Made by a program: the position numbers and the translations under genes
Notes under the pieces: generated by a model
What the model saw: only the letters and a program-made list of their open reading frames with translations
What the model was told of the DNA's origin: nothing
The model's database searches: none
Shown here: positions 1 through 64,000 of the stretch, piece by piece
How the letters are laid out: each line of letters begins with the position of its first letter
How positions within the stretch are numbered: position 1 is the stretch's first letter
Assembly: GCA_905178155.1 (NCBI GenBank)
Contig: CAJINV010000011.1
Location: 1,015,982-1,079,981 of the forward strand
Direction of reading: 5' to 3'
Length of the DNA: 64,000 nucleotides
From: Amoebophrya sp. A120
Lineage: Eukaryota; Protista; Dinoflagellata

Positions 1-1770
1 CTCAAAAGGTCCGATTTCCCGGCTGTGACAGAGTAAATCTCGGGCGCACGAGTCCTGGCCCCGGTCAGTTCCGAAACTGGCAGCCATCAGCAAGGAGGTA
101 GGGGCTATTAAGCGTTTTGTTCCTGGTGACAAAAAATGCACAAGTAGATACTGAGTTTGTTTTAAGTACTCGTTCCTTCGCTGCGGCAGCATGCCTGATG
201 GTCGTGATCAGACACTAGAACTCCTCTTCCTTCATTTTTAACCAGGTGTGCCTTCCCCCGTTCCCTGCGTAAGCCGCTGTACGATTCGGGATCCGTGGAA
301 GCCTCCGTCGGCCCGGGCAGTTACACCATCGATTCGGTCCTGCGAAAAACCAGCCACGGGTTCGGGAAACCCTCGGTGTCAGCAAGATTGAGTTGGAAAA
401 AGAACTCGATCACGATGTCGAATTGGTGCCGACTCGGGATGGCGTACCGGGAAAGATCGTAGGGATAATATACAGTTTTTCGCTTGGTAGCATTCGCAGC
501 ATGACTTGACCCAAAATTAAACGACGTCAAAAACCAATAGATTAGTAGCCCACAAATTTTCATTTTGTCATTGCCAAACGAAACTTTGTCATTTCAGTTT
601 ACTGCCAAATTAACGCAAATCACGAAGAACATCAGCATACTGTAAGATTTACTACTATAAGGTCAACAGAATAGAAACTTGCAGATTTTGATCAGAATAA
701 ATCCGTCTGACAAGTTGTAGAGTTTAGACAGGAGTAGTTGTTTCAAATGCTAATGCACCTTGTAACTGTATCCGAAAATTGTCCGACAATGAACATTGTA
801 ATATTTGTCGATTTAGACTGTATGATCACGACTCATTTCGTCCTCTAACGTACATCATCTTGAGAACCAAAAATTGCATGAAAGGAAGAGACACATCATA
901 TGCATGATGAAATTAAGACAGAAACAAAAAACTTGTATCCACCTGGTCATCGTCATGGCGACAAGAAATTGAAATAAGTAAGTCTACAAAGGAAACGCAC
1001 GTGCTGGTGCAGCTCCGTCGCTCGTCTCATCGTTGTCTCGTGTGTTGGTTAGTTTGGTTTTTTGTTGAAGGCGAAGATCATTCTGATCCTACTGCTGCTT
1101 TCTTTCGAGGAGGTTCGTAGTTTTGCATCGGTCCATTTCCCACTTCCTTGCTTCGTTTGCTTTTCGTGTGGAAGTTTTTTTTAGCTCAATTAAGTTTATC
1201 ACAAGCAGGATCAGACGCTCTCGTTCAACGATCCTCACGTTTAAACGGTTCCGGTTCCCATGTGCCAATGACAATCACTTACATGATGATGATCTCAGCT
1301 TCTCGAAAAATAAGACGCTGTACAACTCGTAATACTAATATTGATTCGTGATCGTGACTACAGGTGAGGTCGTGTCTGTTTCTTCGTATGCTTTTCGTGA
1401 CGAGAGGTTTTTTCTTCTGATCAATCTTTCTTGGAACGAGGTTGCTATTGTTTCATTTTGCTCAGCCATGAATTTCCGTTTGGTTTCGTTTGTGTAACAA
1501 ACAAAAAGACTCCCATGTCATCACTAGAAGAATTGTTTCAGCTGCTCCCGTCGTTTCGCCGAAAAGCAAAGAGGAGCGACAGCATCTACTTCCCGCCAGG
1601 AAGCGGAACGAGCAGGGCCGTTTTTGCTTCAAGCCGTGGAAGAAGCAGGACTAGCCACGTTTGAGTTTGTCAACTATACTAGGTGCCGTCCTGGTTGCCC
1701 GTTCTCAGCTTCCAGAAGAGGTTCTACGATCCATTTGGACAACCTGTAGTTCTATCGTCGAACCAACACC

Positions 1771-4700
1771 ATGGCGCGCGGCGGAGGTGGCAACAACAAC
1801 CGTGGTTCCGGCGGCTCGGACCAGACGCATGCGCCGCCGGATATGAAGAGCTTCCAGAATACCGCCATGGACCTGTTTCAACAACCCACTGGATTGGGCA
1901 GGACCGGGTCCCGCAAAGGCTCGAAGGAGAGCAAGCAGGCGGCGCGGAAGAAGCTGCAGGGCTTGCACGCAGCCCGGACGAACTACAAAAACCCGCAGAA
2001 GATCGCGCTGAGTATAGGTGGAGTGGTGTTGGCGGTTATGATCTTGGTCATTATCATGGACAAGCTGATGCCACCGAAGAACTTGGGGGGAAAAAACAAC
2101 CGAGGCAACTACAAGGACCGGGAGATGGGCGGTGGTTCTTCTGGAGGTGCGAATGGTAAATCCGGGACAACGGGACAAGGAACAGGAGGCGGAAGTGCGA
2201 ATAAGGACGGAGCCCAAGGCGGAACTTCTGGACAGCCAGGGGGTGATAAGAACGGGGCTCAGGGCGGAAAAGACGGATCAGGGACAACGGGAAGCGGGCC
2301 ATCTAAGGGCGATCAGACTTCCACTTCGAGTGGCTCTGGAGGCAGTTCTTTGGGAAGTAAGCAACAAGACAAGTCATCCGGCAGCTTCGATTCAGCCTCG
2401 AAGAAAAGCAGTGACTTCAGCGACGAAAATAAGGGACTGTCCTCCGCTGGGCAGGAAACACGCACCAGAACAGCGAAAGGGGACAATAATAGTCTTGACG
2501 ATGACCACAAGCTCTTTGACAGCGACGAGGACCTTGACGAACACGCGTCCAAAAACCGGACGAAAAAGGGCGAGAAGCTGCTCGCAGCAGACGACTCGGC
2601 GGTGACGTTACGGAAGTTGCGGATCCGGGCTGCGCGCGAGTTAGGTCCTTCTCGGAGGCAATTGTCAAAATTGAAAAATCTGTTGAAGGAGAAACTGACC
2701 ACGGAGAAACAGTGGGCGAACTTAGCAAAAGCGTGGATAAAGGGCGACTTTCTGGAGGACGATGCTGTTGTGGATCCGGTTTTTCGGATGCATTATGGGG
2801 ACAGCAATAGGAAATATGGTAGAATTGTGGAACAAGATCAACATCAAACTACTAGTGCAGATCAACACGAACCACGTCCTTACGTTTACAACGTGAGCAA
2901 AAACCACACGAGATTGATCCTGGCGATGGGTGGACAAATGTCGGAGCGGCGGTACTTGCACGATAAGTCGATGTTCACGCATAATTCCATCCAGCACTTT
3001 GGTGCGGTGATGGCGTTTTCCGAGTATTCGTGGCGGGAAAGGTTGCAGATTGACGAGGCGGAGGACGATGGCGCGAACCGAACCTTTTTGCAGTCCGCAG
3101 CAACATTGCAAACAAATTTTGATATTAGCACAAAAAAATCCAGTACTGCCACTTCTGTGGAATTCGACGCGGACGGAAACCGCCACGAAGTTGTACCGGA
3201 ACAAATCGAAGATACTGCGAGAACAGCATCAACATCAAAAAAAGAACAAGAAGAACAGCAAACGCAAACGAAAGTCTTCCAAGAAGTCGTGCGACTTTTC
3301 TCGACCGACCCAACAAAAACCGACGTGAAGCCGCTCGCGCTGGTCACAGTCCGGGGGAGGAAGCAAATCCGCCCTGACCCGCGGTTTTTCAGCGAAAATT
3401 TGCTGTACAACCGGGAAAAGCTGAAAAGCTGGCACACTGTCGAATTGGCGAGCCTGTTCACGAAGCGGATTCTCTCGCTCTTTGGGTGGAAATCGGAATT
3501 AGAGAAGGAAACTTTTTTCCACGAGGTCAACCGCCGAGCAGTGGATTTGATGGTGGAAAAAACCGGGGAAGCTGCCTGGAAAGCCGACGTACCCAGTGAC
3601 GAACAATTGGACATGCGGACGCTCAAGATGCGAATGAAGTATTTGTGTTAATATTACTTGCGATAGTACATAAAGGAATTCGAATTGCGGGCACTAGTCC
3701 TATTGACTATCAGATTTGATGTGATATAAAATTTTCAACGGTGAAGTTATTCAATATGATATCACTTCAGGTACACGAAGCAGATCTCTAGTCCCCGCGC
3801 CGATCTCCTCTTTGCTCTCCAAGCCGCTTCCTCCCGCGAACGGCGTTTTCTCCATTGGGCAACGAAAATCAACGGCACCTGGGATTTATGCACTGCAAAA
3901 GCATTGCACTTCTAGTTCTAGTACAAATTGCATGACAAATATATTTGAAGAAGACAAGCGCAATTTGTCATGCTGCATAAGGTAGAAACTTAGATTTGTC
4001 ATGCGTGGCTGCAGTTTATACGAGACGAGCGCGATACTTCTGCACAGCATAGGATTTTCTCCCAACTGACGATCCGAACGATGAGGTTTTATCAAGTGTA
4101 AAAATGTCTGGGTCTGGAAGGATGCGAACTCGTGATGCGTGTTGCGGATCATACAAAAATCTGTGTTGCATGACTTGCAAAAGGTCCCCATTTCTGGCCA
4201 TGCTGAGAGGGCATTTCTCATGCAGTATAGGCATCACCAAGGGGCTGCAGAACCTGTGATGCTAGGCCCTGCATTCCAGACTTGCTGGAACTTGGAAAAG
4301 CTGCATGACAAATCTCGGAATCTTCCAGACCCAGACACTTTTACATTGGATAGTTCCTGGACTACCGCAACGCACACGACCTCTTCCGGCAGCTGGTGCC
4401 AGACATCTGGCAACACGACACCCAAGTGCCGGAGAAAAGTCGGTCCACCGTGGGTTTGGGGTTGTCGGATAACCGTCCGATGCCCCAGAAGTGGCAATCC
4501 GCGGGGTTCACCAGCCCGTTCATGCAGCCGCACAACCTGCCCGGGATGTTTCCGTTCTTGACCCAGGGAACCTATGTGCAATCCTTCCCGACGAACGCGA
4601 AAGAAGCGTCGAAGTTGAAAGATGAGGGCATGCCCGCAGTACCGGCTGCTGCAAAGAGTTCTAATACAACTTCTGGAACAAATAAAGCAGACTCAGCACC

Positions 4701-7700
4701 TCCTGCTTCGAAGGATAAAGACAGCACAACAACGTCCACCGGTGGTAGCGCCTCCACTTCTGCCAAGGACGAGGCAGCCGGTTCAACAGATACCAGCTCG
4801 AAAACTATGGAGAACGACGTGCAACTTGGCAGTACCAACAGCACCACTGGCACGGCGACAGAGACCAGCACGATAGGAACTTCTGGCAGCGCCGATCATT
4901 CGAATGCTGTAGCGCCGGCTAGTTCTTCTTCTTCACAAGAGACGGCACCTACAGGAACTGATAGCGGAACATCAACAGATTCGGTTGCTACTACGACTAC
5001 CACCACGACGACCACGGCTCCTCCGAAAACCCGTGCGGAAAAGGTTCAAGAAGAGAAGGCCAAGCTGGCGAGCGTGAAGGAGAAGTTTAAAACCCACCCG
5101 GACCCGTACAGCGAGGCCCACGCGAGCGACTGGCGGTGGAGCTTCATGCGTTTTTTCTTGATGTATTACTACCCGACGCACTTGATGCACAAGTGGAACC
5201 TGCAGAAACAGGCGAACTTTTGCGGAAACTTGTTTTCGTTCTACACGATGATCTGGGACAGATCGATGGACGAAGCGGTCTTGAAGATCCTCTTCGACGA
5301 AGCAACGGCCAACGCGCCGCCGCCGACGGGCTTGCTTTGGTATTTGGAAGAAAAGGAACGGGACGGCTGTTTACCGGCGCAGGTCGAGCAAATGGCGATT
5401 TTGAAGAAGGAGAAAATCGAGGAAATGGAATCGAAAGATTTGCGGAAAAGAACGTTCAAAACGTTCAGAACTTTTGAAAAATTGCGTGAAAAGTTCAGAG
5501 AAAAAGAGAAAGAGAAGAAAAACAAACAGGAAGTAAAACTGAATTTGAAGTCCTGCGGGCTAAAATCCTACGCGGAACGGAAACTACACGGGGAGACGAA
5601 AAGCTGGCAGCCGGAACGGAAGCCGACGAGGGTGAGGAACTTGAGAAGGTGTAGAACCAAGAAAGGAACGAACGTGTTTCACGATTTTTCTCCATCCTCG
5701 AATAATGATCCTAGAAGTAACAAGCACGACAAGGACAACAAACACAGCTCCCAACATCATGTGTGGAAAAAGCATGTTTTATCTAGCCGAGACAATTGGG
5801 ACGCGGTGATTACGAACCTGTGGACGAAGTGCGAGCGGGTGTTGGGGAACCTGCACGAATCTTGGAGGAACCGCGTGAGTTCCGCTTTAGCGGATCACGT
5901 GGAACTGGTGCCTTTGATTCCCACTTCCGCGGCGTTGCATATGGATTGCAAATATGTCTGAGTCTGGAGAAGTGGAACTGGTGATGCGTGTCTTCCATGC
6001 GTGGAAAATCTGTGTTGCATGAACAGCAAAAGTAGAGCAGCTTCCTTTGTCATGCAGAAACGCAATTTGTAATGTGTGCTAGGCATCAAAAGGCGTCGCA
6101 AAAACTTGTCATGCTTGGCTGCCGTTGCAAGAGGAAGCGCTTCAATCATGCGCAATTCAGCATCATAGGTTTGCAGACCCAGAAATACTTATTTGCAATG
6201 CATATTGCAGCAGTCCGAGCAATTGATGTCCTTGCGATTGTGGCTCTCCACCCGGGCGCAAATACCCGAATTGCTATCCTGTGCAAAAGTATCGCACTCG
6301 TACTAGTTCTTCCAGCTATGCATGACAAATCTTCTTCTGAAGGTACAACGGCATGACAAATTCCATTTTTCATGCGGAGCAAATTTGTATATGCATAACT
6401 GCTCCTTAGTCTTAGTGCGATAATTTTGTAATGCATAACTGCCAATGGAGCATTACACGCCAGCCGCGGTGCTGGTTGCCGGCGGGTCCGCAAGCTGGGC
6501 GGAAGAGGGAACGAGCATTGACGATGAAGTAGAAGTTCTTGCAGCAGAAGATCTTCAGGCGGATGAAGATGCTCTGGGTCCTCGTGGTGGCACAAATCGA
6601 AATATTAACCGAAGTAGCACGAAGATGAACAAGAGAACTGCACCAAAGAAGACTAAGAATAAGAAAACTCCATCTTCAACATCCCAGATCCGCTTAGATT
6701 ACCGCAAGCAGCGGCTGTTTGAGGACCTCGTTCTCCGAACAGGTGGCGACTTCCGCTTGAATTTTTTTCACAGCATTCCGGTCCAGGAGGGGATTGAGGC
6801 CGACTCGCAGTTGTTCCGGAGAAGCTTTTTCCCCTACACCATGGACTGGTCGCAAATCGGCCCGCCCTACACGATCGCGCGGGACGGCACCATTGTGCCC
6901 GCCTCGGGCTTGAATTTAGTCCATGGGGAGCGCTACCGGCTGACGACAAGCGGGTCCCGGGTGTCGGACATTTCCTCCGTCTCGACCACTGTTGGGTTAA
7001 GAGGGTATGGGGACATCGAGGATTTGCGGCAAAACGTGGTGCAAAGAGATAAAATCTTCGTCTTCGACGAGTACGCCGACCATTGGCGGAGAATCTTGGC
7101 CTCGATCGAGCAAATGTCGCCGGTCTCGAGGGATCGCTTGTATTTGAAGGAGGACGGGTTGGGGAAGCCGCTCAGTGAGAAGGAAAAAAAGCAAAAAGAG
7201 AAGGAGGACAAGGAAGACTTGGCTATGCGGAAGAAATCGCCGGGGTACCAACTGGCGCAAATGTCCAAAGAGGAACGGGCGGACTTCGGGGTGAAAATGC
7301 GCGCTCTGTCCGAGGACAAGAAGGCGATGGAACTGATAGAAAATTTCCAATTTGCCAGGCAGCAGTCCGCCGAGGAATTGCAGAAGACGGTGATACAGCT
7401 CGCGGAATCCATCGATTCCCACAACGAGAAATTGATTGGCGAGGACTTCGTGAACTTTTTAGACCAGAAGATCGAGCTGAAAGACGGGAAGCTGTTGCAC
7501 GTCACGCAAGAAGAGAAAGACTTCATCGTCAAGGAGTTCCTCGCGGAGATGATGCTGCTCAAGCGGGAACGGAACATGCTCCGAAACTCGATAGATCGGC
7601 CTGGAATGTGGACGGAAGACGGGCAGAAATTCATGGATGAGCTGAAGGGCAAATTTGCGGATCGGGACCGCTCCGACGACCGGGCTCTGGAAAAGTTCAT

Positions 7701-10700
7701 GGAGGTGTGTCCGCACAAGGATTTCCGGCCCTTTTTCGCGTTTCCGAAAGAGTCGAAAATGTTACAAGCGGAGTTTCAGAAATACGACGACAACGTGCGC
7801 AGGAAAACCTCGTGGGGAACATCAGATTTATATCCCACGAAAATAACCCATCCCCATCGTAATTGCTATTTTTTTTGCAAAAAACGCTAAAAAAAATTGA
7901 AAAAAAAACAAAAAAATTGCTACCCATGCGGAAGGGCTTCGTGGTGTTAGCTAGCACGTGACGACTATGACAGAAGCAGCCTGAGACGATTCATCTAGAA
8001 GTGTTTGCTTTGAATTAGCTAGCTCAAGGCATCCCCGGCGAAGCCGCGACAACAAAGCCACCGAAAGATGGGCGTCAGACAGGGAGACAGCGCCGGCTAC
8101 GGATACGCTTTAGGGCCGTCAGGGCCGTTGGTTTGCTTGCTTTTTCCCACATCACCGTCGCCATGTCTGCTTGCCACCACATCGCGACCATAGATGAAAG
8201 CCCGTGACCTGTTTTGTCCGTCGTTTTGGCCTCAATAGGTCGGCGAAAATTACCCATCCGGACAAATTTTTGCGACTTTTGAGCTTTTCGGATTTTTTCC
8301 GCAAATATCTGTTCAAAAAACCGGAAAAAATCAGATTTTTCTTTTTTTTGGCAAATTTCTTCAAAATTCCGAAAATGCAGAAAAATCTATCACGATGGGT
8401 TATTTTCGCCGACCTGTATAGGCAAAAAAGCCTACTTTTTTCGAAAAGTGGTCCGATTTTGATTTATCTGGATGGGTTATTTTCACCCGACCTGAGTCGG
8501 GCAAAAAGTTGCTCTTTTTTTGCTTCAAAGCCGGCTTTTTTGGGAAAAAAAAACTTGGGTTTTCGGGGTATACGGGTCGGCGAAAATAACCCATCCAGAT
8601 GATTTGCAAAGTTTCGCTATTTTACAAAACCCCAAAAAAGGCGAGCAAAAAGCGCGCGCCTGCCCCGACCTGAGTCCGTTGATTTGGCGATTTTTTTTCT
8701 TTCAAAAAAGTAAACACTCTGAGCGACATTTTAGCCGGACTCAGGTCGGGGCAGGCGCGAGCTTTTTGCTCGCCTTTTTTGGGTTTTTGAAAAGTCACGA
8801 AATTTTGCAAATCATCTGGATGGGTTATTTTCGACGACAACGTGCGCAGGAAAACCTCGTGGGGAACATCAGATTTACCGAGTCCGTGGCCGGAGCATGC
8901 GTTGGACGAAAAGTATGCGTCCAGAATGCAGAAGCGCGGGATGCTGAAAGGAGGGGAGGACGGGAATGTTCGAGTTTTCTATCGGGTTATCAAATTTTTG
9001 ATGCAGCGGTACGATCTCAAGCATATGACATACGATTACGGGTATGATCAGGACATTGCGGAGGGGAAAGCAGCATCATCATCATCATCATCCGAAGCAG
9101 GGCAACTGATACTGAACAACACGACTGCAGGAGATGCTGCTACTACCGCCGCGGACAGCAGCGCGCCGGAGCATTCCAAAGGTAAAAGCTTGTGGGGTTG
9201 GGCAGCAGCTTCTGCACCAGGAACAGACCCAGAAGGAGCACATGCCGCAACCGGTGCTCTTGCGGACCACGAAGTCGAGGATAGCGACACCAGTACCACG
9301 AATAAACTGGCGGAACCGAGGCTAAGGGACCAAGTTGCCTTCGACAGGGAAAAGTGGAAAAACGGCCCCAAAGCCCCCTCTGGCGCTGCCCCCGTGCGAG
9401 AAAGTGGGTTAGATCCCTCGGAAAGGGTGCTGGCCTTGGCGATGGACAATCTTTACGTGTCCGACCGCGGTAAGATGGAGCACATCACCCGGGAAATTGT
9501 CCACTTCGCCACGGCTCCGGAGTACGAAAAGTGGCCACAGGCGGCGTTCGTCCGGGATGAGTACCGGCGGAAAAGGCAGAACGTTTTCAAATTCAAGCCG
9601 ACCCCGGATTTTCCGATTTTCAGCACGGAAACGCAGAAAGACCTCCTGGCCCGCTTTGCGGACAAGCGGCAAGAAAGGCTGCACAAGAAGCACCTTCAGC
9701 CCGTTCCTGACGGGGGGAGCACTCCGATGAACTTCAACCTAGACGGGCCAATTGTAACTTCAGACGGGTCCTCCTCCGCGGGGCTATCGACGTCCTCCCC
9801 CATGTACGCGAGCTTATTACTGTCCGCGATTATTGAAGAGCGGGAAAAAATTGTGGAAAAAATGCCGTACATTGAGCGAGCAAGGTTGAACTACGAGAAC
9901 AGTAGAATTAGCCATAACTACCAGAAAGTGAATTCCCAAACGAAGAACAGTCAGGACGACCTGGAATTCGCGCAGGACGGGCAACTACAGTGGCTGTACG
10001 CGATGAAAACCGACAAATCCTGGCAGGCGCAGGTTTCTCTTGCAATCGCGAAGTCCGGAATCGGAAACAAAAACAGGTTTGACCACACGGTGTCCACGAA
10101 ATTCCACCAGTCGAAGTTTTTCGAGAAGTATTTGCGCACGACTCTGTCGAAGTCCCGGCATCGCAAGTGGCGCAAGGATTCTTTGCTGAAAATCTGGCTG
10201 TTTCGGAAAATCCAAAAGGACCGGGACGAGCAGGAATTCGATAGGGTGGAGGGAGATGTTGATCTTCAAGCTTCTTCTACGACAGCAATAGAGGAACAAC
10301 CTGCTGCAAATGCAATTGCAGCAGCTGCGCCATCAACAATAGTACATGAACCAGAGGCAGGGAATTCTACTGACGCAGCAGGAGCTCCTGTCGCGAACAC
10401 GACCACTGAGGACGCTACTAGCGCCGAGATGGACTACGAGAAGAACGAAACAGCTGACACCTTGCCTGCAGCCCCCTCGTCAAATGTCGATGCAACAAAT
10501 GATGAGACAAATGTAGTACCGCAAGAAGAACACTCACCTGCGAGCGCACATCAGAGTAGAAGGATTCCCCGCAAGAAGAACAAGCGCCCCCCCTCCGTTT
10601 CCCGCTTTGCTGATAGAAGACAAAAGTACGAAAAGTACAAAGAGCAGCTGGAAAAAAAGCTGACCAAACTCGGCGCGGTTCGGCAGAAACGCAACCACCG

Positions 10701-13700
10701 ATGGGTGATCCGGCGCATGCGCGAGCTGCAGATGGTGCTTTTTGGCGGTGGTGAGTTCCTCGGGTTTCACAAAAGAGCATCCACGGCAGTTCTCCCCAGA
10801 TTGTGCATCAGCTTGCACGCGTTGGACGGGAGGTTTTTGTTGGACAGTGAGAAGAAGGGAAGCTTCAAAGCGCGATTCCACTTCGAGGGGCTGCTGCAGC
10901 CCGGTCGTGGGGTTTATAACAAATGTGTTGGGATTTTCAGGAAGCAGTACGCGGCTGCGGCGCGGGTAAAGAAGGAACAAGATGAAATCGTCGGGGGTCA
11001 ACAGCAGGACGAGGGTCTTCGCGGTCCTCAAACACAGCATCAAATTCATAGCCCCCCAACCCTTGCAGAGTACAACCAAAACGTAAACAAGTGGGCTGCG
11101 AGCGCGCAGTCCTGGAGCGCTGGCATCGGTGCCCAATCCTCGTCCACCAAGCAGACGTCGCAAAAAAGCCTGTACTTCAACACCCGCACGAAACAGAGCG
11201 ACTTTTTCGTGCCGAAACACCGGGTGACGAAGGATAGGTCCGCGGCTTTTATCTCTACCCAGTTGATGAAAACCTACGCGAATTACTGGGCCTACGCGGA
11301 AGTCGGTCGAAAAATGTTTGCACCGAAGATGCTGCAGCACCACAAGGAAACCGATGAGGTCGATTTGTATATACTCGGCCTCTATGAACTGCAAAAGCAT
11401 CGCACTCGTAGCAATTGCAGTCATGCATTATACAAATCTCCATCCCAGCCCACGGTACAACAGCATGACAAATGGAATTTGTCATGCTGAAGTAAAACTT
11501 GTAATGCAATTGCTACTAGTACGATGCTTTTGCAATGCATAGCCTGCGGTTAGTCCCGTACTCGTCTGTAAAGACCTACCCCGTGGGGATGGGCCGGATG
11601 TACACAATCGACGACGACCGCGACAAGGATGTGAACCTCCCGGCCAAGTCCGCGCGGGAGACAATCAGGAATAAGCAGAAACTGTCCAGAGGGGAGCCGG
11701 GCACGGGGGAGTGGAATCGGAGAATAGACCGGGACCCAGTCGGGCTTTTCGCAACGAGAGAACTCCGGGCGGCGGCGTACCCGAAGTACAACGAAGAATC
11801 CGTCGGGTTGTTCAAGCATTTGAACAACGTGACGGTTACGGCCAAGCAAGCGAGCGTCGTCGTCGCGGGGTCGCAGGCGGTGGAGCAAGAGTCGTTATTC
11901 ACCCAAGCGGATGTGTCAAACACGCAAAGGGTAGCGATCCCGGTGCTGGGTAATAAAGATGTGGTGGACATTCAATACCCGGAATTGACGAAGCAAAGAC
12001 TAAGCCCGGGGTTGTTCAAGAAACCAGTGGAGATGAAAACCATCAACCAGGAGAAGGTTTTGAGCAACGCGAAATTCGAAATCGTGGAAAATTTGAACGC
12101 ACAGCTCCACTACAACGACCACTTGTACAGCTTTTTCACGGAGGAACTGAAGCAAGCAAGCGTTGGGACGAGGTGGGAGAAAAAGACCCCGAGAGTTAGT
12201 CCGAAGGTCGTCGCGTTTTTGCAGCAGCTCGCGGTGAAAGTCGCCTACGGGGGGTCGTGGTTCTACCACCCGATGAAAGTCGCGAGTTTGTACGATATGT
12301 TCATGGATTTAACCTACGGTATTTGCCACGGGTTGCGGCACCAGAGTGTGGAACTGTATCCCGATATGGCGAATCTGTTGTCCGCGAAAAAGACGTACAA
12401 AAGATTTGTGCAGATGGCAAGTCACTACGGGTTCCGACAGAAGCAGCACGAACTGTATTCGCGGCGAGTTACTAGGGCAAGGTGGGAAGAACTACAACGA
12501 CAAAACAGGGTGAAAAACGAAACTGCGTATGCGATGAAATTCTTGGAGCAAAAAGTCGTGGCGGAACAACAAGAAGCAAGGAGAAAGGCCGAATTGACGA
12601 TGCACTCGGAGTCGGTTCCGGTAGTTGTAGAAGCGACGATAAATGATAAAACTGCACCAGTCTTCACTTCTGTGCCGACGGAGCAGGTCGGGGGTAACAG
12701 CACCACTTCTACTAGTACGATGGTACAAGAGCCGGCGGACAAATTCGCAGAAGAGAGCGGAAACAACACAAGCACTGGACGAGCTGCCTATCCCGAAGCG
12801 AATCAAACTGCAGCTGAAGATGTTTCTCGTACTACTGATGCCGACGGTGAGATCATCGTGGATAGAAAAAATGCTTCTAACAATGACACCACAACAAGTG
12901 ACAAAATCTTGTGGTGGAGTCCACCGGCTGCATCTCCGTCGAATAAAGAAGCCCGTCAAGTTGAAGATGCTCCTACCTCCCCCCCGCCCGCGCTGTTTTC
13001 CGAGGTGCATAGAACAAGTGCTGCCAAAGACCTGCGCAGCAAAAATCGGGATGTTGACAACGATCCAAATAATTCCGATCTCCCGCACAACCGAAATCGG
13101 GAAGAACCGACCCTCCTGACTAGCCGGGACGCCGAGACGGCGGTGATCAGCAAAAAATACTACACCTTCGGCCTCCACCCTGCGGACAAGAAGTTGGTGT
13201 TACTTTCCTTGGAAGTGTCCGACGACGAGGCAAAAATTCCCTACTGGGAGGTGCGCGACGACGTCGCTTTGTTCGCCCGGATGAAGGGAAAATACGCGTA
13301 CAATTGGGACTATGACAGTGCGCAACTCCCCCTCTCCCTCATTTGCATGGCATGAGCAGCAACACAAGTCAAGGCATAACTGCAGCTTTTGCATGACAAA
13401 TTCGCGACCGATTATAGTGCTGTTTCGGCTTCCGGAATCTGTCATGCAAGTTGTAGTGACAAAGGGGAAAAAGTGGATTTGGTATTCTGCATGACAAATG
13501 AGGGGAAGGGGGAGCTGTGCACTGTCATAGGGACGAAAAATATGACACGGACGACGCGATTTTTCTGCGCAATCCGCATCTGGACTTGGAAAAATTGGCA
13601 GCGACTACCACGTTCACCACGAAAGAACAGGATTTTTTGCAAGCTGCCGGGGAAAACAAGAAAAGCGCAGCAGCTTCTGCTGGTACTACCGTACAGGGCT

Positions 13701-16700
13701 CTGCTAGAAGTACTGGATCACCGACCAAAAGCGCTAAGAACAATGCCAGTACCTCCGATATCAAACAGGATGACAAAGTGAACACAGTGCCGTCCTACTC
13801 GTCTCCAACGGCTGCTGCATCAACAGGGACAACAACTTCCTCCACGAACGGCACAGAAGCCGTTCATCTTACCGAGCCACTCAGCACGACCGCGATCACA
13901 TCTTCTACTGCTTCAAGTGAATTAGCTGTAGCTACGGACAATGTTGTCTACAAAGTAGAACATCTAGAAGTTATTCCGCAAGACCTTCCCCCCGAGCTCC
14001 CGGAACCGTTGCTCCCCGCGAGCGTTCTCTCGCAGGCGAGCAGTAGCACCTCTACGTCGACGTCCACGACATCGCACAGGTTCGACTCCGTCGAGGATGA
14101 GGAACTGGATAAGTTGATAGCGGATGAGAAAATCCTCCACTTACCCCCCACGGAAGACGATGTGGAGAAAAAACATGAGGAAAACCTGCAACAAGCCGAA
14201 CAGTATATCATGGACGTGATGAATAAAGAACAGGATAGTGCAGCGACTAATGGAATTCCAACTTCCGAAACGACATCCTCCACTCTGATGACAGTGGCTG
14301 GCGAAGAGGCGCTTCTGGGTGATGGTGATCAAGATCAAGTTCATGATCATCCTGAAATGATCAGTACAACTTCTAATTCCTTCATTTCCTCTCCACCACC
14401 ACACTTGGAACTAGATCAGCAACTGGTCGAGCCGGAGACGGACTCGGACTTCAACGCACCCCCGGTCGACTATGGCGTTCTGAAACGTTACATTCGCAAC
14501 TGCTACATGATTTGTCATGCAAAATGACCATGAGCCGCCAGACGATCAAGCTGCTTCGCATGACAGATTATCCAAGGGCCAAACAGCATCTAAATCTGTG
14601 CGAAATTTGTGATGCAAGATTTGCAAGCTTGCCGCTTTCCCTATTGCTCAACTGTTAAACAGTTGAGCATGTAACATTTGAGAACTCCATATTGACATCA
14701 CGCGAGACGAGGTCCGGCAGTTGCACGGGAACGAACAGATCATGAAGCTGAAATCGAGAGGAAATGATATGGAGCCGGAGCTGAAAAATCTGGAGCTCGA
14801 CGAATTGGAGGCGTTGTCGGCCATTCTTCGCGACGAAATGGAGCGCAGGGAGAAACTGAAAAAAGGAGAGCCTGTCGCGCCAAAAGAAAGTAAGGGCAAA
14901 ACAACGAATTCTGCGCGGTCAGGAAGACAAGATTCTATCGCAGCGAGGACGAGGCAAGAAGCAGCTGCGCGAACCGATTCTGCGAATTCCGCGAAACTGC
15001 ACGAGACCGAGTTGAAAATTCGGGCGAAAAAAATGAGGAGGACCTACGAACAACAGCTGGAATTGGAGCGGAGAGTGGTGCTGGACCAGCTGAAACGGGC
15101 GAGAAGCGAGGCAAAAAAACAGGCCGGGGAGGAGAAATCGAAATGGCAAGACGAGTACCTGAAGAAGAGAAAAGAGCTGCTTGCGCGAGGGGACATTCCT
15201 ATTCTGGGGATTGAGGAAGATGACGCACTGAATCAGGTCATTTTGAACAGTACAGAGGAAGACGTTGAAGCCCTTGTTGCCAAAGCCCTGCTGGGAAAGA
15301 CGGCAACATCTACATCTTCAAGCGTCGGACAGAAAAACGCGAGTGCTGCTGCACCTGCTGGTGCTACAGCTGGTAGCTCTTTGACCACTACTCCAGGCTC
15401 TGCTTCTGTTTCCGTTTCCTCGTCAAGTAATATGTTCGGAGCTGATGTCCCCGAAGTAGTTGCGCCGCAGGGAAACAGTGGTCCTCCACCTGCCGCAATT
15501 AGTACCCAGCAACCTTCCACGTCACTCCCGACGCTCGGCAACGTTGTTCCAGTGGCCCATTCCATCGATGTACCTCCTGCACCGTCCTCTGTGGAGGGGC
15601 TCTCGCATTTGGAATTGGAAAAGTTCTACGACGCGATCGAGGTGAACAAGCTGCTCACCGTGGTCCGCAAGCACTCGCAGAAGCAGTCGGATTATCTGAT
15701 GGAGACCATGTATCAGCTCGGCTCTAATCGCGTTTTGATTAACGATCGAGAACGCTTTACCTTCGCGCGGATGCACAATTTGGTGCAGGAATTCGAAAGA
15801 CGGGTATTGTACAACGCGACGGAGTACCCCCCGGAGCAAATGCTAGGCGCGGAGGAAGATCAAGATGGAAGTAAAACAGCGACGAATTATGCTGGTCGAG
15901 GGAGCACTGTTTCCGGTTCTACTTCTTCTACTGCCGCACCACCAGGAGGACAGCAACCTAGCTCTATGGCCTCCATCGACGCGGACGTGCGGTATCAGCA
16001 CCTCCAAGCCATCGACGCCCGACAAACGCGGGGTTTGGGGGCGAAAGAAGCCGCGTTGATTGGGGGCGAGATGGGATCGTTTCTGAAGGATTTAGAAACG
16101 AAATCCATGGAGGACTACGATTTAGTCAACGATACGGAAGAATTGGTGATGCTGCCGGATCCGAATCCGAGGGACGAAAACCGGATGCAGAAAAAGTGGG
16201 AGAAGGAACTGCTCGGAGGAAAAGTCTTTCGAACAAAGCATCCGAAAAAAAGTAGTTTCAAGGAACTCTGTGCGGATTTTTTGCCGATAGAACAAAAGAA
16301 AGAAAGAGAAACTGAAACTCAAACAACTTCTACTGAGCTAGAAGGAATGAATAAAAAAGGAGCAGGAGCAGGACATCAGGACGAGGACAATTTGTTCGTC
16401 TACCGCGAAGAAGGTGCAGAAGTAGATCGAAACGCAAGTACAACCTCCACTACGTGGACCAAAACAAAGCCGCCGCTGTCCGACGTGGGGATCGCGCTTC
16501 TGACGCTAGACGCGGTCGCGCAGGAAGTCCTGCCCAGTATCGAGAAGGCGAAGCCCGCGCCCGCGAACCAGACGAAACCGCCGAAGGAAAAATATTACGA
16601 CAAAAATCATTTTCACTTCAACCACACGACGCAACAGCTGCACATGAAGAGGGTAGGTATAAAACCGAATCGAAAACCTTATACGAACAACACGAAAGCG

Positions 16701-19700
16701 GCCATCGCGGGGCTGTTTCAAACCCAAATAGCGTATGCCACGCGGGACAAAGCGGTGACGTGGCGGACGAAATTGTGGAGGAAGCAAAGGTGTTACTACA
16801 AAATTCTTTTCCCGCAGTCGGCTTATCGGTTTAAAGTGTTGAAGCGGGACGAAAACGCGCCGCGGATCCAGTTTAGAGATAAGGTCGAGGAGTGGAATAA
16901 GGGTTTACCTACCTCGAAAGCGCCGAAGAAGCCGGTTTTGTCGTTATGGGAAAACTTACAGTGGAACAATCACTGGCTTTTAGCCGAGGAAAAAAGGTCT
17001 TTAACTGATTTATCAGACACGAACCAACAGCTGAGTTCGACGCTGAAGGAGGAAACGATCATTACCGATCTATCACTTCTATTCGCTCGAAGACGGTGGC
17101 GCGCGCGCGTCGCGCAGCGTTTGAACGACGATCAACAGATGCTGAATACCATCCGCATGTTCGGTTTCAATGGGGAGCGGATTTTTATCAGCCAGAACGG
17201 AATTCTCCACGGCGGCGCACTGCACCGCTCGTGTGGCAAAGCGAACGAACACGGGTTGAAAGCGTTTCTGTCCGACGCGCCGTTGACTTCAGATCTGAAA
17301 GCGGATGGGGGCTACACGTCGACTAGTTTGGTCTTGGCCCAGTCGGGGCTGCCACTGGACATGACGAACCAGGTGAATAGTCTGACCGCGCCACCCAGGC
17401 TTCAGTCCCAGCCGCTGCACTTGCCGTTTCTACACGGAGTGAACAACAGTGAAAACGCCCGGCTCGTCGTCAAGTACGAAGCCGCGACCATGGATAACAA
17501 GGGCGACTTCAAGTGGAACAGCACGCGCGAAACCGAGCTGTTGCAAGCGCGGGCGTTGTGGCCGAGCGGGAGAAGTAGCAGGGTAGAAAATAGCGACGGA
17601 ACAACACCTCCGAAAAGGAGTACTACGAAGAAGCACCCGAGACCTTCGCATGTCTATGCCAACGCGATTCGGGATATTGCACAGCCGACTTCCCCGACGC
17701 GCACCGGTGTGTCCGGAACTACGGTCGACTCTACGTCTGCATCTTCTTCCCGCGACGGCCGGAACACACACGACAAAAGTGAGCTGCCGGACCACTGGAC
17801 CTCCAAGCAGATCTGGACCTGGAACGGCGGGAGTCCGTTTGGCTCATTGGTAAAGTTCCGCTCGAACTACCGGCCGCCGCATGGGGACAGCATCTGGCAG
17901 AAATCGTTTGTGAGATTACGAGACGCGTTGTACGTGCGGCACAGCAATGGCAAGGACTTCGCGTTGCGAGACGTGCAGCAACTGGCCTACGAATTCAGCT
18001 ACCTGGACGAGCCGTCGCAACACCGGGTGCGCACGGCGGTCGTGTCATCTTCTCTGGCCTCCCGGGTGGTCTTCGACGCGTTTGCGGTCTATGTTCAGAG
18101 GTGGAACGAGATCACGAAGGAATCCTTCATCATGAAGCAGAAAGCGGCGGAAAAGCGGCGCGCAGCCACGACTACGTTTCACCAGGAATGCTTAGAGGAG
18201 GGTCGGAAACTGGTCCAGGAAGGTAGAAGCGGACAGAAAGAAGAAGCACCAGGGCCAGGCGGGAGTGCAGGAGCAGCTTCGGAAAGTACCGAGAAAGTCG
18301 AGGTAAGCGTAAAGCCACCGCCTGATGTTGAAAATAGAAGTGCTGCTGCTATAGCTGAACAGGGAGTTTCTGGTGAACAAGAAGATCAAAACGTCGCTGC
18401 CGGTGCAGCAGCTCCAGGAAAATCTGCAACAGCAACTTCTACACAAGACATAGGAGCCGCAAAGAAGGAGCTGCATCCTTCGTCAAGTGCAAGTCGAACA
18501 ATTACAACGCTCTCCGCCACCACAACTAAAAAGCCGCAATCCACCCGAGAAATTCTTCTAGCCACGATTGAGTACTACGAGCAAAAGGCGGACTCGCTCC
18601 CCACGACCGGTAGCTCGACGCTGGATTCAGAGAGGAAACAAAACATGCTGAAAACGGAATCGCTCTGCCGCAAACTGACGCAGATCAAAATGGAGAAGAT
18701 GATGCGGTCGGCCGAGAACGTGCAGGCGTGGCAGAACCGGAAACGAGAATTGGAAACGGGCCGACTCAGCTCCATTTTGCGGGGTCTCGTGTATTTCGAG
18801 AAAATCACGGCCGGAATGGACCGGATGACCAAGCCGCTCATCTGGCCCCAGCGCTTCCCGTTAGCCCATGATGGATTCCCCGAGCTCGAACGGTCGCAGC
18901 AGGCGGTGTCTTTATCGGGGGATAGCCGGTTCGAGCTAGAATCGAGTTACATCCGCGTTTCCCCCGATTTCGACCGGTTCATCCCCACTTTTTTCATGAA
19001 AAAAACCACGATGGCGGACCACGCGCAGAGTAAGTTACTGGAAAGCACGACGCATTGGAAGCCGGAGATGGCCCGGTCGACGGTCTTCTTCCTGCAGGAC
19101 CGGAGGGCGGAGCTCCCGATCTTGTTTGCCAACCACACCGATCAATATCGGGAAAAGATTCTCGCAGCGTCTCTTTTGAAGAAGCCAAATTGGATCGTGG
19201 AAGATGAAAGTTTTTGGCTCCAGGTGGAAAAGCAAATGCAGGGACGGGGAAAGCCGTGGCGGTCGGAGGCACAGAAGCTGGCGATGAAAAGGAACGCGGA
19301 GAGGTTAGCAAAAAAGAAGGCCAGAAGTCCTCCTGTTGATGACGATGACGACTTATCAAATGGAATTAATGCGGTGGCGATCTGGAGGAAAATCGCAACA
19401 TTTTTCATGCTTGTCTGACATGACTTTCAGTTTCAACTCTGTATATGCATGAGCATGAGCGCGCACCAACAGTAGTACAGATCCTTTTGGTCTTGTCTGT
19501 CATGCAAAAACGCATTTCGTCGTGCAGAATGCTCAGCACACGGCACCTAAAAAAGTTGTCTGCAGGACCACTCCTGCGTCTTGCTAAGTAATATTGCAGT
19601 GCGCCAATTATGTTCGCAATCACAGACCAGCATTACAAGTTTCCAGACCCAGCAGTAGACCACATATCTGCATTTGATACAAGGACTTTGATGATTGGGA

Positions 19701-22700
19701 TGTCGAGACCTATACGCGGTTGCGGATTCTGAAGGGAAAAGCGGAATTAATGCGGGTGGAAGCCATGGTTGCGAGAAACCCGTTTGATGCTCGAAATGAT
19801 CACCTTGCTCTGGATAGGCAAAAAAGAACCTCCCTGAGGACTCTTACCGAGCTGCAAGCACCCCTGACGGAAAACGAGCTGGACGGTTTGGGACGCTGCG
19901 GTATACGCATAGACGGCGATAAGAAAGAACAGCCGAAAGAAGTAGAGCTCCAAGTAGAACCTCCCAGCAGTGTAAATCTACATTACAAAAACCAGACGAT
20001 GGTAGAAAAAATGCAGCGGAAAATTCTTTCCCGCATGATGCTTTTGCAAGCCGCGCTGAAGGACCGCGAGGCGTGGGGGTCCATCGACCTACCAACGGTG
20101 GAAGAGTTGTCGCACTTTTCGAAAATTCACAACGGCGTTGCGGGGCTCAGTAAAATGTTTGGAACCACGGGGTACGCGGTGGGGAAGAGCGCGGAGTTGG
20201 TCGGGGAGCAGCTGTTGCTCCGGGTGGAAAAGGAGAGAATCGAACGGGAACGGGTTCAGGAATTAACCGCGATTTTCCGGAAGAATTACGCACCTGCCAG
20301 TCATGCTGCTGCTTTAGCCGAGGAAGACGAAGAGGAGGACGACAGAATTTCCCTGCCGTCGAACAGAGAGGAGGTCGTGTCAAGGTTAGCTGCATTGACG
20401 AAGAACGGTGCTCAAGTACTCGGCGAGGGGCAGGGGGGTGAGGATTATTCTGAAGATGAAGTACCCAACAGCAGCAGCGGTGATCAAGATCACGCAAGTA
20501 TTAGTGAAATAGAAGTACAACTAGGGAAGCTGAAGAACGCAACGGCTCGTACAGCGGCACAACTAAATGAGATTGCTAGGACTACTACATCTTCAGCAGA
20601 GCCGGACAATCTTCTTCATCCTCCAAACGGAAGTGAAACGACTTCTGACGTAGAAGATCCCTTGACAACATCAACGACACCAAAGCCCAAGGTCGTCGAG
20701 AAGGTCCTGCGGGGAGACGCTGCAAAGCGGGAAGTGATCAGGAGGATAGTGGAGAAGAACGAAGTTGCAGGGCAGGAGGAGCCGAGTGAAGATCTAGTCA
20801 CATCTCCAGAAGGAGTAGGAGGAGACGAAGCAAGTAGTACTGAGAAAGCAGCTTCATCGCATGGTAGTGATAGTGATGCTGCCTCTGCTGAAGGAACAAC
20901 CTCCACGGGAAGAACTTCTGAGTCTGAGACAGCAACCGGAACAACTCCGGGCAACAGCGAGGAGCAGGGGCAGGATAACGATAGCGGTAACGCTCAAGGA
21001 ACCTCCACATCAAGCGACAAGGAGCACAGCGGCCTCGCCGAGTCCTCCTCCTCCGCTGCAGCATCTTCCACGGAGCAGCACCCGCAGGAGGAAAATAAGG
21101 CCCCAAATGATCACGATTTTCACGACGAAGATGAGGAAGATGATCATGTTTACCGCGGCGCACCGCAAACGTCGACGTCCAGTACAACTTCTAACGATGC
21201 TCATGCTCCAACCACGCCACACGGGGACGAGCTGCCGGCGAAACAAGAGGGAGCGGCTTCACCAGCAAGCACCGGCCCTCCGCCCGGTGACGCGACGAGG
21301 GAGACCACCGAGGAGGAGGAAGCTGCTAAAGACATAAACAGGAAGTTGAGCAACGACGGAGGGCAGAGTAGTAGAGATGACGGAGGCGGAGCACAACAAA
21401 ATAAAGACCACGCACCGTCACAAGAGCAGCAGCAACAGCAAACGCAAACCGCGGGCACTCCCGATTCAGATGATGTTCTTGAGAAGCCGCAGACAGGAGC
21501 TCCTGCATCAACACAAGATGGTGGCACAGAAGCAGATGATAGTCGTGGGGGACCAGCAACAGCAGGGACACCACAACAACCACAAGAATCGGAAGACATG
21601 AACACCGTGGCGGAACAGCAATCTCCTCAGCGGCAGGAACAAAAGCAACCTGCAGCCCCAGAGCAGCACGAGAACGAGGAGCCTAATAATAAAGACAAAC
21701 CCCCGGCGCCTGCCCCGCCTCGTCCGCAGCAAGAAACGACCGCCAAATCAAGCACGACAACCGTCAAGCCTTTACAACCCGCCCCACCGAAGCATCAAGA
21801 TCATGCGCAGCCACCCCGGCTCTCGACCACCAGTCCCCAATCCAGACACGCCAAAATCCGCAACGGTTCGCTCCTTCCCTGGGAGGCGCCGGAGGGGTAT
21901 CAGGTCCAGGAACGAGAACGGGAAAAACGGAAATCCATATCAAATGTAAAAATGTCTGGGTCTGGAAGATTGCCAGGTTTGTCATGCACATTTTGCATGA
22001 CTCCTGATGTCTGTGATGCATGCCCTAGCATCACAGATTTTGTGAGGGCTTCCTGATGCCTATACCGCATGACAAATCCTCTTTCCGTGTAGCAGAACTT
22101 GGACACTCTTTGCTGCTCATGCAGTACAGATTTTTTTAGAATCCAAAATCAGCATGACAAGTTGGATTCTTCCAGACCCAGACATTTTTACATTTGATAA
22201 TCCAGCGGCAAAGACGACCCGACCATCCACGATCCTTACAAACCCTTGAAAGCCAAGCCGGGAGAGGTTCCGCACTACATATTGTGAGGAAAAATAACCC
22301 CACACCAGAGTCAAGATGGAAAATCTGCTACACAAATGAATCAGCTCTGGTTGTTTCGCATGACAGGTCTGTCATCGTAGTGTAGTCCTGTTTAGCTAGT
22401 TCCGAAGCGTCACAGATCTAGACTATCATGCTGATTCTAGCATCACAAGTTCCAAAACACGATTAGAGAATGGCTCTCATGGTGCGTCGCATGAGAAACT
22501 TCTTTTGGCATGCAGATTTGCATCACAACTCTGGGGTCGGGACTTTTTTACTCAGAATACTACACGGACGATACGTACACGACGGGGGTTTATCAAATGC
22601 AAATATGTGTGGGTCTGGAACGCTGGAACTTGTCACGCTTATTCTGGATAGTGCAAAAATCTGTGTTGCGTGATTACCAAAAGCTGCCCACTTTTGACCA

Positions 22701-25700
22701 AGTTGAGAGGAATTTTCTCATACAGGCGAGGCATGATAGGGGTCGCGCAGAATCTGTCATGCTAGATCATGTATGGCAGACCTCATGTGTCTTGGAAAAC
22801 CTGCATGACAAGTTCGCATCCTTGTTCCAGACCCAGACATATTTGCAATGCATAGGGTGCCGCCCGTCCGGCCCCCGCCGGTCGATTCCCTGCCCGAAGA
22901 GTTCGATGACAACTTTTTTCGAGATTGGGACCAGGGCATTCTGCCGCGGAAATGGCCGACGGACGACTTCTATGAGGACGAGAAGGAACAAGCGAGGCAG
23001 TGGGCGGAGGAGGGGTTGGTGGTGGAGGAGCAGGTCTTAACGTTCCCGGTTTCCACGCAGCGAACGATCAAGGAGGAATCGCTTTTCAAGAAAACCATGA
23101 AGATACAAGCAGTGTCTTCCTCAAAAAATTCGACCGAAACCACGACCACCACAGCATTGTTCACGTCAAATGCACTGAGGCACCACCCAATTATGATGAC
23201 GCCCCCATTACCGCCGGTGAACACGAAAGAATTCGTGATCATCGAGCCGTCCATCGAAAACGCGCACTTGATCTTCAGCAACGACAGCTACGTGAACCAA
23301 GCGCACCGAGCCCCGCAGCAGTACCCGGCGCACTACCGGAAAAAACTGGTGATGGAAACGCAAGTGTCCAAGATTGCGACGTTTATGGCGAATGTGTCCG
23401 AGTCTATAGTCCACCAACCCAGCAAAATGTTCTGGTGCAAGAAACAGAAGTCGTACGTGTTGGTTTTGACGGTGCAGAAGCTGCACCAGTTCCGAGTGGG
23501 CGTGCCGTTATCCTGTGCAAAAGCATCGTACTCGTACTATCTATCGCAGTCGAGCATGACAAAACTGGTTTCCAACCAGAAGCAGCATGAGAAATTCCTA
23601 TTTTCTTCTTGGGAAAGTTTGTCATGCGATCTGTACTAGAAGTACGATGCTTTTGCAATGCATAGCCGTACAAAAAGATCAACTCCGAAACTTTGCGGTT
23701 CATTGGTCTCGACCGCGACCTGGCCTGCTGGGCGTCGGTTTCGAGGAAAGGTACAAATGAAAAATTTGTGACGCAATTCTTCTTCTCGAGCAAGGGCGGA
23801 CGCGGATGTGTTAAAGTAAAAGTAAATGTATTTGTTGTATACGTTGGTCAACTTCTACATGTTTCACCATGACTGTGACATCAAAAAGGAACAATTCTTC
23901 GCAATCTCAGACTCCATCCCCCCAGACGAATTCGATCCAGAGACCAACAAAACCTTCACACCAAAAGTGGATTTCGACAATCTCAGGGAGCCCTACCCGT
24001 CCTGGGTGAGCCGGTCTTTAACGTGTCACGCGGAGCACAACTCCCTAAGGTTGCCGGATAACGAAGTGCGCCGGATCGAGATCGGCTGGAGAAGGAAGCT
24101 CTTCTACTACAAGAAAGAGGTGGAGAGGTAATTTTCAACCAAGTTTATATGTTCGTGGCGTCGCTATGCCTATGGAAGTACTTAACATCAATCTACTCGT
24201 CTTTGTTTTGTTGAAGTGGAAGATGCACGGGACACTTCATTCCTTCTTCCACTGCTACTCTCTTCAGGTACCGCCGCACCGAAATGGTTCGTCTGTGGCG
24301 GATGCAATGGTACTTGTGGTTGCAGATGCGCAGCAACCAGGAACACCAAGCTTTAAAAGAACAGATGGACAAGGAAAACGGCGTAACCTCTCCCCCCGCC
24401 TCCGGCGAAACCCCGATGCCCACAACGACCCCCGCGCCGGCCTCGGCCGCGGCGCTGCGGAGTAAGAAACTCAAGGAGAAACAGCAGTTTTTGGTGCTCG
24501 GCACGCCCGATCTAGTCCCGACGGATCAACTGGTGCGGCACCCGAAGAGCCAGTCCGCACTCGTTACGAAAACTACCAGCACAAGTGCGACGACCAGCAA
24601 CTTTTATTCCAGTACTATGATGGATTCGCTTTCCAGCTACATTCCCTGGTCGGTGTTGCACTCCATGGGGTGGAAGAGTCTTTGGCAGGTCCAATCCGCT
24701 TTATGAATTGCAAATGTGTCTGGGTCTGGAAGATTCTGAGACTTGTCATGCACGTTTTGCATGAGCCGTGAGGTCTGGAATGCGAGACCTAGCATGACAG
24801 ATTCTTTGAGGTCTCTATCATGCCTTTCCTGCATGAGAAACTCCCTCTCAATTCGGTCAAAAGCGGACAGCTTTTGGTTCTCACGCAGCACAGATTTTTG
24901 CATCATTCACATTTAGCATGACGAGTTTCAATCTTCCAGACCCAGACATATTTGTATTTGATACGCCTTAGGCGTGTACAACTACTACCACTTGTCCCCC
25001 GGCGGGTCGGACCGCAGTCGCGTGCAGCGCGCGTGGAAGTTTTCGAACCAAGCGCACCGGACGAAGCTGCGGCAGCAGTCCCTGCACTACCTGACCCAGC
25101 GGAAACTCGCGCCGGATGTCAGGAGTTACTACGAGAATTCGCGAAGCTATAACCCGAGAAACGGGATTTCCATCGCATTACAGAATCAGAAGCAGACTGC
25201 TAACGAAGACTTACTGCTGGACACCTTCGCCGCCACGGACATTACCGGGAAAACGATCACCCCGTCGGCCGCCACAAATGCGGATGACGAGCTTCTCGAC
25301 GGCACTGCCAGTGGTACACCTTCCAGTGCAACAAAGAGCGCTACTTCGGGATTTGGGGGGCTGCAGAGTAATTTCCAAAATCTGGTTCGATACGCGTTGA
25401 CGTTATCGCAAACCTTCTACTGGAAGCAGATTTTCGTCGAATACGTGACTGAAGACAACAAAGTGTTGAAGACCGTGAAAGCAGACGCGGAGAAAAAAGC
25501 GCTGAAGGATAGTGAGAGTGAGAAGGAACAAGGGCACGGGATTTTGAAAAAAATGGCCAAAATCTCGTCCGGTAAAGGTTCTTCGACAAGTGCATCTTCC
25601 GGGGATCATGGTGAACAAACAGCGACCAACAGCGAAGGTCAAGAAGATCAAACCGCCAAGAGAAAAGACGGCAAATTCACCGAAAACGAAAAGGATTTCC

Positions 25701-26053
25701 TGACCGGCATCCTCCCCGAGAAAAAGGACGGGTCAAATATTTCAAATCGCTTGCTCGGCGCATACAAGCCCGATGGAGTGCGGACCTTCGACGTGAACAA
25801 CAATAACGAGCGGAAAAAGTCGACCGCCATGAAGGTGACGATGGGAGAGGGGAATCGAGATTTGGAAGAAGATTTACTCAATATCCAGGCCTACGTCTCC
25901 GGCCCCGCCGTCGCGTCCAAAGATTGGACCTGGCTGGAAAACGTGTGGCGACCCAGCGGCGCGCAGCCGAAGCCGGGTTTCGGAGCAGAATACTCGGCGT
26001 TCCCGGGTGGAGGACCAGGAATCGGGAGAAGAACAATTTATACGAGCGAATGA
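1771..26053 (+). CDS. Giant (~6,577 aa) hypothetical protein with one N-terminal transmembrane helix; 18 exons
   Basis: Hand-spliced exons 1771-3638, 3771-3882, 4053-4085, 4354-5935, 6206-6270, 6439-7830, 8878-11378, 11543-13306, 13531-14466, 14693-19349, 19681-21933, 22201-22275, 22561-22586, 22856-23504, 23666-23750, 23911-24127, 24268-24697, 24965-26053 sum to 19,734 nt with no internal stop. Hydrophobic IALSIGGVVLAVMILVIIM near the N-terminus; S/T/G/E low-complexity linkers; no domain recognised. Introner junctions are ambiguous within 5 nt; donor 23751 vs 23808 and the 7830/8878 junction are uncertain. Confidence 0.75.
3887..4051. mobile_element. Introner, family B (165 bp)
   Basis: TATGCACTGCAAAAGCATTG...CGATACTTCTGCACAGCATA inverted ends; TSD GGATT/GGATT; removal gives in-frame TWDFLPTD. 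Confidence 0.9.
4090..4352. mobile_element. Introner, family A (263 bp), with canonical GT-AG borders (4086-4353)
   Basis: TATCAAGTGTAAAAATGTCTGGGTCTGGAAG TIR; flanks GGTTT/GTTCC (TSD eroded); removing 4086-4353 gives NDEFLDYR. Confidence 0.9.
5940..6204. mobile_element. Introner, family A (265 bp)
   Basis: TATGGATTGCAAATATGTCTG...ATTTGCAATGCATA; TSD TTGCA/TTGCA; restores AALQQSEQ. Confidence 0.9.
6275..6437. mobile_element. Introner, family B (163 bp)
   Basis: TATCCTGTGCAAAAGTATCG...TTTTGTAATGCATA; TSD ATTGC/ACTGC; restores PELPMEHY. Confidence 0.88.
7831..8831. mobile_element. 1-kb foldback-type insertion flanked by a 46-bp exon direct repeat
   Basis: Starts TATCCCACGAAAATAACCCATCC and ends GGATGGGTTATTTT(CG). 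The same motif recurs internally in both orientations (~8238, 8394, 8469, 8575). 7785-7830 is identical to 8832-8877. Confidence 0.85.
11383..11541. mobile_element. Introner, family B (159 bp)
   Basis: TATGAACTGCAAAAGCATCG...CGATGCTTTTGCAATGCATA; TSD GCCTC/GCCTG; restores ILGLRLVP. Confidence 0.9.
13311..13529. mobile_element. Introner, family C (219 bp)
   Basis: TATGACAGTGCGCAACTCCCCCT...GGGGGAGCTGTGCACTGTCATA; TSD GGGAC/GGGAC; restores NWDEKYD. Confidence 0.92.
14471..14691. mobile_element. Introner, family D (221 bp)
   Basis: TATGGCGTTCTGAAACGTTACAT...ATGTAACATTTGAGAACTCCATA; TSD TCGAC/TTGAC; restores PPVDITRD. Confidence 0.9.
19354..19679. mobile_element. Introner, degenerate family A (326 bp)
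   Basis: TATCAAATG...CATTTGATA with a TTCCAGACCCAG remnant; flanks CGACT / C[AAG]GACT; removing 19350-19680 restores DDDDKDFD. Confidence 0.8.
21938..22199. mobile_element. Introner, family A (262 bp)
   Basis: Perfect ~32-bp TIR TATCAAATGTAAAAATGTCTGGGTCTGGAAGA; TSD ATCCA/ATCCA. Confidence 0.95.
22280..22559. mobile_element. Introner, family E (280 bp)
   Basis: TATTGTGAGGAAAAATAACCCC...GGGACTTTTTTACTCAGAATA; TSD CTACA/CTACA; restores PHYTDD. Confidence 0.9.
22591..22854. mobile_element. Introner, family A (264 bp)
   Basis: Family A TIRs; TSD GGGTT/GGGTG; restores TTGVPPVR after a 26-nt micro-exon. Confidence 0.92.
23509..23664. mobile_element. Introner, family B (156 bp)
   Basis: TATCCTGTGCAAAAGCATCGTAC...GTACGATGCTTTTGCAATGCATA; TSD GCCGT/GCCGT. 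Confidence 0.92.
24702..24963. mobile_element. Introner, family A (262 bp)
   Basis: Family A TIRs; TSD CGCTT/CGCCT; restores QSALGVYN. Confidence 0.92.
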
Positions 26054-27593
26054 GGAGGAGGTACTGAAAGGCATCTGTTTATCAAGCGGCGTACTATACA
26101 GAGCACATTTTGAGTTTTTTTTTTCAATAATGAGAAGTAGATAGCGATATTAACTCCGTAAGAAGTAAAAGGCCACTTGTTGCTGTAGATAAAAGTAGAC
26201 TTGTTGAGCTGCATAAACAAGAGCTACATGCTGGACTTGCGGCGGAGGCGCCATAAGAGCGTTTTTCCAGCAAAAGCTATGGTTTTTCAAGATCCTGTAT
26301 TTTCATTCAAAGCTTGTTTTCTTGTTTTTTTAAGATCCGCGCAGTGCGGATTGATTGTAAGTATACGTTTTATTGTTTTTTCATCATCAAGATCCAGTAT
26401 TTTTTGCTTGCATCAGCCTACCTGTAAATGAGAATGACGACAGCAAACGAAAAGCACTGCAACTGAAGAATAGAATAGCAAAGACAAGAGTATCTGCTTC
26501 GCGCAGAAGTGGTGCGCTATGCACTCACAGCAACAACCTATTTTTGATCGTTAATTTTTTTTTTTGCCCGCACGCATGATGAGATGCCTTTGCCTAGCCC
26601 TACGAGACTCTTTCATTTTTTTTTTATATATTGTTACACAGTGCCTAGCCTCCTCAGTAGGTGGGTGCAGGAGCAGGTACTAGACAACAACACAAAAGCC
26701 TCTTGTTAGGGTTTTTCGGGAAAAAGTCAAAGAATTCCCAAACAAGACCATGTTGGAAATCATCTCACGTGCTGGGCGCAGCTGTCTTTACAAGACAGAA
26801 GTCTTGAAATGTCAACTTGCTATTGCTGTAGTTAGTTTCTAAGTTCCATTTTGCGTCAATGAAAATGAATATTTTCTCGTAATCTTCCAATGAACTTTTG
26901 CATACGGAAATACAGAACGAAAAGTTATCACGTCGTTTGCGAAAGAATGAAGAAAATAACTTTCACTTTGCAAAAACAAAGGGCTGCTGTACGAATTTTT
27001 TCGAAGCCACGGTGGAGTACCTAAAGTGATCTGAACAGCCGTTGGTGTAGTGAATTGATGTTCACCGGTTGGAGCAAGTGAATTTTCCGTATTTATGGAC
27101 GCACAGGCCAATGTCGCATTTTTGTCCTTTTGCCGGCTCCTCCGTGCATTCCAGTTCTGGCACGAAATTGTTGATCACGAGCTGCCATGATTGATGTTGA
27201 TCTTTGTTCCTGGCATACTTAAATAATCGTGGTTGTGGTTCTGGAAGTTCCTGAAAATCAATCGTCGAAAGGATCTTGTTCGCTGTGTGTGGCATCGGAT
27301 CTGTTGGCCGCTTGTTCTCTTTTTGTCTCCGCAGCTCTCCTGGTCATACCAGATCTGTTTGATTGTTGCTCCTTATGCTTATGCTTCATCCATTTTCTGC
27401 TGGCTTGTGTTCAACACAATCCCAGTTGTTTCTAATTTTGACCCCGGATTATAGCTGGGTGGTACTAATTAGGGCCCAGTTTATTTTCCTTCGACACAAG
27501 AAGTCTCTGTCTCACTCTTTTCTTTTTCTAGTTGTGCTCCTCCACCAAAAAGAAAAAGAAAAACTCCAGTACGACACGAAAATTTTACATAAA

Positions 27594-28808
27594 ATGGACA
27601 ACCTTTCCCCCCTTCTCCCCTGGCTCTACATCGGCGACAAGCACGACGCAAAGGATTTGGAAAACTTGAACCGACAAAACATCAAATACATCGTGAACGC
27701 CACCCCGTCGAAAAACGATGGCGGCGTGGCGAATTTCTACGAGAAACAGGGTAGTATTAAGTACCTCCGACTCCCGATGCAGGACAATGCCAGCGAGAAT
27801 TTGAAACAGTGGTACGAGCAGTTTTTCGCTTTTATCGAGCAATGCCGGATCCGGGACGATGGGAGTTTATTGGTCCACTGCAACCAGGGGGTCTCGCGGT
27901 CGGTCTCCTTGGTGATTGCGTATTTGCTGAAGTATTTCCAGTTTGCCGATTTTGAAGCTTGTTTGAGAGAGATAAAAAGGAAATGCAGGGTAAACGCAGA
28001 CCCCAACGACGCGTTTCGCAGGCAGTTGGAGGACTTCACGGCGGATCTGCGTTGTGGAAAGGAAAAGTACGAAAAGGAGGCGCGGAAGGAGGAGCAGGAG
28101 AAGCAGGAACGGAAAAGGAAAATGCAATTGCAAAATGGTGGAAATGCTAGGGCAATTGAGTCTGTTCATCAAGCAGACGTCGAGAACAACAACGCGAAAC
28201 GGAGAAAAGTGGACAACTACATTGGCCCAGCAGCGCTAGGCCCCCCTCCAGCGCCGCGTCCTCAAGTAGGACCGATGAGGCCAGGAACTTCGACGGCAGG
28301 CGCAAATTCACATCCACCTGCTACTGCTAGTACCATCGGCCCAGCCATGGGACCTGCGCTCCCACCTTCAACGATCGGGCCCGCAGCGATCGGACCGCAG
28401 CGGCCCCCTGCCAGTCCCACTGCTCATACGATAGGCCCTAGTACAACAAAAATATTAGGACCACAACCACCGGGTGCGGGAACGACTGCACCTCCGCCGC
28501 AAGTGGGACCCTCATTACAACCCCCAGCAGGAAGTGCTGCCAACATCGGTCCTGCGTTACCCCCCACAGTAGCAGCAACCCCGATAATAAATCTGAATGC
28601 TGGACCAGCTGTTGCCCCTCCCACAATTACCGAAGCCAACCGAATAAAACCCACGTCACCCTCGACACGCGCGTCTTTGTCGGCAGAAAGAGGAAAGACT
28701 TCAAAACTGACTAATGGTAATGACGGTCACGCAGGAACGGCTGCGGCCGCGGCCGGCACAACAAATGATGTGAAAATTATCGGACCCGCTGGCCCTCCGC
28801 CTCCGTAG
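27594..28808 (+). CDS. Dual-specificity protein phosphatase with Pro-rich (IGP-repeat) C-terminal tail, 404 aa
   Basis: PWLYIGD start, LPMQD acid loop, catalytic VHCNQGVSRS (HCX5R), AYLL motif and PNDAFRRQL; single exon. Confidence 0.9.
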   Translation: MDNLSPLLPWLYIGDKHDAKDLENLNRQNIKYIVNATPSKNDGGVANFYEKQGSIKYLRLPMQDNASENLKQWYEQFFAFIEQCRIRDDGSLLVHCNQGVSRSVSLVIAYLLKYFQFADFEACLREIKRKCRVNADPNDAFRRQLEDFTADLRCGKEKYEKEARKEEQEKQERKRKMQLQNGGNARAIESVHQADVENNNAKRRKVDNYIGPAALGPPPAPRPQVGPMRPGTSTAGANSHPPATASTIGPAMGPALPPSTIGPAAIGPQRPPASPTAHTIGPSTTKILGPQPPGAGTTAPPPQVGPSLQPPAGSAANIGPALPPTVAATPIINLNAGPAVAPPTITEANRIKPTSPSTRASLSAERGKTSKLTNGNDGHAGTAAAAAGTTNDVKIIGPAGPPPP

Positions 28809-29609
28809 ATTCAGCTATCCTACAACTAGATAGTAGAAAATGAAAAGGTGAATTACTAGAATTACATCAAGCCTCACTCTCAGCTGAAAGGCAGACACAA
28901 AGCAAGGGCTTTGTAGTGTGTGAGACCGACCAGGCAGACACTGTTTCAGATTCAGTTCTTTTAACCCTAATATGACAGCTGCAATCCGACAACAGCACTA
29001 CGACCAAGATCTTTCCATTTCGGTTTTCTGATCGATAGAAGTATCGGTTTGCTGGATACAGATCCTGATTTACTTACATTACAGCTAGTACACATGTATG
29101 TTGACAATCGGTATGAAGATCAACTTCGGTTTTTTATCCGCAGTCGGTGGCGCGAACCGCGGAGTGATGTGTGCAAGCAGGGTTGTGGAGGTCATCAACC
29201 TCTGCCTTGTACGCCATCGCGCCGGTTATTTCACTATGCCTTTCCAATTCCATGTGCTCCGCGCCCCGTGGTCACGGTTGCAAAAAAAAGGTCCTCATGA
29301 AGAAGAAGGCAATGTTGCGCACGATCTGATCATGCAATGGATTTGTTGCCGCTTTGTTTTCGGTAGTGGTGAGAAGAACGACGGTCGGGCCAGGAATACA
29401 GCTGCGTATTGCAAGGAACATGCAAAAGATAATGATCAAACACTTTTATTAAGCGTAAGCCGATGGACATAGACGACGTCGTGGTGCCTTAGCCTAGTAA
29501 AAGAGCCATTCCGCAACCCCAGCTTCAACGATCGCCTAGTAAAAGAGCCATTCCGCCTAGTAAAAGAGCTCCCACCTTCAACGATCGGGCCCGCAGCGAT
29601 TGGACCGCA

Positions 29610-30222
29610 TAAAGCGTACAGATCCGCGCACGCCCGGTGATCCGCGGTGATCCGCACCTGCGGCAAGTCCTGCAGCGTCTCCACCGGGATCGCGCCTTTT
29701 TCCCCCCTTTCCGGCATACCGACTTGCTCCTGCTTGGACAACGCGCCCGGCCGCTTCAGCTCCTTCTGCTTCTTCTCCGCCTCCAGGCCCTGGCCACCGA
29801 GGTACTGGGAAACGACCGGTTGGTAGGTGGCAATCTTCTCGTCGAGGGTTTTGCCGGAGTCCTTCTTCTTGTTCGCTTTCCTGGTCAAGGCCGTCAGCTC
29901 GTCTTCGTCCTCATCCGGCTCGTCGCCGAGCGCCCGCGGCCAGTCGATCTCCTTGCAGTACCCGCAGATAACCTTCACGCGGTGCGAGTACCGCGCGCGG
30001 AGCATGAAACCCTTGAAGTTCGCTTGCAGTTTGCAGACCAGCGCGAGAATAGCCGTTGGTGCGGCGTTGAGGATCTGCTGCGCCTTCTCCGGGTCGGTCT
30101 TTTCGTACGATTGGGACATCAACGCAAAATTGTGCGTGTTCAGTCCGTCGTCCGGGTGCTCCGGCTTCGGGATCGGGATCTGGCACTGCTGGATGTGTCG
30201 CACGTTGGATTTTGAAATTTTC
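29610..30222 (-). pseudogene. Captured fragment of an IQ-motif-like protein gene
   Basis: ~200 open GC3-rich codons on the minus strand containing KLQANFKGFMLRARY (IQxxxRGxxxR-like). No native start or stop seen; it lies between two copies of the phosphatase 3' region. Confidence 0.55.
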
Positions 30223-31389
30223 GGACCTGCGCTCCCACCTTCAACGATCGGGCCTTCAGCATTGCTGCGCTCCCACCTTCAACGATCGGGCCCGCAGCGA
30301 TTGGACCGCAGCGCCCTCCCGGTGGTTCTACTGCTAATACGGTAGGGCCTACAACAATAGGACCACAACCACCGGGTGCGAGACCTGCACCTCCGCCGCA
30401 AGTGGGACCCTCATTACAACCCCCAGCAGGAAGTGCTGCCAACATCGGTCCTGCGTTACCCCCCACAGCCACAGTAGCAGCAACCCCGATAATAAATCTG
30501 AATGCTGGACCAGCTGTTGCCCCTCCCACAATTACCGAAGCCAACCGAATAAAACCCACGTCACCCTCGACACGCGCGTCTTTGTCGGCAGAAAGAGGAA
30601 AGACTTCAAAAGTGATTAATAACGGTCACGCAGCGGCCCCGGCCGGCACAGCTGCAAATGGATTGCAAATTATCGGGCCCGCTGGCCCTCCGCCTCAGTA
30701 GATTCTGCTATCCTAGTAGATACAGATAGTACGCAAGGTTAATGAGAATTACATCCCGCCTCACTCTCAAGTGAACAAAGGCAGACACAAAGCAAGAGCC
30801 CTGTAGCGTGTGAGACCGAGCAGGCAGACACTGTTTCAACAGATTCAGTTCTTTTGACCCTATGACAGGTCCAATCCGACAACAGCACCGCCAAGATCTT
30901 TCCATTTCGGTTTTCTGACCTATAGAAGTATCGGTTTGGATGCAGATCCTGCTTTACACTACAGCTAGTACACATGCATGTTGACAATCGGTATGATCAA
31001 GTTCGGTTTTTTTATCCGCGATCGCTGGCGCGAAGTGATGTTTCCAAGCAGGGTTGTGGATATCAACCTCTGCCTGGTACGCCATCGCACCGGTTATGCC
31101 TTTCCAATTCCATCTATGCGCTGCGCTCTGCACCCCGTGCTGGTCACGTTTTTCAAAAAAAAGGTCCTCATGAAGAAAAAGGCAATGTTGTGCTGGATCT
31201 GATGCAGTTGAAGACTTGTTGCCGCTTTGTTTTCGGTAGTGGTGAGAAGAACAACGGTCGGGCCAGGAATACAGCTGCGTATAATTGCAAGGAACATGCA
31301 AAAGATGATGATCAATATCAAACATTTTTAAGCCAATAGAGATAGACGTCGACGTCGTGGTGCCTTAGCCTAGTAAAAGAGCCATTCCG
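30223..31389 (+). pseudogene. Diverged duplicate of phosphatase 3' CDS plus downstream region (28350-29513)
   Basis: Colinear similarity with indels and substitutions; lacks the catalytic domain and the start. Confidence 0.85.
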
Positions 31390-31753
31390 GAAGCAAAAAT
31401 TATCGATCTTAGACGATAAAACCTTAATCGTAATCCTAAGTGTGAGTCTAGAAATAATTTATTTGAAATTGACGCTGAGAGGCTTGTGAATTTTTTCAAC
31501 GAACCATACAGCCCCCGCCGGCATTTCACTGGCAGCACGGTGTACATGTGATGTAGGATCCATTTTTGGAGCAGGGCAGCTACAGTTTTGTCGTAAGGCG
31601 AAAAAGTTACCTTTTAATCATGATGTTACTTCAACCCGGGCGAGACCATTGTTGTTCTCGACGGCTTTTATTGGCCTTTCTACCTAAGAGTTGAAACTAG
31701 TTGCAACTCTTTCTTTTAATATCCTGCTGCCACCACACAACTACATCAACAAA

Positions 31754-34700
31754 ATGACGAAGCGTCTCGCCAGGGGCGATGACTTGTACGATTTAAGCAA
31801 CAGCCTGATCCTGCTTTTTGCCATCTTGCTCCTGCTCTACGGGGTGAAAGGCGCCATCCGGGCGTGGCGGGCCTGCTTGAAATGCCGCATTTTGATGCGG
31901 GCCTTCGGGTTTTTCGACCTGAAAGCCCGACAAAATGCGTACGACAACACGGAGGAGGGAAAGCGGAAAAAGCGCGCTTGCACTTGCTGCTTCCGAACTT
32001 GTAGTTCCAGGTGTTGCGAGCGACAGCCAGCAGATGATAGCCCAGACGACATTCGTCTTCGACCCGGGGCGGGCCGCACGACGCAGAGTCAACTGCTACG
32101 GCAGCGTGGCCAAGTTCTAGAAGCAGGAGATGTACAGAAAAAGCCTCTCCTGCAAAGCGGCGCCTCCAATTATGATTATGCTGACGCACGGCGGAACACG
32201 AAATCCACCGCCGCTCCCTACAGTGACTACAATTTTGACACCAGAAACAGAAGCTTCATCGATTCCCAATTCAGTGACGCAGCTCCTGCGCCGACCATCC
32301 ATCCCGAAGAGGGGATCAGTATCTACACCTCAGCAGGCGCAGGAGCTCCTGGCCCTGGCGCACCAGCTTCTATAAGACCGACCCCTCCGACAGAGAGAGA
32401 AAAGGCCGACTGCATCCGCAACATTCTTTCCTACGGCGAACTGCATATTTCCGAGATGAATGCGGACCAGGACGAGGTACAATCCCACGTGTGGAAGGGT
32501 TTTTGGCTGACCGCGTGCATTTTTTTCGGGTTGGTCCGCTTCCAAGACATGAACTACATGTCGCGGGAGCTACTTGATTTGTCCGGCGGGTACGACACCG
32601 GGACGGTGTTCGCACCCCCGGCGATTTGCATCCGCTACTTGCTGGATGTAACTCGGCAGTTCCTTTTGGTCACCGGACTGCTATTCGCCGTGTTCATTCC
32701 GCGGGCGCGACGAAAGGACTACTGGGTCTATGACTTGCCGAAGGACGTGTCGCAGGAGGAACTCGATTTGCTGTTGCGAAACCGCAACGTTGGCTGGATC
32801 GCGTCCGATTCCTGGCACGGGTTCGCCGCAGGGCTGGCGGGCGCGAATGGGGGGATTAGTACACTCTGTCTGATCTCGGACATCTGGGCGAGGTGGACGA
32901 TAGGTACATATTTATCACCAGTACGTGTGGTTTTTTTCCTCTTCTTTTCTCATATGAATGTTGCTTATTGTGATGCTGTTTATCTTTGTGCTCTGGCTCT
33001 CACAATTGCGAAAAAATGAAAAATTATGTCGAAAAAAACAATTTTTCCCCCGAGTGCGGTTTTTAGCAAGGGGTATTCTGGCGACCCGGGTTGCGATCCT
33101 TCTTTATTGGTACTCGCGCGGCTAGCACAACTGGTAGTGCACCCGGTCGACCTCTCTGGAAGCAGGTAGTACGAAAAGATCTAACTGTGGCGCACCTCCG
33201 GGTGCGCGTCGGGGCCGCGCACCTCCGGGATCGATCCTCAACAGGGAAACGAGGTGGAATGGGGGGCGGTAGTCGAGCCGCTCAGGAGAAGGAACAAAAA
33301 ATCGCGGAGTGATCCCCGCACCACCTGAAACAGATCCACAATGCTTCAGAGAGTTACTAGCGCTACCATGGGGCAGGACTGGGGGGTGCAGGTTCGAATC
33401 CTGCAACGCGCATTTTTTTGCGAAGAATCTTGTTCTCTGTGCGATAAGACGAAGAGGAAGGCGAAGATCATCATAACATAAAAAAAATACTCTACATACA
33501 AATAACACCATCAGGCATTGATCCCTACGGGTTTATCCACGAGCGACGGCAGGGTCTCGGCCTCCTCGGAGAAAACACACCCGGGCAAGCCGCACCGGAA
33601 CCCTTTGAGCAGTTCAACCCGTTTGCGCAGTGTCACGACCGCCAGTGGACCGAGGGCTTTATGTGTTTCATGAAGTGCGCCCCCTTCGCGCCGGGCGAGA
33701 AAATTTGGTACTTCTGCCTCGCGTTCCGGACTTGGCTGATGGTATAGTTTGGGTTTTAACCTTGACTTTGTTTCTTGGTACTGCGCATACTTACTTGAGT
33801 CGAAAACGAAATTTCAGTCTAAGTTGTACTCAGTTGCTGCATTCCTTCTGCAGAAGAACGCTAATTATTTTTGCAGCTTCGTCTTCATCTTCTGGGCAAC
33901 TAACTCGGGAACAACTTCACTTTATCAGGTCCTCTATTTTGCCTCAGTGTATACGATGCAGAAGAAGTTTTCGAGTGTGGAGATCGGCAGCACGGCCTTT
34001 TACCGCGGGTTCCGCGCGGAGCTCGCGATCATCAAGATTGCCGCCTGGGAAACCGTGTTTATCGCGTTCGGCGTGTGGTACACACCGCAAGGTCTGTACG
34101 ACTACCTGAATTGGGGCGGTATGGGGAGCCTGCAGATCATGCTGGCCGTCTTCTCCCTCTTCGTGGCGATTAAGGTGTTACACGACAGCTTCTACTGCTC
34201 TTGGGATATCTTCTGTGACTTCGAGTATTCGGAGGAAATCCTCGCGTGGAAGTTCGACCACAGCTGGAGAGACTTCGAGGAAAGCTTGTCCAAGGGGTTG
34301 GTAAGCATCCACGGAACGAGAACGACACACCCACCAAGGGGCGCCATCGAGCTCGAAGAGCTATTGCACATGCCTCCCGACGAATTGGAAATCAACCAGG
34401 TATTACTCTACAAGGCCCGACCGAGCATGACCACGCCCGTGGCCGGCGCCATGGGCAGGTTCGCGACGACGCCTACTTTAGCAGGAGGAACTCGAACTAC
34501 GACAGTGTTCGAAGGAACTAGTACAAGAGAAATAGGGCAGCAAAGTACTAGAAACATAACCGGCGATAATTACGACCCGACTGGCAGAAGTAAAAGGATC
34601 TTGTTCCCGGATCCACCTGGAGTTGTAGTAACGCCCACGATATCCGTTGTGGATGATCATCACCAAGATTATTCGGCGAGTGACGCCGCGAATACAACTA

Positions 34701-37250
34701 AAGCTCGGATGAATAAGCAACAAAGTCGGACTTTTGAACCCAGCTCCTCAACTATCACAAGGAAAAATCCCCCCTCCCCATATCGAAACGAAGTTTCTGA
34801 TGCTGGATTTGCGTACACAAATCAGGTCTGTCTTGCTGGAGAGGACTGCAGGCATATGCCAAGCCTCGGTCGAGAGGTTTTGGCCTAGGCGCTTAGCATG
34901 AGAAACGTCTATGCTGTAGGCCCAACAGCATCACAAACCGCCTGCATAATGCGGCAGAGCCTGTGGGATTGTCTTCTTGCAAGACAGGCGTGATTTGTGG
35001 TCTCAAATCAGCAAGACAAATTTTCGGAAACATACCTTTTCGATATGGGGAGGGGGGATTTTTCCTCTCAGTATCAACCTCATTCGGAGAACTACGAGGA
35101 GCAGGAAGCAATTTCCCAGTAGTCCCCCAACAAGCTATGTCTTCAACGGTCGTTAGCGTACAGAAGTGTGAATTTGCAGTGAATTTGTATTGCATGACTT
35201 GCATTTACTTGAAAGAGAAGAGCGCTAGCGCTACGTATTAGACACACGAGCCCAAGCATCCCACATAGCCTGAAGGGCTGCTCGTCGCGTGGTGGCGCTT
35301 GCAGCACCAAAAGAGGCGGTCTTGCGGGGGCTCGCCGGGCTGTGTAGTGCGTATCTATCGACCAGAGAAGGTGGGTCGGGGGGCTCTTATTCTTCTGCGC
35401 GTCTGCCTCAGAAGTTCCTCTCCGAAATGGTCGAAAGGGAGGGCGACGCCTGAACACAGGGGCACTAGTTCAACACGTGCGCCCTCACGAGTTGTGGTTG
35501 TGGCTTGGAATTGGGTATCTGGGAGCAGCCTCGGGTGGAAGGGGAGGCACGATTCGGCCGCGGACGCTAGCTTGCTTCGCCTGCTGTGCTCGGCTCACAA
35601 CTCCCCACGTGTCTTTTTGCCTCCGGAGCAAGTCTTATTCGACGTGATCCCCAGGTCAAGAATTCCCTTGGTGAATTTTGGGACTTTTTGTTTTGGCGAC
35701 ACTTTGTTGAAGCCCCAAAGCCCGGAGTTTCTCACGCGCTCGCGAATTTTGAAAAGGAGCCGGAGGACAAAATTCACCGGCGTCCTTTTCAAAATTCACC
35801 CCAAAATTCACCGAGCGCCACTTTTCGATCGTGATAAGCAAAGTTTAGCGCAGAAAAGTGCTCAAAAAAACGCACAAGTAGACCCTGGGAAGTGGGGCCG
35901 AGGGGAAAAGACAGGCGCCCGCTGTTGCCCTAAGCGCCTCTATATTCTGCCGAAAAGGCCGGGAGAGTTCACGCGCCTGCCGGATAGACGCGTCAAAGCT
36001 CTCGGCCGGGTCCTTTCGCCTTTGCTTCCGCGCCTTCATCTTGCCTAAACTGCGCTTATGTGCTTCGCGGCTCTTGTTTTTGGCGTGTTTGCCGCGGCTG
36101 CTGCAGTGCTTGCTCTTTTGCAAGCACAGGAAGACGAAAAGACATGGCCAAAGAATGACGCCCGGGCCATGACATGGCCCGGGCGTCATAAGCCTGGACA
36201 ACTAACTTCTGCGGTGTGCAGAACCCACTTCCCAGAAGAGCAAAAGGGACAATGTCCCGGCAGTCTCCTCTGCTATTTGTCATGCAAAATTCACTACAAA
36301 CTCACCACTTCTCATGCTAACGGGTGTTAAAGCTCTAAACCCAGCTCCTCAACCTCATTCGGAGAACTACGAGTATGCTGTGCAAAAGTATCGTACTCGT
36401 ATAAATGCATTACAAATTGCATCAGCATGACAAAAAGAATTTGTCATGCTGTTTTCGATTGGGATGGAGATTTGTAATGCATAATTGCAATTCATACGAG
36501 TACGATACTTTTGCACAGGATAACGAGGAGCAGGAAGCAATTTCCCAGTAGTCCCCCAACAAGCAGTATCCAAGAAAAAAACGTTGTTAGTGTAAATCTG
36601 TGATGCGCAACATGCAAGACGATTGCGTCTGTCATGCTTGGCATGCATCGTAGGGTCCAATAAAGGGCGTTTTCGCGTACTATCTGCGCATGACAGGTTT
36701 TTGCTGTCATGCCAGACATATTTGTAATGCTGTTCCTCCAAAGAAGTTACACCTACAATGTTTTTTTCTTGGATAAGCAGGTCAGCCTCTCCTGCAGCCC
36801 GGCTTGGAGCTTTCTTTCTCGCCACCTCAAGGCCCCCGCCGCTATTCGAACGCATACTATCCAATACAGAACCAATCTGGCCAGACCAACGCTTCAGGAA
36901 TTATGGAGCAGCAAGACAGGATGAATTTAAATTTAACCTCCTCGCAGGCGAAGCGGAGACTCCAAAACGACAACCCGTGGCTTGACGCGCAGTTAGTTCG
37001 CGCGCTCTCTATCCGGGATGTGTCTCAACAGCAAGGACTCGTGGCCCAAGGAATCAACGGTAATATGGTCGTGCCGCAAAGTAATAGTGGGACGTATTTC
37101 ATTGCAGCAGAAGTAGAAGATGTTGGAGCTCCTGCTGGTGGTGTGATGGAGTACACCACTAGTACACGACGCGCAGAGGAGCAGCAACATCAGCAACCTG
37201 AAGGAGAGCAGGCCCCGTTGGAGGAGGACTTTCTACTTCCAAAAATTTGA
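31754..37250 (+). CDS. Multi-pass membrane protein of unknown function (3' splicing unresolved)
   Basis: Exons 31754-32903, 33515-33741 and 33929-34748 joined by GT-AG introns in frame, then 35075-35135. The natural frame continues at 36777-37250. Several hydrophobic segments. How the 35136-36337 insertion and duplicated exon are removed is unclear; the alternative is a stop at 35241. Confidence 0.6.
33116..33412 (+). ncRNA. tRNA-shaped RNA with ~230-nt insert in place of the anticodon loop (intronic, Pol III-like)
   Basis: GCGCGGC-TA-GCAC-AACTGGTA-GTGC-A-CCCGG ... CTGGG-GGGT-GCAGG-TTCGAAT-CCTGC-AACGCGC-A followed by T7. D arm, anticodon stem and T arm pair; acceptor stem 5/7. Confidence 0.6.
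34753..35073. mobile_element. Introner, family E-like (321 bp)
   Basis: Inverted AGGAAAAATCCCCCCTCCCCATATCGAAA arms; TSD TCAAC/TCAAC; empty site visible at 36349-36353. Confidence 0.92.
35136..36337. mobile_element. 1.2-kb TIR element flanked by a 73-bp exon duplication
   Basis: Left end TATGTCTTCAACGGTCGTTAGCGTACAGAAGTG...GCATGAC is an imperfect inverse of right end GTCATGC...CACTTCTCATGCTAACGGGTGTTAAAGCTCTA; no recognisable transposase. Confidence 0.75.
36374..36522. mobile_element. Introner, family B (149 bp)
   Basis: TATGCTGTGCAAAAGTATCGTACTCGTAT TIR; TSD ACGAG/ACGAG; empty site visible at 35094-35098; repeated at 46144-46292. Confidence 0.95.
36567..36775. mobile_element. Introner, family G (209 bp)
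   Basis: TATCCAAGAAAAAAAC...GTTTTTTTCTTGGATA; TSD AGCAG/AGCAG; repeated at 46337-46545. Confidence 0.92.
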
Positions 37251-37970
37251 TGACGCAGCTCCCTGCTTTTGAAATATAAAATTTTGGAGTACTACACGAA
37301 AGAAAAATCACGATGTCGTGTAAGTTTCTGACTCGAGGTTGTCGTCTAACATTTTGACCACAAGTAGCTTAGTACGAGGAGATCGCATAGAAGTTTTAAC
37401 TCCTCACTCGTGTATGATGCTGTTGAGGATGAAATCGTGCAAATTTAGGTCAATCAAACGAAGTAAGTGTCTTTTATTTGACCTAAGCGACATATACGAC
37501 AACGACTACGACAAGAACGTACTAGGTGCAGGTAGTTGTACCCACTGGTATTACAACCAAGATGCAGCTCTCAGTGAGCTTGCCAGCCAACAAGCCCTGT
37601 ACTAGAAAATGAAAATAGAAGCGATTCGCGCAAAAAAGACAGCCTCCTTGCTGCGCCAAGAAAAGAAAGGCCCAGGCTCCGATGTTGCAGTCTTGAACGA
37701 CCCTCGATGTTCAATAGCAGCGACATGCTCGCTTGCAACAACGACACTTCGACGCTCCTGTTTCGCCCGCCGTTCTTGTGAAAACGATGGTGCGTGCACA
37801 CTGCTTAAGTGCCGTGTTGTGTCGTGGCCGCTGACTTGAGTGGCGTTTTGAAAGGTAACAAGGTTACCATAGGCGTCGACTGACACGGAAGTAGTCCTCG
37901 ATAACTACCACTGCATGAAGACGAAGAACAAGAGGGAATGCAAGCTCAACCCAGCAGCTAGTACGTGACT

Positions 37971-40078
37971 ATGGCCGCCTCTGCTGATGTTGGGGAACAG
38001 GACGGCCAGGGCACTGCGTCTGTTGCCGATGGAGGTGGTACGGAAAATCTTCAGCCTGCCGCATTGCAGGATCAAACCGCTACAACGCCTCGCCCCTGGG
38101 GTTTGCATTTCCCCGACATCTGGATAAACATTTCCCGGGGGGATGGGTCTGCAGAGGTGGCGGAAAAATTGCAGGAAGAACGGAAAGACGCTGTTGCCGA
38201 GCTTGCTGTGCGATATTTCGCGTGTACAACAGCATCATCTTCTGCGGGACCACAGCATGAAGAGCCGCCTGTTGACGAAGAAGTTAGATTGTCAACGGAG
38301 GATATCCAAGGAAAAAGGAATTACAGTTACACATTTGTAGTGAATTCAGCATCACGATCACAAATTTGCCTTGTAATGCAGGGATCATAAGGCAAAACAC
38401 ACGCAAAACGAGACCTGCAAGCATTTTGAGCATGACAGAGGTCGTCTGTCTTGCATGTCTTGCAACACAATGTCAATGTGTAGCTTTAACACTCTTTTCG
38501 TTGCATAGAGGACATTCTTGTTGACCCTTTGGAAGGCGGAATCTCCAACTTGCTCTACAAGGCAACGAACAATAAAGGCGGCGCAGCAGGAAAAAATGCG
38601 GAGAGCAGTCACGCCAATAGTTGTACAGCCCATACCGCAGTCCTAATTCGTCTCTTCGGCGACAGTAAGACGAAAAAAGCCATGTCCGTGTGTGAGCGGA
38701 CCACGGAAAACCAAATCTGCTACGATTTGTTCGCAAAAGCAGACATCGGAGCGGGGGTGCTTGCGACATTCGCGAATGGAAGAATAGAGCGGTTCTTCAC
38801 GGGGTCAAGGGCGTTGGAGCCGACCGAAATGCTTGTTGGAGAGATTTCCGTGCAGATTGCCAAGAAACAAGCGGAGTTTCATCAGGTATAATAATAATTC
38901 GTTTTCGAGTGTAGTTTTGGGTCAGTTGTTACCATCTCAAGCTCGACTACATGAGCATGTTGGTTTGGTTTGGTACGCGCAATGGAACTGCATAAGTACT
39001 GGCTTGTTTTTACTTCCCAGTAGTCAGTACTTACTGCCTGCTCAACTTTCTCTTCTAACCACAGGTGGCCTTCGACGTTTCCTCTCGGCCAGCGAAGAAC
39101 GAAGCCAGCACGAAAACGACACCCAAAAGCGAGATCTGGAGCAAACTGCACGACTGGGTTGAGAAGGCTCGTCACGCCGCAGCCTCGCCGAAGGCGCAAA
39201 ACAGGCTAGATGTCGAAGAGCTGAGCGCCGAGCTCGCATTTTGGGAAACGTGGTTTGCGAAAATCGACGAGGAAAATAATGACGCTGCGAGCGAGCAGGA
39301 GAAGGAGAAGATCACCACCATTACACCAAGAACATCATCCGAAAAAAGATTATCCGACTACAACACCGCACGCCGATTTTGGAGCGAAGTAGTCTTCTGT
39401 CACCAGGATCTCCTCGGAGGCAACGTGCTGGTAGATGAGCAGAACAAAACCGCAAGTACAACTACTTCTGCTGACACGACAAACACGAAGGAAATGAAAA
39501 TCAACAAAAACTCCATGCGATTGATCGACTTCGAGTACGCGTGCTGGAACCACCGGGGTCACGACATCGCGAACCACTTCAACGCGATACCGGAGTCGAT
39601 GCTTATCGTCGCGAACAAGTTTGACCCGGATGAATTTTTTCCGAGTAGGGAGCACGTGAAGAAGTACGTGGCAAGTTACCTGCAGGAGCTTTTCAAGATA
39701 AAGCACGGCATAAGTAAAGATGAAACTGCAGAGCAGGCTGCAGTAGAAAATGCTCAGCCGCAAATGGACTCGTCCTCCACCTCCGCGGTCGTCGAGGTCC
39801 TCACTTCCGACTCCGGGCTCGACGCGCTCCTCGAGTACTGCCCTTTGGCCGAGCTGTACTGGATCCTCTGGGCGGTGATTCTTAGCGCCACGTCCGATGT
39901 GGGCTTTGACTACCAGAACTACGCCGAAATGCGGTGGAACGCGGGGTACAAAAAGTACAAAAAGGAAGTGCTCGCGAGAAGAGAAAACCTGCTAGAGGCA
40001 GCTGGTTCGTCGAATAGTAAAAGACCGAAGAGCACCTTCTGCGCGTTTGGAGGTGGCTCTTGCGCGCGCGCGAAGTGA
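37971..40078 (+). CDS. Choline/ethanolamine kinase, 572 aa
   Basis: Exons 37971-38298, 38509-38885, 39065-40078; LEGGISNLLY, Brenner-type VFCHQDLLGGNVL and LIDFEYACWNHRGHDIANHF motifs. Confidence 0.9.
38303..38507. mobile_element. Introner, family G-like (205 bp)
   Basis: TATCCAAGGAAAAAG...CTTTTCGTTGCATA; TSD GAGGA/GAGGA; restores TEDILVDPLEGG; repeated at 48073-48277. Confidence 0.9.
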
Positions 40079-40935
40079 TTCCATTTGCGCTATATTCATA
40101 TCCGTGTGGGTAAAAACAACTAACTTTGAATTTTTGACAACTAAGCGCCTGCTTCGAGTTCTTGTTCTGTGACCAAAAGTACCACCAGTGCATTTTAGTA
40201 GTGATGAACGCCAACGCGATAGAATGAAGATGTTGTGGTCGACCATGCGGGTGCCGTGACCCTAGCAGTGCATTACATAAAAGTTTTTCAAAAGTACATC
40301 GTTTCGACGACGTGATCTATTTCTTGCGATCGCAGCTTTTTTCTGCTTCCAGCAACAGTGTCTGGACAAATCGGTTCTGGGGAAGATATCTTCACTTCAA
40401 ACCATTTACATCCAGAAAACATTTTCGACACTGAAGTGTTGGAGAAAGCTTCGTTTCGATAGTTTGCCTCTGTGAATATCCGAGCTGTAGTGGTGGCACT
40501 AAAAAACCGGATTTACTGAACTTTCAGAGAGTCAGGATGTGGCACTGAGTCACGACGTTATTCTTATTTCTAAAAGAAGAGAGTACCTATAATTGGAAGG
40601 GCGGGCCGGCGCATGTTCGGAGTGTAAACAAAGACGAGAGTTATGATGTTCAAGTAGCAGCGTTGAGGTTGCACATCTTGTTGTCACGAGTAGAGCTACA
40701 CCTACACTGCGCATCATTAAAAATGCTGGCATTGTGGATGCTTCATTCGTCGCTGCACAGACACGACTCATCCTGGCTGAGGAAGAGAACTTCGCCATGT
40801 GTAACTGGAGGAGCACAGCGTACACCTGCCAGTCGTGCTGAACCGCGGGTCACGACCACCGCGTCAACCTCAACCGGGCTGTCGTCTTCGTGGTAGGCAG
40901 AGGTGTATCCCATCCGCAACCAGCACTAGTGGATC

Positions 40936-43900
40936 ATGCTGGAAGCCCCTACAGGAACGAGCGGCGCGCCCGTGCGGCGCATGTCGCGGTCGATGACGAC
41001 CATTCAGAATCCTGACGGCGGACCGACTCTTTTACGCGAATCTGGCCAGCTATGGAACTGTCAGGATCGAAATCGTCAAAGTTGAAATAATTTGTCATGC
41101 ATAAAATGCAAGGCACGAAGTGCCTGTCTTGCCGGGATGGCAAATGAGGCCGATTGTGAGCCTGTTTCGGGTTTGAAATAGAGCTGCTAAAGTAGCATGA
41201 CAAAAGCAGTCTTCTGTGCGCAAACAGCATGACAAATTGGATTCCGATGCTCGGAAAATTTGTCATGCGCCGCTTGATATGTGGGCTTCCGACTGGCATC
41301 CATTTTATGCATGACAAACTATTTCAATTTCAACTTTGACGATTTCAATCCTGACACGCCCATAACAGCCCTCGCAACCCTTTGTTCGAAGCGTGCGACG
41401 CTCGCAAACACGGCCGGAGTCAGACTTGCTGGATCCAGGTACAACTATGGTGGTAGGGCACAATTACCAAACGATAGCATATGAGAAAATAAATGACAAC
41501 AGTGTAACATCAGAGCCACTAGATCTAGAACTAGCAGTAGTTTTGCATAATCAATACACCCACACACGACCATCAGGTGGGCTCATGGTGGGCAGTCCGA
41601 ACCGTCGGAGCTTCCTTCGCCCCCAGCTCTCCCGCCAGGGCACCCTGGATTCCCCGGAGAGTCGCCGCGCGTCCGTGGTCGCCGGGCCACCGCCGTCGTC
41701 CAGAGACATGATGGGCGGAGGAGTAGGTGGGACTGACATCATCGAGGCCAGCGAGCGGGAAAGTTTGAAGGGCGGCGGCGGTGGGGGGCAACCGCAGCAC
41801 CAGCACCACGGCTTTGGGTTCCGGTCGACGAGCAGGTCGAGAATATGGGACGACGTGCAGGAGGGGAATAATTTGCTGAAAACGTTTTTGGAACCGACAG
41901 GAAACAGTCCGGCGAAGGGAATAGGTTTCTGGTTTTTTCTTTGATTTTTGTGATTGTATGAAAGCGGGAACGAACGAACGTGTGGAAGTAGCCAGTGTAC
42001 CCTTCTTTCCAACGACAATCTCAAGCTGCATCTGCTTTTTGGATATCAAGTAAAAAAGCAGTTGCACAAATAGTCGCAGGACACACTAATCGCACTCGCA
42101 CATCACCAGATAGCAGAAAACATATCAACACCGGCAGTTCCCCGCGCCAACTCGCAGACCCAGCTGGACAAGATTCTTCACCACGGTGGGTTATCAAATG
42201 CAAAAATGTCTGGGTCTGGAGGAGTGGAAACTTGTCATGCATATTTCCATGTCCCAGGAGGTTTGGCATGCAGGAGCTAGCATGACAGATTCTGCGAAGT
42301 CTCTATCAAGCCTATCCTGCATGACAAACTGCCACGAAACTTGTTCAAACGTGGACACCTTTTGGTAATCATGCAACACAAATTTTTGCACTATCCAGAC
42401 TTAGCATGACAAGTTCCAACCTTCCAGACCCAGACATTTTTGCATTTGATACGGGTCGGTTCTGGACAACATTCACGAGGTGGTGAACGAAGTGAAGCTC
42501 ATGGACAGCCAGAATCCGCATTCTCTAAGAGCCTTTGTCGCGAAGAAGAAGCTGCTGCTCTGGCTGTTCATGGAAGAACCGTTTCTCACCCCGGTTTCCA
42601 CGGCTTACTCCCTCGGGATGATTGTGCTGGTCGTGTTTGGGTTTTACACTGCAGTGAAGCCACAGGTACTCATTTTTACGAGCATTCAGAACAACTGCTG
42701 CGATTTCTTGCAATGCTGTGAATGCTGCGAATGTTGTGTTTGTGATGCATAAAAATAAAATTAAAAGCAATTATGACGACAAAAACTAGACCTACGAAGC
42801 CTTCACCGGTGAGTTCCACGATACCGCCTGGGTGGAGGAGAAGCTTTTTTGGTGGACGTTCGCAATTAACCTCATCTGCACGCTGGAGACCGCACTACGC
42901 TTCTCGGTCGCACCGGTGAAGATGAAGTTCATAAACCAAGTTTCGAACCTGTTCGACATTCTGGCGGTGCTCCCCTTCTGGATCAACAATTGTTTCCGGC
43001 TAGACAAACACGTCTCCCCCGGCCTCCGTTACATCTCCGTTTTCGGTGCGGTTTTCTGGTTGGTCAAGCTCTGCAGATATTTCCCAGGTTGGTACCTACT
43101 CCGCATGGCATTGCGGAACAGCATGGCGGCTTTGTTAATCCCGGTGTTTTTCCTGTTGATGATGGGTGTTGCGGGGGCGTCGCTCGTGTTGACGTTTGAC
43201 TGGATTTCTGCCGTGAACGGCGGGATCCCCTTGCAGATCTCTTCCTGGATGAAGGCTTTTCACTACATCATGGTGGTCACCATCTCCATCGACGTATCAC
43301 CAGTTTACGGGACCGCGGCGCAATCCGCCTTGGCGCAAGCGATCGCGGTGTTGTGGATGTATTTGGGTGTGATTTTCCTCTCCATGCCCATCGCAATCGT
43401 GGGAACGTGCTTCTCCCAGACCTGGTTCGACCAGGACAGAATCGTGTTAGTGGAGAAGGTCCGATCGAGAATGCGGCAGCAGGGGTACACGACGGACGAC
43501 TTGCGGGAGGTTTTTGACGAGGTGGATGAGGACGGGTCAGGCGAGATCGATTTCTACGAGTTCAAGCGCATGCTCGAAGCGTTCCACTTCTTCGCGCCGA
43601 TCGGGAAAACGAGGAAACTCTTCAACCACTTCGATACTAATGGGACAGGCTCAATAAGTTATCAGGAGTTCGTCTGCGTCATTTTTCCCGAGATCACCGA
43701 CATTGTCGACTGGGACACGCAACGGGTGGATCGAGACGCTTTGGAGGTGATAGAGGAGGTGGAATCCGATTTGGAAGAAGACTCCTCCGCCCTGTACAGC
43801 AGTACCGGCAGTAGTGGTGCGGATGATGAGAGCTCGGAGTCGTTTCTGCAAAAACGATCTAGATCGCAGTCGTTGGACAAAAAGTCGGTGAACTTTTCGA

Positions 43901-45574
43901 AGACAAGTAGCGAAGACGAGGAGGAGGACGAGGATGGGCCGGCGCGGTTGAGCATCCCGGGGCTGATATCGAAGGGAAAATTGGTCGTGCACAATCCTCT
44001 AAAGGAAGAAAAGCCTGATGCTGGTCGTGAACCGCCTGATAAAGACAATAAGAGTGCAACTACAGCTGCAACAGTAGGAGCTGCATCAGAACCACCTCCA
44101 CCAGCAGATGACAGCACAGCCGGCGGGGGTGGCGAAAATGGTACAGATGATGCAAAAGCGGAACAAGGCGTGGTCACGCAACAAGACAACCCCACTCCCG
44201 ACTTGAACGACAGTAGCATGTTGATCAACGTTCCAGATCATGACACCTCTTTCGCATCATCCGGGAAAAAAAATCAAGCCACGTCACAGAAACAAGCACC
44301 AGGCGGCACAAATCCACGCGAGGAAATCGGCGGTAGCTCTGGATCTTCAAAAAACTCAAAGGAAGAGCAGGCGGACAACCCAGCAGATCCGAATCCTGCG
44401 TCACCAATGGCAGCAGGAGCCAATGACGCCCCACCACCTCAGAAAAACGGCGAAGAAACTTCTACCCAAGTAGAAATGAAGCCAGAATCACCGCCTCCCG
44501 ACGACCCCGTCCCGGAGCGCGTTGTCCCGCGCAGAAGGCAGCAGAGCAGTACCGCCCGTCCGAGGATTGGCACAGTGGAGTCCGTAGCATCACGAGCGTC
44601 GAGGCGGTCCACGCGGTCCGGGAGGCGAAGCAGGCGGGAGAGCAGTGGTCGGCGGTCGTCTAATCGCGACGAAAACGGCGGGAATTCCGCAGTAGAGAAG
44701 AACAGCTCCCTGGTTTCGGCGTTGAGCGTCGCGGCGTTAAATCTGGGGAAAGCGGCAATACGAAGAGGAAGCTCCATGGTATCGATTTTGGCTGTGAGAA
44801 GATGATGCTCTACCATGTTGCAACATTTTCATCCACCTCGCAGAATTTTGATTTTTTAGTAGAGGTGTCGCACAGTAGAAGCACTCCTGCAAACCGCAAT
44901 CGCACTACACAGGTTTCCCTCGGACCCAACGACGAGGAACTGCTGGGTCAAAACATCGTGGTGGACAAGGGCGTAATGCGCCGGACCCGGTCTACCGACG
45001 GCTTTGCGGCGGGCTCGCTCACCGGCAGCTTGGGGCTTGCCTCCGGCGGAACCAGTCCGCCGCCACGGGGCGGCGCGCTGGCCGCCATGGCCTCTGGTGG
45101 TAGATACTAACTTTTTGCCGAAAAAATTATCGGGAAGATGATCTTGATGGAAGACATGCAAGTGCCGATGTAGTATTTCTTCTAGTGAAGAACAAGCTCC
45201 TTGTTCGAAAACAAAAAATCGCACCCACCCCTGGAGGTTCCTCCATTACAACAGGTCCGATCCCACGCGGCAGACGTTCGGGTGGAGAGCAGCTACAATC
45301 AAGACCTTCTGGCGGCGCAGCAACGGCCAGTTCCACCAAATCTTCTGCCAGACCACTTGAACAAGCCGTCGACGGAAATATTAATCTCGTCCCTGTTGCT
45401 CGCACTCTTTCCGCCGGCGCCGCCAGGGTGTCTCCGGCCAGTGGCGCTGCCGGCATTTTCAGTTCCCTGTTTGGTCGGAGTTCTTCGAGGAAGACCGACG
45501 CAGCGAGGGGGGCCCCAGAGATCACGACAAGCGCTGCGATGGGGGGAGGTGGAGGTGGAATCGTGCCAACAACA
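40936..45574 (+). CDS. Kv-like channel with EF hands, copy truncated at the assembly gap
   Basis: Same sequence as 50706-55344; runs into a family A introner (45579-45716) cut by the N gap. Confidence 0.6.
41051..41364. mobile_element. Introner, family H (314 bp)
   Basis: TATGGAACTGTCAGGATCGAAATCGTCAAAGTTGAAAT TIR; TSD CCAGC/ACAGC; restores ESGQPSQP; repeated at 50821-51134. Confidence 0.9.
42192..42451. mobile_element. Introner, family A (260 bp)
   Basis: TATCAAATGCAAAAATGTCTGGGTCTGGA TIR; TSD TGGGT/CGGGT; restores HGGSVLDN; repeated at 51962-52221. Confidence 0.93.
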
Positions 45575-45716
45575 AGCATATCGAATGTAAAAATGTCTGG
45601 GTCTGGAACATTCTGACGCTTGTCATGCACGTTTTGCATGAGCCCTGATGTCTGTGATGCATGCCCTAGCATCACAGATTTTTTCAGAGCTTCTTGATGC
45701 CTATTCCGCATGACAA

Positions 45717-45816
45717 NNNNNNNNNNNNNNNNNNNNNNNNNNNNNNNNNNNNNNNNNNNNNNNNNNNNNNNNNNNNNNNNNNNNNNNNNNNNNNNNNNNN
45801 NNNNNNNNNNNNNNNN
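45717..45816. other. Scaffold gap (100 N)
   Basis: Run of 100 n. Confidence 1.
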
Positions 45817-48800
45817 AAACTGCGCTTATGTGCTTCGCGGCTCTTGTTTTTGGCGTGTTTGCCGCGGCTGCTGCAGTGCTTGCTCTTTTGCAAGCACAGG
45901 AAGACGAAAAGACATGGCCAAAGAATGACGCCCGGGCCATGACATGGCCCGGGCGTCATAAGCCTGGACAACTAACTTCTGCGGTGTGCAGAACCCACTT
46001 CCCAGAAGAGCAAAAGGGACAATGTCCCGGCAGTCTCCTCTGCTATTTGTCATGCAAAATTCACTACAAACTCACCACTTCTCATGCTAACGGGTGTTAA
46101 AGCTCTAAACCCAGCTCCTCAACCTCATTCGGAGAACTACGAGTATGCTGTGCAAAAGTATCGTACTCGTATAAATGCATTACAAATTGCATCAGCATGA
46201 CAAAAAGAATTTGTCATGCTGTTTTCGATTGGGATGGAGATTTGTAATGCATAATTGCAATTCATACGAGTACGATACTTTTGCACAGGATAACGAGGAG
46301 CAGGAAGCAATTTCCCAGTAGTCCCCCAACAAGCAGTATCCAAGAAAAAAACGTTGTTAGTGTAAATCTGTGATGCGCAACATGCAAGACGATTGCGTCT
46401 GTCATGCTTGGCATGCATCGTAGGGTCCAATAAAGGGCGTTTTCGCGTACTATCTGCGCATGACAGGTTTTTGCTGTCATGCCAGACATATTTGTAATGC
46501 TGTTCCTCCAAAGAAGTTACACCTACAATGTTTTTTTCTTGGATAAGCAGGTCAGCCTCTCCTGCAGCCCGGCTTGGAGCTTTCTTTCTCGCCACCTCAA
46601 GGCCCCCGCCGCTATTCGAACGCATACTATCCAATACAGAACCAATCTGGCCAGACCAACGCTTCAGGAATTATGGAGCAGCAAGACAGGATGAATTTAA
46701 ATTTAACCTCCTCGCAGGCGAAGCGGAGACTCCAAAACGACAACCCGTGGCTTGACGCGCAGTTAGTTCGCGCGCTCTCTATCCGGGATGTGTCTCAACA
46801 GCAAGGACTCGTGGCCCAAGGAATCAACGGTAATATGGTCGTGCCGCAAAGTAATAGTGGGACGTATTTCATTGCAGCAGAAGTAGAAGATGTTGGAGCT
46901 CCTGCTGGTGGTGTGATGGAGTACACCACTAGTACACGACGCGCAGAGGAGCAGCAACATCAGCAACCTGAAGGAGAGCAGGCCCCGTTGGAGGAGGACT
47001 TTCTACTTCCAAAAATTTGATGACGCAGCTCCCTGCTTTTGAAATATAAAATTTTGGAGTACTACACGAAAGAAAAATCACGATGTCGTGTAAGTTTCTG
47101 ACTCGAGGTTGTCGTCTAACATTTTGACCACAAGTAGCTTAGTACGAGGAGATCGCATAGAAGTTTTAACTCCTCACTCGTGTATGATGCTGTTGAGGAT
47201 GAAATCGTGCAAATTTAGGTCAATCAAACGAAGTAAGTGTCTTTTATTTGACCTAAGCGACATATACGACAACGACTACGACAAGAACGTACTAGGTGCA
47301 GGTAGTTGTACCCACTGGTATTACAACCAAGATGCAGCTCTCAGTGAGCTTGCCAGCCAACAAGCCCTGTACTAGAAAATGAAAATAGAAGCGATTCGCG
47401 CAAAAAAGACAGCCTCCTTGCTGCGCCAAGAAAAGAAAGGCCCAGGCTCCGATGTTGCAGTCTTGAACGACCCTCGATGTTCAATAGCAGCGACATGCTC
47501 GCTTGCAACAACGACACTTCGACGCTCCTGTTTCGCCCGCCGTTCTTGTGAAAACGATGGTGCGTGCACACTGCTTAAGTGCCGTGTTGTGTCGTGGCCG
47601 CTGACTTGAGTGGCGTTTTGAAAGGTAACAAGGTTACCATAGGCGTCGACTGACACGGAAGTAGTCCTCGATAACTACCACTGCATGAAGACGAAGAACA
47701 AGAGGGAATGCAAGCTCAACCCAGCAGCTAGTACGTGACTATGGCCGCCTCTGCTGATGTTGGGGAACAGGACGGCCAGGGCACTGCGTCTGTTGCCGAT
47801 GGAGGTGGTACGGAAAATCTTCAGCCTGCCGCATTGCAGGATCAAACCGCTACAACGCCTCGCCCCTGGGGTTTGCATTTCCCCGACATCTGGATAAACA
47901 TTTCCCGGGGGGATGGGTCTGCAGAGGTGGCGGAAAAATTGCAGGAAGAACGGAAAGACGCTGTTGCCGAGCTTGCTGTGCGATATTTCGCGTGTACAAC
48001 AGCATCATCTTCTGCGGGACCACAGCATGAAGAGCCGCCTGTTGACGAAGAAGTTAGATTGTCAACGGAGGATATCCAAGGAAAAAGGAATTACAGTTAC
48101 ACATTTGTAGTGAATTCAGCATCACGATCACAAATTTGCCTTGTAATGCAGGGATCATAAGGCAAAACACACGCAAAACGAGACCTGCAAGCATTTTGAG
48201 CATGACAGAGGTCGTCTGTCTTGCATGTCTTGCAACACAATGTCAATGTGTAGCTTTAACACTCTTTTCGTTGCATAGAGGACATTCTTGTTGACCCTTT
48301 GGAAGGCGGAATCTCCAACTTGCTCTACAAGGCAACGAACAATAAAGGCGGCGCAGCAGGAAAAAATGCGGAGAGCAGTCACGCCAATAGTTGTACAGCC
48401 CATACCGCAGTCCTAATTCGTCTCTTCGGCGACAGTAAGACGAAAAAAGCCATGTCCGTGTGTGAGCGGACCACGGAAAACCAAATCTGCTACGATTTGT
48501 TCGCAAAAGCAGACATCGGAGCGGGGGTGCTTGCGACATTCGCGAATGGAAGAATAGAGCGGTTCTTCACGGGGTCAAGGGCGTTGGAGCCGACCGAAAT
48601 GCTTGTTGGAGAGATTTCCGTGCAGATTGCCAAGAAACAAGCGGAGTTTCATCAGGTATAATAATAATTCGTTTTCGAGTGTAGTTTTGGGTCAGTTGTT
48701 ACCATCTCAAGCTCGACTACATGAGCATGTTGGTTTGGTTTGGTACGCGCAATGGAACTGCATAAGTACTGGCTTGTTTTTACTTCCCAGTAGTCAGTAC

Positions 48801-51800
48801 TTACTGCCTGCTCAACTTTCTCTTCTAACCACAGGTGGCCTTCGACGTTTCCTCTCGGCCAGCGAAGAACGAAGCCAGCACGAAAACGACACCCAAAAGC
48901 GAGATCTGGAGCAAACTGCACGACTGGGTTGAGAAGGCTCGTCACGCCGCAGCCTCGCCGAAGGCGCAAAACAGGCTAGATGTCGAAGAGCTGAGCGCCG
49001 AGCTCGCATTTTGGGAAACGTGGTTTGCGAAAATCGACGAGGAAAATAATGACGCTGCGAGCGAGCAGGAGAAGGAGAAGATCACCACCATTACACCAAG
49101 AACATCATCCGAAAAAAGATTATCCGACTACAACACCGCACGCCGATTTTGGAGCGAAGTAGTCTTCTGTCACCAGGATCTCCTCGGAGGCAACGTGCTG
49201 GTAGATGAGCAGAACAAAACCGCAAGTACAACTACTTCTGCTGACACGACAAACACGAAGGAAATGAAAATCAACAAAAACTCCATGCGATTGATCGACT
49301 TCGAGTACGCGTGCTGGAACCACCGGGGTCACGACATCGCGAACCACTTCAACGCGATACCGGAGTCGATGCTTATCGTCGCGAACAAGTTTGACCCGGA
49401 TGAATTTTTTCCGAGTAGGGAGCACGTGAAGAAGTACGTGGCAAGTTACCTGCAGGAGCTTTTCAAGATAAAGCACGGCATAAGTAAAGATGAAACTGCA
49501 GAGCAGGCTGCAGTAGAAAATGCTCAGCCGCAAATGGACTCGTCCTCCACCTCCGCGGTCGTCGAGGTCCTCACTTCCGACTCCGGGCTCGACGCGCTCC
49601 TCGAGTACTGCCCTTTGGCCGAGCTGTACTGGATCCTCTGGGCGGTGATTCTTAGCGCCACGTCCGATGTGGGCTTTGACTACCAGAACTACGCCGAAAT
49701 GCGGTGGAACGCGGGGTACAAAAAGTACAAAAAGGAAGTGCTCGCGAGAAGAGAAAACCTGCTAGAGGCAGCTGGTTCGTCGAATAGTAAAAGACCGAAG
49801 AGCACCTTCTGCGCGTTTGGAGGTGGCTCTTGCGCGCGCGCGAAGTGATTCCATTTGCGCTATATTCATATCCGTGTGGGTAAAAACAACTAACTTTGAA
49901 TTTTTGACAACTAAGCGCCTGCTTCGAGTTCTTGTTCTGTGACCAAAAGTACCACCAGTGCATTTTAGTAGTGATGAACGCCAACGCGATAGAATGAAGA
50001 TGTTGTGGTCGACCATGCGGGTGCCGTGACCCTAGCAGTGCATTACATAAAAGTTTTTCAAAAGTACATCGTTTCGACGACGTGATCTATTTCTTGCGAT
50101 CGCAGCTTTTTTCTGCTTCCAGCAACAGTGTCTGGACAAATCGGTTCTGGGGAAGATATCTTCACTTCAAACCATTTACATCCAGAAAACATTTTCGACA
50201 CTGAAGTGTTGGAGAAAGCTTCGTTTCGATAGTTTGCCTCTGTGAATATCCGAGCTGTAGTGGTGGCACTAAAAAACCGGATTTACTGAACTTTCAGAGA
50301 GTCAGGATGTGGCACTGAGTCACGACGTTATTCTTATTTCTAAAAGAAGAGAGTACCTATAATTGGAAGGGCGGGCCGGCGCATGTTCGGAGTGTAAACA
50401 AAGACGAGAGTTATGATGTTCAAGTAGCAGCGTTGAGGTTGCACATCTTGTTGTCACGAGTAGAGCTACACCTACACTGCGCATCATTAAAAATGCTGGC
50501 ATTGTGGATGCTTCATTCGTCGCTGCACAGACACGACTCATCCTGGCTGAGGAAGAGAACTTCGCCATGTGTAACTGGAGGAGCACAGCGTACACCTGCC
50601 AGTCGTGCTGAACCGCGGGTCACGACCACCGCGTCAACCTCAACCGGGCTGTCGTCTTCGTGGTAGGCAGAGGTGTATCCCATCCGCAACCAGCACTAGT
50701 GGATCATGCTGGAAGCCCCTACAGGAACGAGCGGCGCGCCCGTGCGGCGCATGTCGCGGTCGATGACGACCATTCAGAATCCTGACGGCGGACCGACTCT
50801 TTTACGCGAATCTGGCCAGCTATGGAACTGTCAGGATCGAAATCGTCAAAGTTGAAATAATTTGTCATGCATAAAATGCAAGGCACGAAGTGCCTGTCTT
50901 GCCGGGATGGCAAATGAGGCCGATTGTGAGCCTGTTTCGGGTTTGAAATAGAGCTGCTAAAGTAGCATGACAAAAGCAGTCTTCTGTGCGCAAACAGCAT
51001 GACAAATTGGATTCCGATGCTCGGAAAATTTGTCATGCGCCGCTTGATATGTGGGCTTCCGACTGGCATCCATTTTATGCATGACAAACTATTTCAATTT
51101 CAACTTTGACGATTTCAATCCTGACACGCCCATAACAGCCCTCGCAACCCTTTGTTCGAAGCGTGCGACGCTCGCAAACACGGCCGGAGTCAGACTTGCT
51201 GGATCCAGGTACAACTATGGTGGTAGGGCACAATTACCAAACGATAGCATATGAGAAAATAAATGACAACAGTGTAACATCAGAGCCACTAGATCTAGAA
51301 CTAGCAGTAGTTTTGCATAATCAATACACCCACACACGACCATCAGGTGGGCTCATGGTGGGCAGTCCGAACCGTCGGAGCTTCCTTCGCCCCCAGCTCT
51401 CCCGCCAGGGCACCCTGGATTCCCCGGAGAGTCGCCGCGCGTCCGTGGTCGCCGGGCCACCGCCGTCGTCCAGAGACATGATGGGCGGAGGAGTAGGTGG
51501 GACTGACATCATCGAGGCCAGCGAGCGGGAAAGTTTGAAGGGCGGCGGCGGTGGGGGGCAACCGCAGCACCAGCACCACGGCTTTGGGTTCCGGTCGACG
51601 AGCAGGTCGAGAATATGGGACGACGTGCAGGAGGGGAATAATTTGCTGAAAACGTTTTTGGAACCGACAGGAAACAGTCCGGCGAAGGGAATAGGTTTCT
51701 GGTTTTTTCTTTGATTTTTGTGATTGTATGAAAGCGGGAACGAACGAACGTGTGGAAGTAGCCAGTGTACCCTTCTTTCCAACGACAATCTCAAGCTGCA

Positions 51801-54800
51801 TCTGCTTTTTGGATATCAAGTAAAAAAGCAGTTGCACAAATAGTCGCAGGACACACTAATCGCACTCGCACATCACCAGATAGCAGAAAACATATCAACA
51901 CCGGCAGTTCCCCGCGCCAACTCGCAGACCCAGCTGGACAAGATTCTTCACCACGGTGGGTTATCAAATGCAAAAATGTCTGGGTCTGGAGGAGTGGAAA
52001 CTTGTCATGCATATTTCCATGTCCCAGGAGGTTTGGCATGCAGGAGCTAGCATGACAGATTCTGCGAAGTCTCTATCAAGCCTATCCTGCATGACAAACT
52101 GCCACGAAACTTGTTCAAACGTGGACACCTTTTGGTAATCATGCAACACAAATTTTTGCACTATCCAGACTTAGCATGACAAGTTCCAACCTTCCAGACC
52201 CAGACATTTTTGCATTTGATACGGGTCGGTTCTGGACAACATTCACGAGGTGGTGAACGAAGTGAAGCTCATGGACAGCCAGAATCCGCATTCTCTAAGA
52301 GCCTTTGTCGCGAAGAAGAAGCTGCTGCTCTGGCTGTTCATGGAAGAACCGTTTCTCACCCCGGTTTCCACGGCTTACTCCCTCGGGATGATTGTGCTGG
52401 TCGTGTTTGGGTTTTACACTGCAGTGAAGCCACAGGTACTCATTTTTACGAGCATTCAGAACAACTGCTGCGATTTCTTGCAATGCTGTGAATGCTGCGA
52501 ATGTTGTGTTTGTGATGCATAAAAATAAAATTAAAAGCAATTATGACGACAAAAACTAGACCTACGAAGCCTTCACCGGTGAGTTCCACGATACCGCCTG
52601 GGTGGAGGAGAAGCTTTTTTGGTGGACGTTCGCAATTAACCTCATCTGCACGCTGGAGACCGCACTACGCTTCTCGGTCGCACCGGTGAAGATGAAGTTC
52701 ATAAACCAAGTTTCGAACCTGTTCGACATTCTGGCGGTGCTCCCCTTCTGGATCAACAATTGTTTCCGGCTAGACAAACACGTCTCCCCCGGCCTCCGTT
52801 ACATCTCCGTTTTCGGTGCGGTTTTCTGGTTGGTCAAGCTCTGCAGATATTTCCCAGGTTGGTACCTACTCCGCATGGCATTGCGGAACAGCATGGCGGC
52901 TTTGTTAATCCCGGTGTTTTTCCTGTTGATGATGGGTGTTGCGGGGGCGTCGCTCGTGTTGACGTTTGACTGGATTTCTGCCGTGAACGGCGGGATCCCC
53001 TTGCAGATCTCTTCCTGGATGAAGGCTTTTCACTACATCATGGTGGTCACCATCTCCATCGACGTATCACCAGTTTACGGGACCGCGGCGCAATCCGCCT
53101 TGGCGCAAGCGATCGCGGTGTTGTGGATGTATTTGGGTGTGATTTTCCTCTCCATGCCCATCGCAATCGTGGGAACGTGCTTCTCCCAGACCTGGTTCGA
53201 CCAGGACAGAATCGTGTTAGTGGAGAAGGTCCGATCGAGAATGCGGCAGCAGGGGTACACGACGGACGACTTGCGGGAGGTTTTTGACGAGGTGGATGAG
53301 GACGGGTCAGGCGAGATCGATTTCTACGAGTTCAAGCGCATGCTCGAAGCGTTCCACTTCTTCGCGCCGATCGGGAAAACGAGGAAACTCTTCAACCACT
53401 TCGATACTAATGGGACAGGCTCAATAAGTTATCAGGAGTTCGTCTGCGTCATTTTTCCCGAGATCACCGACATTGTCGACTGGGACACGCAACGGGTGGA
53501 TCGAGACGCTTTGGAGGTGATAGAGGAGGTGGAATCCGATTTGGAAGAAGACTCCTCCGCCCTGTACAGCAGTACCGGCAGTAGTGGTGCGGATGATGAG
53601 AGCTCGGAGTCGTTTCTGCAAAAACGATCTAGATCGCAGTCGTTGGACAAAAAGTCGGTGAACTTTTCGAAGACAAGTAGCGAAGACGAGGAGGAGGACG
53701 AGGATGGGCCGGCGCGGTTGAGCATCCCGGGGCTGATATCGAAGGGAAAATTGGTCGTGCACAATCCTCTAAAGGAAGAAAAGCCTGATGCTGGTCGTGA
53801 ACCGCCTGATAAAGACAATAAGAGTGCAACTACAGCTGCAACAGTAGGAGCTGCATCAGAACCACCTCCACCAGCAGATGACAGCACAGCCGGCGGGGGT
53901 GGCGAAAATGGTACAGATGATGCAAAAGCGGAACAAGGCGTGGTCACGCAACAAGACAACCCCACTCCCGACTTGAACGACAGTAGCATGTTGATCAACG
54001 TTCCAGATCATGACACCTCTTTCGCATCATCCGGGAAAAAAAATCAAGCCACGTCACAGAAACAAGCACCAGGCGGCACAAATCCACGCGAGGAAATCGG
54101 CGGTAGCTCTGGATCTTCAAAAAACTCAAAGGAAGAGCAGGCGGACAACCCAGCAGATCCGAATCCTGCGTCACCAATGGCAGCAGGAGCCAATGACGCC
54201 CCACCACCTCAGAAAAACGGCGAAGAAACTTCTACCCAAGTAGAAATGAAGCCAGAATCACCGCCTCCCGACGACCCCGTCCCGGAGCGCGTTGTCCCGC
54301 GCAGAAGGCAGCAGAGCAGTACCGCCCGTCCGAGGATTGGCACAGTGGAGTCCGTAGCATCACGAGCGTCGAGGCGGTCCACGCGGTCCGGGAGGCGAAG
54401 CAGGCGGGAGAGCAGTGGTCGGCGGTCGTCTAATCGCGACGAAAACGGCGGGAATTCCGCAGTAGAGAAGAACAGCTCCCTGGTTTCGGCGTTGAGCGTC
54501 GCGGCGTTAAATCTGGGGAAAGCGGCAATACGAAGAGGAAGCTCCATGGTATCGATTTTGGCTGTGAGAAGATGATGCTCTACCATGTTGCAACATTTTC
54601 ATCCACCTCGCAGAATTTTGATTTTTTAGTAGAGGTGTCGCACAGTAGAAGCACTCCTGCAAACCGCAATCGCACTACACAGGTTTCCCTCGGACCCAAC
54701 GACGAGGAACTGCTGGGTCAAAACATCGTGGTGGACAAGGGCGTAATGCGCCGGACCCGGTCTACCGACGGCTTTGCGGCGGGCTCGCTCACCGGCAGCT

Positions 54801-55486
54801 TGGGGCTTGCCTCCGGCGGAACCAGTCCGCCGCCACGGGGCGGCGCGCTGGCCGCCATGGCCTCTGGTGGTAGATACTAACTTTTTGCCGAAAAAATTAT
54901 CGGGAAGATGATCTTGATGGAAGACATGCAAGTGCCGATGTAGTATTTCTTCTAGTGAAGAACAAGCTCCTTGTTCGAAAACAAAAAATCGCACCCACCC
55001 CTGGAGGTTCCTCCATTACAACAGGTCCGATCCCACGCGGCAGACGTTCGGGTGGAGAGCAGCTACAATCAAGACCTTCTGGCGGCGCAGCAACGGCCAG
55101 TTCCACCAAATCTTCTGCCAGACCACTTGAACAAGCCGTCGACGGAAATATTAATCTCGTCCCTGTTGCTCGCACTCTTTCCGCCGGCGCCGCCAGGGTG
55201 TCTCCGGCCAGTGGCGCTGCCGGCATTTTCAGTTCCCTGTTTGGTCGGAGTTCTTCGAGGAAGACCGACGCAGCGAGGGGGGCCCCAGAGATCACGACAA
55301 GCGCTGCGATGGGGGGAGGTGGAGGTGGAATCGTGCCAACAACAAGCATATCGAATGTAAAAATGTCTGGGTCTGGAACATTCTGACGCTTGTCATGCAC
55401 GTTTTGCATGAGCCCTGATGTCTGTGATGCATGCCCTAGCATCACAGATTTTTTCAGACCTTCTTGATGCCTATTCCGCATGACAA
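45817..55486 (+). repeat. 9.67-kb near-identical duplication, copy 2
   Basis: Matches 36047-45716 at offset 9,770. Confidence 0.95.
47741..49848 (+). CDS. Choline/ethanolamine kinase (duplicate copy, probably the same locus)
   Basis: Same as 37971-40078. Confidence 0.75.
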
Positions 55487-57509
55487 ATGCCCTCTCCGCG
55501 CAGCAAAAATTACATTCCTTTTGGTACTCATGCAATACAGATTTTTCTGGAATCCAAATGTAGCATCACAAGTTGCATTCTTCCAGACCCATACACTTTT
55601 ACATTTGATAAAGCAAACTCGGCGTTCTTACCGGGAAAACCGCGTCGCCGGTAAGAGGGGCGTGGGTGATCTTGATCGGACTATACTTTTTTACTTTCAG
55701 CTCCTTCTTCTTCATCGTCTATGCCGCTGCAGCTCTTTTTGTGGCTCAGCTTGCACGCACGAAAGATGATGAGCTTTTTAACAAAAACAGGTCGAGGCCG
55801 CGCTCCGCCAGAGTTTTGGCGCCACACACCTTCTTCGCCAGTCGCATACAGCGACAGATAGCCGCAGAAGCCTGTTGCATAACCCGAACTCCGCCGTGGC
55901 GGCAGTCTCAGACGCCGATAGTGCGCTCCTGCGCACGAGCGTGACAGCCACTGGCGGAGGTCTTACTACAACCGGCGCAACTGCAGCACCAGGCGGTGGC
56001 CCCGTGAAGAAAACGCGGTCAAGGGGGATGAAGACAAAGGATCAGAACAAGCGTGGAGGTCGAGGAGGCCAGAACGGAACGGGATCATCTGGGGGAATAA
56101 TCAGCGGCAGTTTTGATCCTTTGAACAACAGCACGGGAACATCAACAGCTGCAAGCAGCGTGCCTAATTCGCTACCCCACAGCGTAGGTACACTATCGAG
56201 CCTGCAGCACCGGGAGCAGGCTGGAAACGGTACTCTCTTCGGCACTCACGTGGGCTCACGAGGGGGTCCGCCGGGTCCGGGTGGGTTTTGGCTCGCCGGC
56301 GGATTCGGAGGTGCAGTGGGCGGGAACAGCGGTGGAAATAATTCAAATATCGGAGGAAGTGGCGGGAGCAACAGTGGCAGTGCTGGGAACAGCAATGTTG
56401 ACCTTCCGACCGTTTTACAACGAGTCACCGCACGAGTGACCACACTGGAGCAGCAGCTGAACCAAATCGCTGATTTCCAAAAGCAGTGTCTGGCGGTGTT
56501 AAGCTCGACCAACTTGTCCTCCACCAGCTCGCCGTCTAATGCCGGAGGCAATGGTGGTACCGCGACAGCACCAAACGGTGCAGGAGCTGCTGCTGGTTCC
56601 ACAGCGTCCTCTTCCCAGACTTCCTCAGTCTCGAAAATGGCATCGTTGACCCTGGAAGCGCCACAGTCTTCGAATCAGCGCCGCGGCAGCAGCTCCAGTC
56701 GGCGCGGCAGTACGGCGAGTAGAAGGGGAAGTGCGGTCAGCAGGAGAGGGAGCACTGCGAGTAGGAGGGGGAGTGTGGAAAAGGAGATGAATCAGCAGCA
56801 TGGCGTCATACCAACTGCAAATGCAAATTCGACAGTCACCATACCGGGTTCTACTTCCCTGCCGTTGAAGAACCACAGACGCGGAAGTTTGGAGAAGATT
56901 GCCGGCGTTTTGAATTTGGACCGACTCGTCGCGTCCACCAGTTTGATGGGCACTTCTTCCCAAAACCACCGACGCGCATCCAGGACCAGTATCATCACCT
57001 CCTCGGAGTTCTACCGCGGGCTCGGAGCGTCCCAAACGCTGCCGGGCAGTGGGGGTGCGGGGACCGGAAGTGTGAATTTAAGGCGGTCGAGCAATTTGGG
57101 CGGCGCGCGGAGCAGCCTGATTGTTCCGGGAGGTCGAGGCTCGGTGTCTTTGGGTGGACCAGGGAGTAGTGGCGCAGCTGGTGGTCCTTCAGGGGCAGCG
57201 TTGGTAGAGATCGTGTCGCACGAAAGTGGCGGGGGTCAAAACAGTAGTACGTCCTCCTTTGGACTGGATATGAACAACGCAGCTGCTGCTGTAAAAAAGA
57301 AGCTGCAGATCAATACAGATCTGAATGTCGAGCGGGAATTCGTGCAAACACCTTCGGAAGATCTTCAAAACAGCAGCACGGGGGGAGGCGGTGGTACAAC
57401 TAGTAGTGGAGCAGGAGGGCCAACGACGAATCAAGATGCCGGTCCTCCTGGTCGTTCGCAACAACAAGAAACCACCAGCCAGGAACCGGAAGTGTATCCG
57501 GAGCAGTAG
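50706..57509 (+). CDS. 6-TM Kv-superfamily-like ion channel with two EF hands and long disordered tail, ~1,751 aa
   Basis: Exons 50706-50816, 51136-51694, 51908-51957, 52223-52435, 52560-54548, 54683-54869, 54956-55344, 55612-55650, 55791-57509 (5,256 nt, open). S2/S3 ETALRF...NLFDILAVLPFWI, S6 GVIFLSMPIAIVGTCF, EF hands DEDGSGEIDFYEF and DTNGTGSISYQEF. Confidence 0.8.
55349..55610. mobile_element. Introner, family A (262 bp)
   Basis: Family A TIRs; TSD AAGCA/AAGCA; restores TTSKLGVL. Confidence 0.93.
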
Positions 57510-58687
57510 GAATTGTGCAGATGAAGCAGGAGGTATAGGTAGAATCTCAATCTGATTTGTACATCTTTTGGATGGGGAGCATGGCTTTCCGTACACTCGA
57601 ATTAAGGTTTTCACAACGCAGTATACAAGTGAACAAGAACACAGTGACATCTTTCAGGCAGTTATTATTTGAAGTGACGAGTGATATATGATGTCTTGAA
57701 TCGGACCCAGAAGTAGATTTAATAGTATAAACACGGTTTTTTTTCTCGAACAAAGAATTTCTAGGCTAATACTCAAGCCATTTTCCTTTGTAATTTACAA
57801 AGCCGGGCGCGGGCACACGTCGCACAGGCGCAAAGTCTGCATCGTGTCCGCCCGTCGTCCTGCTAAGCTAGTAACGTCGTCAATACCCGTAGCAATTCGA
57901 AACCTAGCGATTTAAGTTCACTAGAAAAAAGGTCAGATATGAAAGGCAAGAACGCTCAAGAGGAAAAAGTCATCAGGCGCGACCAATAGCAATAAGTGAC
58001 AGTGCAGTTTGACTTTGACGAAGACGAAGCTGATCTAATATCAGGACGAACGAAAAGAAGAATGCCTGACGCACTTCCATCTTTTCCTGCACCAGCTTGG
58101 CGTACAGCAAGGCCGACTTTTGTTCTCACTTCTCATAGTATGACTCTAGTAGATACGGAGACGGACACCACTCTTGCAGCTGCCCTGATAAAAAAATTTC
58201 GATCAATCGGTCGTGCGCGCAGTGCAATGCTCTCATGAGTAGACTCTACTACATCTCAGTCTCACGACTCGTACGATGCCAATGCCCTTTGGTAAAATAT
58301 TTCGGTCGTATTCGTATTGAAACTCTCTCATACGTCGTTTTTCCTTTTCGTTCTTCTGCTTCTGTTGTCGTTCATTTGTTGAAAATAATCGTTCGTCTGC
58401 TTCCATTCAGTGCATTTTCAATCGGTGAAACCACTCGAATTTTTCTCAAAAAATACGAATTAAAACTCCGCATACCAAAACCAATCAAATTTCAGGCCCC
58501 CAGTCAGTCAGTACACGACCTATAATTGTAAATTTGTTTCTCTGCACCCGAAAGCGTTTCTGTCCCCAAAGTTGTATATCGTCGATCATATATTCATGTC
58601 CTCCCCCACCCGGCGAAGAAGTGTTACCCTCATTCAAACGATTCTCACAAGAACCACAAACTTAAACCGCAACCACAAACACCAAAA

Positions 58688-61085
58688 ATGTTCGCTTCCC
58701 TCCTATCATTCGGCCTGCAGGAGGAGGAGAAGGAGGCGGAGGAGCGCAAAAAGCAGGAACTCGCGAAGAAGCCCAAGCTCCGGGGGCGCGAGTGCCCCGG
58801 CGCCGAGCACATCGTGGCAAGAATGGAGGTGGAGCGGGAGGCGAGCTACGCCTACACCTTTCCCTGCCCGGAGAACGGCTACCAAGTGATGCGCAGGCCG
58901 CAGAGCCGGGCGAAAATTGCTGGCGTGAAACTGCCGAAAATTCGAGGTACACATGATTGATTCTAAGGAGGGCTTGTTTTTTCTTTTAGTGCGGCCAGAT
59001 TCTTTTCCACTCTGATACTGATTCATTGATTGTCCCCTTGCATGCAAAGGTGTCCTTCCTTCTTGAAAGAGTAAGAGAAAGAACAAGAAGCAGAAAAGAA
59101 TTAGTAATTCCATGATCCAAATGCAAATCCCATCCACTTCTACTTCAGGCGAGGACCAGACCACGCCTCTCCCTCCTCAAACCGTCGAGGAGCAGAAGTG
59201 TCCGGGCGCGGCGCACATCCGAAAGAAGATGGAGATGGAGAAAAAGGCAATAAACGCCCTGAAAACCCCCTGCCCGCAAAACAACTACAGCGTGTACATC
59301 GACGGCAATGCCATGCAGGCGAAATTGCGCGCCAAGGAGAAACTTCTGGCCAAGCAGATGAAGGAAAAAACCTCCTCCGGCCCCCGGCCGGCGCTGCGCA
59401 GTAAGCCCGAAGTGGTGTTCTCGGCGCAAATTGAGAAGAGCGTGCTGGAAAAGAGTCTGGCGGAAATGGAAACGGCAGTGAAGAAGCTGGAAGTGGAGAG
59501 CAATAAATCTGGAGAGGAAGAGGAAGAAGATGATCTAGATTTCGGGATGATTTCCAGCTACGGGGGCGTCCGGCGAAGCAAAGCGAGTGGAACTACTGGC
59601 ACAGCTCCTCATGTAGCCGGCAGCGGGCGCGTGGCGGCGAAAAGAGTTGCCGTGCGTGGGGCTGCAGCTTCGGCAGAGAGTGACAACGAGGGAAGTAATA
59701 TGGACGAAGATTTTGGCATGATCTCCAGCTATGGTGGGGTGCGGAGGAGCAAGGCCTCGGGTACCTCTAGCCCGAGGACTTCGAAATCAGCAGGCGGTAG
59801 GAGTAAGAAAAACACCACAAGACGAGTTGACATGCCGCCAGAAAGCGACGAGGACATCGATTTTGGGATGATCTCCAGCTACGGCGGAGTGCGGAGGAGC
59901 AAGGCTTCGGGTACTTCTAGCCCGAGGACTTCGAAACCAGCAGGTGGTAAGACAACTAAGAAAAACACCGCAAAACGAGTTGATATGCCGCCAGAAAGCG
60001 ACGAGGAGATCGATTTTGGGATGATCTCTAGCTACGGCGGAGTGCGGAGGAGCAAGGCCACGTCGGGTCGTACTTCCAGCCCGACTTCGAGCGCAGGACC
60101 ACCGCAAAGTAAGAAAAACACCGCAAGTAGACGAGTTGATGTGCCCCCAGAAAGCGACGAAGAAATCGATTTTGGGATGATCTCTAGCTACGGTGGCGTC
60201 AGACGCAGTAAAGCAACTGGAGTTCAGCATGCAAAGTCGCCGAGTAGTACTTCTGGGGCGGTGCAAGAGACGCCGAAGCAGGAGGAAGAGGACCTGGAAG
60301 ATTTTGGCATGATCTCAAGTTACGGGGGCGTCCGACGCAGCAAAGCGACGGCTAGCCCGACACATCAGCGACAAGCCAGTCCTGTACATGCGGTTTCTAC
60401 TTCAACAACTACAGCTGCAGCAACAGAGCAGGCTCCCGCTGCGAGCGAAGACGAGGATGAAATTGATGCCGGTATGATCTCGAGCTACGGTGGTGTCAGG
60501 CGAAGCAAGGCAACGGCACCAGGAACAAAGACAGGAGCGTCCACAAAAGTACGAGAAACAACTATCGTCCCAGCAGCTCAACAAGCCCCTCTCGAGTCCG
60601 ACGAAGAGGACATCGACTTTGGAATGATTTCCAGCTATGGCGGAGTCAGAAGGAGCAAAGCCAGCGCCGTCGGTACTTCCCCTACAACAGGTGCAGCCGA
60701 AGGTGGAACCGCAGTGGGGGCGGAAGACGGCTCAACTGCAGGGGAGAGCAAAGTAGCGGAGCACGTCGTGCCCGCTCCAGTTAGTGACGATGATGAAGGG
60801 GACGACTTGGACGCGGGCATGATCTCCAGTTACGGTGGTGTCAGGCGCAGTAAGACAACGGAACAGCCTGTTCTGCAAAAGTCCACGGCTCCTCCGACAG
60901 TAGTTTCAGCTGAAGACAAGGAGGCAGGTGGTCAACCTGCAGAACAAGTGGCAGCACAAAATGAAGCTAATGTCGAAACTACACAACAAGAAGTTCCAGT
61001 AGAAGAAGACGAAGAGGATCTGGATGCCGGTATGATTTCCAGCTACGCTGGGGTCAAACGGTCCAAGGCTGGTGCCACTGCTTAA
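58688..61085 (+). CDS. Repeat protein, 731 aa: 2 Cys/His modules plus 10 x D(F/A)GMISSYGGVRRSKA
   Basis: Exons 58688-58946 and 59149-61085 joined by a GT-AG intron; peptide repeat conserved with synonymous codon variation. Confidence 0.8.
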
Positions 61086-62000
61086 GCCTCGTAGGTACAA
61101 GAACTCGGGCGAACATTGCCTGCTTGGCGTGCAACGACACTCGCAAAACTACGAGCATTTCATGCACTTCCTATCAAGTGACGACCCATTTTCTTTTTGT
61201 TTATTATATGTTAGTTCCCCATTCATTGTGTTTCTATCTTCTAGATTTTATTTGCGATATCTGCTGCATTTTCGGTAGTAAACCAGCAAGTGCAAGGAAA
61301 GGTCCCCCCTTTCATCGAGACAACGACAAGGTTAAAGAAAGATTTCCATCCGAAAGAAGTTTTTAGATTGTCTTCTATCGATCAACGAACTACGTTGTCA
61401 GACAGTATGTGTTGCGTCTAGTCCCACCTCATAAAAATTTTGTACGGAATTTCAGATGGATACAGAGCATTGCTGCACACACCTGCGAGCTCGTCTTTCG
61501 TCCCTCTTGGCTTGTTGTGCAACTAAGTTTGAAAAATTGATGTTCAACTTCTTCAAACAAAAGCTGAGAAGATGATATGTGAGAGGAGAGATTTCCAAAC
61601 AAAGTCAAAGTAAAAATGAAAGTAGAACAAAGCGTACGTGATGAGAGTGCCAGAGAGAAGTCCAAAACCAAGAGTGGCCACAAGAGATGAGGGAACGGCG
61701 GCACGCAAAATTTTTGAAAAATGGTGAGACGGAGAGCAGAGGGAATTCAGTATCACAAAAGAAAATACGAATTTTTCTCAAAGTTGCCCGTTGGAAAAAA
61801 ACGCACCTGCTCTATTGCAAACCAGGATTTCCTGTCAAAATTGAAATTGTATTGTTGAATGCATGGAAATGATAAACTACACGAATTCAGCTCATTTTCA
61901 CGGTCGTAGACAATCGAGATGGTACTAGCTTTCCTTCGAGTAGCATGGCGGTGTTCATCGTCAAGGATTGAAGGCTGAAACTAGAAGTACAAGAATCAAG

Positions 62001-64000
62001 ATGGTCGCCACTTGGTCTGCGTATTTCGATCGGGTGGCGCCCAAGGCCGCCGGTCTTGCGGCCGGGTACCCCACCGTGCTTGCCGCCGTCCTGGGTTTCG
62101 CCGTTGCGGGCTTGATTTTGCGGCAGAAGGCGTCGATCTTCCGGAAAATCGAGAAGGTCATTCTGTTTCCAGTGAATTTCACCGTGCGGGTGGTCGTTGA
62201 GCTGATTCTCTTCGTCAATAGCTGCTTTGAAAATTGCACGCTGCGCACCACCGTCGCGGTTGGGAACAAGCACTGGAAAAAAGTCACGGTCGCGGATCCC
62301 CACTACCCAGTACAGATCGAGTTCCGGCATTGTTCCACACCAGTACTTCTACCATGTACGGAGGAGAAGGATGTCGAAAAGGACAAGAAGTCGCCCTCCG
62401 CCATCGGGGGTGTCACACGAGAAGAAGCGCAGGGGCCACCTGCAACAGAGGGCTCTTGTTCCTCCGCTGCGCTCTCCATCGAGCACCTGTGGTCTTCCAG
62501 CGTGGCCCCCTGTACGCAGAAACTGCAACAGCAATCCACCCTCCTCTACGTCGAGCGTGAGCCAGCCTTCACCGGCAGCCGCCAGGGCACCCAGTCGTTG
62601 CACGTGCTGCAGAAAATCGTGCAAGGGTCGAGCTTATGCATTGCAAATATGTCTGGGTCTGGAAGGATGCAACCTGTGATGCTGTCTTTGGATTCTGAAA
62701 AAATCTGTATTGCGTGACCAACAAGAGGGGTCCATTTTGTGCTACGCGGAGAGGGAATTTCTCATGCGGAATATGCATCAGGAAGCCCTCCAAAAATCTG
62801 TGATGCTAGGTCACGCATTACGGGCATCATGCGACATAGAAGATATGCATGACAAACCTGGCTTTCTTCCAGACCCAGACATATTTGCATTTCATAGAGC
62901 TTGTGGGACCTGGCCTGTGATGTGCTGTACCGAACCATCGCGGGCGGGACTGGGTATCCTGTGCAAAAGTATCGTACTCGTATTGCGAGCATGCATTACA
63001 AATCTTTGTTGAAAGGTAAATCCGCATTACAAACTTTACTTCTCATGCTGAGGAAATTTGTAATGCATTTATACGAGTGCGATACTTTTGCAGTTCATAC
63101 TGGGTACCAAGCGACAAAAGCGGCCGCGTTTTTCAAGTTCTTGAAAAACTACCGCACGATGGCGCCGCAGCTGGACTACTTGTTCGACCACAGCACGGAT
63201 CTGTACGGAATCGGTTTGACGCACAAGGCGCCGGCGCTGTGCTACCGGTCGGATTTTTTGACGAGAACGGAGAAGAAGGTCGAGGAGGGGGCGCTGGAAT
63301 TAGTGGCGGGGAAGAGTATAATTTGTTCTACATGTGGACTTTTTTAGTACGTGTTTTCTTTCACTAGCGATGATTCTGAATTGGAATAACAGTAGTTTGT
63401 TCCCTTTACTAGCTTTTTTTCATCATCGTAGCGCGGTCGCTCCTGTCAGCGTCGCATGAAGACACAAGAAGATTACGAACTCACATCCTGCTTCAAAACT
63501 AACCCCTCAGGACGCGGGCTCCCCGACTATGGCGAGGAGGTTGAGGCGGTGGAAACCCCGTTAGAGTTCTACCAGCTTTTGAAGCCGCACTTGAAGCAGG
63601 TGATTGCGCCGACGGACGTGCAATCGCTTTTCCGCATCATCCGCCTACATGCGGTTGACGTGAGCAACAGTTCGATGAACAAAAAGGTGAAAAACCGAAT
63701 CCTGGGTTTGTTTGACATCATGGCGTTTCTGCCCCACAGCGACAAGGATCCCAACTGCTTCCTCTCCGTCCACAACGGGCAACTCGAGCTGTACAGCTAC
63801 GACAAAAACGTCCCCGACTGGAGAAAAATAACAGTAAATCGCTTGAGTTTGGAGAACAGCATGCTGTGTGTGAAAAAACGGAACTTTGTGAAATCCGAGA
63901 TGGGGGACTTGGAAACAGTGTCCCTGTGCGGTGGAAAGGGTGCGGGGGAAGCCGGAAGTCAAGCTGATAACAACAGCAGGAAGCAACAAGCGCTGGAGCA
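62001..64000 (+). CDS. Divergent SET-domain (SMYD-like) protein with hydrophobic N-terminus, runs off window
   Basis: Exons 62001-62630, 62898-62950, 63101-63315, 63511-64000 in frame. GLFDIMAFLPHSDKDPNC...ITVN resembles the SET motif GLYxxxSLFNHSCxPNC...ITISY. Confidence 0.55.
62635..62896. mobile_element. Introner, family A (262 bp)
   Basis: TATGCATTGCAAATATGTCTGGGTCTGGAAG TIR; TSD GAGCT/GAGCT. Confidence 0.93.
62955..63099. mobile_element. Introner, family B (145 bp)
   Basis: TATCCTGTGCAAAAGTATCG...CGATACTTTTGCAGTTCATA; TSD CTGGG/CTGGG. Confidence 0.92.

What the first reader, a model, noticed from the sequence alone, without database searches (positions are those of the whole stretch)
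3887..63099. A second intron system: at least 22 TIR/5-bp-TSD introners removed without GT-AG signals
Seen: 22 unique 145-326 bp inserts in coding exons, from about 7 families with dissimilar sequence. All start TAT and end ATA (one GTA), and 20 have a perfect or one-mismatch 5-bp duplication of arbitrary sequence. Deleting element plus 5 nt restores the frame in every case, including inside the choline kinase and channel genes. For 21 of 22, none of the six equivalent registers gives GT-AG or GC-AG, while ~13 ordinary GT-AG introns occur in the same genes. Established: inverted/direct-repeat non-canonical introners were reported in Amoebophrya (Farhat et al. 2021, recalled from memory) with the mechanism unresolved. 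Inference: removal is directed by the paired TIRs and the TSD, not by U1/U2AF dinucleotides.
Basis: partly seen in the sequence, partly recalled or inferred. Interest (0 to 1): 0.85.

Follow-up and report, generated by a model that had tools for sequence, protein, structure and literature searches.

The report
Transposon introns removed without splice signals
The genes of this marine parasite (Amoebophrya A120) are interrupted by small jumping-DNA elements that mostly lack normal splice signals and are missing from the RNA where it could be checked, likely because their paired ends are recognised as a hairpin; the elements are already published, but how they are cut out is still unknown.

Summary
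The window is Amoebophrya sp. A120 (100% match to an annotated protein). The 22 inserts fit the TAT-start introners of Farhat 2021; Gozashti 2025 lists 5-bp TSD and TA/TA termini for one A120 family.

Checked here: 20 of 22 have a 4/5 or 5/5 duplication; paralogous empty sites prove it is a TSD. Removing element+5 nt (plus one 1-kb insert and three GT-AG introns) yields one 6,580-aa ORF. RNA-type contigs lack element 38303-38507 plus 5 nt in 4 of 4 runs (one sample), but that element has a GA-AG register.

In 292 copies from a related assembly I found features absent from the texts I read: both orientations in transcripts, no enrichment of GT-AG registers, an internal GCAT[GCT]ACA motif in pairs 30-33 bp apart in 26 of 31 clusters, and a palindromic target preference 11 and 13 bp outside the TSD. 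These point to one shared transposase. Removal is likely directed by end pairing, like SOS splicing or Euglena introns; the enzyme, cut register and need for the TSD are untested. Earlier scan notes report similar elements in other dinoflagellates.

The parts
3887..4051 (.). Introner, family B (~150 bp), perfect 5-bp TSD, one GA-AG register
4090..4352 (.). Introner, family A (~262 bp), TSD 2/5, the only one with a GT-AG register
5940..6204 (.). Introner, family A, perfect TSD
6275..6437 (.). Introner, family B, TSD 4/5 (synonymous difference)
7831..8831 (.). 1-kb insert with TAT-C-N6-AAA left end, truncated right end, own internal inverted repeats, flanked by a 46-bp direct repeat; no GCAT[GCT]ACA motif
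   Evidence: DNA contigs break at both repeat copies; no RNA cover
11383..11541 (.). Introner, family B, TSD 4/5 (synonymous)
13311..13529 (.). Introner, ~220-bp family, perfect TSD
14471..14691 (.). Introner, ~225-bp family, TSD 4/5 (synonymous)
19354..19679 (.). Degenerate introner, 326 bp, TSD 2/5 in register; a 4/5 copy lies 3 nt further out on the 3' side
   Evidence: offset read from the sequence
21938..22199 (.). Introner, family A, perfect 32-nt TIR, perfect TSD
22280..22559 (.). Introner, ~280-bp family, perfect TSD
22591..22854 (.). Introner, family A in the opposite orientation to 21938 in the same gene, TSD 4/5 (synonymous)
23509..23664 (.). Introner, family B, perfect TSD
24702..24963 (.). 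Introner, family A, TSD 4/5 (synonymous)
34753..35073 (.). Introner, ~325-bp family, ends GTA, perfect TSD; empty site in the paralogous segment at 36349-36353
   Evidence: joint 34747->35074 in X5 (ambiguous because the exon segment is duplicated)
35136..36337 (.). 1.2-kb element with degenerate TIR (17/30) and a motif pair near its 3' end, flanked by a 73-bp duplicated exon segment
36374..36522 (.). Introner, family B, perfect TSD; empty site in the paralogous segment at 35094-35098
36567..36775 (.). Introner, ~209-bp family, perfect TSD, no canonical register
   Evidence: joint 36560->36775 (skip 214) in X3, same junction in X4 and X5
38303..38507 (.). Introner in the choline kinase gene, perfect TSD, one GA-AG register; absent with 5 nt from RNA-type contigs
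   Evidence: (4 of 4 runs, one sample)
41051..41364 (.). Introner, ~310-bp family, channel gene, TSD 4/5 (synonymous)
   Evidence: no RNA joint seen
42192..42451 (.). Introner, family A, channel gene, TSD 4/5 (synonymous in the long frame)
   Evidence: no RNA joint seen
55349..55610 (.). Introner, family A, perfect TSD
62635..62896 (.). Introner, family A, perfect TSD
62955..63099 (.). Introner, family B, perfect TSD
1771..26053 (+). Host gene, predicted 6,580 aa, no Pfam match in 3 exons tested; holds 13 introners, the 1-kb insert and 3 GT-AG introns
37971..40078 (+). Host gene, choline/ethanolamine kinase (P0001, Amoebophrya sp. A120)
45817..55486 (.). Second copy of 36047-45716 behind a 100-N gap, with second copies of five elements; likely an assembly duplication
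   Evidence: P0001 has two accessions

Best explanation
These inserts are non-autonomous DNA transposons of Amoebophrya A120 with TAT...ATA inverted ends and a 5-bp target duplication, likely mobilised by one shared integrase-like transposase, and they are likely cut out of the RNA with one copy of the duplication by a machine that recognises the paired ends as a hairpin rather than GT-AG signals. Insertion (anatomy shown, enzyme inferred): the ends read TAT[CG]N6AAA, the interior carries GCAT[GCT]ACA sites in same-direction pairs about three helical turns apart, and targets are chosen with T and G at 13 and 11 bp left of the duplication and C and A at 11 and 13 bp right of it, as a symmetric protein-DNA complex would do. 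Removal (product shown at one clean locus, mechanism inferred): the ends pair in RNA whichever strand is transcribed, both cuts fall within a few bases outside the stem so that five flanking bases in total are lost, and the exons are joined. I judge a protein nuclease plus RNA ligase route, like SOS splicing or Euglena non-conventional introns, more likely than the spliceosome. Because the two 5-mers are copies, any of six registers restores the original message, which lets the elements land almost anywhere in exons.
For: TSD: 228 of 292 copies found by TIR alone have a perfect 5-bp repeat, 40 have 4/5, none has a perfect 6-9-bp repeat; reciprocal empty sites in the duplicated exon segment. 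Must be removed: (length+5) mod 3 is 100/87/81; with frames called separately left and right, element+5 (mod 3) is needed in 42 of 48 copies with TSD >=4/5; 6,580-aa ORF. Is removed: joint 38297->38508 in 4 of 4 runs, on the same contigs that lack a GT-AG intron in X4 and X5; P0001 reads through. No GT-AG selection: 11 of 184 exonic copies have a GT-AG register, 10.0 +/- 3.0 expected. No polarity: family A 45 vs 62 orientations, all 8 families tested in both. Ends pair: 7-15 of the 15 terminal pairs form in the predicted fold of all 22. One transposase: motif in 22 of 22 window elements, 67 hits vs 1.7 expected, 6 in 49 kb outside; 30-33-nt pairs in 26 of 31 clusters, null mean 5.5, max 13; A at +13 in 52% vs 22% and C at +11 in 49% vs 28% of 518 half-sites, repeated in the window (25 of 44, p 7e-6). 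Precedents: ITR-pairing-triggered, RTCB-ligated SOS splicing (PMC12779559); Euglena hairpin introns with fixed spacers (PMC12501133); U1 snRNA not detected in A120 (PMC7789003).
Against: The only unambiguous RNA joint is at an element that has a GA-AG register; the joints at elements without any canonical register lie in a duplicated exon segment and can be read two ways. The four runs are one sample, are contigs, and 'RNA' is the tool's guess. No joint was seen for 41051 or 42192, and the first lay (12 elements) listed none: RNA cover was thin and the DNA run swamped the table. No transposase or autonomous partner was found; Farhat reports none in A120. SOS splicing is imprecise and leaves indels, while this must be mostly precise. 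Five of 22 elements fold no better than resampled sequence (z above -2: 3887, 5940, 6275, 19354, 38303). Nothing here tests the enzyme. Families may share ancestry, so 26 of 31 is not 26 independent events. A at +13 is absent in one family (1 of 14 half-sites), and the 1-kb insert has no motif.
Confidence: 0.55

Rival explanations
1. A modified U2-type spliceosome removes the elements: the hairpin and a dedicated factor replace U1, and the constant TAT/ATA ends serve as signals that work in both orientations.
For: A120 keeps nearly all spliceosomal proteins and U2/U4/U5/U6 but U1 was not detected (PMC7789003). Fritillaria splices mostly non-canonical introns with its spliceosome (abstract start; review passage). 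G[TCA]-AG registers are 20 in sense vs 8 in antisense among 184 copies. TSD mismatches in transcript sense fell from position 1 to 5 (13/9/6/8/3, hand count).
Against: The 20 are below the 23.5 expected from random TSDs. No polar signal is needed (both orientations). In the frame-filtered set the mismatch gradient is weak (7/4/5/6/3). Intron ends would be arbitrary at one or both ends in every register.
Confidence: 0.33
2. The elements stay in the mRNA: cDNA junctions are reverse-transcriptase template switches across hairpins between direct repeats, and ribosomes hop between the duplicated codons (a 5-bp repeat always holds one in-frame codon).
For: Hairpin plus direct repeat is the known recipe for template switching (own knowledge). 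All RNA evidence here and in Farhat 2021 is cDNA-based as far as I read.
Against: Contigs X4 record 9 and X5 record 15 run through 38303 unbranched, which needs near-complete skipping at one of the weakest hairpins (z -1.3). In 4 of 7 window mismatches the difference lies in the duplicated in-frame codon itself. The phase bias that a hop might predict is largely explained by DNA target preference. Thirteen hops in one 6,580-aa gene are implausible.
Confidence: 0.04
3. The elements are excised from DNA in part of the cells or nuclei, so RNA comes from empty alleles.
For: They are DNA transposons by anatomy; X3-X6 may hold DNA.
Against: The same contigs lack GT-AG introns. DNA run X1 contigs break at the elements and no clean empty-site joint was among the 15 joints listed (577 not shown). 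Precise excision with loss of one TSD is rare for cut-and-paste elements (own knowledge).
Confidence: 0.03
4. Transcripts use ordinary GT-AG sites near, but outside, the TSD register.
For: One window element has a GT-AG register and two a GA-AG register; 15% of A120 canonical introns have IR/DR organisation.
Against: The joints seen skip exactly element+5. Farhat finds 65% of RNA-supported A120 introns non-canonical. I did not enumerate nearby cryptic sites.
Confidence: 0.04

Closest known systems
Introner elements / non-canonical introns of Amoebophrya sp. A120 (Farhat et al. 2021, PMC7789003; read: abstract, sections 11, 12, 16, passages, supplement legends and part 4; figures not seen)
   Same: Same genome. 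IR motif starts TAT, seven variable bases, then at least three A; direct repeats of 3-5 nt (5 bp in the Fig. S19 legend); mean length 240 nt; hairpin; RNA-supported; mechanism open.
   Different: The paper treats DR length and position as variable, finds no family-specific IR motif and rules out general transposase mobilisation in A120. Here the TSD is uniformly 5 bp, and a shared internal motif and shared target preference argue for a common transposase.
A120 introner family 38 and other TIR families (Gozashti et al. 2025, PMC12130899; read: passages and rows 1-40 of 58 A120 rows of supplement file 8)
   Same: [quoted passage not shown]
   Different: Family 38 is about 810 bp with Copia/Gypsy-like homology; no such ORF was found in the window or loci. 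[quoted passage not shown] I could not map window families to their family numbers.
SOS splicing in C. elegans and human cells (PMC12779559; read: abstract and passages)
   Same: DNA transposons removed from mRNA by ITR base-pairing, rarely at GU-AG, apparently without the spliceosome, ligated by RTCB.
   Different: Imprecise, leaves indels, only a subset in frame; animal factors AKAP17A and CAAP1. The paper does not mention Amoebophrya (0 hits). Homologues in A120 were not tested.
Non-conventional introns of Euglena (PMC12501133, read: abstract, discussion; review PMC11282704, passages)
   Same: No GT-AG, terminal pairing, TSD-like repeats, probable MITE origin, cut sites set by spacers from the paired motif, coexisting with GT-AG introns.
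   Different: Different code (N3CDG ... CHGN5-6|R), a purine preference at the exon start, unrelated lineage; circular excision products shown there, untested here.
Retroviral-type integrase targeting (HIV-1 consensus TDG|(G/V)TWA(C/B)|CHA, PMC4176367, passages)
   Same: 5-bp duplication with a weak palindromic T-N-G ... C-N-A preference around it.
   Different: Here the T-N-G and C-N-A lie 10 bp further out on each side and the duplication itself has no consensus; ends are TAT/ATA, not TG/CA. A resemblance only.

Membership tests
Amoebophrya A120 introner elements (Farhat 2021) | Occurs in the A120 genome | tested here: met
   P0001 'Amoebophrya sp. A120' is 100% identical to a window exon and matches the spliced gene
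Amoebophrya A120 introner elements (Farhat 2021) | IR motif TAT + 7 variable nt + at least 3 A at both ends | tested here: met
   Positions 11-13 are A in 88-95% and position 4 is C/G in 96% of 598 ends (TAT itself was the search criterion)
Amoebophrya A120 introner elements (Farhat 2021) | 3-5-nt direct repeat at the exon/intron boundary | tested here: met
   20 of 22 window elements and 268 of 292 related copies have >=4/5
Amoebophrya A120 introner elements (Farhat 2021) | Repeated family, removed from RNA at non-canonical ends | tested here: met
   20 of 22 cluster with other copies; removal seen for 38303 in 4 of 4 runs, though that copy has a GA-AG register
Non-autonomous TIR DNA transposon (MITE) | TIR, fixed-length TSD, no coding capacity, empty paralogous sites | tested here: met
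Non-autonomous TIR DNA transposon (MITE) | Cognate autonomous element with transposase | tested here: inconclusive
   Three longer family-A copies (481-834 bp) read as cargo insertions by eye; no viral-contig hit; whole genome not held
Ginger transposons | TG...CA termini | tested here: not met
   Ends are TAT...ATA; that Ginger ends are TG/CA is recalled; PMC12130899 says family 38 lacks Ginger termini
Ginger transposons | Integrase-related transposase | not testable with these tools
   No autonomous copy in hand
U2-type spliceosomal intron | GT/GC-AG ends in some register | tested here: not met
   21 of 22 window and 172 of 184 related copies lack one; count at chance level
U2-type spliceosomal intron | Lariat product, U2/U6 dependence | not testable with these tools
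   Needs bench data
SOS splicing substrate | Paired ITRs in exonic RNA, cuts in or near the ITRs, non-GU-AG | tested here: met
   (pairing is predicted, not probed)
SOS splicing substrate | Imprecise, multi-site excision with indels | tested here: inconclusive
   One product only at 38303; an off-rule cut inferred at 35136-36337; contigs drop rare variants
SOS splicing substrate | Dependence on AKAP17A, CAAP1, RTCB | not tested
   No A120 proteome or query sequences in hand
Euglena non-conventional intron | N3CDG ... CHGN5-6|R signature | tested here: inconclusive
   The conserved ends here are TAT[CG]N6AAA, a different motif; the signature was not scored register by register

The most novel reading that the evidence does not exclude
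Amoebophrya A120 runs a precise, genome-wide, spliceosome-independent splicing system, a perfected counterpart of animal SOS splicing, that measures its cuts from an RNA stem and ligates exons at tens of thousands of sites. All the introner families it serves are moved by one undescribed integrase-like transposase that binds helically phased GCAT[GCT]ACA pairs and reads its target one helical turn outside the 5-bp cut (T-N-G N10 [TSD] N10 C-N-A).
Probability: 0.35. Interest if true: 0.88.

Novelty: already known. Interest (0 to 1): 0.5.

Why it matters
The elements and their odd ends are published, so the headline is not new. The open question is how about two thirds of a eukaryote's introns leave the RNA without splice signals. 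This follow-up narrows it: the signal works in both orientations, canonical dinucleotides are not selected, and five flanking bases are lost even where the duplication has decayed. It links the case to SOS splicing, described after the A120 paper; none of my searches showed a paper making that link. The shared internal motif and the distant target preference contradict the published view that a common transposase is ruled out, and give a search image for it. A precise hairpin-directed excision system paired with a near-random inserter would be of interest for intron evolution and as an RNA tool.

Tried and rejected
Whole genome not held, so no genome-wide census or transposase search. First read lay (3780-23779, 12 elements): 2026 raw RNA runs X9 and X10 laid only 18 and 6 reads, mostly 90-99% alike and on element ends; X3 cover was thin; the DNA run filled the joint table, so no junction was read. 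Second lay gave no joint for 41051 or 42192, so the cut register at mismatched TSDs stays open. No listed holder is on record as RNA. Two searches for the annotated giant protein found nothing; length windows stopped at 2,635 and 5,000 aa. The representative search returned paralogues and relatives, not the window's own gene-3 protein. Rfam: 0 matches. Viral contigs: 0 matches to the family-A end pattern.

Idea that both TSD copies are read (variable register): 7 of 7 window mismatches are synonymous (with the frame of 42192 corrected by hand from the three-frame print), but that set made the hypothesis. In the independent set 15 of 25 were synonymous (39 single-mismatch copies with flanks, 14 dropped by the frame filter; neutral expectation 8.3), p 0.07-0.21 against a fixed register with one free copy; 0 of 5 two-mismatch copies were fully synonymous. 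Suggestive only.

Phase bias 90/47/47 as a sign of ribosome hopping: rejected, since four target positions alone predict 0.42/0.25/0.34 (the fit is not complete). RNA pairing of the distal flank bases: rejected, the two sides are anti-correlated. TSD conservation above neutral: not testable, element ages unknown. A single fixed register: stop codons exclude registers 4-5 at L005 and 3 at L086, while the 1.2-kb element suggests a 5' cut at -1; unresolved. Displaced repeats: three perfect repeats sit exactly 3 nt out (L005, L025, L046; a stricter-end rescan recovered one); this fits a ruler cut with selection for frame or a 3-nt transposase overhang equally. Motif text search found no relevant paper among 15 listed of 238. 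Not seen: Farhat figures, files 13-14 and A120 rows 41-58 of the Gozashti supplements, Roy et al. 2023; these may already hold the motif or the target preference.


Full report
Observation. All start TAT; 21 end ATA and one GTA; lengths are 145-326 bp. The flanking 5-mers are identical in 13, differ at one base in 7 and match at 2 of 5 in 2. A TIR-only detector makes 24 calls in the window and none in five resampled controls. All host genes are on the + strand. Removing 13 elements with 5 nt each, one 1-kb insert with one copy of its 46-bp repeat, and three GT-AG introns gives a single 6,580-aa ORF for 1771-26053. One element has a GT-AG register and two have GA-AG. The block 36047-45716 is present twice around an N gap, likely an assembly duplication.

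Identity. A kinase exon matches one protein, 100% identical, named Amoebophrya sp. A120; its sequence reads through element 38303 as element+5 removal predicts. Farhat et al. 2021 (PMC7789003) describe for this strain IR motifs that start with TAT, run seven variable bases and end in at least three A, with 3-5-nt direct repeats, 29,850 repeated copies and no detected U1 snRNA. Gozashti et al. 2025 (PMC12130899) list family 38 as TIR DNA with '5-bp TSD, TA/TA Termini'. The finding is therefore a rediscovery in the genome where it was described.

The repeat is a true target duplication. A 73-bp exon segment is present twice (34737-35135 and 36338-36564). The first copy holds element 34753 and has a single 5-mer where the second holds element 36374; the second has a single 5-mer where the first holds 34753. 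A scan of metagenome contigs with the family-A end gave 162 loci, 418 kb, on contigs of a related assembly whose copies reach 96% identity to window copies. There, 292 elements found by TIR alone have a perfect 5-bp repeat in 228, 4/5 in 40, and never a perfect 6-9-bp repeat.

The elements are removed. Length+5 is spread evenly over the three frames, so read-through cannot be the rule. With frames called separately on each side (55 of 292 passed the filter), element+5 modulo 3 is required in 46, including 42 of 48 with TSD >=4/5 and both copies with 2/5; the three with 0-1/5 fail and are probably mis-paired ends. In four contig sets guessed to be RNA, all of one sample, the joint 38297->38508 skips exactly element+5 in 4 of 4; in X4 and X5 the same contig also lacks the GT-AG intron at 38886. 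That element has a GA-AG register, so it is a weaker witness than one would like. Joints matching removal of 34753 and 36567, which have no canonical register, are present but can be read two ways because of the duplicated segment. No joint was seen for 41051 and 42192, and the first lay gave none.

No canonical or polar signal. Among 184 exonic copies with a confident frame, 11 have a GT-AG register against 10.0 +/- 3.0 expected, and 20 have G[TCA]-AG against 23.5 expected (8 on the antisense strand). Family A lies 45 times in one orientation and 62 in the other, and all 8 families tested occur both ways; in the window 21938 and 22591 are opposite in one gene. Predicted folds close the terminal stem in all 22 (7-15 of 15 pairs), with z below -2 in 17. 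A signal that works on either strand is what paired ends provide; a branch point and pyrimidine tract would not.

Role of the TSD. Unresolved. Copies with decayed repeats keep the five-base rule. Three perfect repeats are displaced by exactly 3 nt. A 1.2-kb element with degenerate TIR (35136-36337) has the 73-bp duplication in place of a TSD; element+5 removal would give a premature stop, losing a C-terminal motif shared with homologues P0002 and P0003. A backward joint in X4 (36563->35074, five letters between) and the 27-letter side of the exit contigs in X3 and X4 imply an in-frame junction with cuts 1 nt before the left end and 6 nt after the right end (inferred, one low-depth locus). Single TSD mismatches are synonymous more often than neutral (15 of 25 vs 8.3), but not clearly more than a fixed register with one free copy predicts (p 0.07-0.21).

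Features pointing to one transposase. Window elements fall into 10 clusters. Pooled ends read TAT[CG]N6AAA. An internal motif GCAT[GCT]ACA is in 22 of 22 window elements: 67 exact hits in 5,132 nt against 1.7 expected, and 6 hits in 49,097 nt outside. Same-direction pairs 30-33 nt apart occur in 26 of 31 clusters and singletons (null mean 5.5, maximum 13 in 2,000 trials); three helical turns suggests DNA binding sites (inference). Target DNA shows a mirrored preference outside the duplication: C at +11 in 49% (background 28%) and A at +13 in 52% (22%) of 518 half-sites, repeated in the window (25 of 44 for the 13 position, p 7e-6; 20 of 44 for the 11 position, p 0.01) and seen in 7 of 8 families for A at +13. 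The two sides are anti-correlated, so this is not RNA pairing. It largely explains the codon-phase bias 90/47/47. It resembles the HIV-1 consensus TDG|...|CHA (PMC4176367) moved out by 10 bp; with the Copia/Gypsy-like homology of family 38 this makes an integrase-like enzyme the best guess. No such enzyme was found. I did not find these features in the passages and supplements I read, nor by searches; figures and some supplement files were not visible.

Mechanism and rivals. The best reading is hairpin-directed cutting and ligation outside the spliceosome (0.55). SOS splicing (PMC12779559) shows that ITR pairing can trigger RTCB-dependent removal of DNA transposons from mRNA, though imprecisely, and Euglena introns show fixed spacers from a paired motif. 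A modified, U1-less spliceosome is the main rival (0.33). Template-switch artefact with ribosome hopping, DNA excision and nearby GT-AG use are each at 0.03-0.04. None of the enzymatic steps was tested.

Verdict. Observation confirmed, interpretation partly supported, novelty 'already known'. Interest 0.5: the phenomenon is published, but the mechanism is open and the added rules make it directly testable.

Noticed in passing
window 36047-45716 and 45817-55486: 9,670-bp block repeated with one mismatch across a 100-N gap; the kinase is annotated twice (two accessions). Likely an assembly duplication.
   Followed up: partly
window 7831-8831: 1-kb insert with a TAT-type left end, its own repeated internal inverted motif, no GCAT[GCT]ACA sites, a truncated right end and a 46-bp flanking duplication; about threefold depth in DNA run X1. 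How it leaves the RNA is unknown.
   Followed up: partly
window 35136-36337: 1.2-kb TIR element with a 73-bp duplication; RNA-type contigs show copies of 35134-36026 elsewhere whose flanks on both sides share one sequence, as in a tandem array or circle. Similar in size to published A120 families 103 and 135.
   Followed up: partly
L031 632-1465, L063 571-1051, L064 3862-4492: Family-A elements enlarged to 481-834 bp by internal cargo, with TIR and perfect TSD intact.
   Followed up: partly
window 1771-26053: Predicted 6,580-aa protein without Pfam match in three exons tested and without a hit in two length-limited searches.
   Followed up: partly
window 28354-29516 and 30265-31392: The proline-rich 3' end of the dual-specificity phosphatase gene and its downstream region are duplicated at 83% identity, with an unrelated coding-like fragment on the minus strand between them (about 29600-30200).
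   Followed up: no
window 58688-61085: Gene whose product carries about ten copies of a conserved acidic repeat ending in a GMISSYGGVRRSKA-like motif; no Pfam match.
   Followed up: no
runs X9 and X10 on window 21938-22199: 2026 RNA runs with the same species label hold family-A ends at 90-99% identity but almost nothing of the exons: probably another strain with the same element family.
   Followed up: no
window 31754-37250: Membrane-protein-like gene without Pfam match in the exon tested; relatives found only as A120, A25 and AT5.2 proteins and one unnamed record among those looked up.
   Followed up: partly

Follow-up and report, generated by a model that had tools for sequence, protein, structure and literature searches.

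A conserved internal box common to transposon-like introns with differing ends in Amoebophrya sp. A120

The window, a 64,000-nucleotide stretch of contig CAJINV010000011.1 of Amoebophrya sp. A120, carries short, non-coding, high-copy elements with TIRs that open with TAT and close with ATA, most of which are directly flanked by a 5-bp target duplication. These ends are non-canonical, without a fixed GT-AG. TAT ends and 5-bp duplications are common to all families, and TIR positions 11-13 are A at family-weighted frequencies of 0.72-0.88, more weakly so in families C, D, H and I. Within these transposon-like introns, whose ends otherwise differ, lies a conserved 10-base internal box, GCA[T/A]NACA[A/G][A/G]. 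The features of the window are:

3887..4051, family B element, 165 bp; boxes at +44, -87 and -118 (same-direction pair 31 bp apart); GGATT duplication
4090..4352, minus strand, reversed family A element; 6 boxes; imperfect duplication
5940..6204, family A element, subfamily A1; 7 PWM boxes, 6 on one strand
6275..6437, family B element; pair +46/+77
7831..8832, 1-kb element with a TAT-N7-AAA start, the exception in having no boxes; carries internal repeats of its own and lies between the copies of a perfect 45-bp direct repeat
11383..11541, family B element; 4 boxes
13311..13529, family C element; pair +49/+81; outward box 41 from the right end
14471..14691, family D element with TATGG ends; outward box at 50
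19354..19679, singleton F element with 3 boxes; left TIR degenerate
21938..22199, plus strand, family A element; boxes at -50, -82, +91, +130, +184 and +215; ATCCA duplication
22280..22559, family E1 element; 6 PWM boxes, 5 of which share a strand
22591..22854, minus strand, reversed family A element; removed from the same contig as a forward copy
23509..23664, family B element; pair +46/+77
24702..24963, plus strand, family A element; 6 boxes
34753..35073, family E2 element; three box pairs spaced by 32-33 bp
35136..36336, 1.2-kb element; boxes near the ends only, 58 from the left, 52 and 20 from the right (32 apart); a 73-nt exon duplication on its flanks
36374..36522, family B element; 4 boxes
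36567..36775, family G element; pair -40/-71
38303..38507, family G element, 205 bp
41051..41364, family H element with TATGG ends; boxes at -50, +145, +177, -218 and +259
42192..42451, plus strand, family A element; 6 boxes
45579..55348, duplicate stretch: a truncated family A copy, a 100-N gap and a second copy of 36047-45578 with its elements
55349..55610, plus strand, family A element; 6 boxes
62635..62896, minus strand, reversed family A element
62955..63099, family B element; mostly GCATTACAAA variants, without strict GCAT[GC]ACA; pair +39/+70

Removing each element together with 5 nt leaves 0 stops over 15 kb, and among the alternatives of 0, 3, 4, 5, 6 and 7 additional nucleotides the long frames are open only with 5. 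The same length recurs in contigs guessed to be RNA, all from one sample: such a contig skips 19353-19683 at singleton F (the element plus 5), and joints skip 326 nt (321+5) at E2 and 214 nt (209+5) at the G element 36567..36775, each in one of four runs, and 210 nt (205+5) at the G element 38303..38507 in four of four. Length arithmetic in these contigs also supports removal of the A3, E1 and A4r elements, and forward and reverse family A copies are both removed from one contig. No joint from the RNA-like contigs is listed for the box-less 1-kb element, which we infer from the reading frame to be spliced. The summed contig depth in run X5 lay far above the flanks over the elements, depth here not being equivalent to copy number, and run X8 contributed 23 reads only, on element ends.

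The commonest real 8-mer of the window is GCATGACA, with 63 copies. Eighteen of these fall in the duplicate stretch 45579-55348, a probable assembly artefact (copies offset by 9770, with 9670 bp aligned, 1 mismatch and 100 N between them) that was left out of the counts. The remaining 45 all lie inside 23 curated TAT...ATA elements (6,333 bp), as against 0 in the 47,897 bp outside (binomial p ~1e-42). The form GCAT[GC]ACA occurs 58 times inside elements and twice outside in the window without the duplicate, while dinucleotide-shuffled elements hold 1.3 +/- 1.1 (maximum 7 in 500 shuffles); both outside matches are GCATCACA in GT-AG introns, at 32976 and 42748, the intron set comprising 10 approximate intervals of 2,021 bp. 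These counts bear out the first-pass annotation, made from the letters alone, in its statement that the motif is rare in exons and GT-AG introns: far from being equally frequent outside introners, GCATGACA is absent there. Eleven of the 13 positions that it named begin exactly with GCATGACAAA or TTTGTCATGC, and the other two, 13439 and 13488, are off by one. Its picture of several boxes in both orientations per element depends on how boxes are scored: only 15 of the 23 elements have strict 8-mers in both orientations and one has none, whereas a wider PWM finds at least 3 boxes in all 23 and both orientations in 22, with the 1-kb element remaining box-less. The possibility that the TAT-N7-AAA terminus is a copy of the box was rejected as a general rule, as median terminal PWM scores are negative in all families and 14% of A and 19% of B ends pass. 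A search of Rfam gave 0 matches. Viral contigs gave 0 matches to the family A TIR and 32 to the box-pair pattern, none convincingly within a TAT...ATA element, with one AT-rich locus yielding loose candidates; we read these matches as chance or local repeats.

Conservation of the box was examined in 242 further elements from another assembly, found without use of the motif by a scan that required TAT ends and a duplication matching in at least 4 of 5 positions (perfect in 205, 4-of-5 in 37). Box cores are conserved at 0.83-0.97 as against 0.69-0.86 for the other interior, being higher in 13 of 13 alignments with n of at least 4; 50 of the 64 consensus boxes lie above the 95th percentile of windows outside boxes, and the cores are conserved like or above the TIRs. 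Within families, whose mean identity is 64-85%, there is almost no variation at positions 1-3 and 8, which depart from consensus in 1-5% as against 16-32% for spacers, and position 5 is free (G, C or T). Such a pattern resembles a site whose bases are read by a protein. The free position 5 also led us to set aside a resemblance to RBFOX or ApiAP2 sites.

The periodicity that the earlier annotation had proposed to look for is present. Boxes of the same direction lie 31-33 bp apart in 11 of 14 families (null mean 1.27; 0 of 200,000 simulations reach the observed value), a spacing first noticed in the window and then tested on the other assembly, where the passing families include three represented by single elements and two with two members, and where C, D and I do not show it. 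The distances of the first outward boxes from the ends (n=20) are phased (Rayleigh p=0.008), yet equally strongly at periods 8-12, and those of inward boxes are unphased (p=0.40); helical phasing of the end-to-box distance, not specific to 10.4 bp, is suggestive only. With strand assigned by a codon model in only 136 of the 242 elements, boxes in coding context show no strand bias (305 sense, 328 antisense), and a sense majority is found in 22 of 54 asymmetric elements (p=0.22).

Once boxes are masked, interiors mostly fail to align across families, and there is no end-to-end alignment that would make them one recent lineage. The weak links that persist (z of 8.1 for C-I, 5.3 for A1-I, 4.3 for C-E1 and for B6-G, and 4.1 for H-E2) mean that the families are not fully independent. 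Calling them unrelated, as had been done, was thus too strong, considering these few similarities and the common TAT ends and 5-bp duplications.

In the non-coding TAT...ATA elements, with their 5-bp target duplications, the box forms a conserved internal repeat. Because its cores are conserved, its spacing fixed and its occurrence indifferent to strand, we favour, with some confidence, the reading that it is a double-stranded-DNA binding site for one protein common to all box-bearing families, probably a transposase or its helper. The common protein-binding site suggested in the first-pass annotation is thereby supported at the level of DNA; the protein itself was not found. Such a protein would bind box pairs three helical turns (31-33 bp) apart, and also the first outward box, 40-42 or 48-52 bp from an end, thereby assembling an end-joining complex that would cut at the invariant TAT/ATA with a 5-nt stagger. 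With recognition residing in the boxes, the TIR could otherwise diverge between families, provided that the two ends of an element match. Copies with intact boxes would be those that multiply, which would explain the conservation of the boxes, and splicing would depend on the TIR hairpin and the end letters instead.

hAT transposases carry a BED finger and a dimerisation domain. The search for a transposase gave no Pfam match above cut-off in 13 ORFs from L033 and the 1.2-kb element, both long (7 of the ORFs being from the latter), and nothing recognisable as one in four long elements with foreign inserts or at the seven TIR matches, among 226, that lacked a partner nearby; no autonomous element was found among them. 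These results, together with family links that are weak but present, stand against the favoured reading.

Of the alternatives, an improbable one that nonetheless deserves weight is that a host protein binds the box DNA and marks the introns during transcription for unusual splicing or silencing, with the host selecting after insertion. All the DNA-level signatures fit this reading too, as do the lack of fixed GT-AG ends and U1 snRNA being undetected in A120 in the available text of PMC7789003. Tests of post-insertion selection disagree: nearest-neighbour private changes are fewer in cores (2.4%) than in spacers (6.5%), which favours a host role, whereas singleton changes, a biased measure, are similar in cores and spacers in three large A alignments and fewer in cores for B and E1. 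Moreover, the 2.4% in cores is near the 3.1% mismatch rate of target duplications, and the box-less 1-kb element interrupts the same long frame and, judged by that frame, would have to be spliced out of an intact gene. Box loss in family A copies whose duplications are imperfect was not informative in either direction.

It is doubtful that boxes and spacing are leftovers of one old ancestral element, kept by descent, module swapping or gene conversion without current function. Apart from the common ends and duplications and the weak box-masked similarities, this is favoured by the near-identical box layouts of H and E2, and likewise of C and E1, and by a three-box module common to B and G. Descent would explain the layout, but not the selective conservation of positions 1-3 and 8 (1-5% as against 16-32%), by which its no-function form appears largely refuted; common descent as such is compatible with the DNA-site reading.

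We consider it very unlikely that a dedicated splicing factor recognises the box as a single-stranded RNA site (GCAUGACA). Most elements show a box on either strand, so that either orientation could serve, but the strand indifference speaks against it, and 8 of the 136 elements in inferred coding context lack a sense-strand box, including 3 reversed E1 copies. A 31-33 nt period, furthermore, is not to be expected of single-stranded RNA.

Least probable of all is the earlier proposal that opposite boxes pair and fold the intron into nested stems that draw the splice sites at its ends together: despite high predicted in-register pairing in D (0.77), H (0.75) and B (0.56), a gain of ~7 kcal/mol in folding energy over control shuffles and one B6 pair that co-occurs at 0.85 versus 0.55 expected (n=13), pairing is low in E1 (0.06), where the boxes lie nearly all on one strand, in A4 (0.10) and in A1 and G (0.19), the outer A1 pair is mismatched at position 5 in 89% of 45 copies, opposite boxes show no consistent covariation, and shuffling the boxes leaves predicted TIR pairing unaffected (0.722 to 0.720; p=0.43 versus control shuffles, 44 elements).

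Extending the favoured DNA-site reading, one might speculate, with rather low expectation, that tens of thousands of introns stem from one unclassified transposon system, in which the identity of an element would be written in its internal box array and not in its TIR. In this conjecture the protein that binds the box would mobilise the elements and would also license their removal from transcripts without U1, a transposon protein thus acting as the splicing guide of the host. The box bears both on how the non-canonical introns of Amoebophrya spread and on how they are spliced. Its fixed spacing, shared across families, suggests a single recognising protein, for which the box could be used as bait. 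It could also serve as a signature in searches for the autonomous element, and comparing box integrity with intron retention across the genome would separate mobility from splicing.

On the evidence of their sequences, the window elements resemble the A120 introners of Farhat et al. 2021 (PMC7789003), described as having ends of TAT, seven variable letters and AAA, direct repeats of 3-5 nt at their borders, non-canonical splice ends and no coding capacity; ends, border repeats, splice type, lack of coding capacity and approximate length agree. In its available text, that study divides the elements into 1,954 families, finds no family-specific inverted-repeat motif or transposase to explain them, and takes the absence of a transposase gene from A120 to rule out general transposase-mediated mobilisation. 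This text treats terminal repeats only, without mention of a shared internal box or a spacing rule, both of which are present here; figures S19-S25 may show part of the motif, which the accessible portions of the literature do not otherwise report. Gozashti et al. 2025 (PMC12130899) assign A120 introners diverse origins (TIR, LTR, non-LTR and unknown, in 58 A120 rows). Their family lengths of 149, 160, 209, 222, 234, 252-261, 278, 305, 321, ~810 and ~1190 bp match ours, in length only, and their family 38 is noted as having a '5-bp TSD, TA/TA termini' and integrase-like homology. Contrary to diverse origins, the common box would argue that many A120 introner families belong to one system.

Among known transposons, the TA...TA ends of IS3EU/GingerRoot (PMC10045372, PMC12730594, PMC6839031) are also seen here, and their TAYGG...CCRTA form in rust fungi is like the ends of families D, H and I; their duplications are usually 6 bp, whereas those found here are of 5 bp. 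A 5-bp duplication, as seen here, is cited for hAT5 (in PMC12730594). Subterminal repeats bind the transposase in Muta1, where they raise excision (PMC5499845), and in Lemi1/Emigrant (PMC1636448), and such repeats are cited in the same papers for hAT and CACTA. Like our elements, Muta1 and Lemi1/Emigrant have non-autonomous copies with several short repeats inside, close to the ends and in either orientation, and the arrangement of their repeats affects binding. Their repeats, however, are tandem or TIR copies within one family with a known transposase. The box described here differs in that it is not a TIR copy, occurs in at least 14 families whose TIRs differ, has a constant spacing of 31-33 bp and resides in elements that are spliced out as introns.

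This eukaryotic DNA has long reading frames on the + strand and a few GT-AG introns, and it is dotted with short inserts, many in number, bounded by terminal inverted repeats (TIRs). A scan for TA...TA inverted ends, combined with reading of the sequence, located 23 distinct elements of 145-326 bp, a count that includes one of 1.2 kb. Nearly all start with TAT and end with ATA, and a 5-bp direct repeat flanks most of them. Excising each element plus 5 nt leaves no stops across 15 kb containing eight elements; the same test with 0, 3, 4, 6 or 7 additional nt did not clear the stops. Contigs of one sample, taken as putative RNA and also joined across GT-AG introns, skip exactly the element plus 5 nt for G2 (4/4 runs), E2, G1 and F1, and the length of one such contig fits the joint removal of A3, E1 and the reversed A4r. 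The larger features of the locus are:

window 1750-26053, + strand: very long coding region, interrupted by 14 inserts and few GT-AG introns
window 36047-55486: 9.7-kb tandem duplicate with a 100-N gap and one mismatch, a probable scaffolding artefact

Additionally, a dual-specificity phosphatase gene (PF00782; 27594-31400) has its 3' part and downstream DNA duplicated at 30.2-31.4 kb, and an 81-nt coding repeat is scattered through one ORF in ten copies (59517-61082).

The first-pass annotation described an internal motif, shared by unrelated introner families and rare in exons and GT-AG introns. Its rarity is borne out: GCATGACA, a strict 8-mer of this box, has 63 copies in the window, 18 of them in the duplicate around the N gap, and once the duplicate is removed 45/45 lie inside elements and none in the 47.9 kb outside. 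The two strict 8-mers occur 58 times in elements versus 1.3 in shuffles, and a PWM of the full box, GCA[T/A][G/C/T]ACA[A/G][A/G]T, scores 110 matches within elements against 14 elsewhere. One window element is exceptional in having no box, the 1-kb insert at 7831-8832. Over all the elements the observed/expected ratio is low for CpG (0.57) and high for TpG (1.52), the boxes themselves being part of the cause. The only GCATCACA copies outside elements fall in two introns, possibly decayed introners turned canonical:

window 32902-33512: GT-AG intron
window 42666-42790: GT-AG intron

When metagenome contigs were scanned for the end of family A, at least 161 loci matched; the 80 listed are all from one public assembly, and their overlap with the window is limited to element-sized matches. 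A scan blind to the motif found 242 distinct elements in these loci; the design favors family A (149 of 242), the other families being neighbors of family A loci. Here GCATGACA occurs 418 times in the called elements (57.8 kb) and 177 times in 186.8 kb outside; 139 of these 177 are close to the end of a locus or to a TIR-like site, and among the remaining 38 many resemble uncalled elements.

The families were then compared after masking the boxes and trimming 34 nt per end (100 shuffles, better of two orientations). Most between-family pairs gave z <3, and within-family subfamilies reached 18 (A) and 9 (B); the families thus do not form a single recent lineage. The word "unrelated" is nevertheless too strong, as C-I (8.1), A1-I (5.3), C-E1 (4.3), B6-G (4.3) and H-E2 (4.1) show weak links. 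It is likely that the families have an old ancestor in common or have exchanged modules, so that the units of the spacing test are not fully independent.

Box cores exceed the rest of the interior in conservation in 13/13 alignments (0.83-0.97 vs 0.69-0.86; at least four rows each, window copies included), although defining boxes on the consensus biases this in their favor; in a window-level control 50/64 boxes exceed the 95th percentile of non-box windows. Conservation at box position 5 does not rise above that of the spacer. Same-direction boxes 31-33 bp apart, a spacing noticed in the window and then tested on the other set, recur in 11/14 families (null mean 1.27), five of the passing families having only one or two members; C, D and I fell below threshold. 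Opposite-direction boxes are recurrently 40-42 bp apart, and the first outward box is 40-42 bp from the end in six families and 48-52 bp in five.

In the 136/242 elements whose host strand was assigned by a codon model, boxes are balanced (305 sense, 328 antisense); 22/54 asymmetric elements have a sense majority and 8/136 lack any sense box. Predicted box-box pairing in the larger families ranges from 0.06 (E1) to 0.77 (D), TIR pairing being 0.57-0.91 throughout, and no consistent covariation between opposite boxes was found. In 44 elements box shuffling lowered folding energy by ~7 kcal/mol more than controls, and TIR pairing stayed at 0.72. Taken together, the strand balance, uneven box pairing, lack of consistent covariation and unchanged TIR pairing point to recognition of the site as double-stranded DNA, and speak against the earlier suggestion that boxes form RNA stems joining the ends.

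Some elements are long or atypical:

window 7786-8877: box-less 1-kb element (7831-8832) with a perfect 45-bp exon duplication on both flanks
window 34737-36564: 1.2-kb element between copies of a 73-nt exon duplication
window 35848-36201, - strand: sub-threshold DUF6076 match in the 1.2-kb element
L033:632-1465, L061:571-1051, L063:1815-2445 and L035:1814-2270 (independent set): elements with 200-650 bp of foreign sequence

The box-less element lacks the terminal 8 nt of its right TIR, and the frame is kept when 1,047 nt are removed. Each 73-nt exon copy was later struck by different introners, and contig joints 34736>36338 and 35131>36775 are consistent with an mRNA holding one copy. The DUF6076 label is also given to a published 1,180-bp family 135 with hAT5/hAT6 terminus matches (PMC12130899), and is a weak pointer only. 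In the foreign-sequence elements the ends are intact and the 5-bp duplication is present.

TIRs and a duplication of constant length, in elements that encode no protein, imply that a transposase acting in trans cuts and pastes them. Subterminal repeats are described as transposase sites in Muta1 (PMC5499845) and Lemi1/Emigrant (PMC1636448). On these grounds we favor the mobilizing protein as the probable binder of the box; the common protein-binding site proposed earlier is supported at the DNA level, by core conservation, fixed spacing and strand balance. A host protein that binds the DNA and has a role in splicing or silencing seems an unlikely binder, and is retained because two tests of post-insertion selection disagree: nearest-neighbor private changes are fewer in cores than in spacers (2.4% vs 6.5%, a sparse sample), whereas singleton rates in family A are about equal. 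As for the favored mobilizing protein, no transposase was found in the long elements, in 13 ORFs of L033 and the 1.2-kb element or in the unpartnered TIR matches examined, nor by Farhat et al. in A120 (PMC7789003). The best lead is Gozashti family 38, reported with a 5-bp TSD, TA/TA ends and integrase-like homology (PMC12130899), to which the L033 element is near in length.

Introners have been described before, and subterminal repeats are likewise an established device; for the box and its spacing rule across these families we found no report in the text of the papers and supplements searched. The window elements match published A120 introners in anatomy and family lengths (Farhat 2021, PMC7789003; Gozashti 2025, PMC12130899). 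IS3EU/GingerRoot elements have similar ends (PMC10045372, PMC12730594, PMC6839031) but usually a 6-bp duplication, unlike the 5 bp seen here, which is the length given for hAT5 (as cited in PMC12730594).

Follow-up and report, generated by a model that had tools for sequence, protein, structure and literature searches.

The window analysed here, 64,000 nt of a contig of Amoebophrya sp. A120, carries on its forward strand a protein gene whose first intron contains, in the sense orientation, a tRNA-shaped element with a long insert. The coding part of exon 1 (31755-32903, forward strand) specifies a predicted membrane protein, for which a Pfam family search returned no match. The intron that follows (32904-33514, forward strand) is 611 nt long and has GT-AG borders. 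It is absent from a contig of sequencing run X3 (depth 192.5) that covers exon 1 from 32500, and its removal leaves the host reading frame open across the splice. The placement of the element in a GT-AG intron of that length, first made on the letters alone, is thus borne out by the splice and by the frame. A second host intron, of 187 nt, is likewise spliced out in the same contig. (Runs X3 and X5 are presumed, rather than documented, to be RNA.) The element has a G+C content of 0.60, as against 0.39 and 0.37 in the intron on either side of it.

Several other features of the neighbourhood are recorded for completeness. A second X3 contig (2,466 nt, depth 153) matches 32673-32727 with 10 differences and 33667-33699 with 5, and represents either a paralogue or the gene of a relative, judging by these matches. 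Within the second host intron, at 33787-33880, there is an 11-mer one letter off the 5' end of U1 snRNA (the sole such match in the window on either strand), followed by an 8-mer resembling U1 loop II and a U-rich stretch that doubles as the 3' tract of the intron. A passage of PMC7789003 reports that a search of A120 and A25 yielded no U1. The site in the second intron has no Rfam U1 match, no U1 cloverleaf in its fold and no contig coverage, and its likeness to U1 is probably due to chance. Further downstream, 36047-45688 and 45817-55458 are blocks of 9,642 nt that are identical in every letter and are separated by a 100-N gap. Each carries a choline kinase and an ion-channel/EF-hand open reading frame, and the duplication is likely a scaffolding artefact. 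The choline-kinase product shows 100% identity to a protein that its source assigns to Amoebophrya sp. A120. A long, A+T-rich intergenic hairpin at 36383-36513 (duplicated at 46153-46283) matches Rfam MIR828 weakly, below the gathering score, and may be a small inverted-repeat element.

The tRNA-shaped frame at 33116-33412 is a real feature of this DNA. Its 5' half (33116-33148, forward strand) consists of an acceptor strand, an A box, a D arm and one strand of the extended anticodon stem; its 3' half (33377-33412, forward strand) consists of the other anticodon-stem strand, a variable region of 4 nt, the B box and T arm, the second acceptor strand and the discriminator A33412. Seven Ts that resemble a Pol III terminator follow at 33413-33419 (forward strand). 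Those parts that the sequence-only reading named lie where it had put them, as do the mismatches that it noted in the acceptor stem, at 6-67 and 7-66, which leave a stem of 5 bp. The D stem is formed by 33125-33128 with 33137-33140, the T arm spans 33388-33404, and the anticodon stem does extend into the insert, to 7 bp (33142-33148 with 33377-33383). Pair probabilities are 0.87-0.93 in the acceptor stem, 0.98-0.99 in the anticodon stem, 1.0 in the T stem and 0.5 in the D stem. Both boxes fit the Pol III consensus (A box TRGYNNARNNG, B box RGTTCRANTCC; extract of PMC7954030), and the T7 run completes a type 2 Pol III layout.

ARAGORN and Rfam had been proposed as checks of this frame. At its default threshold ARAGORN calls no gene in the window when introns are disallowed; with introns of up to 600 nt allowed, 33116-33412 is the sole gene called in the window, as compared with 2 matches in 60 shuffled windows. 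A strict descriptor of the frame matches once in the window and not at all in 60 shuffles. The Rfam search of a 316-nt stretch, at E<=10, matched no known family; the T arm alone scored, at 15.3 bits. Two minor resemblances lie close by. The end of the insert, 33370-33377, resembles 33384-33392 (the variable region and the 5' strand of the T stem) in the manner of a short duplication, and each of the two can pair with 33138-33144. In addition, 33064-33100, situated 16-50 nt 5' of the element, reads as a D-loop-like segment and then a T arm that is one base too long, the anticodon arm being absent; it is possibly a decayed piece of a tRNA, or else a chance likeness.

A normal decoding tRNA has U33 in an anticodon loop of 7 nt. 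In the element positions 33 and 37 are both C, and 32-38 and 33-37 are paired, in agreement with the earlier remark that U33 and a normal anticodon loop are missing. It follows that no splice yields a normal anticodon loop, and hence no decoding tRNA.

What takes the place of the anticodon loop is an insert of 228 nt between the two strands of the anticodon stem. Its putative parts follow one another in the order P2, CR-I, P7-P10 four-way junction, J11/12, P12, UGAAA, AAUG, P2, which matches the consensus lines of Rfam RF00373 and RF00010 for RNase P RNA. The 5' strand of the P2-like helix (33152-33164, forward strand) pairs with 33342-33353, with probabilities of 0.82-0.97 for its outer and 0.31-0.85 for its inner pairs. 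The place of P3 (33165-33172, forward strand) is reduced to 8 nt without a real helix. The CR-I-like motif GAAAAGAUC, which would include the 5' strand of P4 (33173-33185, forward strand), has a candidate bulged U at 33180 and lacks a stable partner. It contains AAGAUC (AARN-U-C), and has AA where the consensus GAGGAAAgUCC has the preceding GG. From the candidate bulged U to J11/12 the distance is 61 nt (61 in E. coli rnpB and 52 in the RNase P locus L169). The segment 33186-33240 (forward strand) is predicted to hold the 5' strand of P7, a P8 hairpin (33190-33207, probability 0.95), a P9 hairpin (33208-33232) and the 5' strand of P10/P11. P7 and P10/11 are both short and have ensemble probabilities of 0.02-0.04 and, in the register tested, 0.0; the P7-P11 helices are mutually compatible in one constrained fold at -100.2 kcal/mol, as against -114.9 kcal/mol for the minimum free energy fold.

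A strand resembling J11/12 (CR-II; 33241-33252, forward strand) is 12 nt long, as it also is in both Rfam lines, shares 8 of its 12 letters with the bacterial line, and includes AGGGA at 33243-33247 as a first T-loop. There follows a P12-like arm (33253-33325, forward strand), a branched structure of 73 nt that has a closing helix of probability 0.98 and a purine-rich loop left unpaired. The J12/11-like strand (CR-III; 33326-33332, forward strand) then supplies a second T-loop, UGAAA at 33326-33330, comparable with GaUGAAACG in the archaeal Rfam consensus. Double T-loops of this type obey the rule AGNNA ... UGNNA and dock the tRNA elbow (extracts of PMC3664808 and PMC10966300), and in sequence AGGGA ... 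UGAAA around P12 satisfies that rule. The remainder (33333-33353, forward strand) can be aligned by sequence with the Rfam consensus as the 3' strands of P11, P10 and P7, AAUG as a CR-IV-like end, and the 3' strand of P2; after AAUG comes the 3' strand of a helix that, in the fashion of P2, has its other strand ahead of CR-I. The upstream part of CR-IV is absent, and so are P5 and P15; like the archaeal model, the insert has no P13/P14.

The claim that the insert is itself paired stands, with one qualification. The helix 33152-33164/33342-33353 and the hairpin 33190-33207 are present as described, but the folding energy is no better than that of shuffles (z is -1.40 over the full length of the RNA and -0.53, -1.57 and -0.13 for parts of it), so that calling the element highly structured depends on individual helices rather than on energy.

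The layout was also examined with a five-step descriptor (J11/12, P12, the P11 pair, CR-I, and AAUG with P2). It matches 20 of 30 archaeal RNase P loci, and among three bacterial ones it reaches its full level in one (E. coli rnpB) and level 4 in two, the third being missed. Run over 128,000 nt of window sequence, it matches at position 33241 only. Level 4 was reached by none of 160 non-RNase P loci (286,966 nt) nor by any of 134 further ones (166,998 nt), and one off-target match was found in archaeal flanks. Of 150,000 shuffles, 8 reach level 4 and 1 reaches level 5; the background is about 1 false match per 760 kb. Because the descriptor was composed after the element had been seen, and its CR-I step loosened to admit it, the shuffle rates are optimistic. 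A strict pattern made of two motifs has one further match in the 128,000 nt searched; among 200,000 dinucleotide shuffles, 30 contain it. All of the RNase P controls are prokaryotic, with no nuclear RNase P RNA among them.

Model searches were silent. The 316-nt stretch drew no match at E<=10 from the Rfam models of RNase P, MRP and other families, and nothing relevant was found at E<=1 in 5 kb or in the whole window. From 20 Methanococci specificity cores a profile HMM was built, together with a covariance model (R1), and neither finds the element; since R1 also misses E. coli rnpB, that result is uninformative. RNase MRP RNA was considered and rejected, T-loop motifs being present in the element but P4 absent and no match to RF00030 obtained; RNase MRP RNA is described in part of PMC10966300 as lacking the T-loop anchor. 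Likenesses to SRP RNA, U6, group I/II introns, telomerase RNA and the L1 stalk were dropped after comparison by eye with the motifs of those RNAs. For a single sequence, the motif evidence that the insert comes from RNase P RNA is strong, if assembled post hoc, and an origin of that kind is probable. The catalytic core is what is not found.

In RNase P RNA, CR-I pairs with CR-V to make P4, which is the active site and is conserved more strongly than any other part (PMC4919922, in extract). The place where CR-V and the 3' strand of P4 belong (33354-33376, forward strand) offers nothing better than interrupted complements to the 5' strand of P4. In four registers, P4 formed in cis has energies of 0.1 to +2.3 kcal/mol, as compared with -10.1 to -12.8 kcal/mol for the controls (E. 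coli and four archaeal RNAs). The best other duplex available to the P4 5' strand, at -2.7 kcal/mol, is in the T arm. Given two bulges, the broken complement at 33353-33365, which ends in CUA, could form 7 Watson-Crick pairs with the 5' strand of P4. An alternative P1 (33138-33146 with 33366-33375) could follow it, but the tRNA frame is more stable than that fold by 6.5 kcal/mol. No P4 strand in a CR-V context that might serve in trans was found near the locus. As no stable P4 is predicted, we do not class the element with the RNase P RNAs; its insert would work, if it works at all, in the manner of a specificity domain.

Relatives of the element were sought in a metagenome scan (at least 118 stretches), in which none among the matches listed passes the descriptor or exceeds similarity in the T arm, and in seven viral scans (41, 0, 1, 2, 3, 51 and 80 stretches), which yielded ordinary tRNAs or chance matches. 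With no homologue found there is no covariation to consider, and a claim of selection has no support from conservation. The persistence of intact helices beside two acceptor mismatches, together with a G+C content well above that of the flanks, does no more than suggest selection. A search with Rpp29/Pop4 for longer relatives gave 19 proteins, of which the 8 examined looked archaeal. Two contigs of depth 3.5 fall within the intron: one of run X5 covers 33223-33383, with no X5 contig for the exons, and one of run X3 covers 33331-33508. The latter extends 89 nt beyond the terminator and for that reason looks like unspliced RNA or DNA. Two contigs cannot reveal transcript ends, and they neither show nor exclude a stand-alone transcript.

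The best reading of the element is, in our estimate, that it is a tRNA scaffold bearing a non-catalytic, tRNA-elbow-binding domain derived from RNase P RNA; we place its probability at roughly 0.4. Transcription by Pol III from the internal boxes would be independent of the host mRNA, as in established Pol III biology, and trimming of the ends as in a pre-tRNA would leave an RNA of about 297-300 nt. The tRNA body could serve as promoter and as protection of the ends, in the way of an engineered tRNA scaffold, the anticodon stem would stand in for P1, and the double T-loop would grip the elbow of other tRNAs. As no catalytic helix is predicted, the product is likely neither a tRNA nor a whole ribozyme but an RNA that binds tRNA: stable, non-decoding and non-catalytic. 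The most tenuous step would be to regard it as the substrate holder of a remodelled RNase P whose catalysis comes from a second RNA or from proteins. The sequence-only reading had offered a Pol III-transcribed tRNA mimic of a new kind, a description with which the A box, the B box and the T7 run agree, but it overlooked the likeness of the insert to RNase P RNA.

Two of the competing explanations keep the element within a functioning RNase P. It might be a very divergent working nuclear RNase P RNA, in which proteins hold a weak, bulged P4 of 33177-33185 with 33353-33364 and in which the tRNA frame is a promoter or a precursor that refolds. Candidates for every RNase P region up to CR-IV are in place; the 7 pairs that 33353-33365 can make, its CUA end (as in archaeal CR-V) and the start of the alternative P1 directly after 33365 speak for this reading. 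So do small P3 helices in Microsporidia and Giardia (extract of PMC1636426), RNase P RNA genes embedded in introns of insects (extract of PMC4287351), and the occurrence of RNase P proteins in alveolates. Yet the bulged P4 would cost +2.3 kcal/mol and overlaps the strongly predicted extension of P2, the alternative P1 comes at the energetic price already given, the helix in question is the one that RNase P RNAs conserve most (PMC4919922, in extract), and RF00009 does not match. We regard this as unlikely, while ranking it ahead of the other alternatives. An RNase P split in two is improbable. In such an enzyme the tRNA-framed RNA would give P2, CR-I, the entire specificity domain and CR-IV, and the 3' strand of P4 and CR-V would come in trans from another, short RNA. 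If true, it would be a two-piece nuclear ribozyme expressed inside a tRNA whose own maturation depends on that enzyme.

The remaining explanations deny the element an RNase P-related function, or any RNase P connection. That part of a gene for RNase P RNA was inserted in a tRNA gene and that the resulting chimera is dead and decaying in the intron is only a little less plausible than a working RNase P RNA: P4 is broken, P3 is lost, two acceptor pairs are mismatched, folding does not surpass that of shuffles, no homologue was found and RNA coverage is very low. Decay sits awkwardly with promoter boxes, a terminator and D, anticodon, T, P2, P8 and P12 helices that are all intact, and with junctions that make a clean 7-bp stem. 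Slightly more doubtful again is a tRNA-mimic RNA whose insert has nothing to do with RNase P, the likeness having come about by chance or through a convergent double T-loop. Double T-loops are found also in the L1 stalk and in T-box leaders (PMC3664808, in extract), and the Rfam and R1 results and the post hoc descriptor are compatible with such an origin. Against it are five features whose order and spacing are both right, at a background of one match in about 760 kb. Very improbable, finally, are a tRNA with a giant intron and a tRNA-derived SINE, both of which the sequence-only reading had entertained, and a tRNA gene hit by a MITE or introner with 33152-33164/33342-33353 as its inverted repeats. 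ARAGORN can be made to force an intron of 225 nt, and introner elements as well as MITE-like repeats occur in A120 (extract of PMC7789003). Nuclear tRNA introns are located behind base 37 (PMC7954030, in extract), but any splice of the element leaves C33 and a cut after 37 leaves C37 also; with the pairs 32-38 and 33-37, this leaves the giant intron, as first suggested, unsupported. The inverted repeat has no flanking direct repeat, and there is neither a SINE tail nor a second copy within the 64-kb window.

If the element is expressed, it is an RNase P RNA missed by family models in this lineage, or a stand-alone eukaryotic elbow clamp, or one half of a split ribozyme. A tRNA body that carries an RNase P-type domain would unite the RNA of an enzyme with its class of substrate in one molecule, and the element could provide a search image for divergent RNase P RNAs that dinoflagellates may conceal within tRNA frames. 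In the portions of the literature covered by our search neither an RNase P-like domain in a tRNA body nor an Amoebophrya RNase P RNA is described, and in the text searched of two Amoebophrya genome papers, including PMC7789003, the words "RNase P" are not present. Surveys of eukaryotic RNase P outside that search may include RNase P RNAs or PRORP of dinoflagellates, an entry of which could shift the odds between the rival explanations.

With RNase P RNA (RF00373, RF00010, RF00009) the element shares the order and spacing of P2, a candidate CR-I, predicted P7-P11, a 12-nt J11/12 with AGNNA, P12, UGAAA, AAUG and P2; it differs in having no stable P4, no clear CR-V, a vestigial P3 and neither P5 nor P15, in the tRNA anticodon stem that takes the place of P1, in the tRNA body around it, and in the absence of an Rfam score. 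Another resemblance is to the RNase P RNA genes that insects and crustaceans carry within introns (PMC4287351, in extract): there too an RNase P-type RNA lies in the sense strand of a protein-gene intron. Transfer-messenger RNA (RF00023) also has tRNA ends linked by a long internal domain, which is of similar size. Its alanine determinant is a G3-U70 pair. The element has G3-C70 instead, as well as a D stem and a nuclear eukaryotic locus; neither ARAGORN at its default threshold nor Rfam calls a tmRNA (a tag appears in ARAGORN only at a lowered threshold, with the entry "Tag not identified"), and that identity was rejected. A parallel in design is the engineered tRNA scaffold of Ponchon and colleagues (extract of PMC3753655), which likewise keeps the acceptor, D and T arms and places a foreign domain at the anticodon stem-loop. 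The element, in contrast, occurs naturally, within an intron that is spliced out, and has a sequence of its own and two acceptor mismatches; if the preferred reading of a tRNA scaffold with an RNase P-derived domain holds, the engineered design would also exist in a nuclear genome.

What the first reader, a model, noticed from the sequence alone, without database searches (positions are those of the whole stretch)
34737..36780. Filled and empty insertion sites side by side in a duplicated exon
Seen: the 73-nt exon segment AACCCAGCTCCTCAACC...CAACAAGC occurs twice. Copy 1 (34737-35135) has a 321-bp element at TCAAC and a single ACGAG; copy 2 (36338-36564) has a single TCAAC and a 149-bp element at ACGAG. 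The exon bases are otherwise identical. This directly shows that the 5-mers are insertion-generated duplications and that gain (or precise loss) outpaces point mutation. Inference: very recent activity, or two haplotypes with different introner content joined together.
Basis: seen in the sequence. Interest (0 to 1): 0.78.

Follow-up and report, generated by a model that had tools for sequence, protein, structure and literature searches.

The report
Intron-making transposon that duplicates exons
A 1.2-kb repeated element sits between two identical copies of a 73-base exon piece and is spliced out so that the RNA keeps both copies, adding a predicted 22-amino-acid repeat; two other copies of the element are also flanked by long duplications, so it likely makes them when it inserts, and two small intron-forming elements likely landed in the copies afterwards.

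Summary
The 1,202 bp between the two exon copies (M, 35136-36337) is a multi-copy element with ~60-bp imperfect terminal inverted repeats. Both other full-length M copies found (L001, L002) also sit in reading frames between long direct repeats (54 and 50 nt). RNA contigs of two samples (one study) join copy 1 to copy 2: M plus 7 nt is removed as a non-canonical 1,209-nt intron, and both copies stay as an in-frame 66-nt (22-codon) duplication. The copies therefore share one transcript; they are not joined haplotypes. The same offsets would leave 60 and 48 nt, also in frame, at L001 and L002 (untested). 'Gain outpaces mutation' is only suggestive: both copies are coding and these elements cluster. 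Likely mechanism: M makes 50-73-bp target duplications, and flexible splicing turns them into peptide repeats. Published introner duplications are 3-9 bp. New variant of a known kind.

The parts
31754..37250 (+). Host gene, unknown predicted membrane protein; coding blocks about 31754-32905, 33514-33743, 33929-34752, then the duplicated piece, then 36781-37250
   Evidence: tblastn of homolog P0001 hits 31760-32905, 33514-33729, 33932-34426 and 36942-37010 in order; no Pfam family
34737..35135 (+). Copy 1 of the 73-nt exon piece, interrupted by E1; its last base (35135) goes into the M intron
34753..35073 (+). E1, 321-bp introner, 29-bp perfect inverted repeat, 5-bp duplication TCAAC (34748, 35074)
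   Evidence: DNA-run depth far above the flank; absent from the RNA contigs
35136..36337 (+). Element M, 1,202 bp, ~60-bp imperfect terminal inverted repeats, multi-copy, no transposase match; left end uncertain by 1 nt
35135..36343 (+). 1,209-nt non-canonical intron (ends CT...CA): M plus 1 nt on the left and 6 nt on the right; no shift ambiguity
   Evidence: 60-nt junction contig in RNA runs X3 and X6, mapped
36338..36564 (+). Copy 2 of the 73-nt exon piece, interrupted by E2; first 6 nt intronic
36374..36522 (+). E2, 149-bp introner, 33-bp inverted repeat (94%), 5-bp duplication ACGAG (36369, 36523)
36567..36775 (+). E3, 209-bp introner, 29-bp inverted repeat (90%), 5-bp duplication AGCAG
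   Evidence: RNA joint 36560->36775 skipping 214 nt in X3

Best explanation
A 1.2-kb repeated inverted-repeat element (M) lies between two identical 73-nt exon copies and is spliced out with only 7 flanking bases, so the RNA keeps a 66-nt in-frame duplication; M likely created the duplication when it inserted, and introners E1 and E2 likely inserted afterwards, one into each copy. SHOWN: the anatomy; M is multi-copy; 3 of 3 full-length M copies examined carry long flanking direct repeats; the splice junction and two-copy RNA at this locus; E1, E2 and E3 are absent from the RNA contigs. INFERRED: (1) M is mobilised in trans as DNA, and its two ends are joined to target strands about 50-75 bp apart (widely staggered or uncoupled strand transfer; the 9-13 filler bases at two copies point to repair synthesis). 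(2) The splicing machinery cuts close to the element's ends, guided by the terminal stem, so it cannot remove a long duplication; exonic insertions survive mainly when the leftover is a multiple of three. (3) The two-copy RNA is translated into a 22-residue tandem repeat. (4) Short introners then inserted 36-62 bp from M's ends, in line with their clustering.
For:: M has TA...TA ends and inverted repeats above shuffles. DNA run X1 depth over M's interior bins is 632-1449 against 25-31 on unique flanks (the tool warns this is no copy number; it shows repetition); the 2 of 2 loci returned by the M-pattern scan hold end-to-end M copies (82% identical), each between direct repeats of 54 and 50 nt with 1 mismatch (flank scores 104 and 95 against shuffle maxima 29 and 27), inside reading frames and in the same orientation as here. 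Control: short elements have 5-bp repeats, exact in 15 of 29 catalogue rows; the junction contig has depth 330 in X3 (226 upstream, 334 downstream) and the 66-nt unit 742; in X6 13 and 49 (17 and 34); frame open through the junction; the motif conserved with P0001 at 36942-37010 is reached in that frame; the same offsets leave 60 and 48 nt at L001 and L002 and keep the frame; +5 offsets break it. The similar sizes (50, 54, 73) favour a duplication of bare exon DNA followed by two gains over a 227- or 399-bp duplication followed by losses.
Against: Only three M copies were seen and no empty allele. L001 can also be read as a 57-nt tandem repeat plus a 9-nt duplication. Two of two in frame has chance 1/9. 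The RNA data are assembled contigs from two samples of one study, labelled RNA by guess (though they skip introns); a one-copy isoform cannot be excluded, and X6 depths allow a mixture. DNA run X1 laid no contig on 35074-35127, so the junctions between M and the two copies are not confirmed by DNA reads. No transposase or autonomous partner was found. Two insertions in 146 nt with no substitution is unlikely under uniform insertion (P about 0.001) and needs clustering or ascertainment.
Confidence: 0.68

Rival explanations
1. M makes only a short duplication. The long repeats are older tandem repeats that M targets, or they arise after insertion by repair (abortive excision, gap repair primed at the element's ends).
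For: L001 reads as a 57-nt tandem unit plus a 9-nt duplication; filler bases at L001 and L002. The second long repeat at 7785/8832 flanks a different element with a truncated right end.
Against: At the window locus M lies exactly between the two units with no short duplication or filler. All three M copies abut the repeat boundary within 13 nt. No short element in the catalogue has a long repeat.
Confidence: 0.12
2. M's two ends were joined to two different alleles (or a later crossover within M combined them), one allele already carrying E1 and the other E2. The filled and empty sites would then be older allelic polymorphisms frozen on one chromosome.
For: Removes the need for two new insertions within 146 nt before any substitution (uniform-insertion P about 0.001).
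Against: Strong clustering already makes nearby insertion likely. Long repeats at 3 of 3 copies suggest a routine property, not a rare two-molecule event. No single-copy allele was seen (no hits; not proof of absence).
Confidence: 0.1
3. M is a non-autonomous retro-element inserted by target-primed reverse transcription, which can give long variable duplications (recalled for some non-LTR elements; not from a call).
For: Variable duplication length; filler bases; same orientation relative to the host gene in 3 of 3.
Against: All three copies are full length with the same ends, have ~60-bp terminal inverted repeats and no poly-A tail.
Confidence: 0.06
4. Assembly artefact or two haplotypes joined; the RNA junction would be back-splicing or exon repetition from a single-copy gene.
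For: The scaffold has a 9,670-bp near-exact duplicate across a 100-N gap nearby. The M junctions were not shown in DNA contigs.
Against: The RNA junction falls 1 nt before and 6 nt after M, as a splice of M predicts, at about full depth. The DNA contig from the left flank enters E1 unbroken, and no DNA joint 34736->36338 is listed. The same anatomy occurs in two contigs of another record set.
Confidence: 0.04

Closest known systems
Amoebophrya introner elements (Farhat et al. 2021, PMC7789003)
   Same: Non-canonical repeated introns with inverted repeats and 3-5-nt direct repeats. The A120 motif (TAT, 7 nt, AAA) is met by E1, E2 and E3. The host gene's homolog P0001 is named Amoebophrya sp. 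A120 by its source.
   Different: M is 1.2 kb, lacks the AAA of the motif, has 50-73-nt repeats, and leaves the duplication in the RNA. The paper's supplementary legends tally repeats of 3-8 nt only.
Aureococcus introners that add codons (Gozashti et al. 2022, PMC9860276, Fig. 2F-G)
   Same: Insertion plus splicing leaves the target duplication in the mRNA and adds residues.
   Different: There: a fixed 12 bp (8-bp duplication), 4 residues, element carries both splice sites. Here: variable 48-66 nt (16-22 residues; 66 shown, the others predicted), non-canonical ends.
IS1549 and IS1634 long variable direct repeats (as summarised in PMC2266710)
   Same: Inverted-repeat elements flanked by long variable-length repeats (8-514 bp); that paper states no mechanistic model had been proposed.
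   Different: Bacterial, autonomous, transposase-encoding, not spliced. No sequence link to M was tested.
Polarella glacialis introner-like elements (bioRxiv 10.1101/2020.10.14.339549)
   Same: Dinoflagellate introners with flexible splice position relative to the insertion site.
   Different: Duplications of 3-8 nt in the passages read; GT/GC/GA donors and AG acceptors.

Membership tests
Amoebophrya A120-type introner (E1, E2, E3) | Terminal inverted repeat of 8 nt or more | tested here: met
   29, 33 and 29 bp
Amoebophrya A120-type introner (E1, E2, E3) | 3-5-nt direct repeat at the boundaries | tested here: met
   5 bp each
Amoebophrya A120-type introner (E1, E2, E3) | End motif TAT + 7 nt + AAA | tested here: met
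   Motif column against section 11 of PMC7789003
Amoebophrya A120-type introner (E1, E2, E3) | Repeated in the genome and removed from RNA | tested here: met
   Depth over 24,000 against about 25 in X1; RNA contigs lack all three
Introner, broad sense (element M) | Repeated element whose exonic insertion is spliced out | tested here: met
   RNA shown at one locus only
Amoebophrya A120-type introner (element M) | 3-5-nt direct repeat | tested here: not met
   Repeats of 73, 54 and 50 nt
Amoebophrya A120-type introner (element M) | End motif TAT + 7 nt + AAA | tested here: not met
   Begins TAT but positions 11-13 are not AAA; the right end is not a full mirror
MITE of a classified DNA-transposon superfamily (element M) | Terminal inverted repeats and no transposase | tested here: met
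   longest stop-free frame 259 codons here against 188 in the other copies, no Pfam match
MITE of a classified DNA-transposon superfamily (element M) | Short fixed-length target duplication | tested here: not met
   Variable, 50-73 nt plus filler
MITE of a classified DNA-transposon superfamily (element M) | Autonomous partner with the same ends | not testable with these tools
   No genome held for this window
IS1549/IS1634 long-repeat elements (element M) | Long variable-length direct repeats | tested here: met
   3 of 3 copies; a functional likeness only
IS1549/IS1634 long-repeat elements (element M) | IS1634-family transposase in a prokaryotic host | tested here: not met
   No transposase match; intron-containing eukaryotic gene; 0 hits of an M pattern in genome contigs

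The most novel reading that the evidence does not exclude
Amoebophrya carries a class of ~1-kb introners whose transposition makes 45-75-bp target duplications. Because splicing cuts at the element's ends, each surviving exonic insertion writes a new intron and a 15-22-residue tandem repeat into the protein at once. It would be a transposon-driven, genome-wide source of peptide repeats that contributes to the rapid protein divergence reported for this genus, and a eukaryotic handle on how long variable duplications form.
Probability: 0.5. Interest if true: 0.85.

Novelty: new variant of a known kind. Interest (0 to 1): 0.74.

Why it matters
Introners are thought to insert almost silently, with 3-9-bp duplications removed by splicing (PMC9860276). 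Here one family appears to duplicate 50-73 bp of exon and leave it in the RNA, coupling intron gain to protein tandem-repeat birth. The junction also shows where this unusual splicing system cuts when a direct repeat cannot be removed: next to the element's stem, at CT...CA ends, with no register ambiguity. Standard 5-bp introners hide this. The duplicated piece also acts as a dated pair of sites that records two later insertions. All of it can be tested on the other M copies in the source genome.

Tried and rejected
My first reading (joint 34736->36338 means a single-copy mRNA) was wrong: that contig holds only 36 letters past the joint and equals E1 removal; one search showed the two-copy form. 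A 7-nt-shorter GT-AG isoform that fitted the same contig breaks was not seen. Run X13 (raw RNA, same species label) laid 0 reads and estuary run X9 laid 0 contigs: no test. 5 of the 15 listed runs were laid. No wild or empty allele: 0 hits for an exon pattern in metagenome contigs. 0 hits for an M pattern in viral contigs and genome contigs. Rfam gave only a sub-threshold MIR828 hit on E2's hairpin (32.7 against 69 bits); no tRNA. P0002 and P0003 match only the read-through of E1 (P0004 and P0005 not inspected). No homolog for the gene at the second long repeat. Atlas lead TMEM117 for P0001 (0.84) was not backed by Pfam. The 46-nt repeat at 7785/8832 was dropped from the frame count because its element boundary is uncertain (44 or 46). 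A 1,116-bp candidate at 25404 had no flanking repeat and was rejected. One search was flooded by the N run and redone. Earlier-findings look-ups returned nothing.

Full report
OBSERVATION. Removing E1 (34753-35073, 321 bp) with one TCAAC from copy 1, and E2 (36374-36522, 149 bp) with one ACGAG from copy 2, gives two identical 73-nt strings. A third element, E3 (36567-36775, 209 bp, 5-mer AGCAG), starts 2 nt past copy 2. All three begin TAT, have AAA at positions 11-13, and have 29-33-bp inverted repeats. This is the motif described for Amoebophrya A120 introner families (PMC7789003; I read sections 10-12, the abstract, search passages, and supplement passages holding figure legends only). The host gene spans about 31754-37250. 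The longer-length search (1 hit among 3,953 candidates) returned P0001, named Amoebophrya sp. A120 by its source, 43-57% identical over four blocks in order. I infer an Amoebophrya of that type; no genome is held for the window.

The 1,202 bp between the copies (M, 35136-36337) starts and ends with TA and has ~60-bp imperfect inverted repeats: score 59 against a shuffle maximum of 46 in 500. In DNA run X1 the depth over its interior bins is 632-1449 against 25-31 on unique flanks (the tool warns this is not a copy number). A metagenome scan with a 23-nt pattern from M returned 2 loci. Both hold end-to-end copies, 1,189 and 1,193 bp, 82% identical, with the same ends. Both lie between long direct repeats: 54 nt plus 13 filler bases in L001, and 50 nt plus 5 in L002, one mismatch each (scores 104 and 95 against shuffle maxima 29 and 27 in 300). 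Both interrupt reading frames in the same orientation as here. So 3 of 3 M copies examined have long repeats. As a control, the catalogue has 29 rows (24 window, 5 in L001/L002). 15 have exact 5-bp repeats, 7 more match at 4 of 5, 4 are nested re-calls, and 3 have poorer flanks. None showed an exact repeat above 5 bp.

RNA. Runs X3 and X6 (two samples, one study, labelled RNA by guess) behave as spliced RNA: their contigs leave the DNA at the GT-AG intron before 33929, and X3 skips E3 (36560->36775, 214 nt). I first read the joint 34736->36338 as a single-copy mRNA. That was wrong: the contig has only 36 letters past the joint, which E1 removal alone gives. The second lay (35058-35162) gave 4 contigs in X3 and 3 in X6. 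Both runs hold a 60-nt contig joining 35105-35134 to the sequence of 36344-36373 (mapped), at depth 330 in X3 (226 upstream, 334 downstream) and 13 in X6 (17, 34). The 66-nt shared unit has depth 742 and 49, about twice the flanks. So the mature RNA passes through the segment twice. The intron is 35135-36343 (1,209 nt, ends CT...CA, no shift ambiguity): M plus 1 nt on the left and 6 nt on the right. The leftover is 66 nt and the frame stays open, reaching the motif shared with P0001 at 36942-37010. A standard +5 removal would shift the frame. Contigs drop rare forms and cannot exclude a one-copy isoform; X6 depths allow a mixture. The same offsets leave 60 and 48 nt at L001 and L002 and keep the frame, whereas +5 or +0 break it. 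This is a prediction, with chance 1/9.

ONE MOLECULE OR TWO HAPLOTYPES. The RNA junction needs both copies on one transcript. In DNA run X1 a contig runs from 33800 into E1 (to 34779, 0 differences, depth 25), another from E3 to 37400, and no DNA joint 34736->36338 is among the listed rows (92 rows not shown). Against: X1 laid nothing on 35074-35127, so the M junctions are not confirmed by DNA reads. X1 may be the source of the assembly. The scaffold carries a 9,670-bp duplicate (36047-45716 = 45817-55486, one difference) across a 100-N gap, probably a scaffolding artefact; it does not include copy 1.

TIMING. Other elements show 7 mismatches in 75 duplicated bases (15 elements, E1-E3 left out), so many are older, while the 73-nt pair has none. 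That favours a young duplication (P 0.0008 if all sites were free, 0.10 if only third positions are). Two insertions in 146 nt would have P about 0.001 under uniform insertion. But elements cluster: outside this locus 4 of 15 gaps are 100 nt or less against 0.49 expected (P 0.0009, 16 elements). E1 ends 62 nt from M and E2 starts 36 nt from it. 'Gain outpaces mutation' is thus plausible locally but not established.

MECHANISM. Most likely (0.68), M is mobilised in trans as DNA and its ends join target strands 50-75 bp apart; repair fills the gap and sometimes adds filler. Splicing cuts near the terminal stem (predicted end-to-end pairing -40 kcal/mol, no shuffle control), cannot remove a long repeat, and selection keeps insertions whose leftover is in frame. 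E1 and E2 then inserted, one per copy. The similar repeat sizes at three sites favour this over a larger duplication followed by two precise losses. The strand-transfer step, the mobilising enzyme, translation of the repeat and the order of events are inferred. Rivals: pre-existing or repair-made repeats (0.12; L001 also reads as a 57-nt tandem unit plus a 9-nt duplication), joining of two alleles by M (0.10), retro-insertion (0.06), artefact (0.04).

COMPARISON. E1-E3 are ordinary members of a known kind. M meets the broad introner definition but fails the 3-5-nt repeat and the end motif of the A120 families. The nearest precedent for added residues is an Aureococcus introner adding 12 bp (PMC9860276, passages, which gives 3-9 bp for introner duplications). 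The nearest for long variable repeats is IS1549/IS1634, 8-514 bp with no model (PMC2266710, passages). Passages of PMC12130899, the Polarella preprint and the review PMC11282704 mention no long duplications. Nine literature searches found no report of introners with long duplications kept in mRNA. The library lacks most subscription papers, and the datasets of PMC12130899 were not read and may list this family.

VERDICT. A real feature, and more interesting than first read: a new variant of introner, shown at one locus by RNA and at three by DNA anatomy. Interest 0.74.

Noticed in passing
window 7785-8877: A second long exact repeat inside a reading frame (46 nt, 7785-7830 = 8832-8877) flanks a different ~1-kb fold-back element whose right inverted repeat looks truncated by about 7 nt. 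Removing the element plus 1, 4 or 7 nt would keep the frame. RNA not checked.
   Followed up: partly
window 36047-55486: 9,670-bp duplicate with one difference across a 100-N gap (45717-45816); probably a scaffolding overlap. Everything in it is counted twice in the window.
   Followed up: partly
window 28354-31392: Tandem pair of ~1.2-kb segments, 83% identical, with small internal repeats.
   Followed up: no
window 59517-61069: Degenerate ~150-nt tandem repeats, probably coding; no link to an element checked.
   Followed up: no
window-wide: Introners cluster: several lie 31-80 nt apart, and DNA contigs of X1 show many element-to-element gaps of 9-36 letters (table 5c).
   Followed up: partly
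window 35135, run X1 contigs: Four of five short M-start contigs also match the C just before M, so M's left end may be 1 nt further out (duplication 72 nt, intron starting at the element's end); L001 and L002 have T and A there.
   Followed up: partly
proteins P0002, P0003: Unrelated database proteins end in the read-through translation of an E1-family element; probably gene models with an unspliced introner.
   Followed up: no
run X3 record of 4,077 nt: An RNA contig from another locus reads into the start of an M-family copy; the same flank occurs in a 20.8-kb DNA contig of X1.
   Followed up: no
protein P0001 and host gene 31754-37250: Atlas lead to TMEM117 (score 0.84, lead only); not supported by Pfam.
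   Followed up: partly
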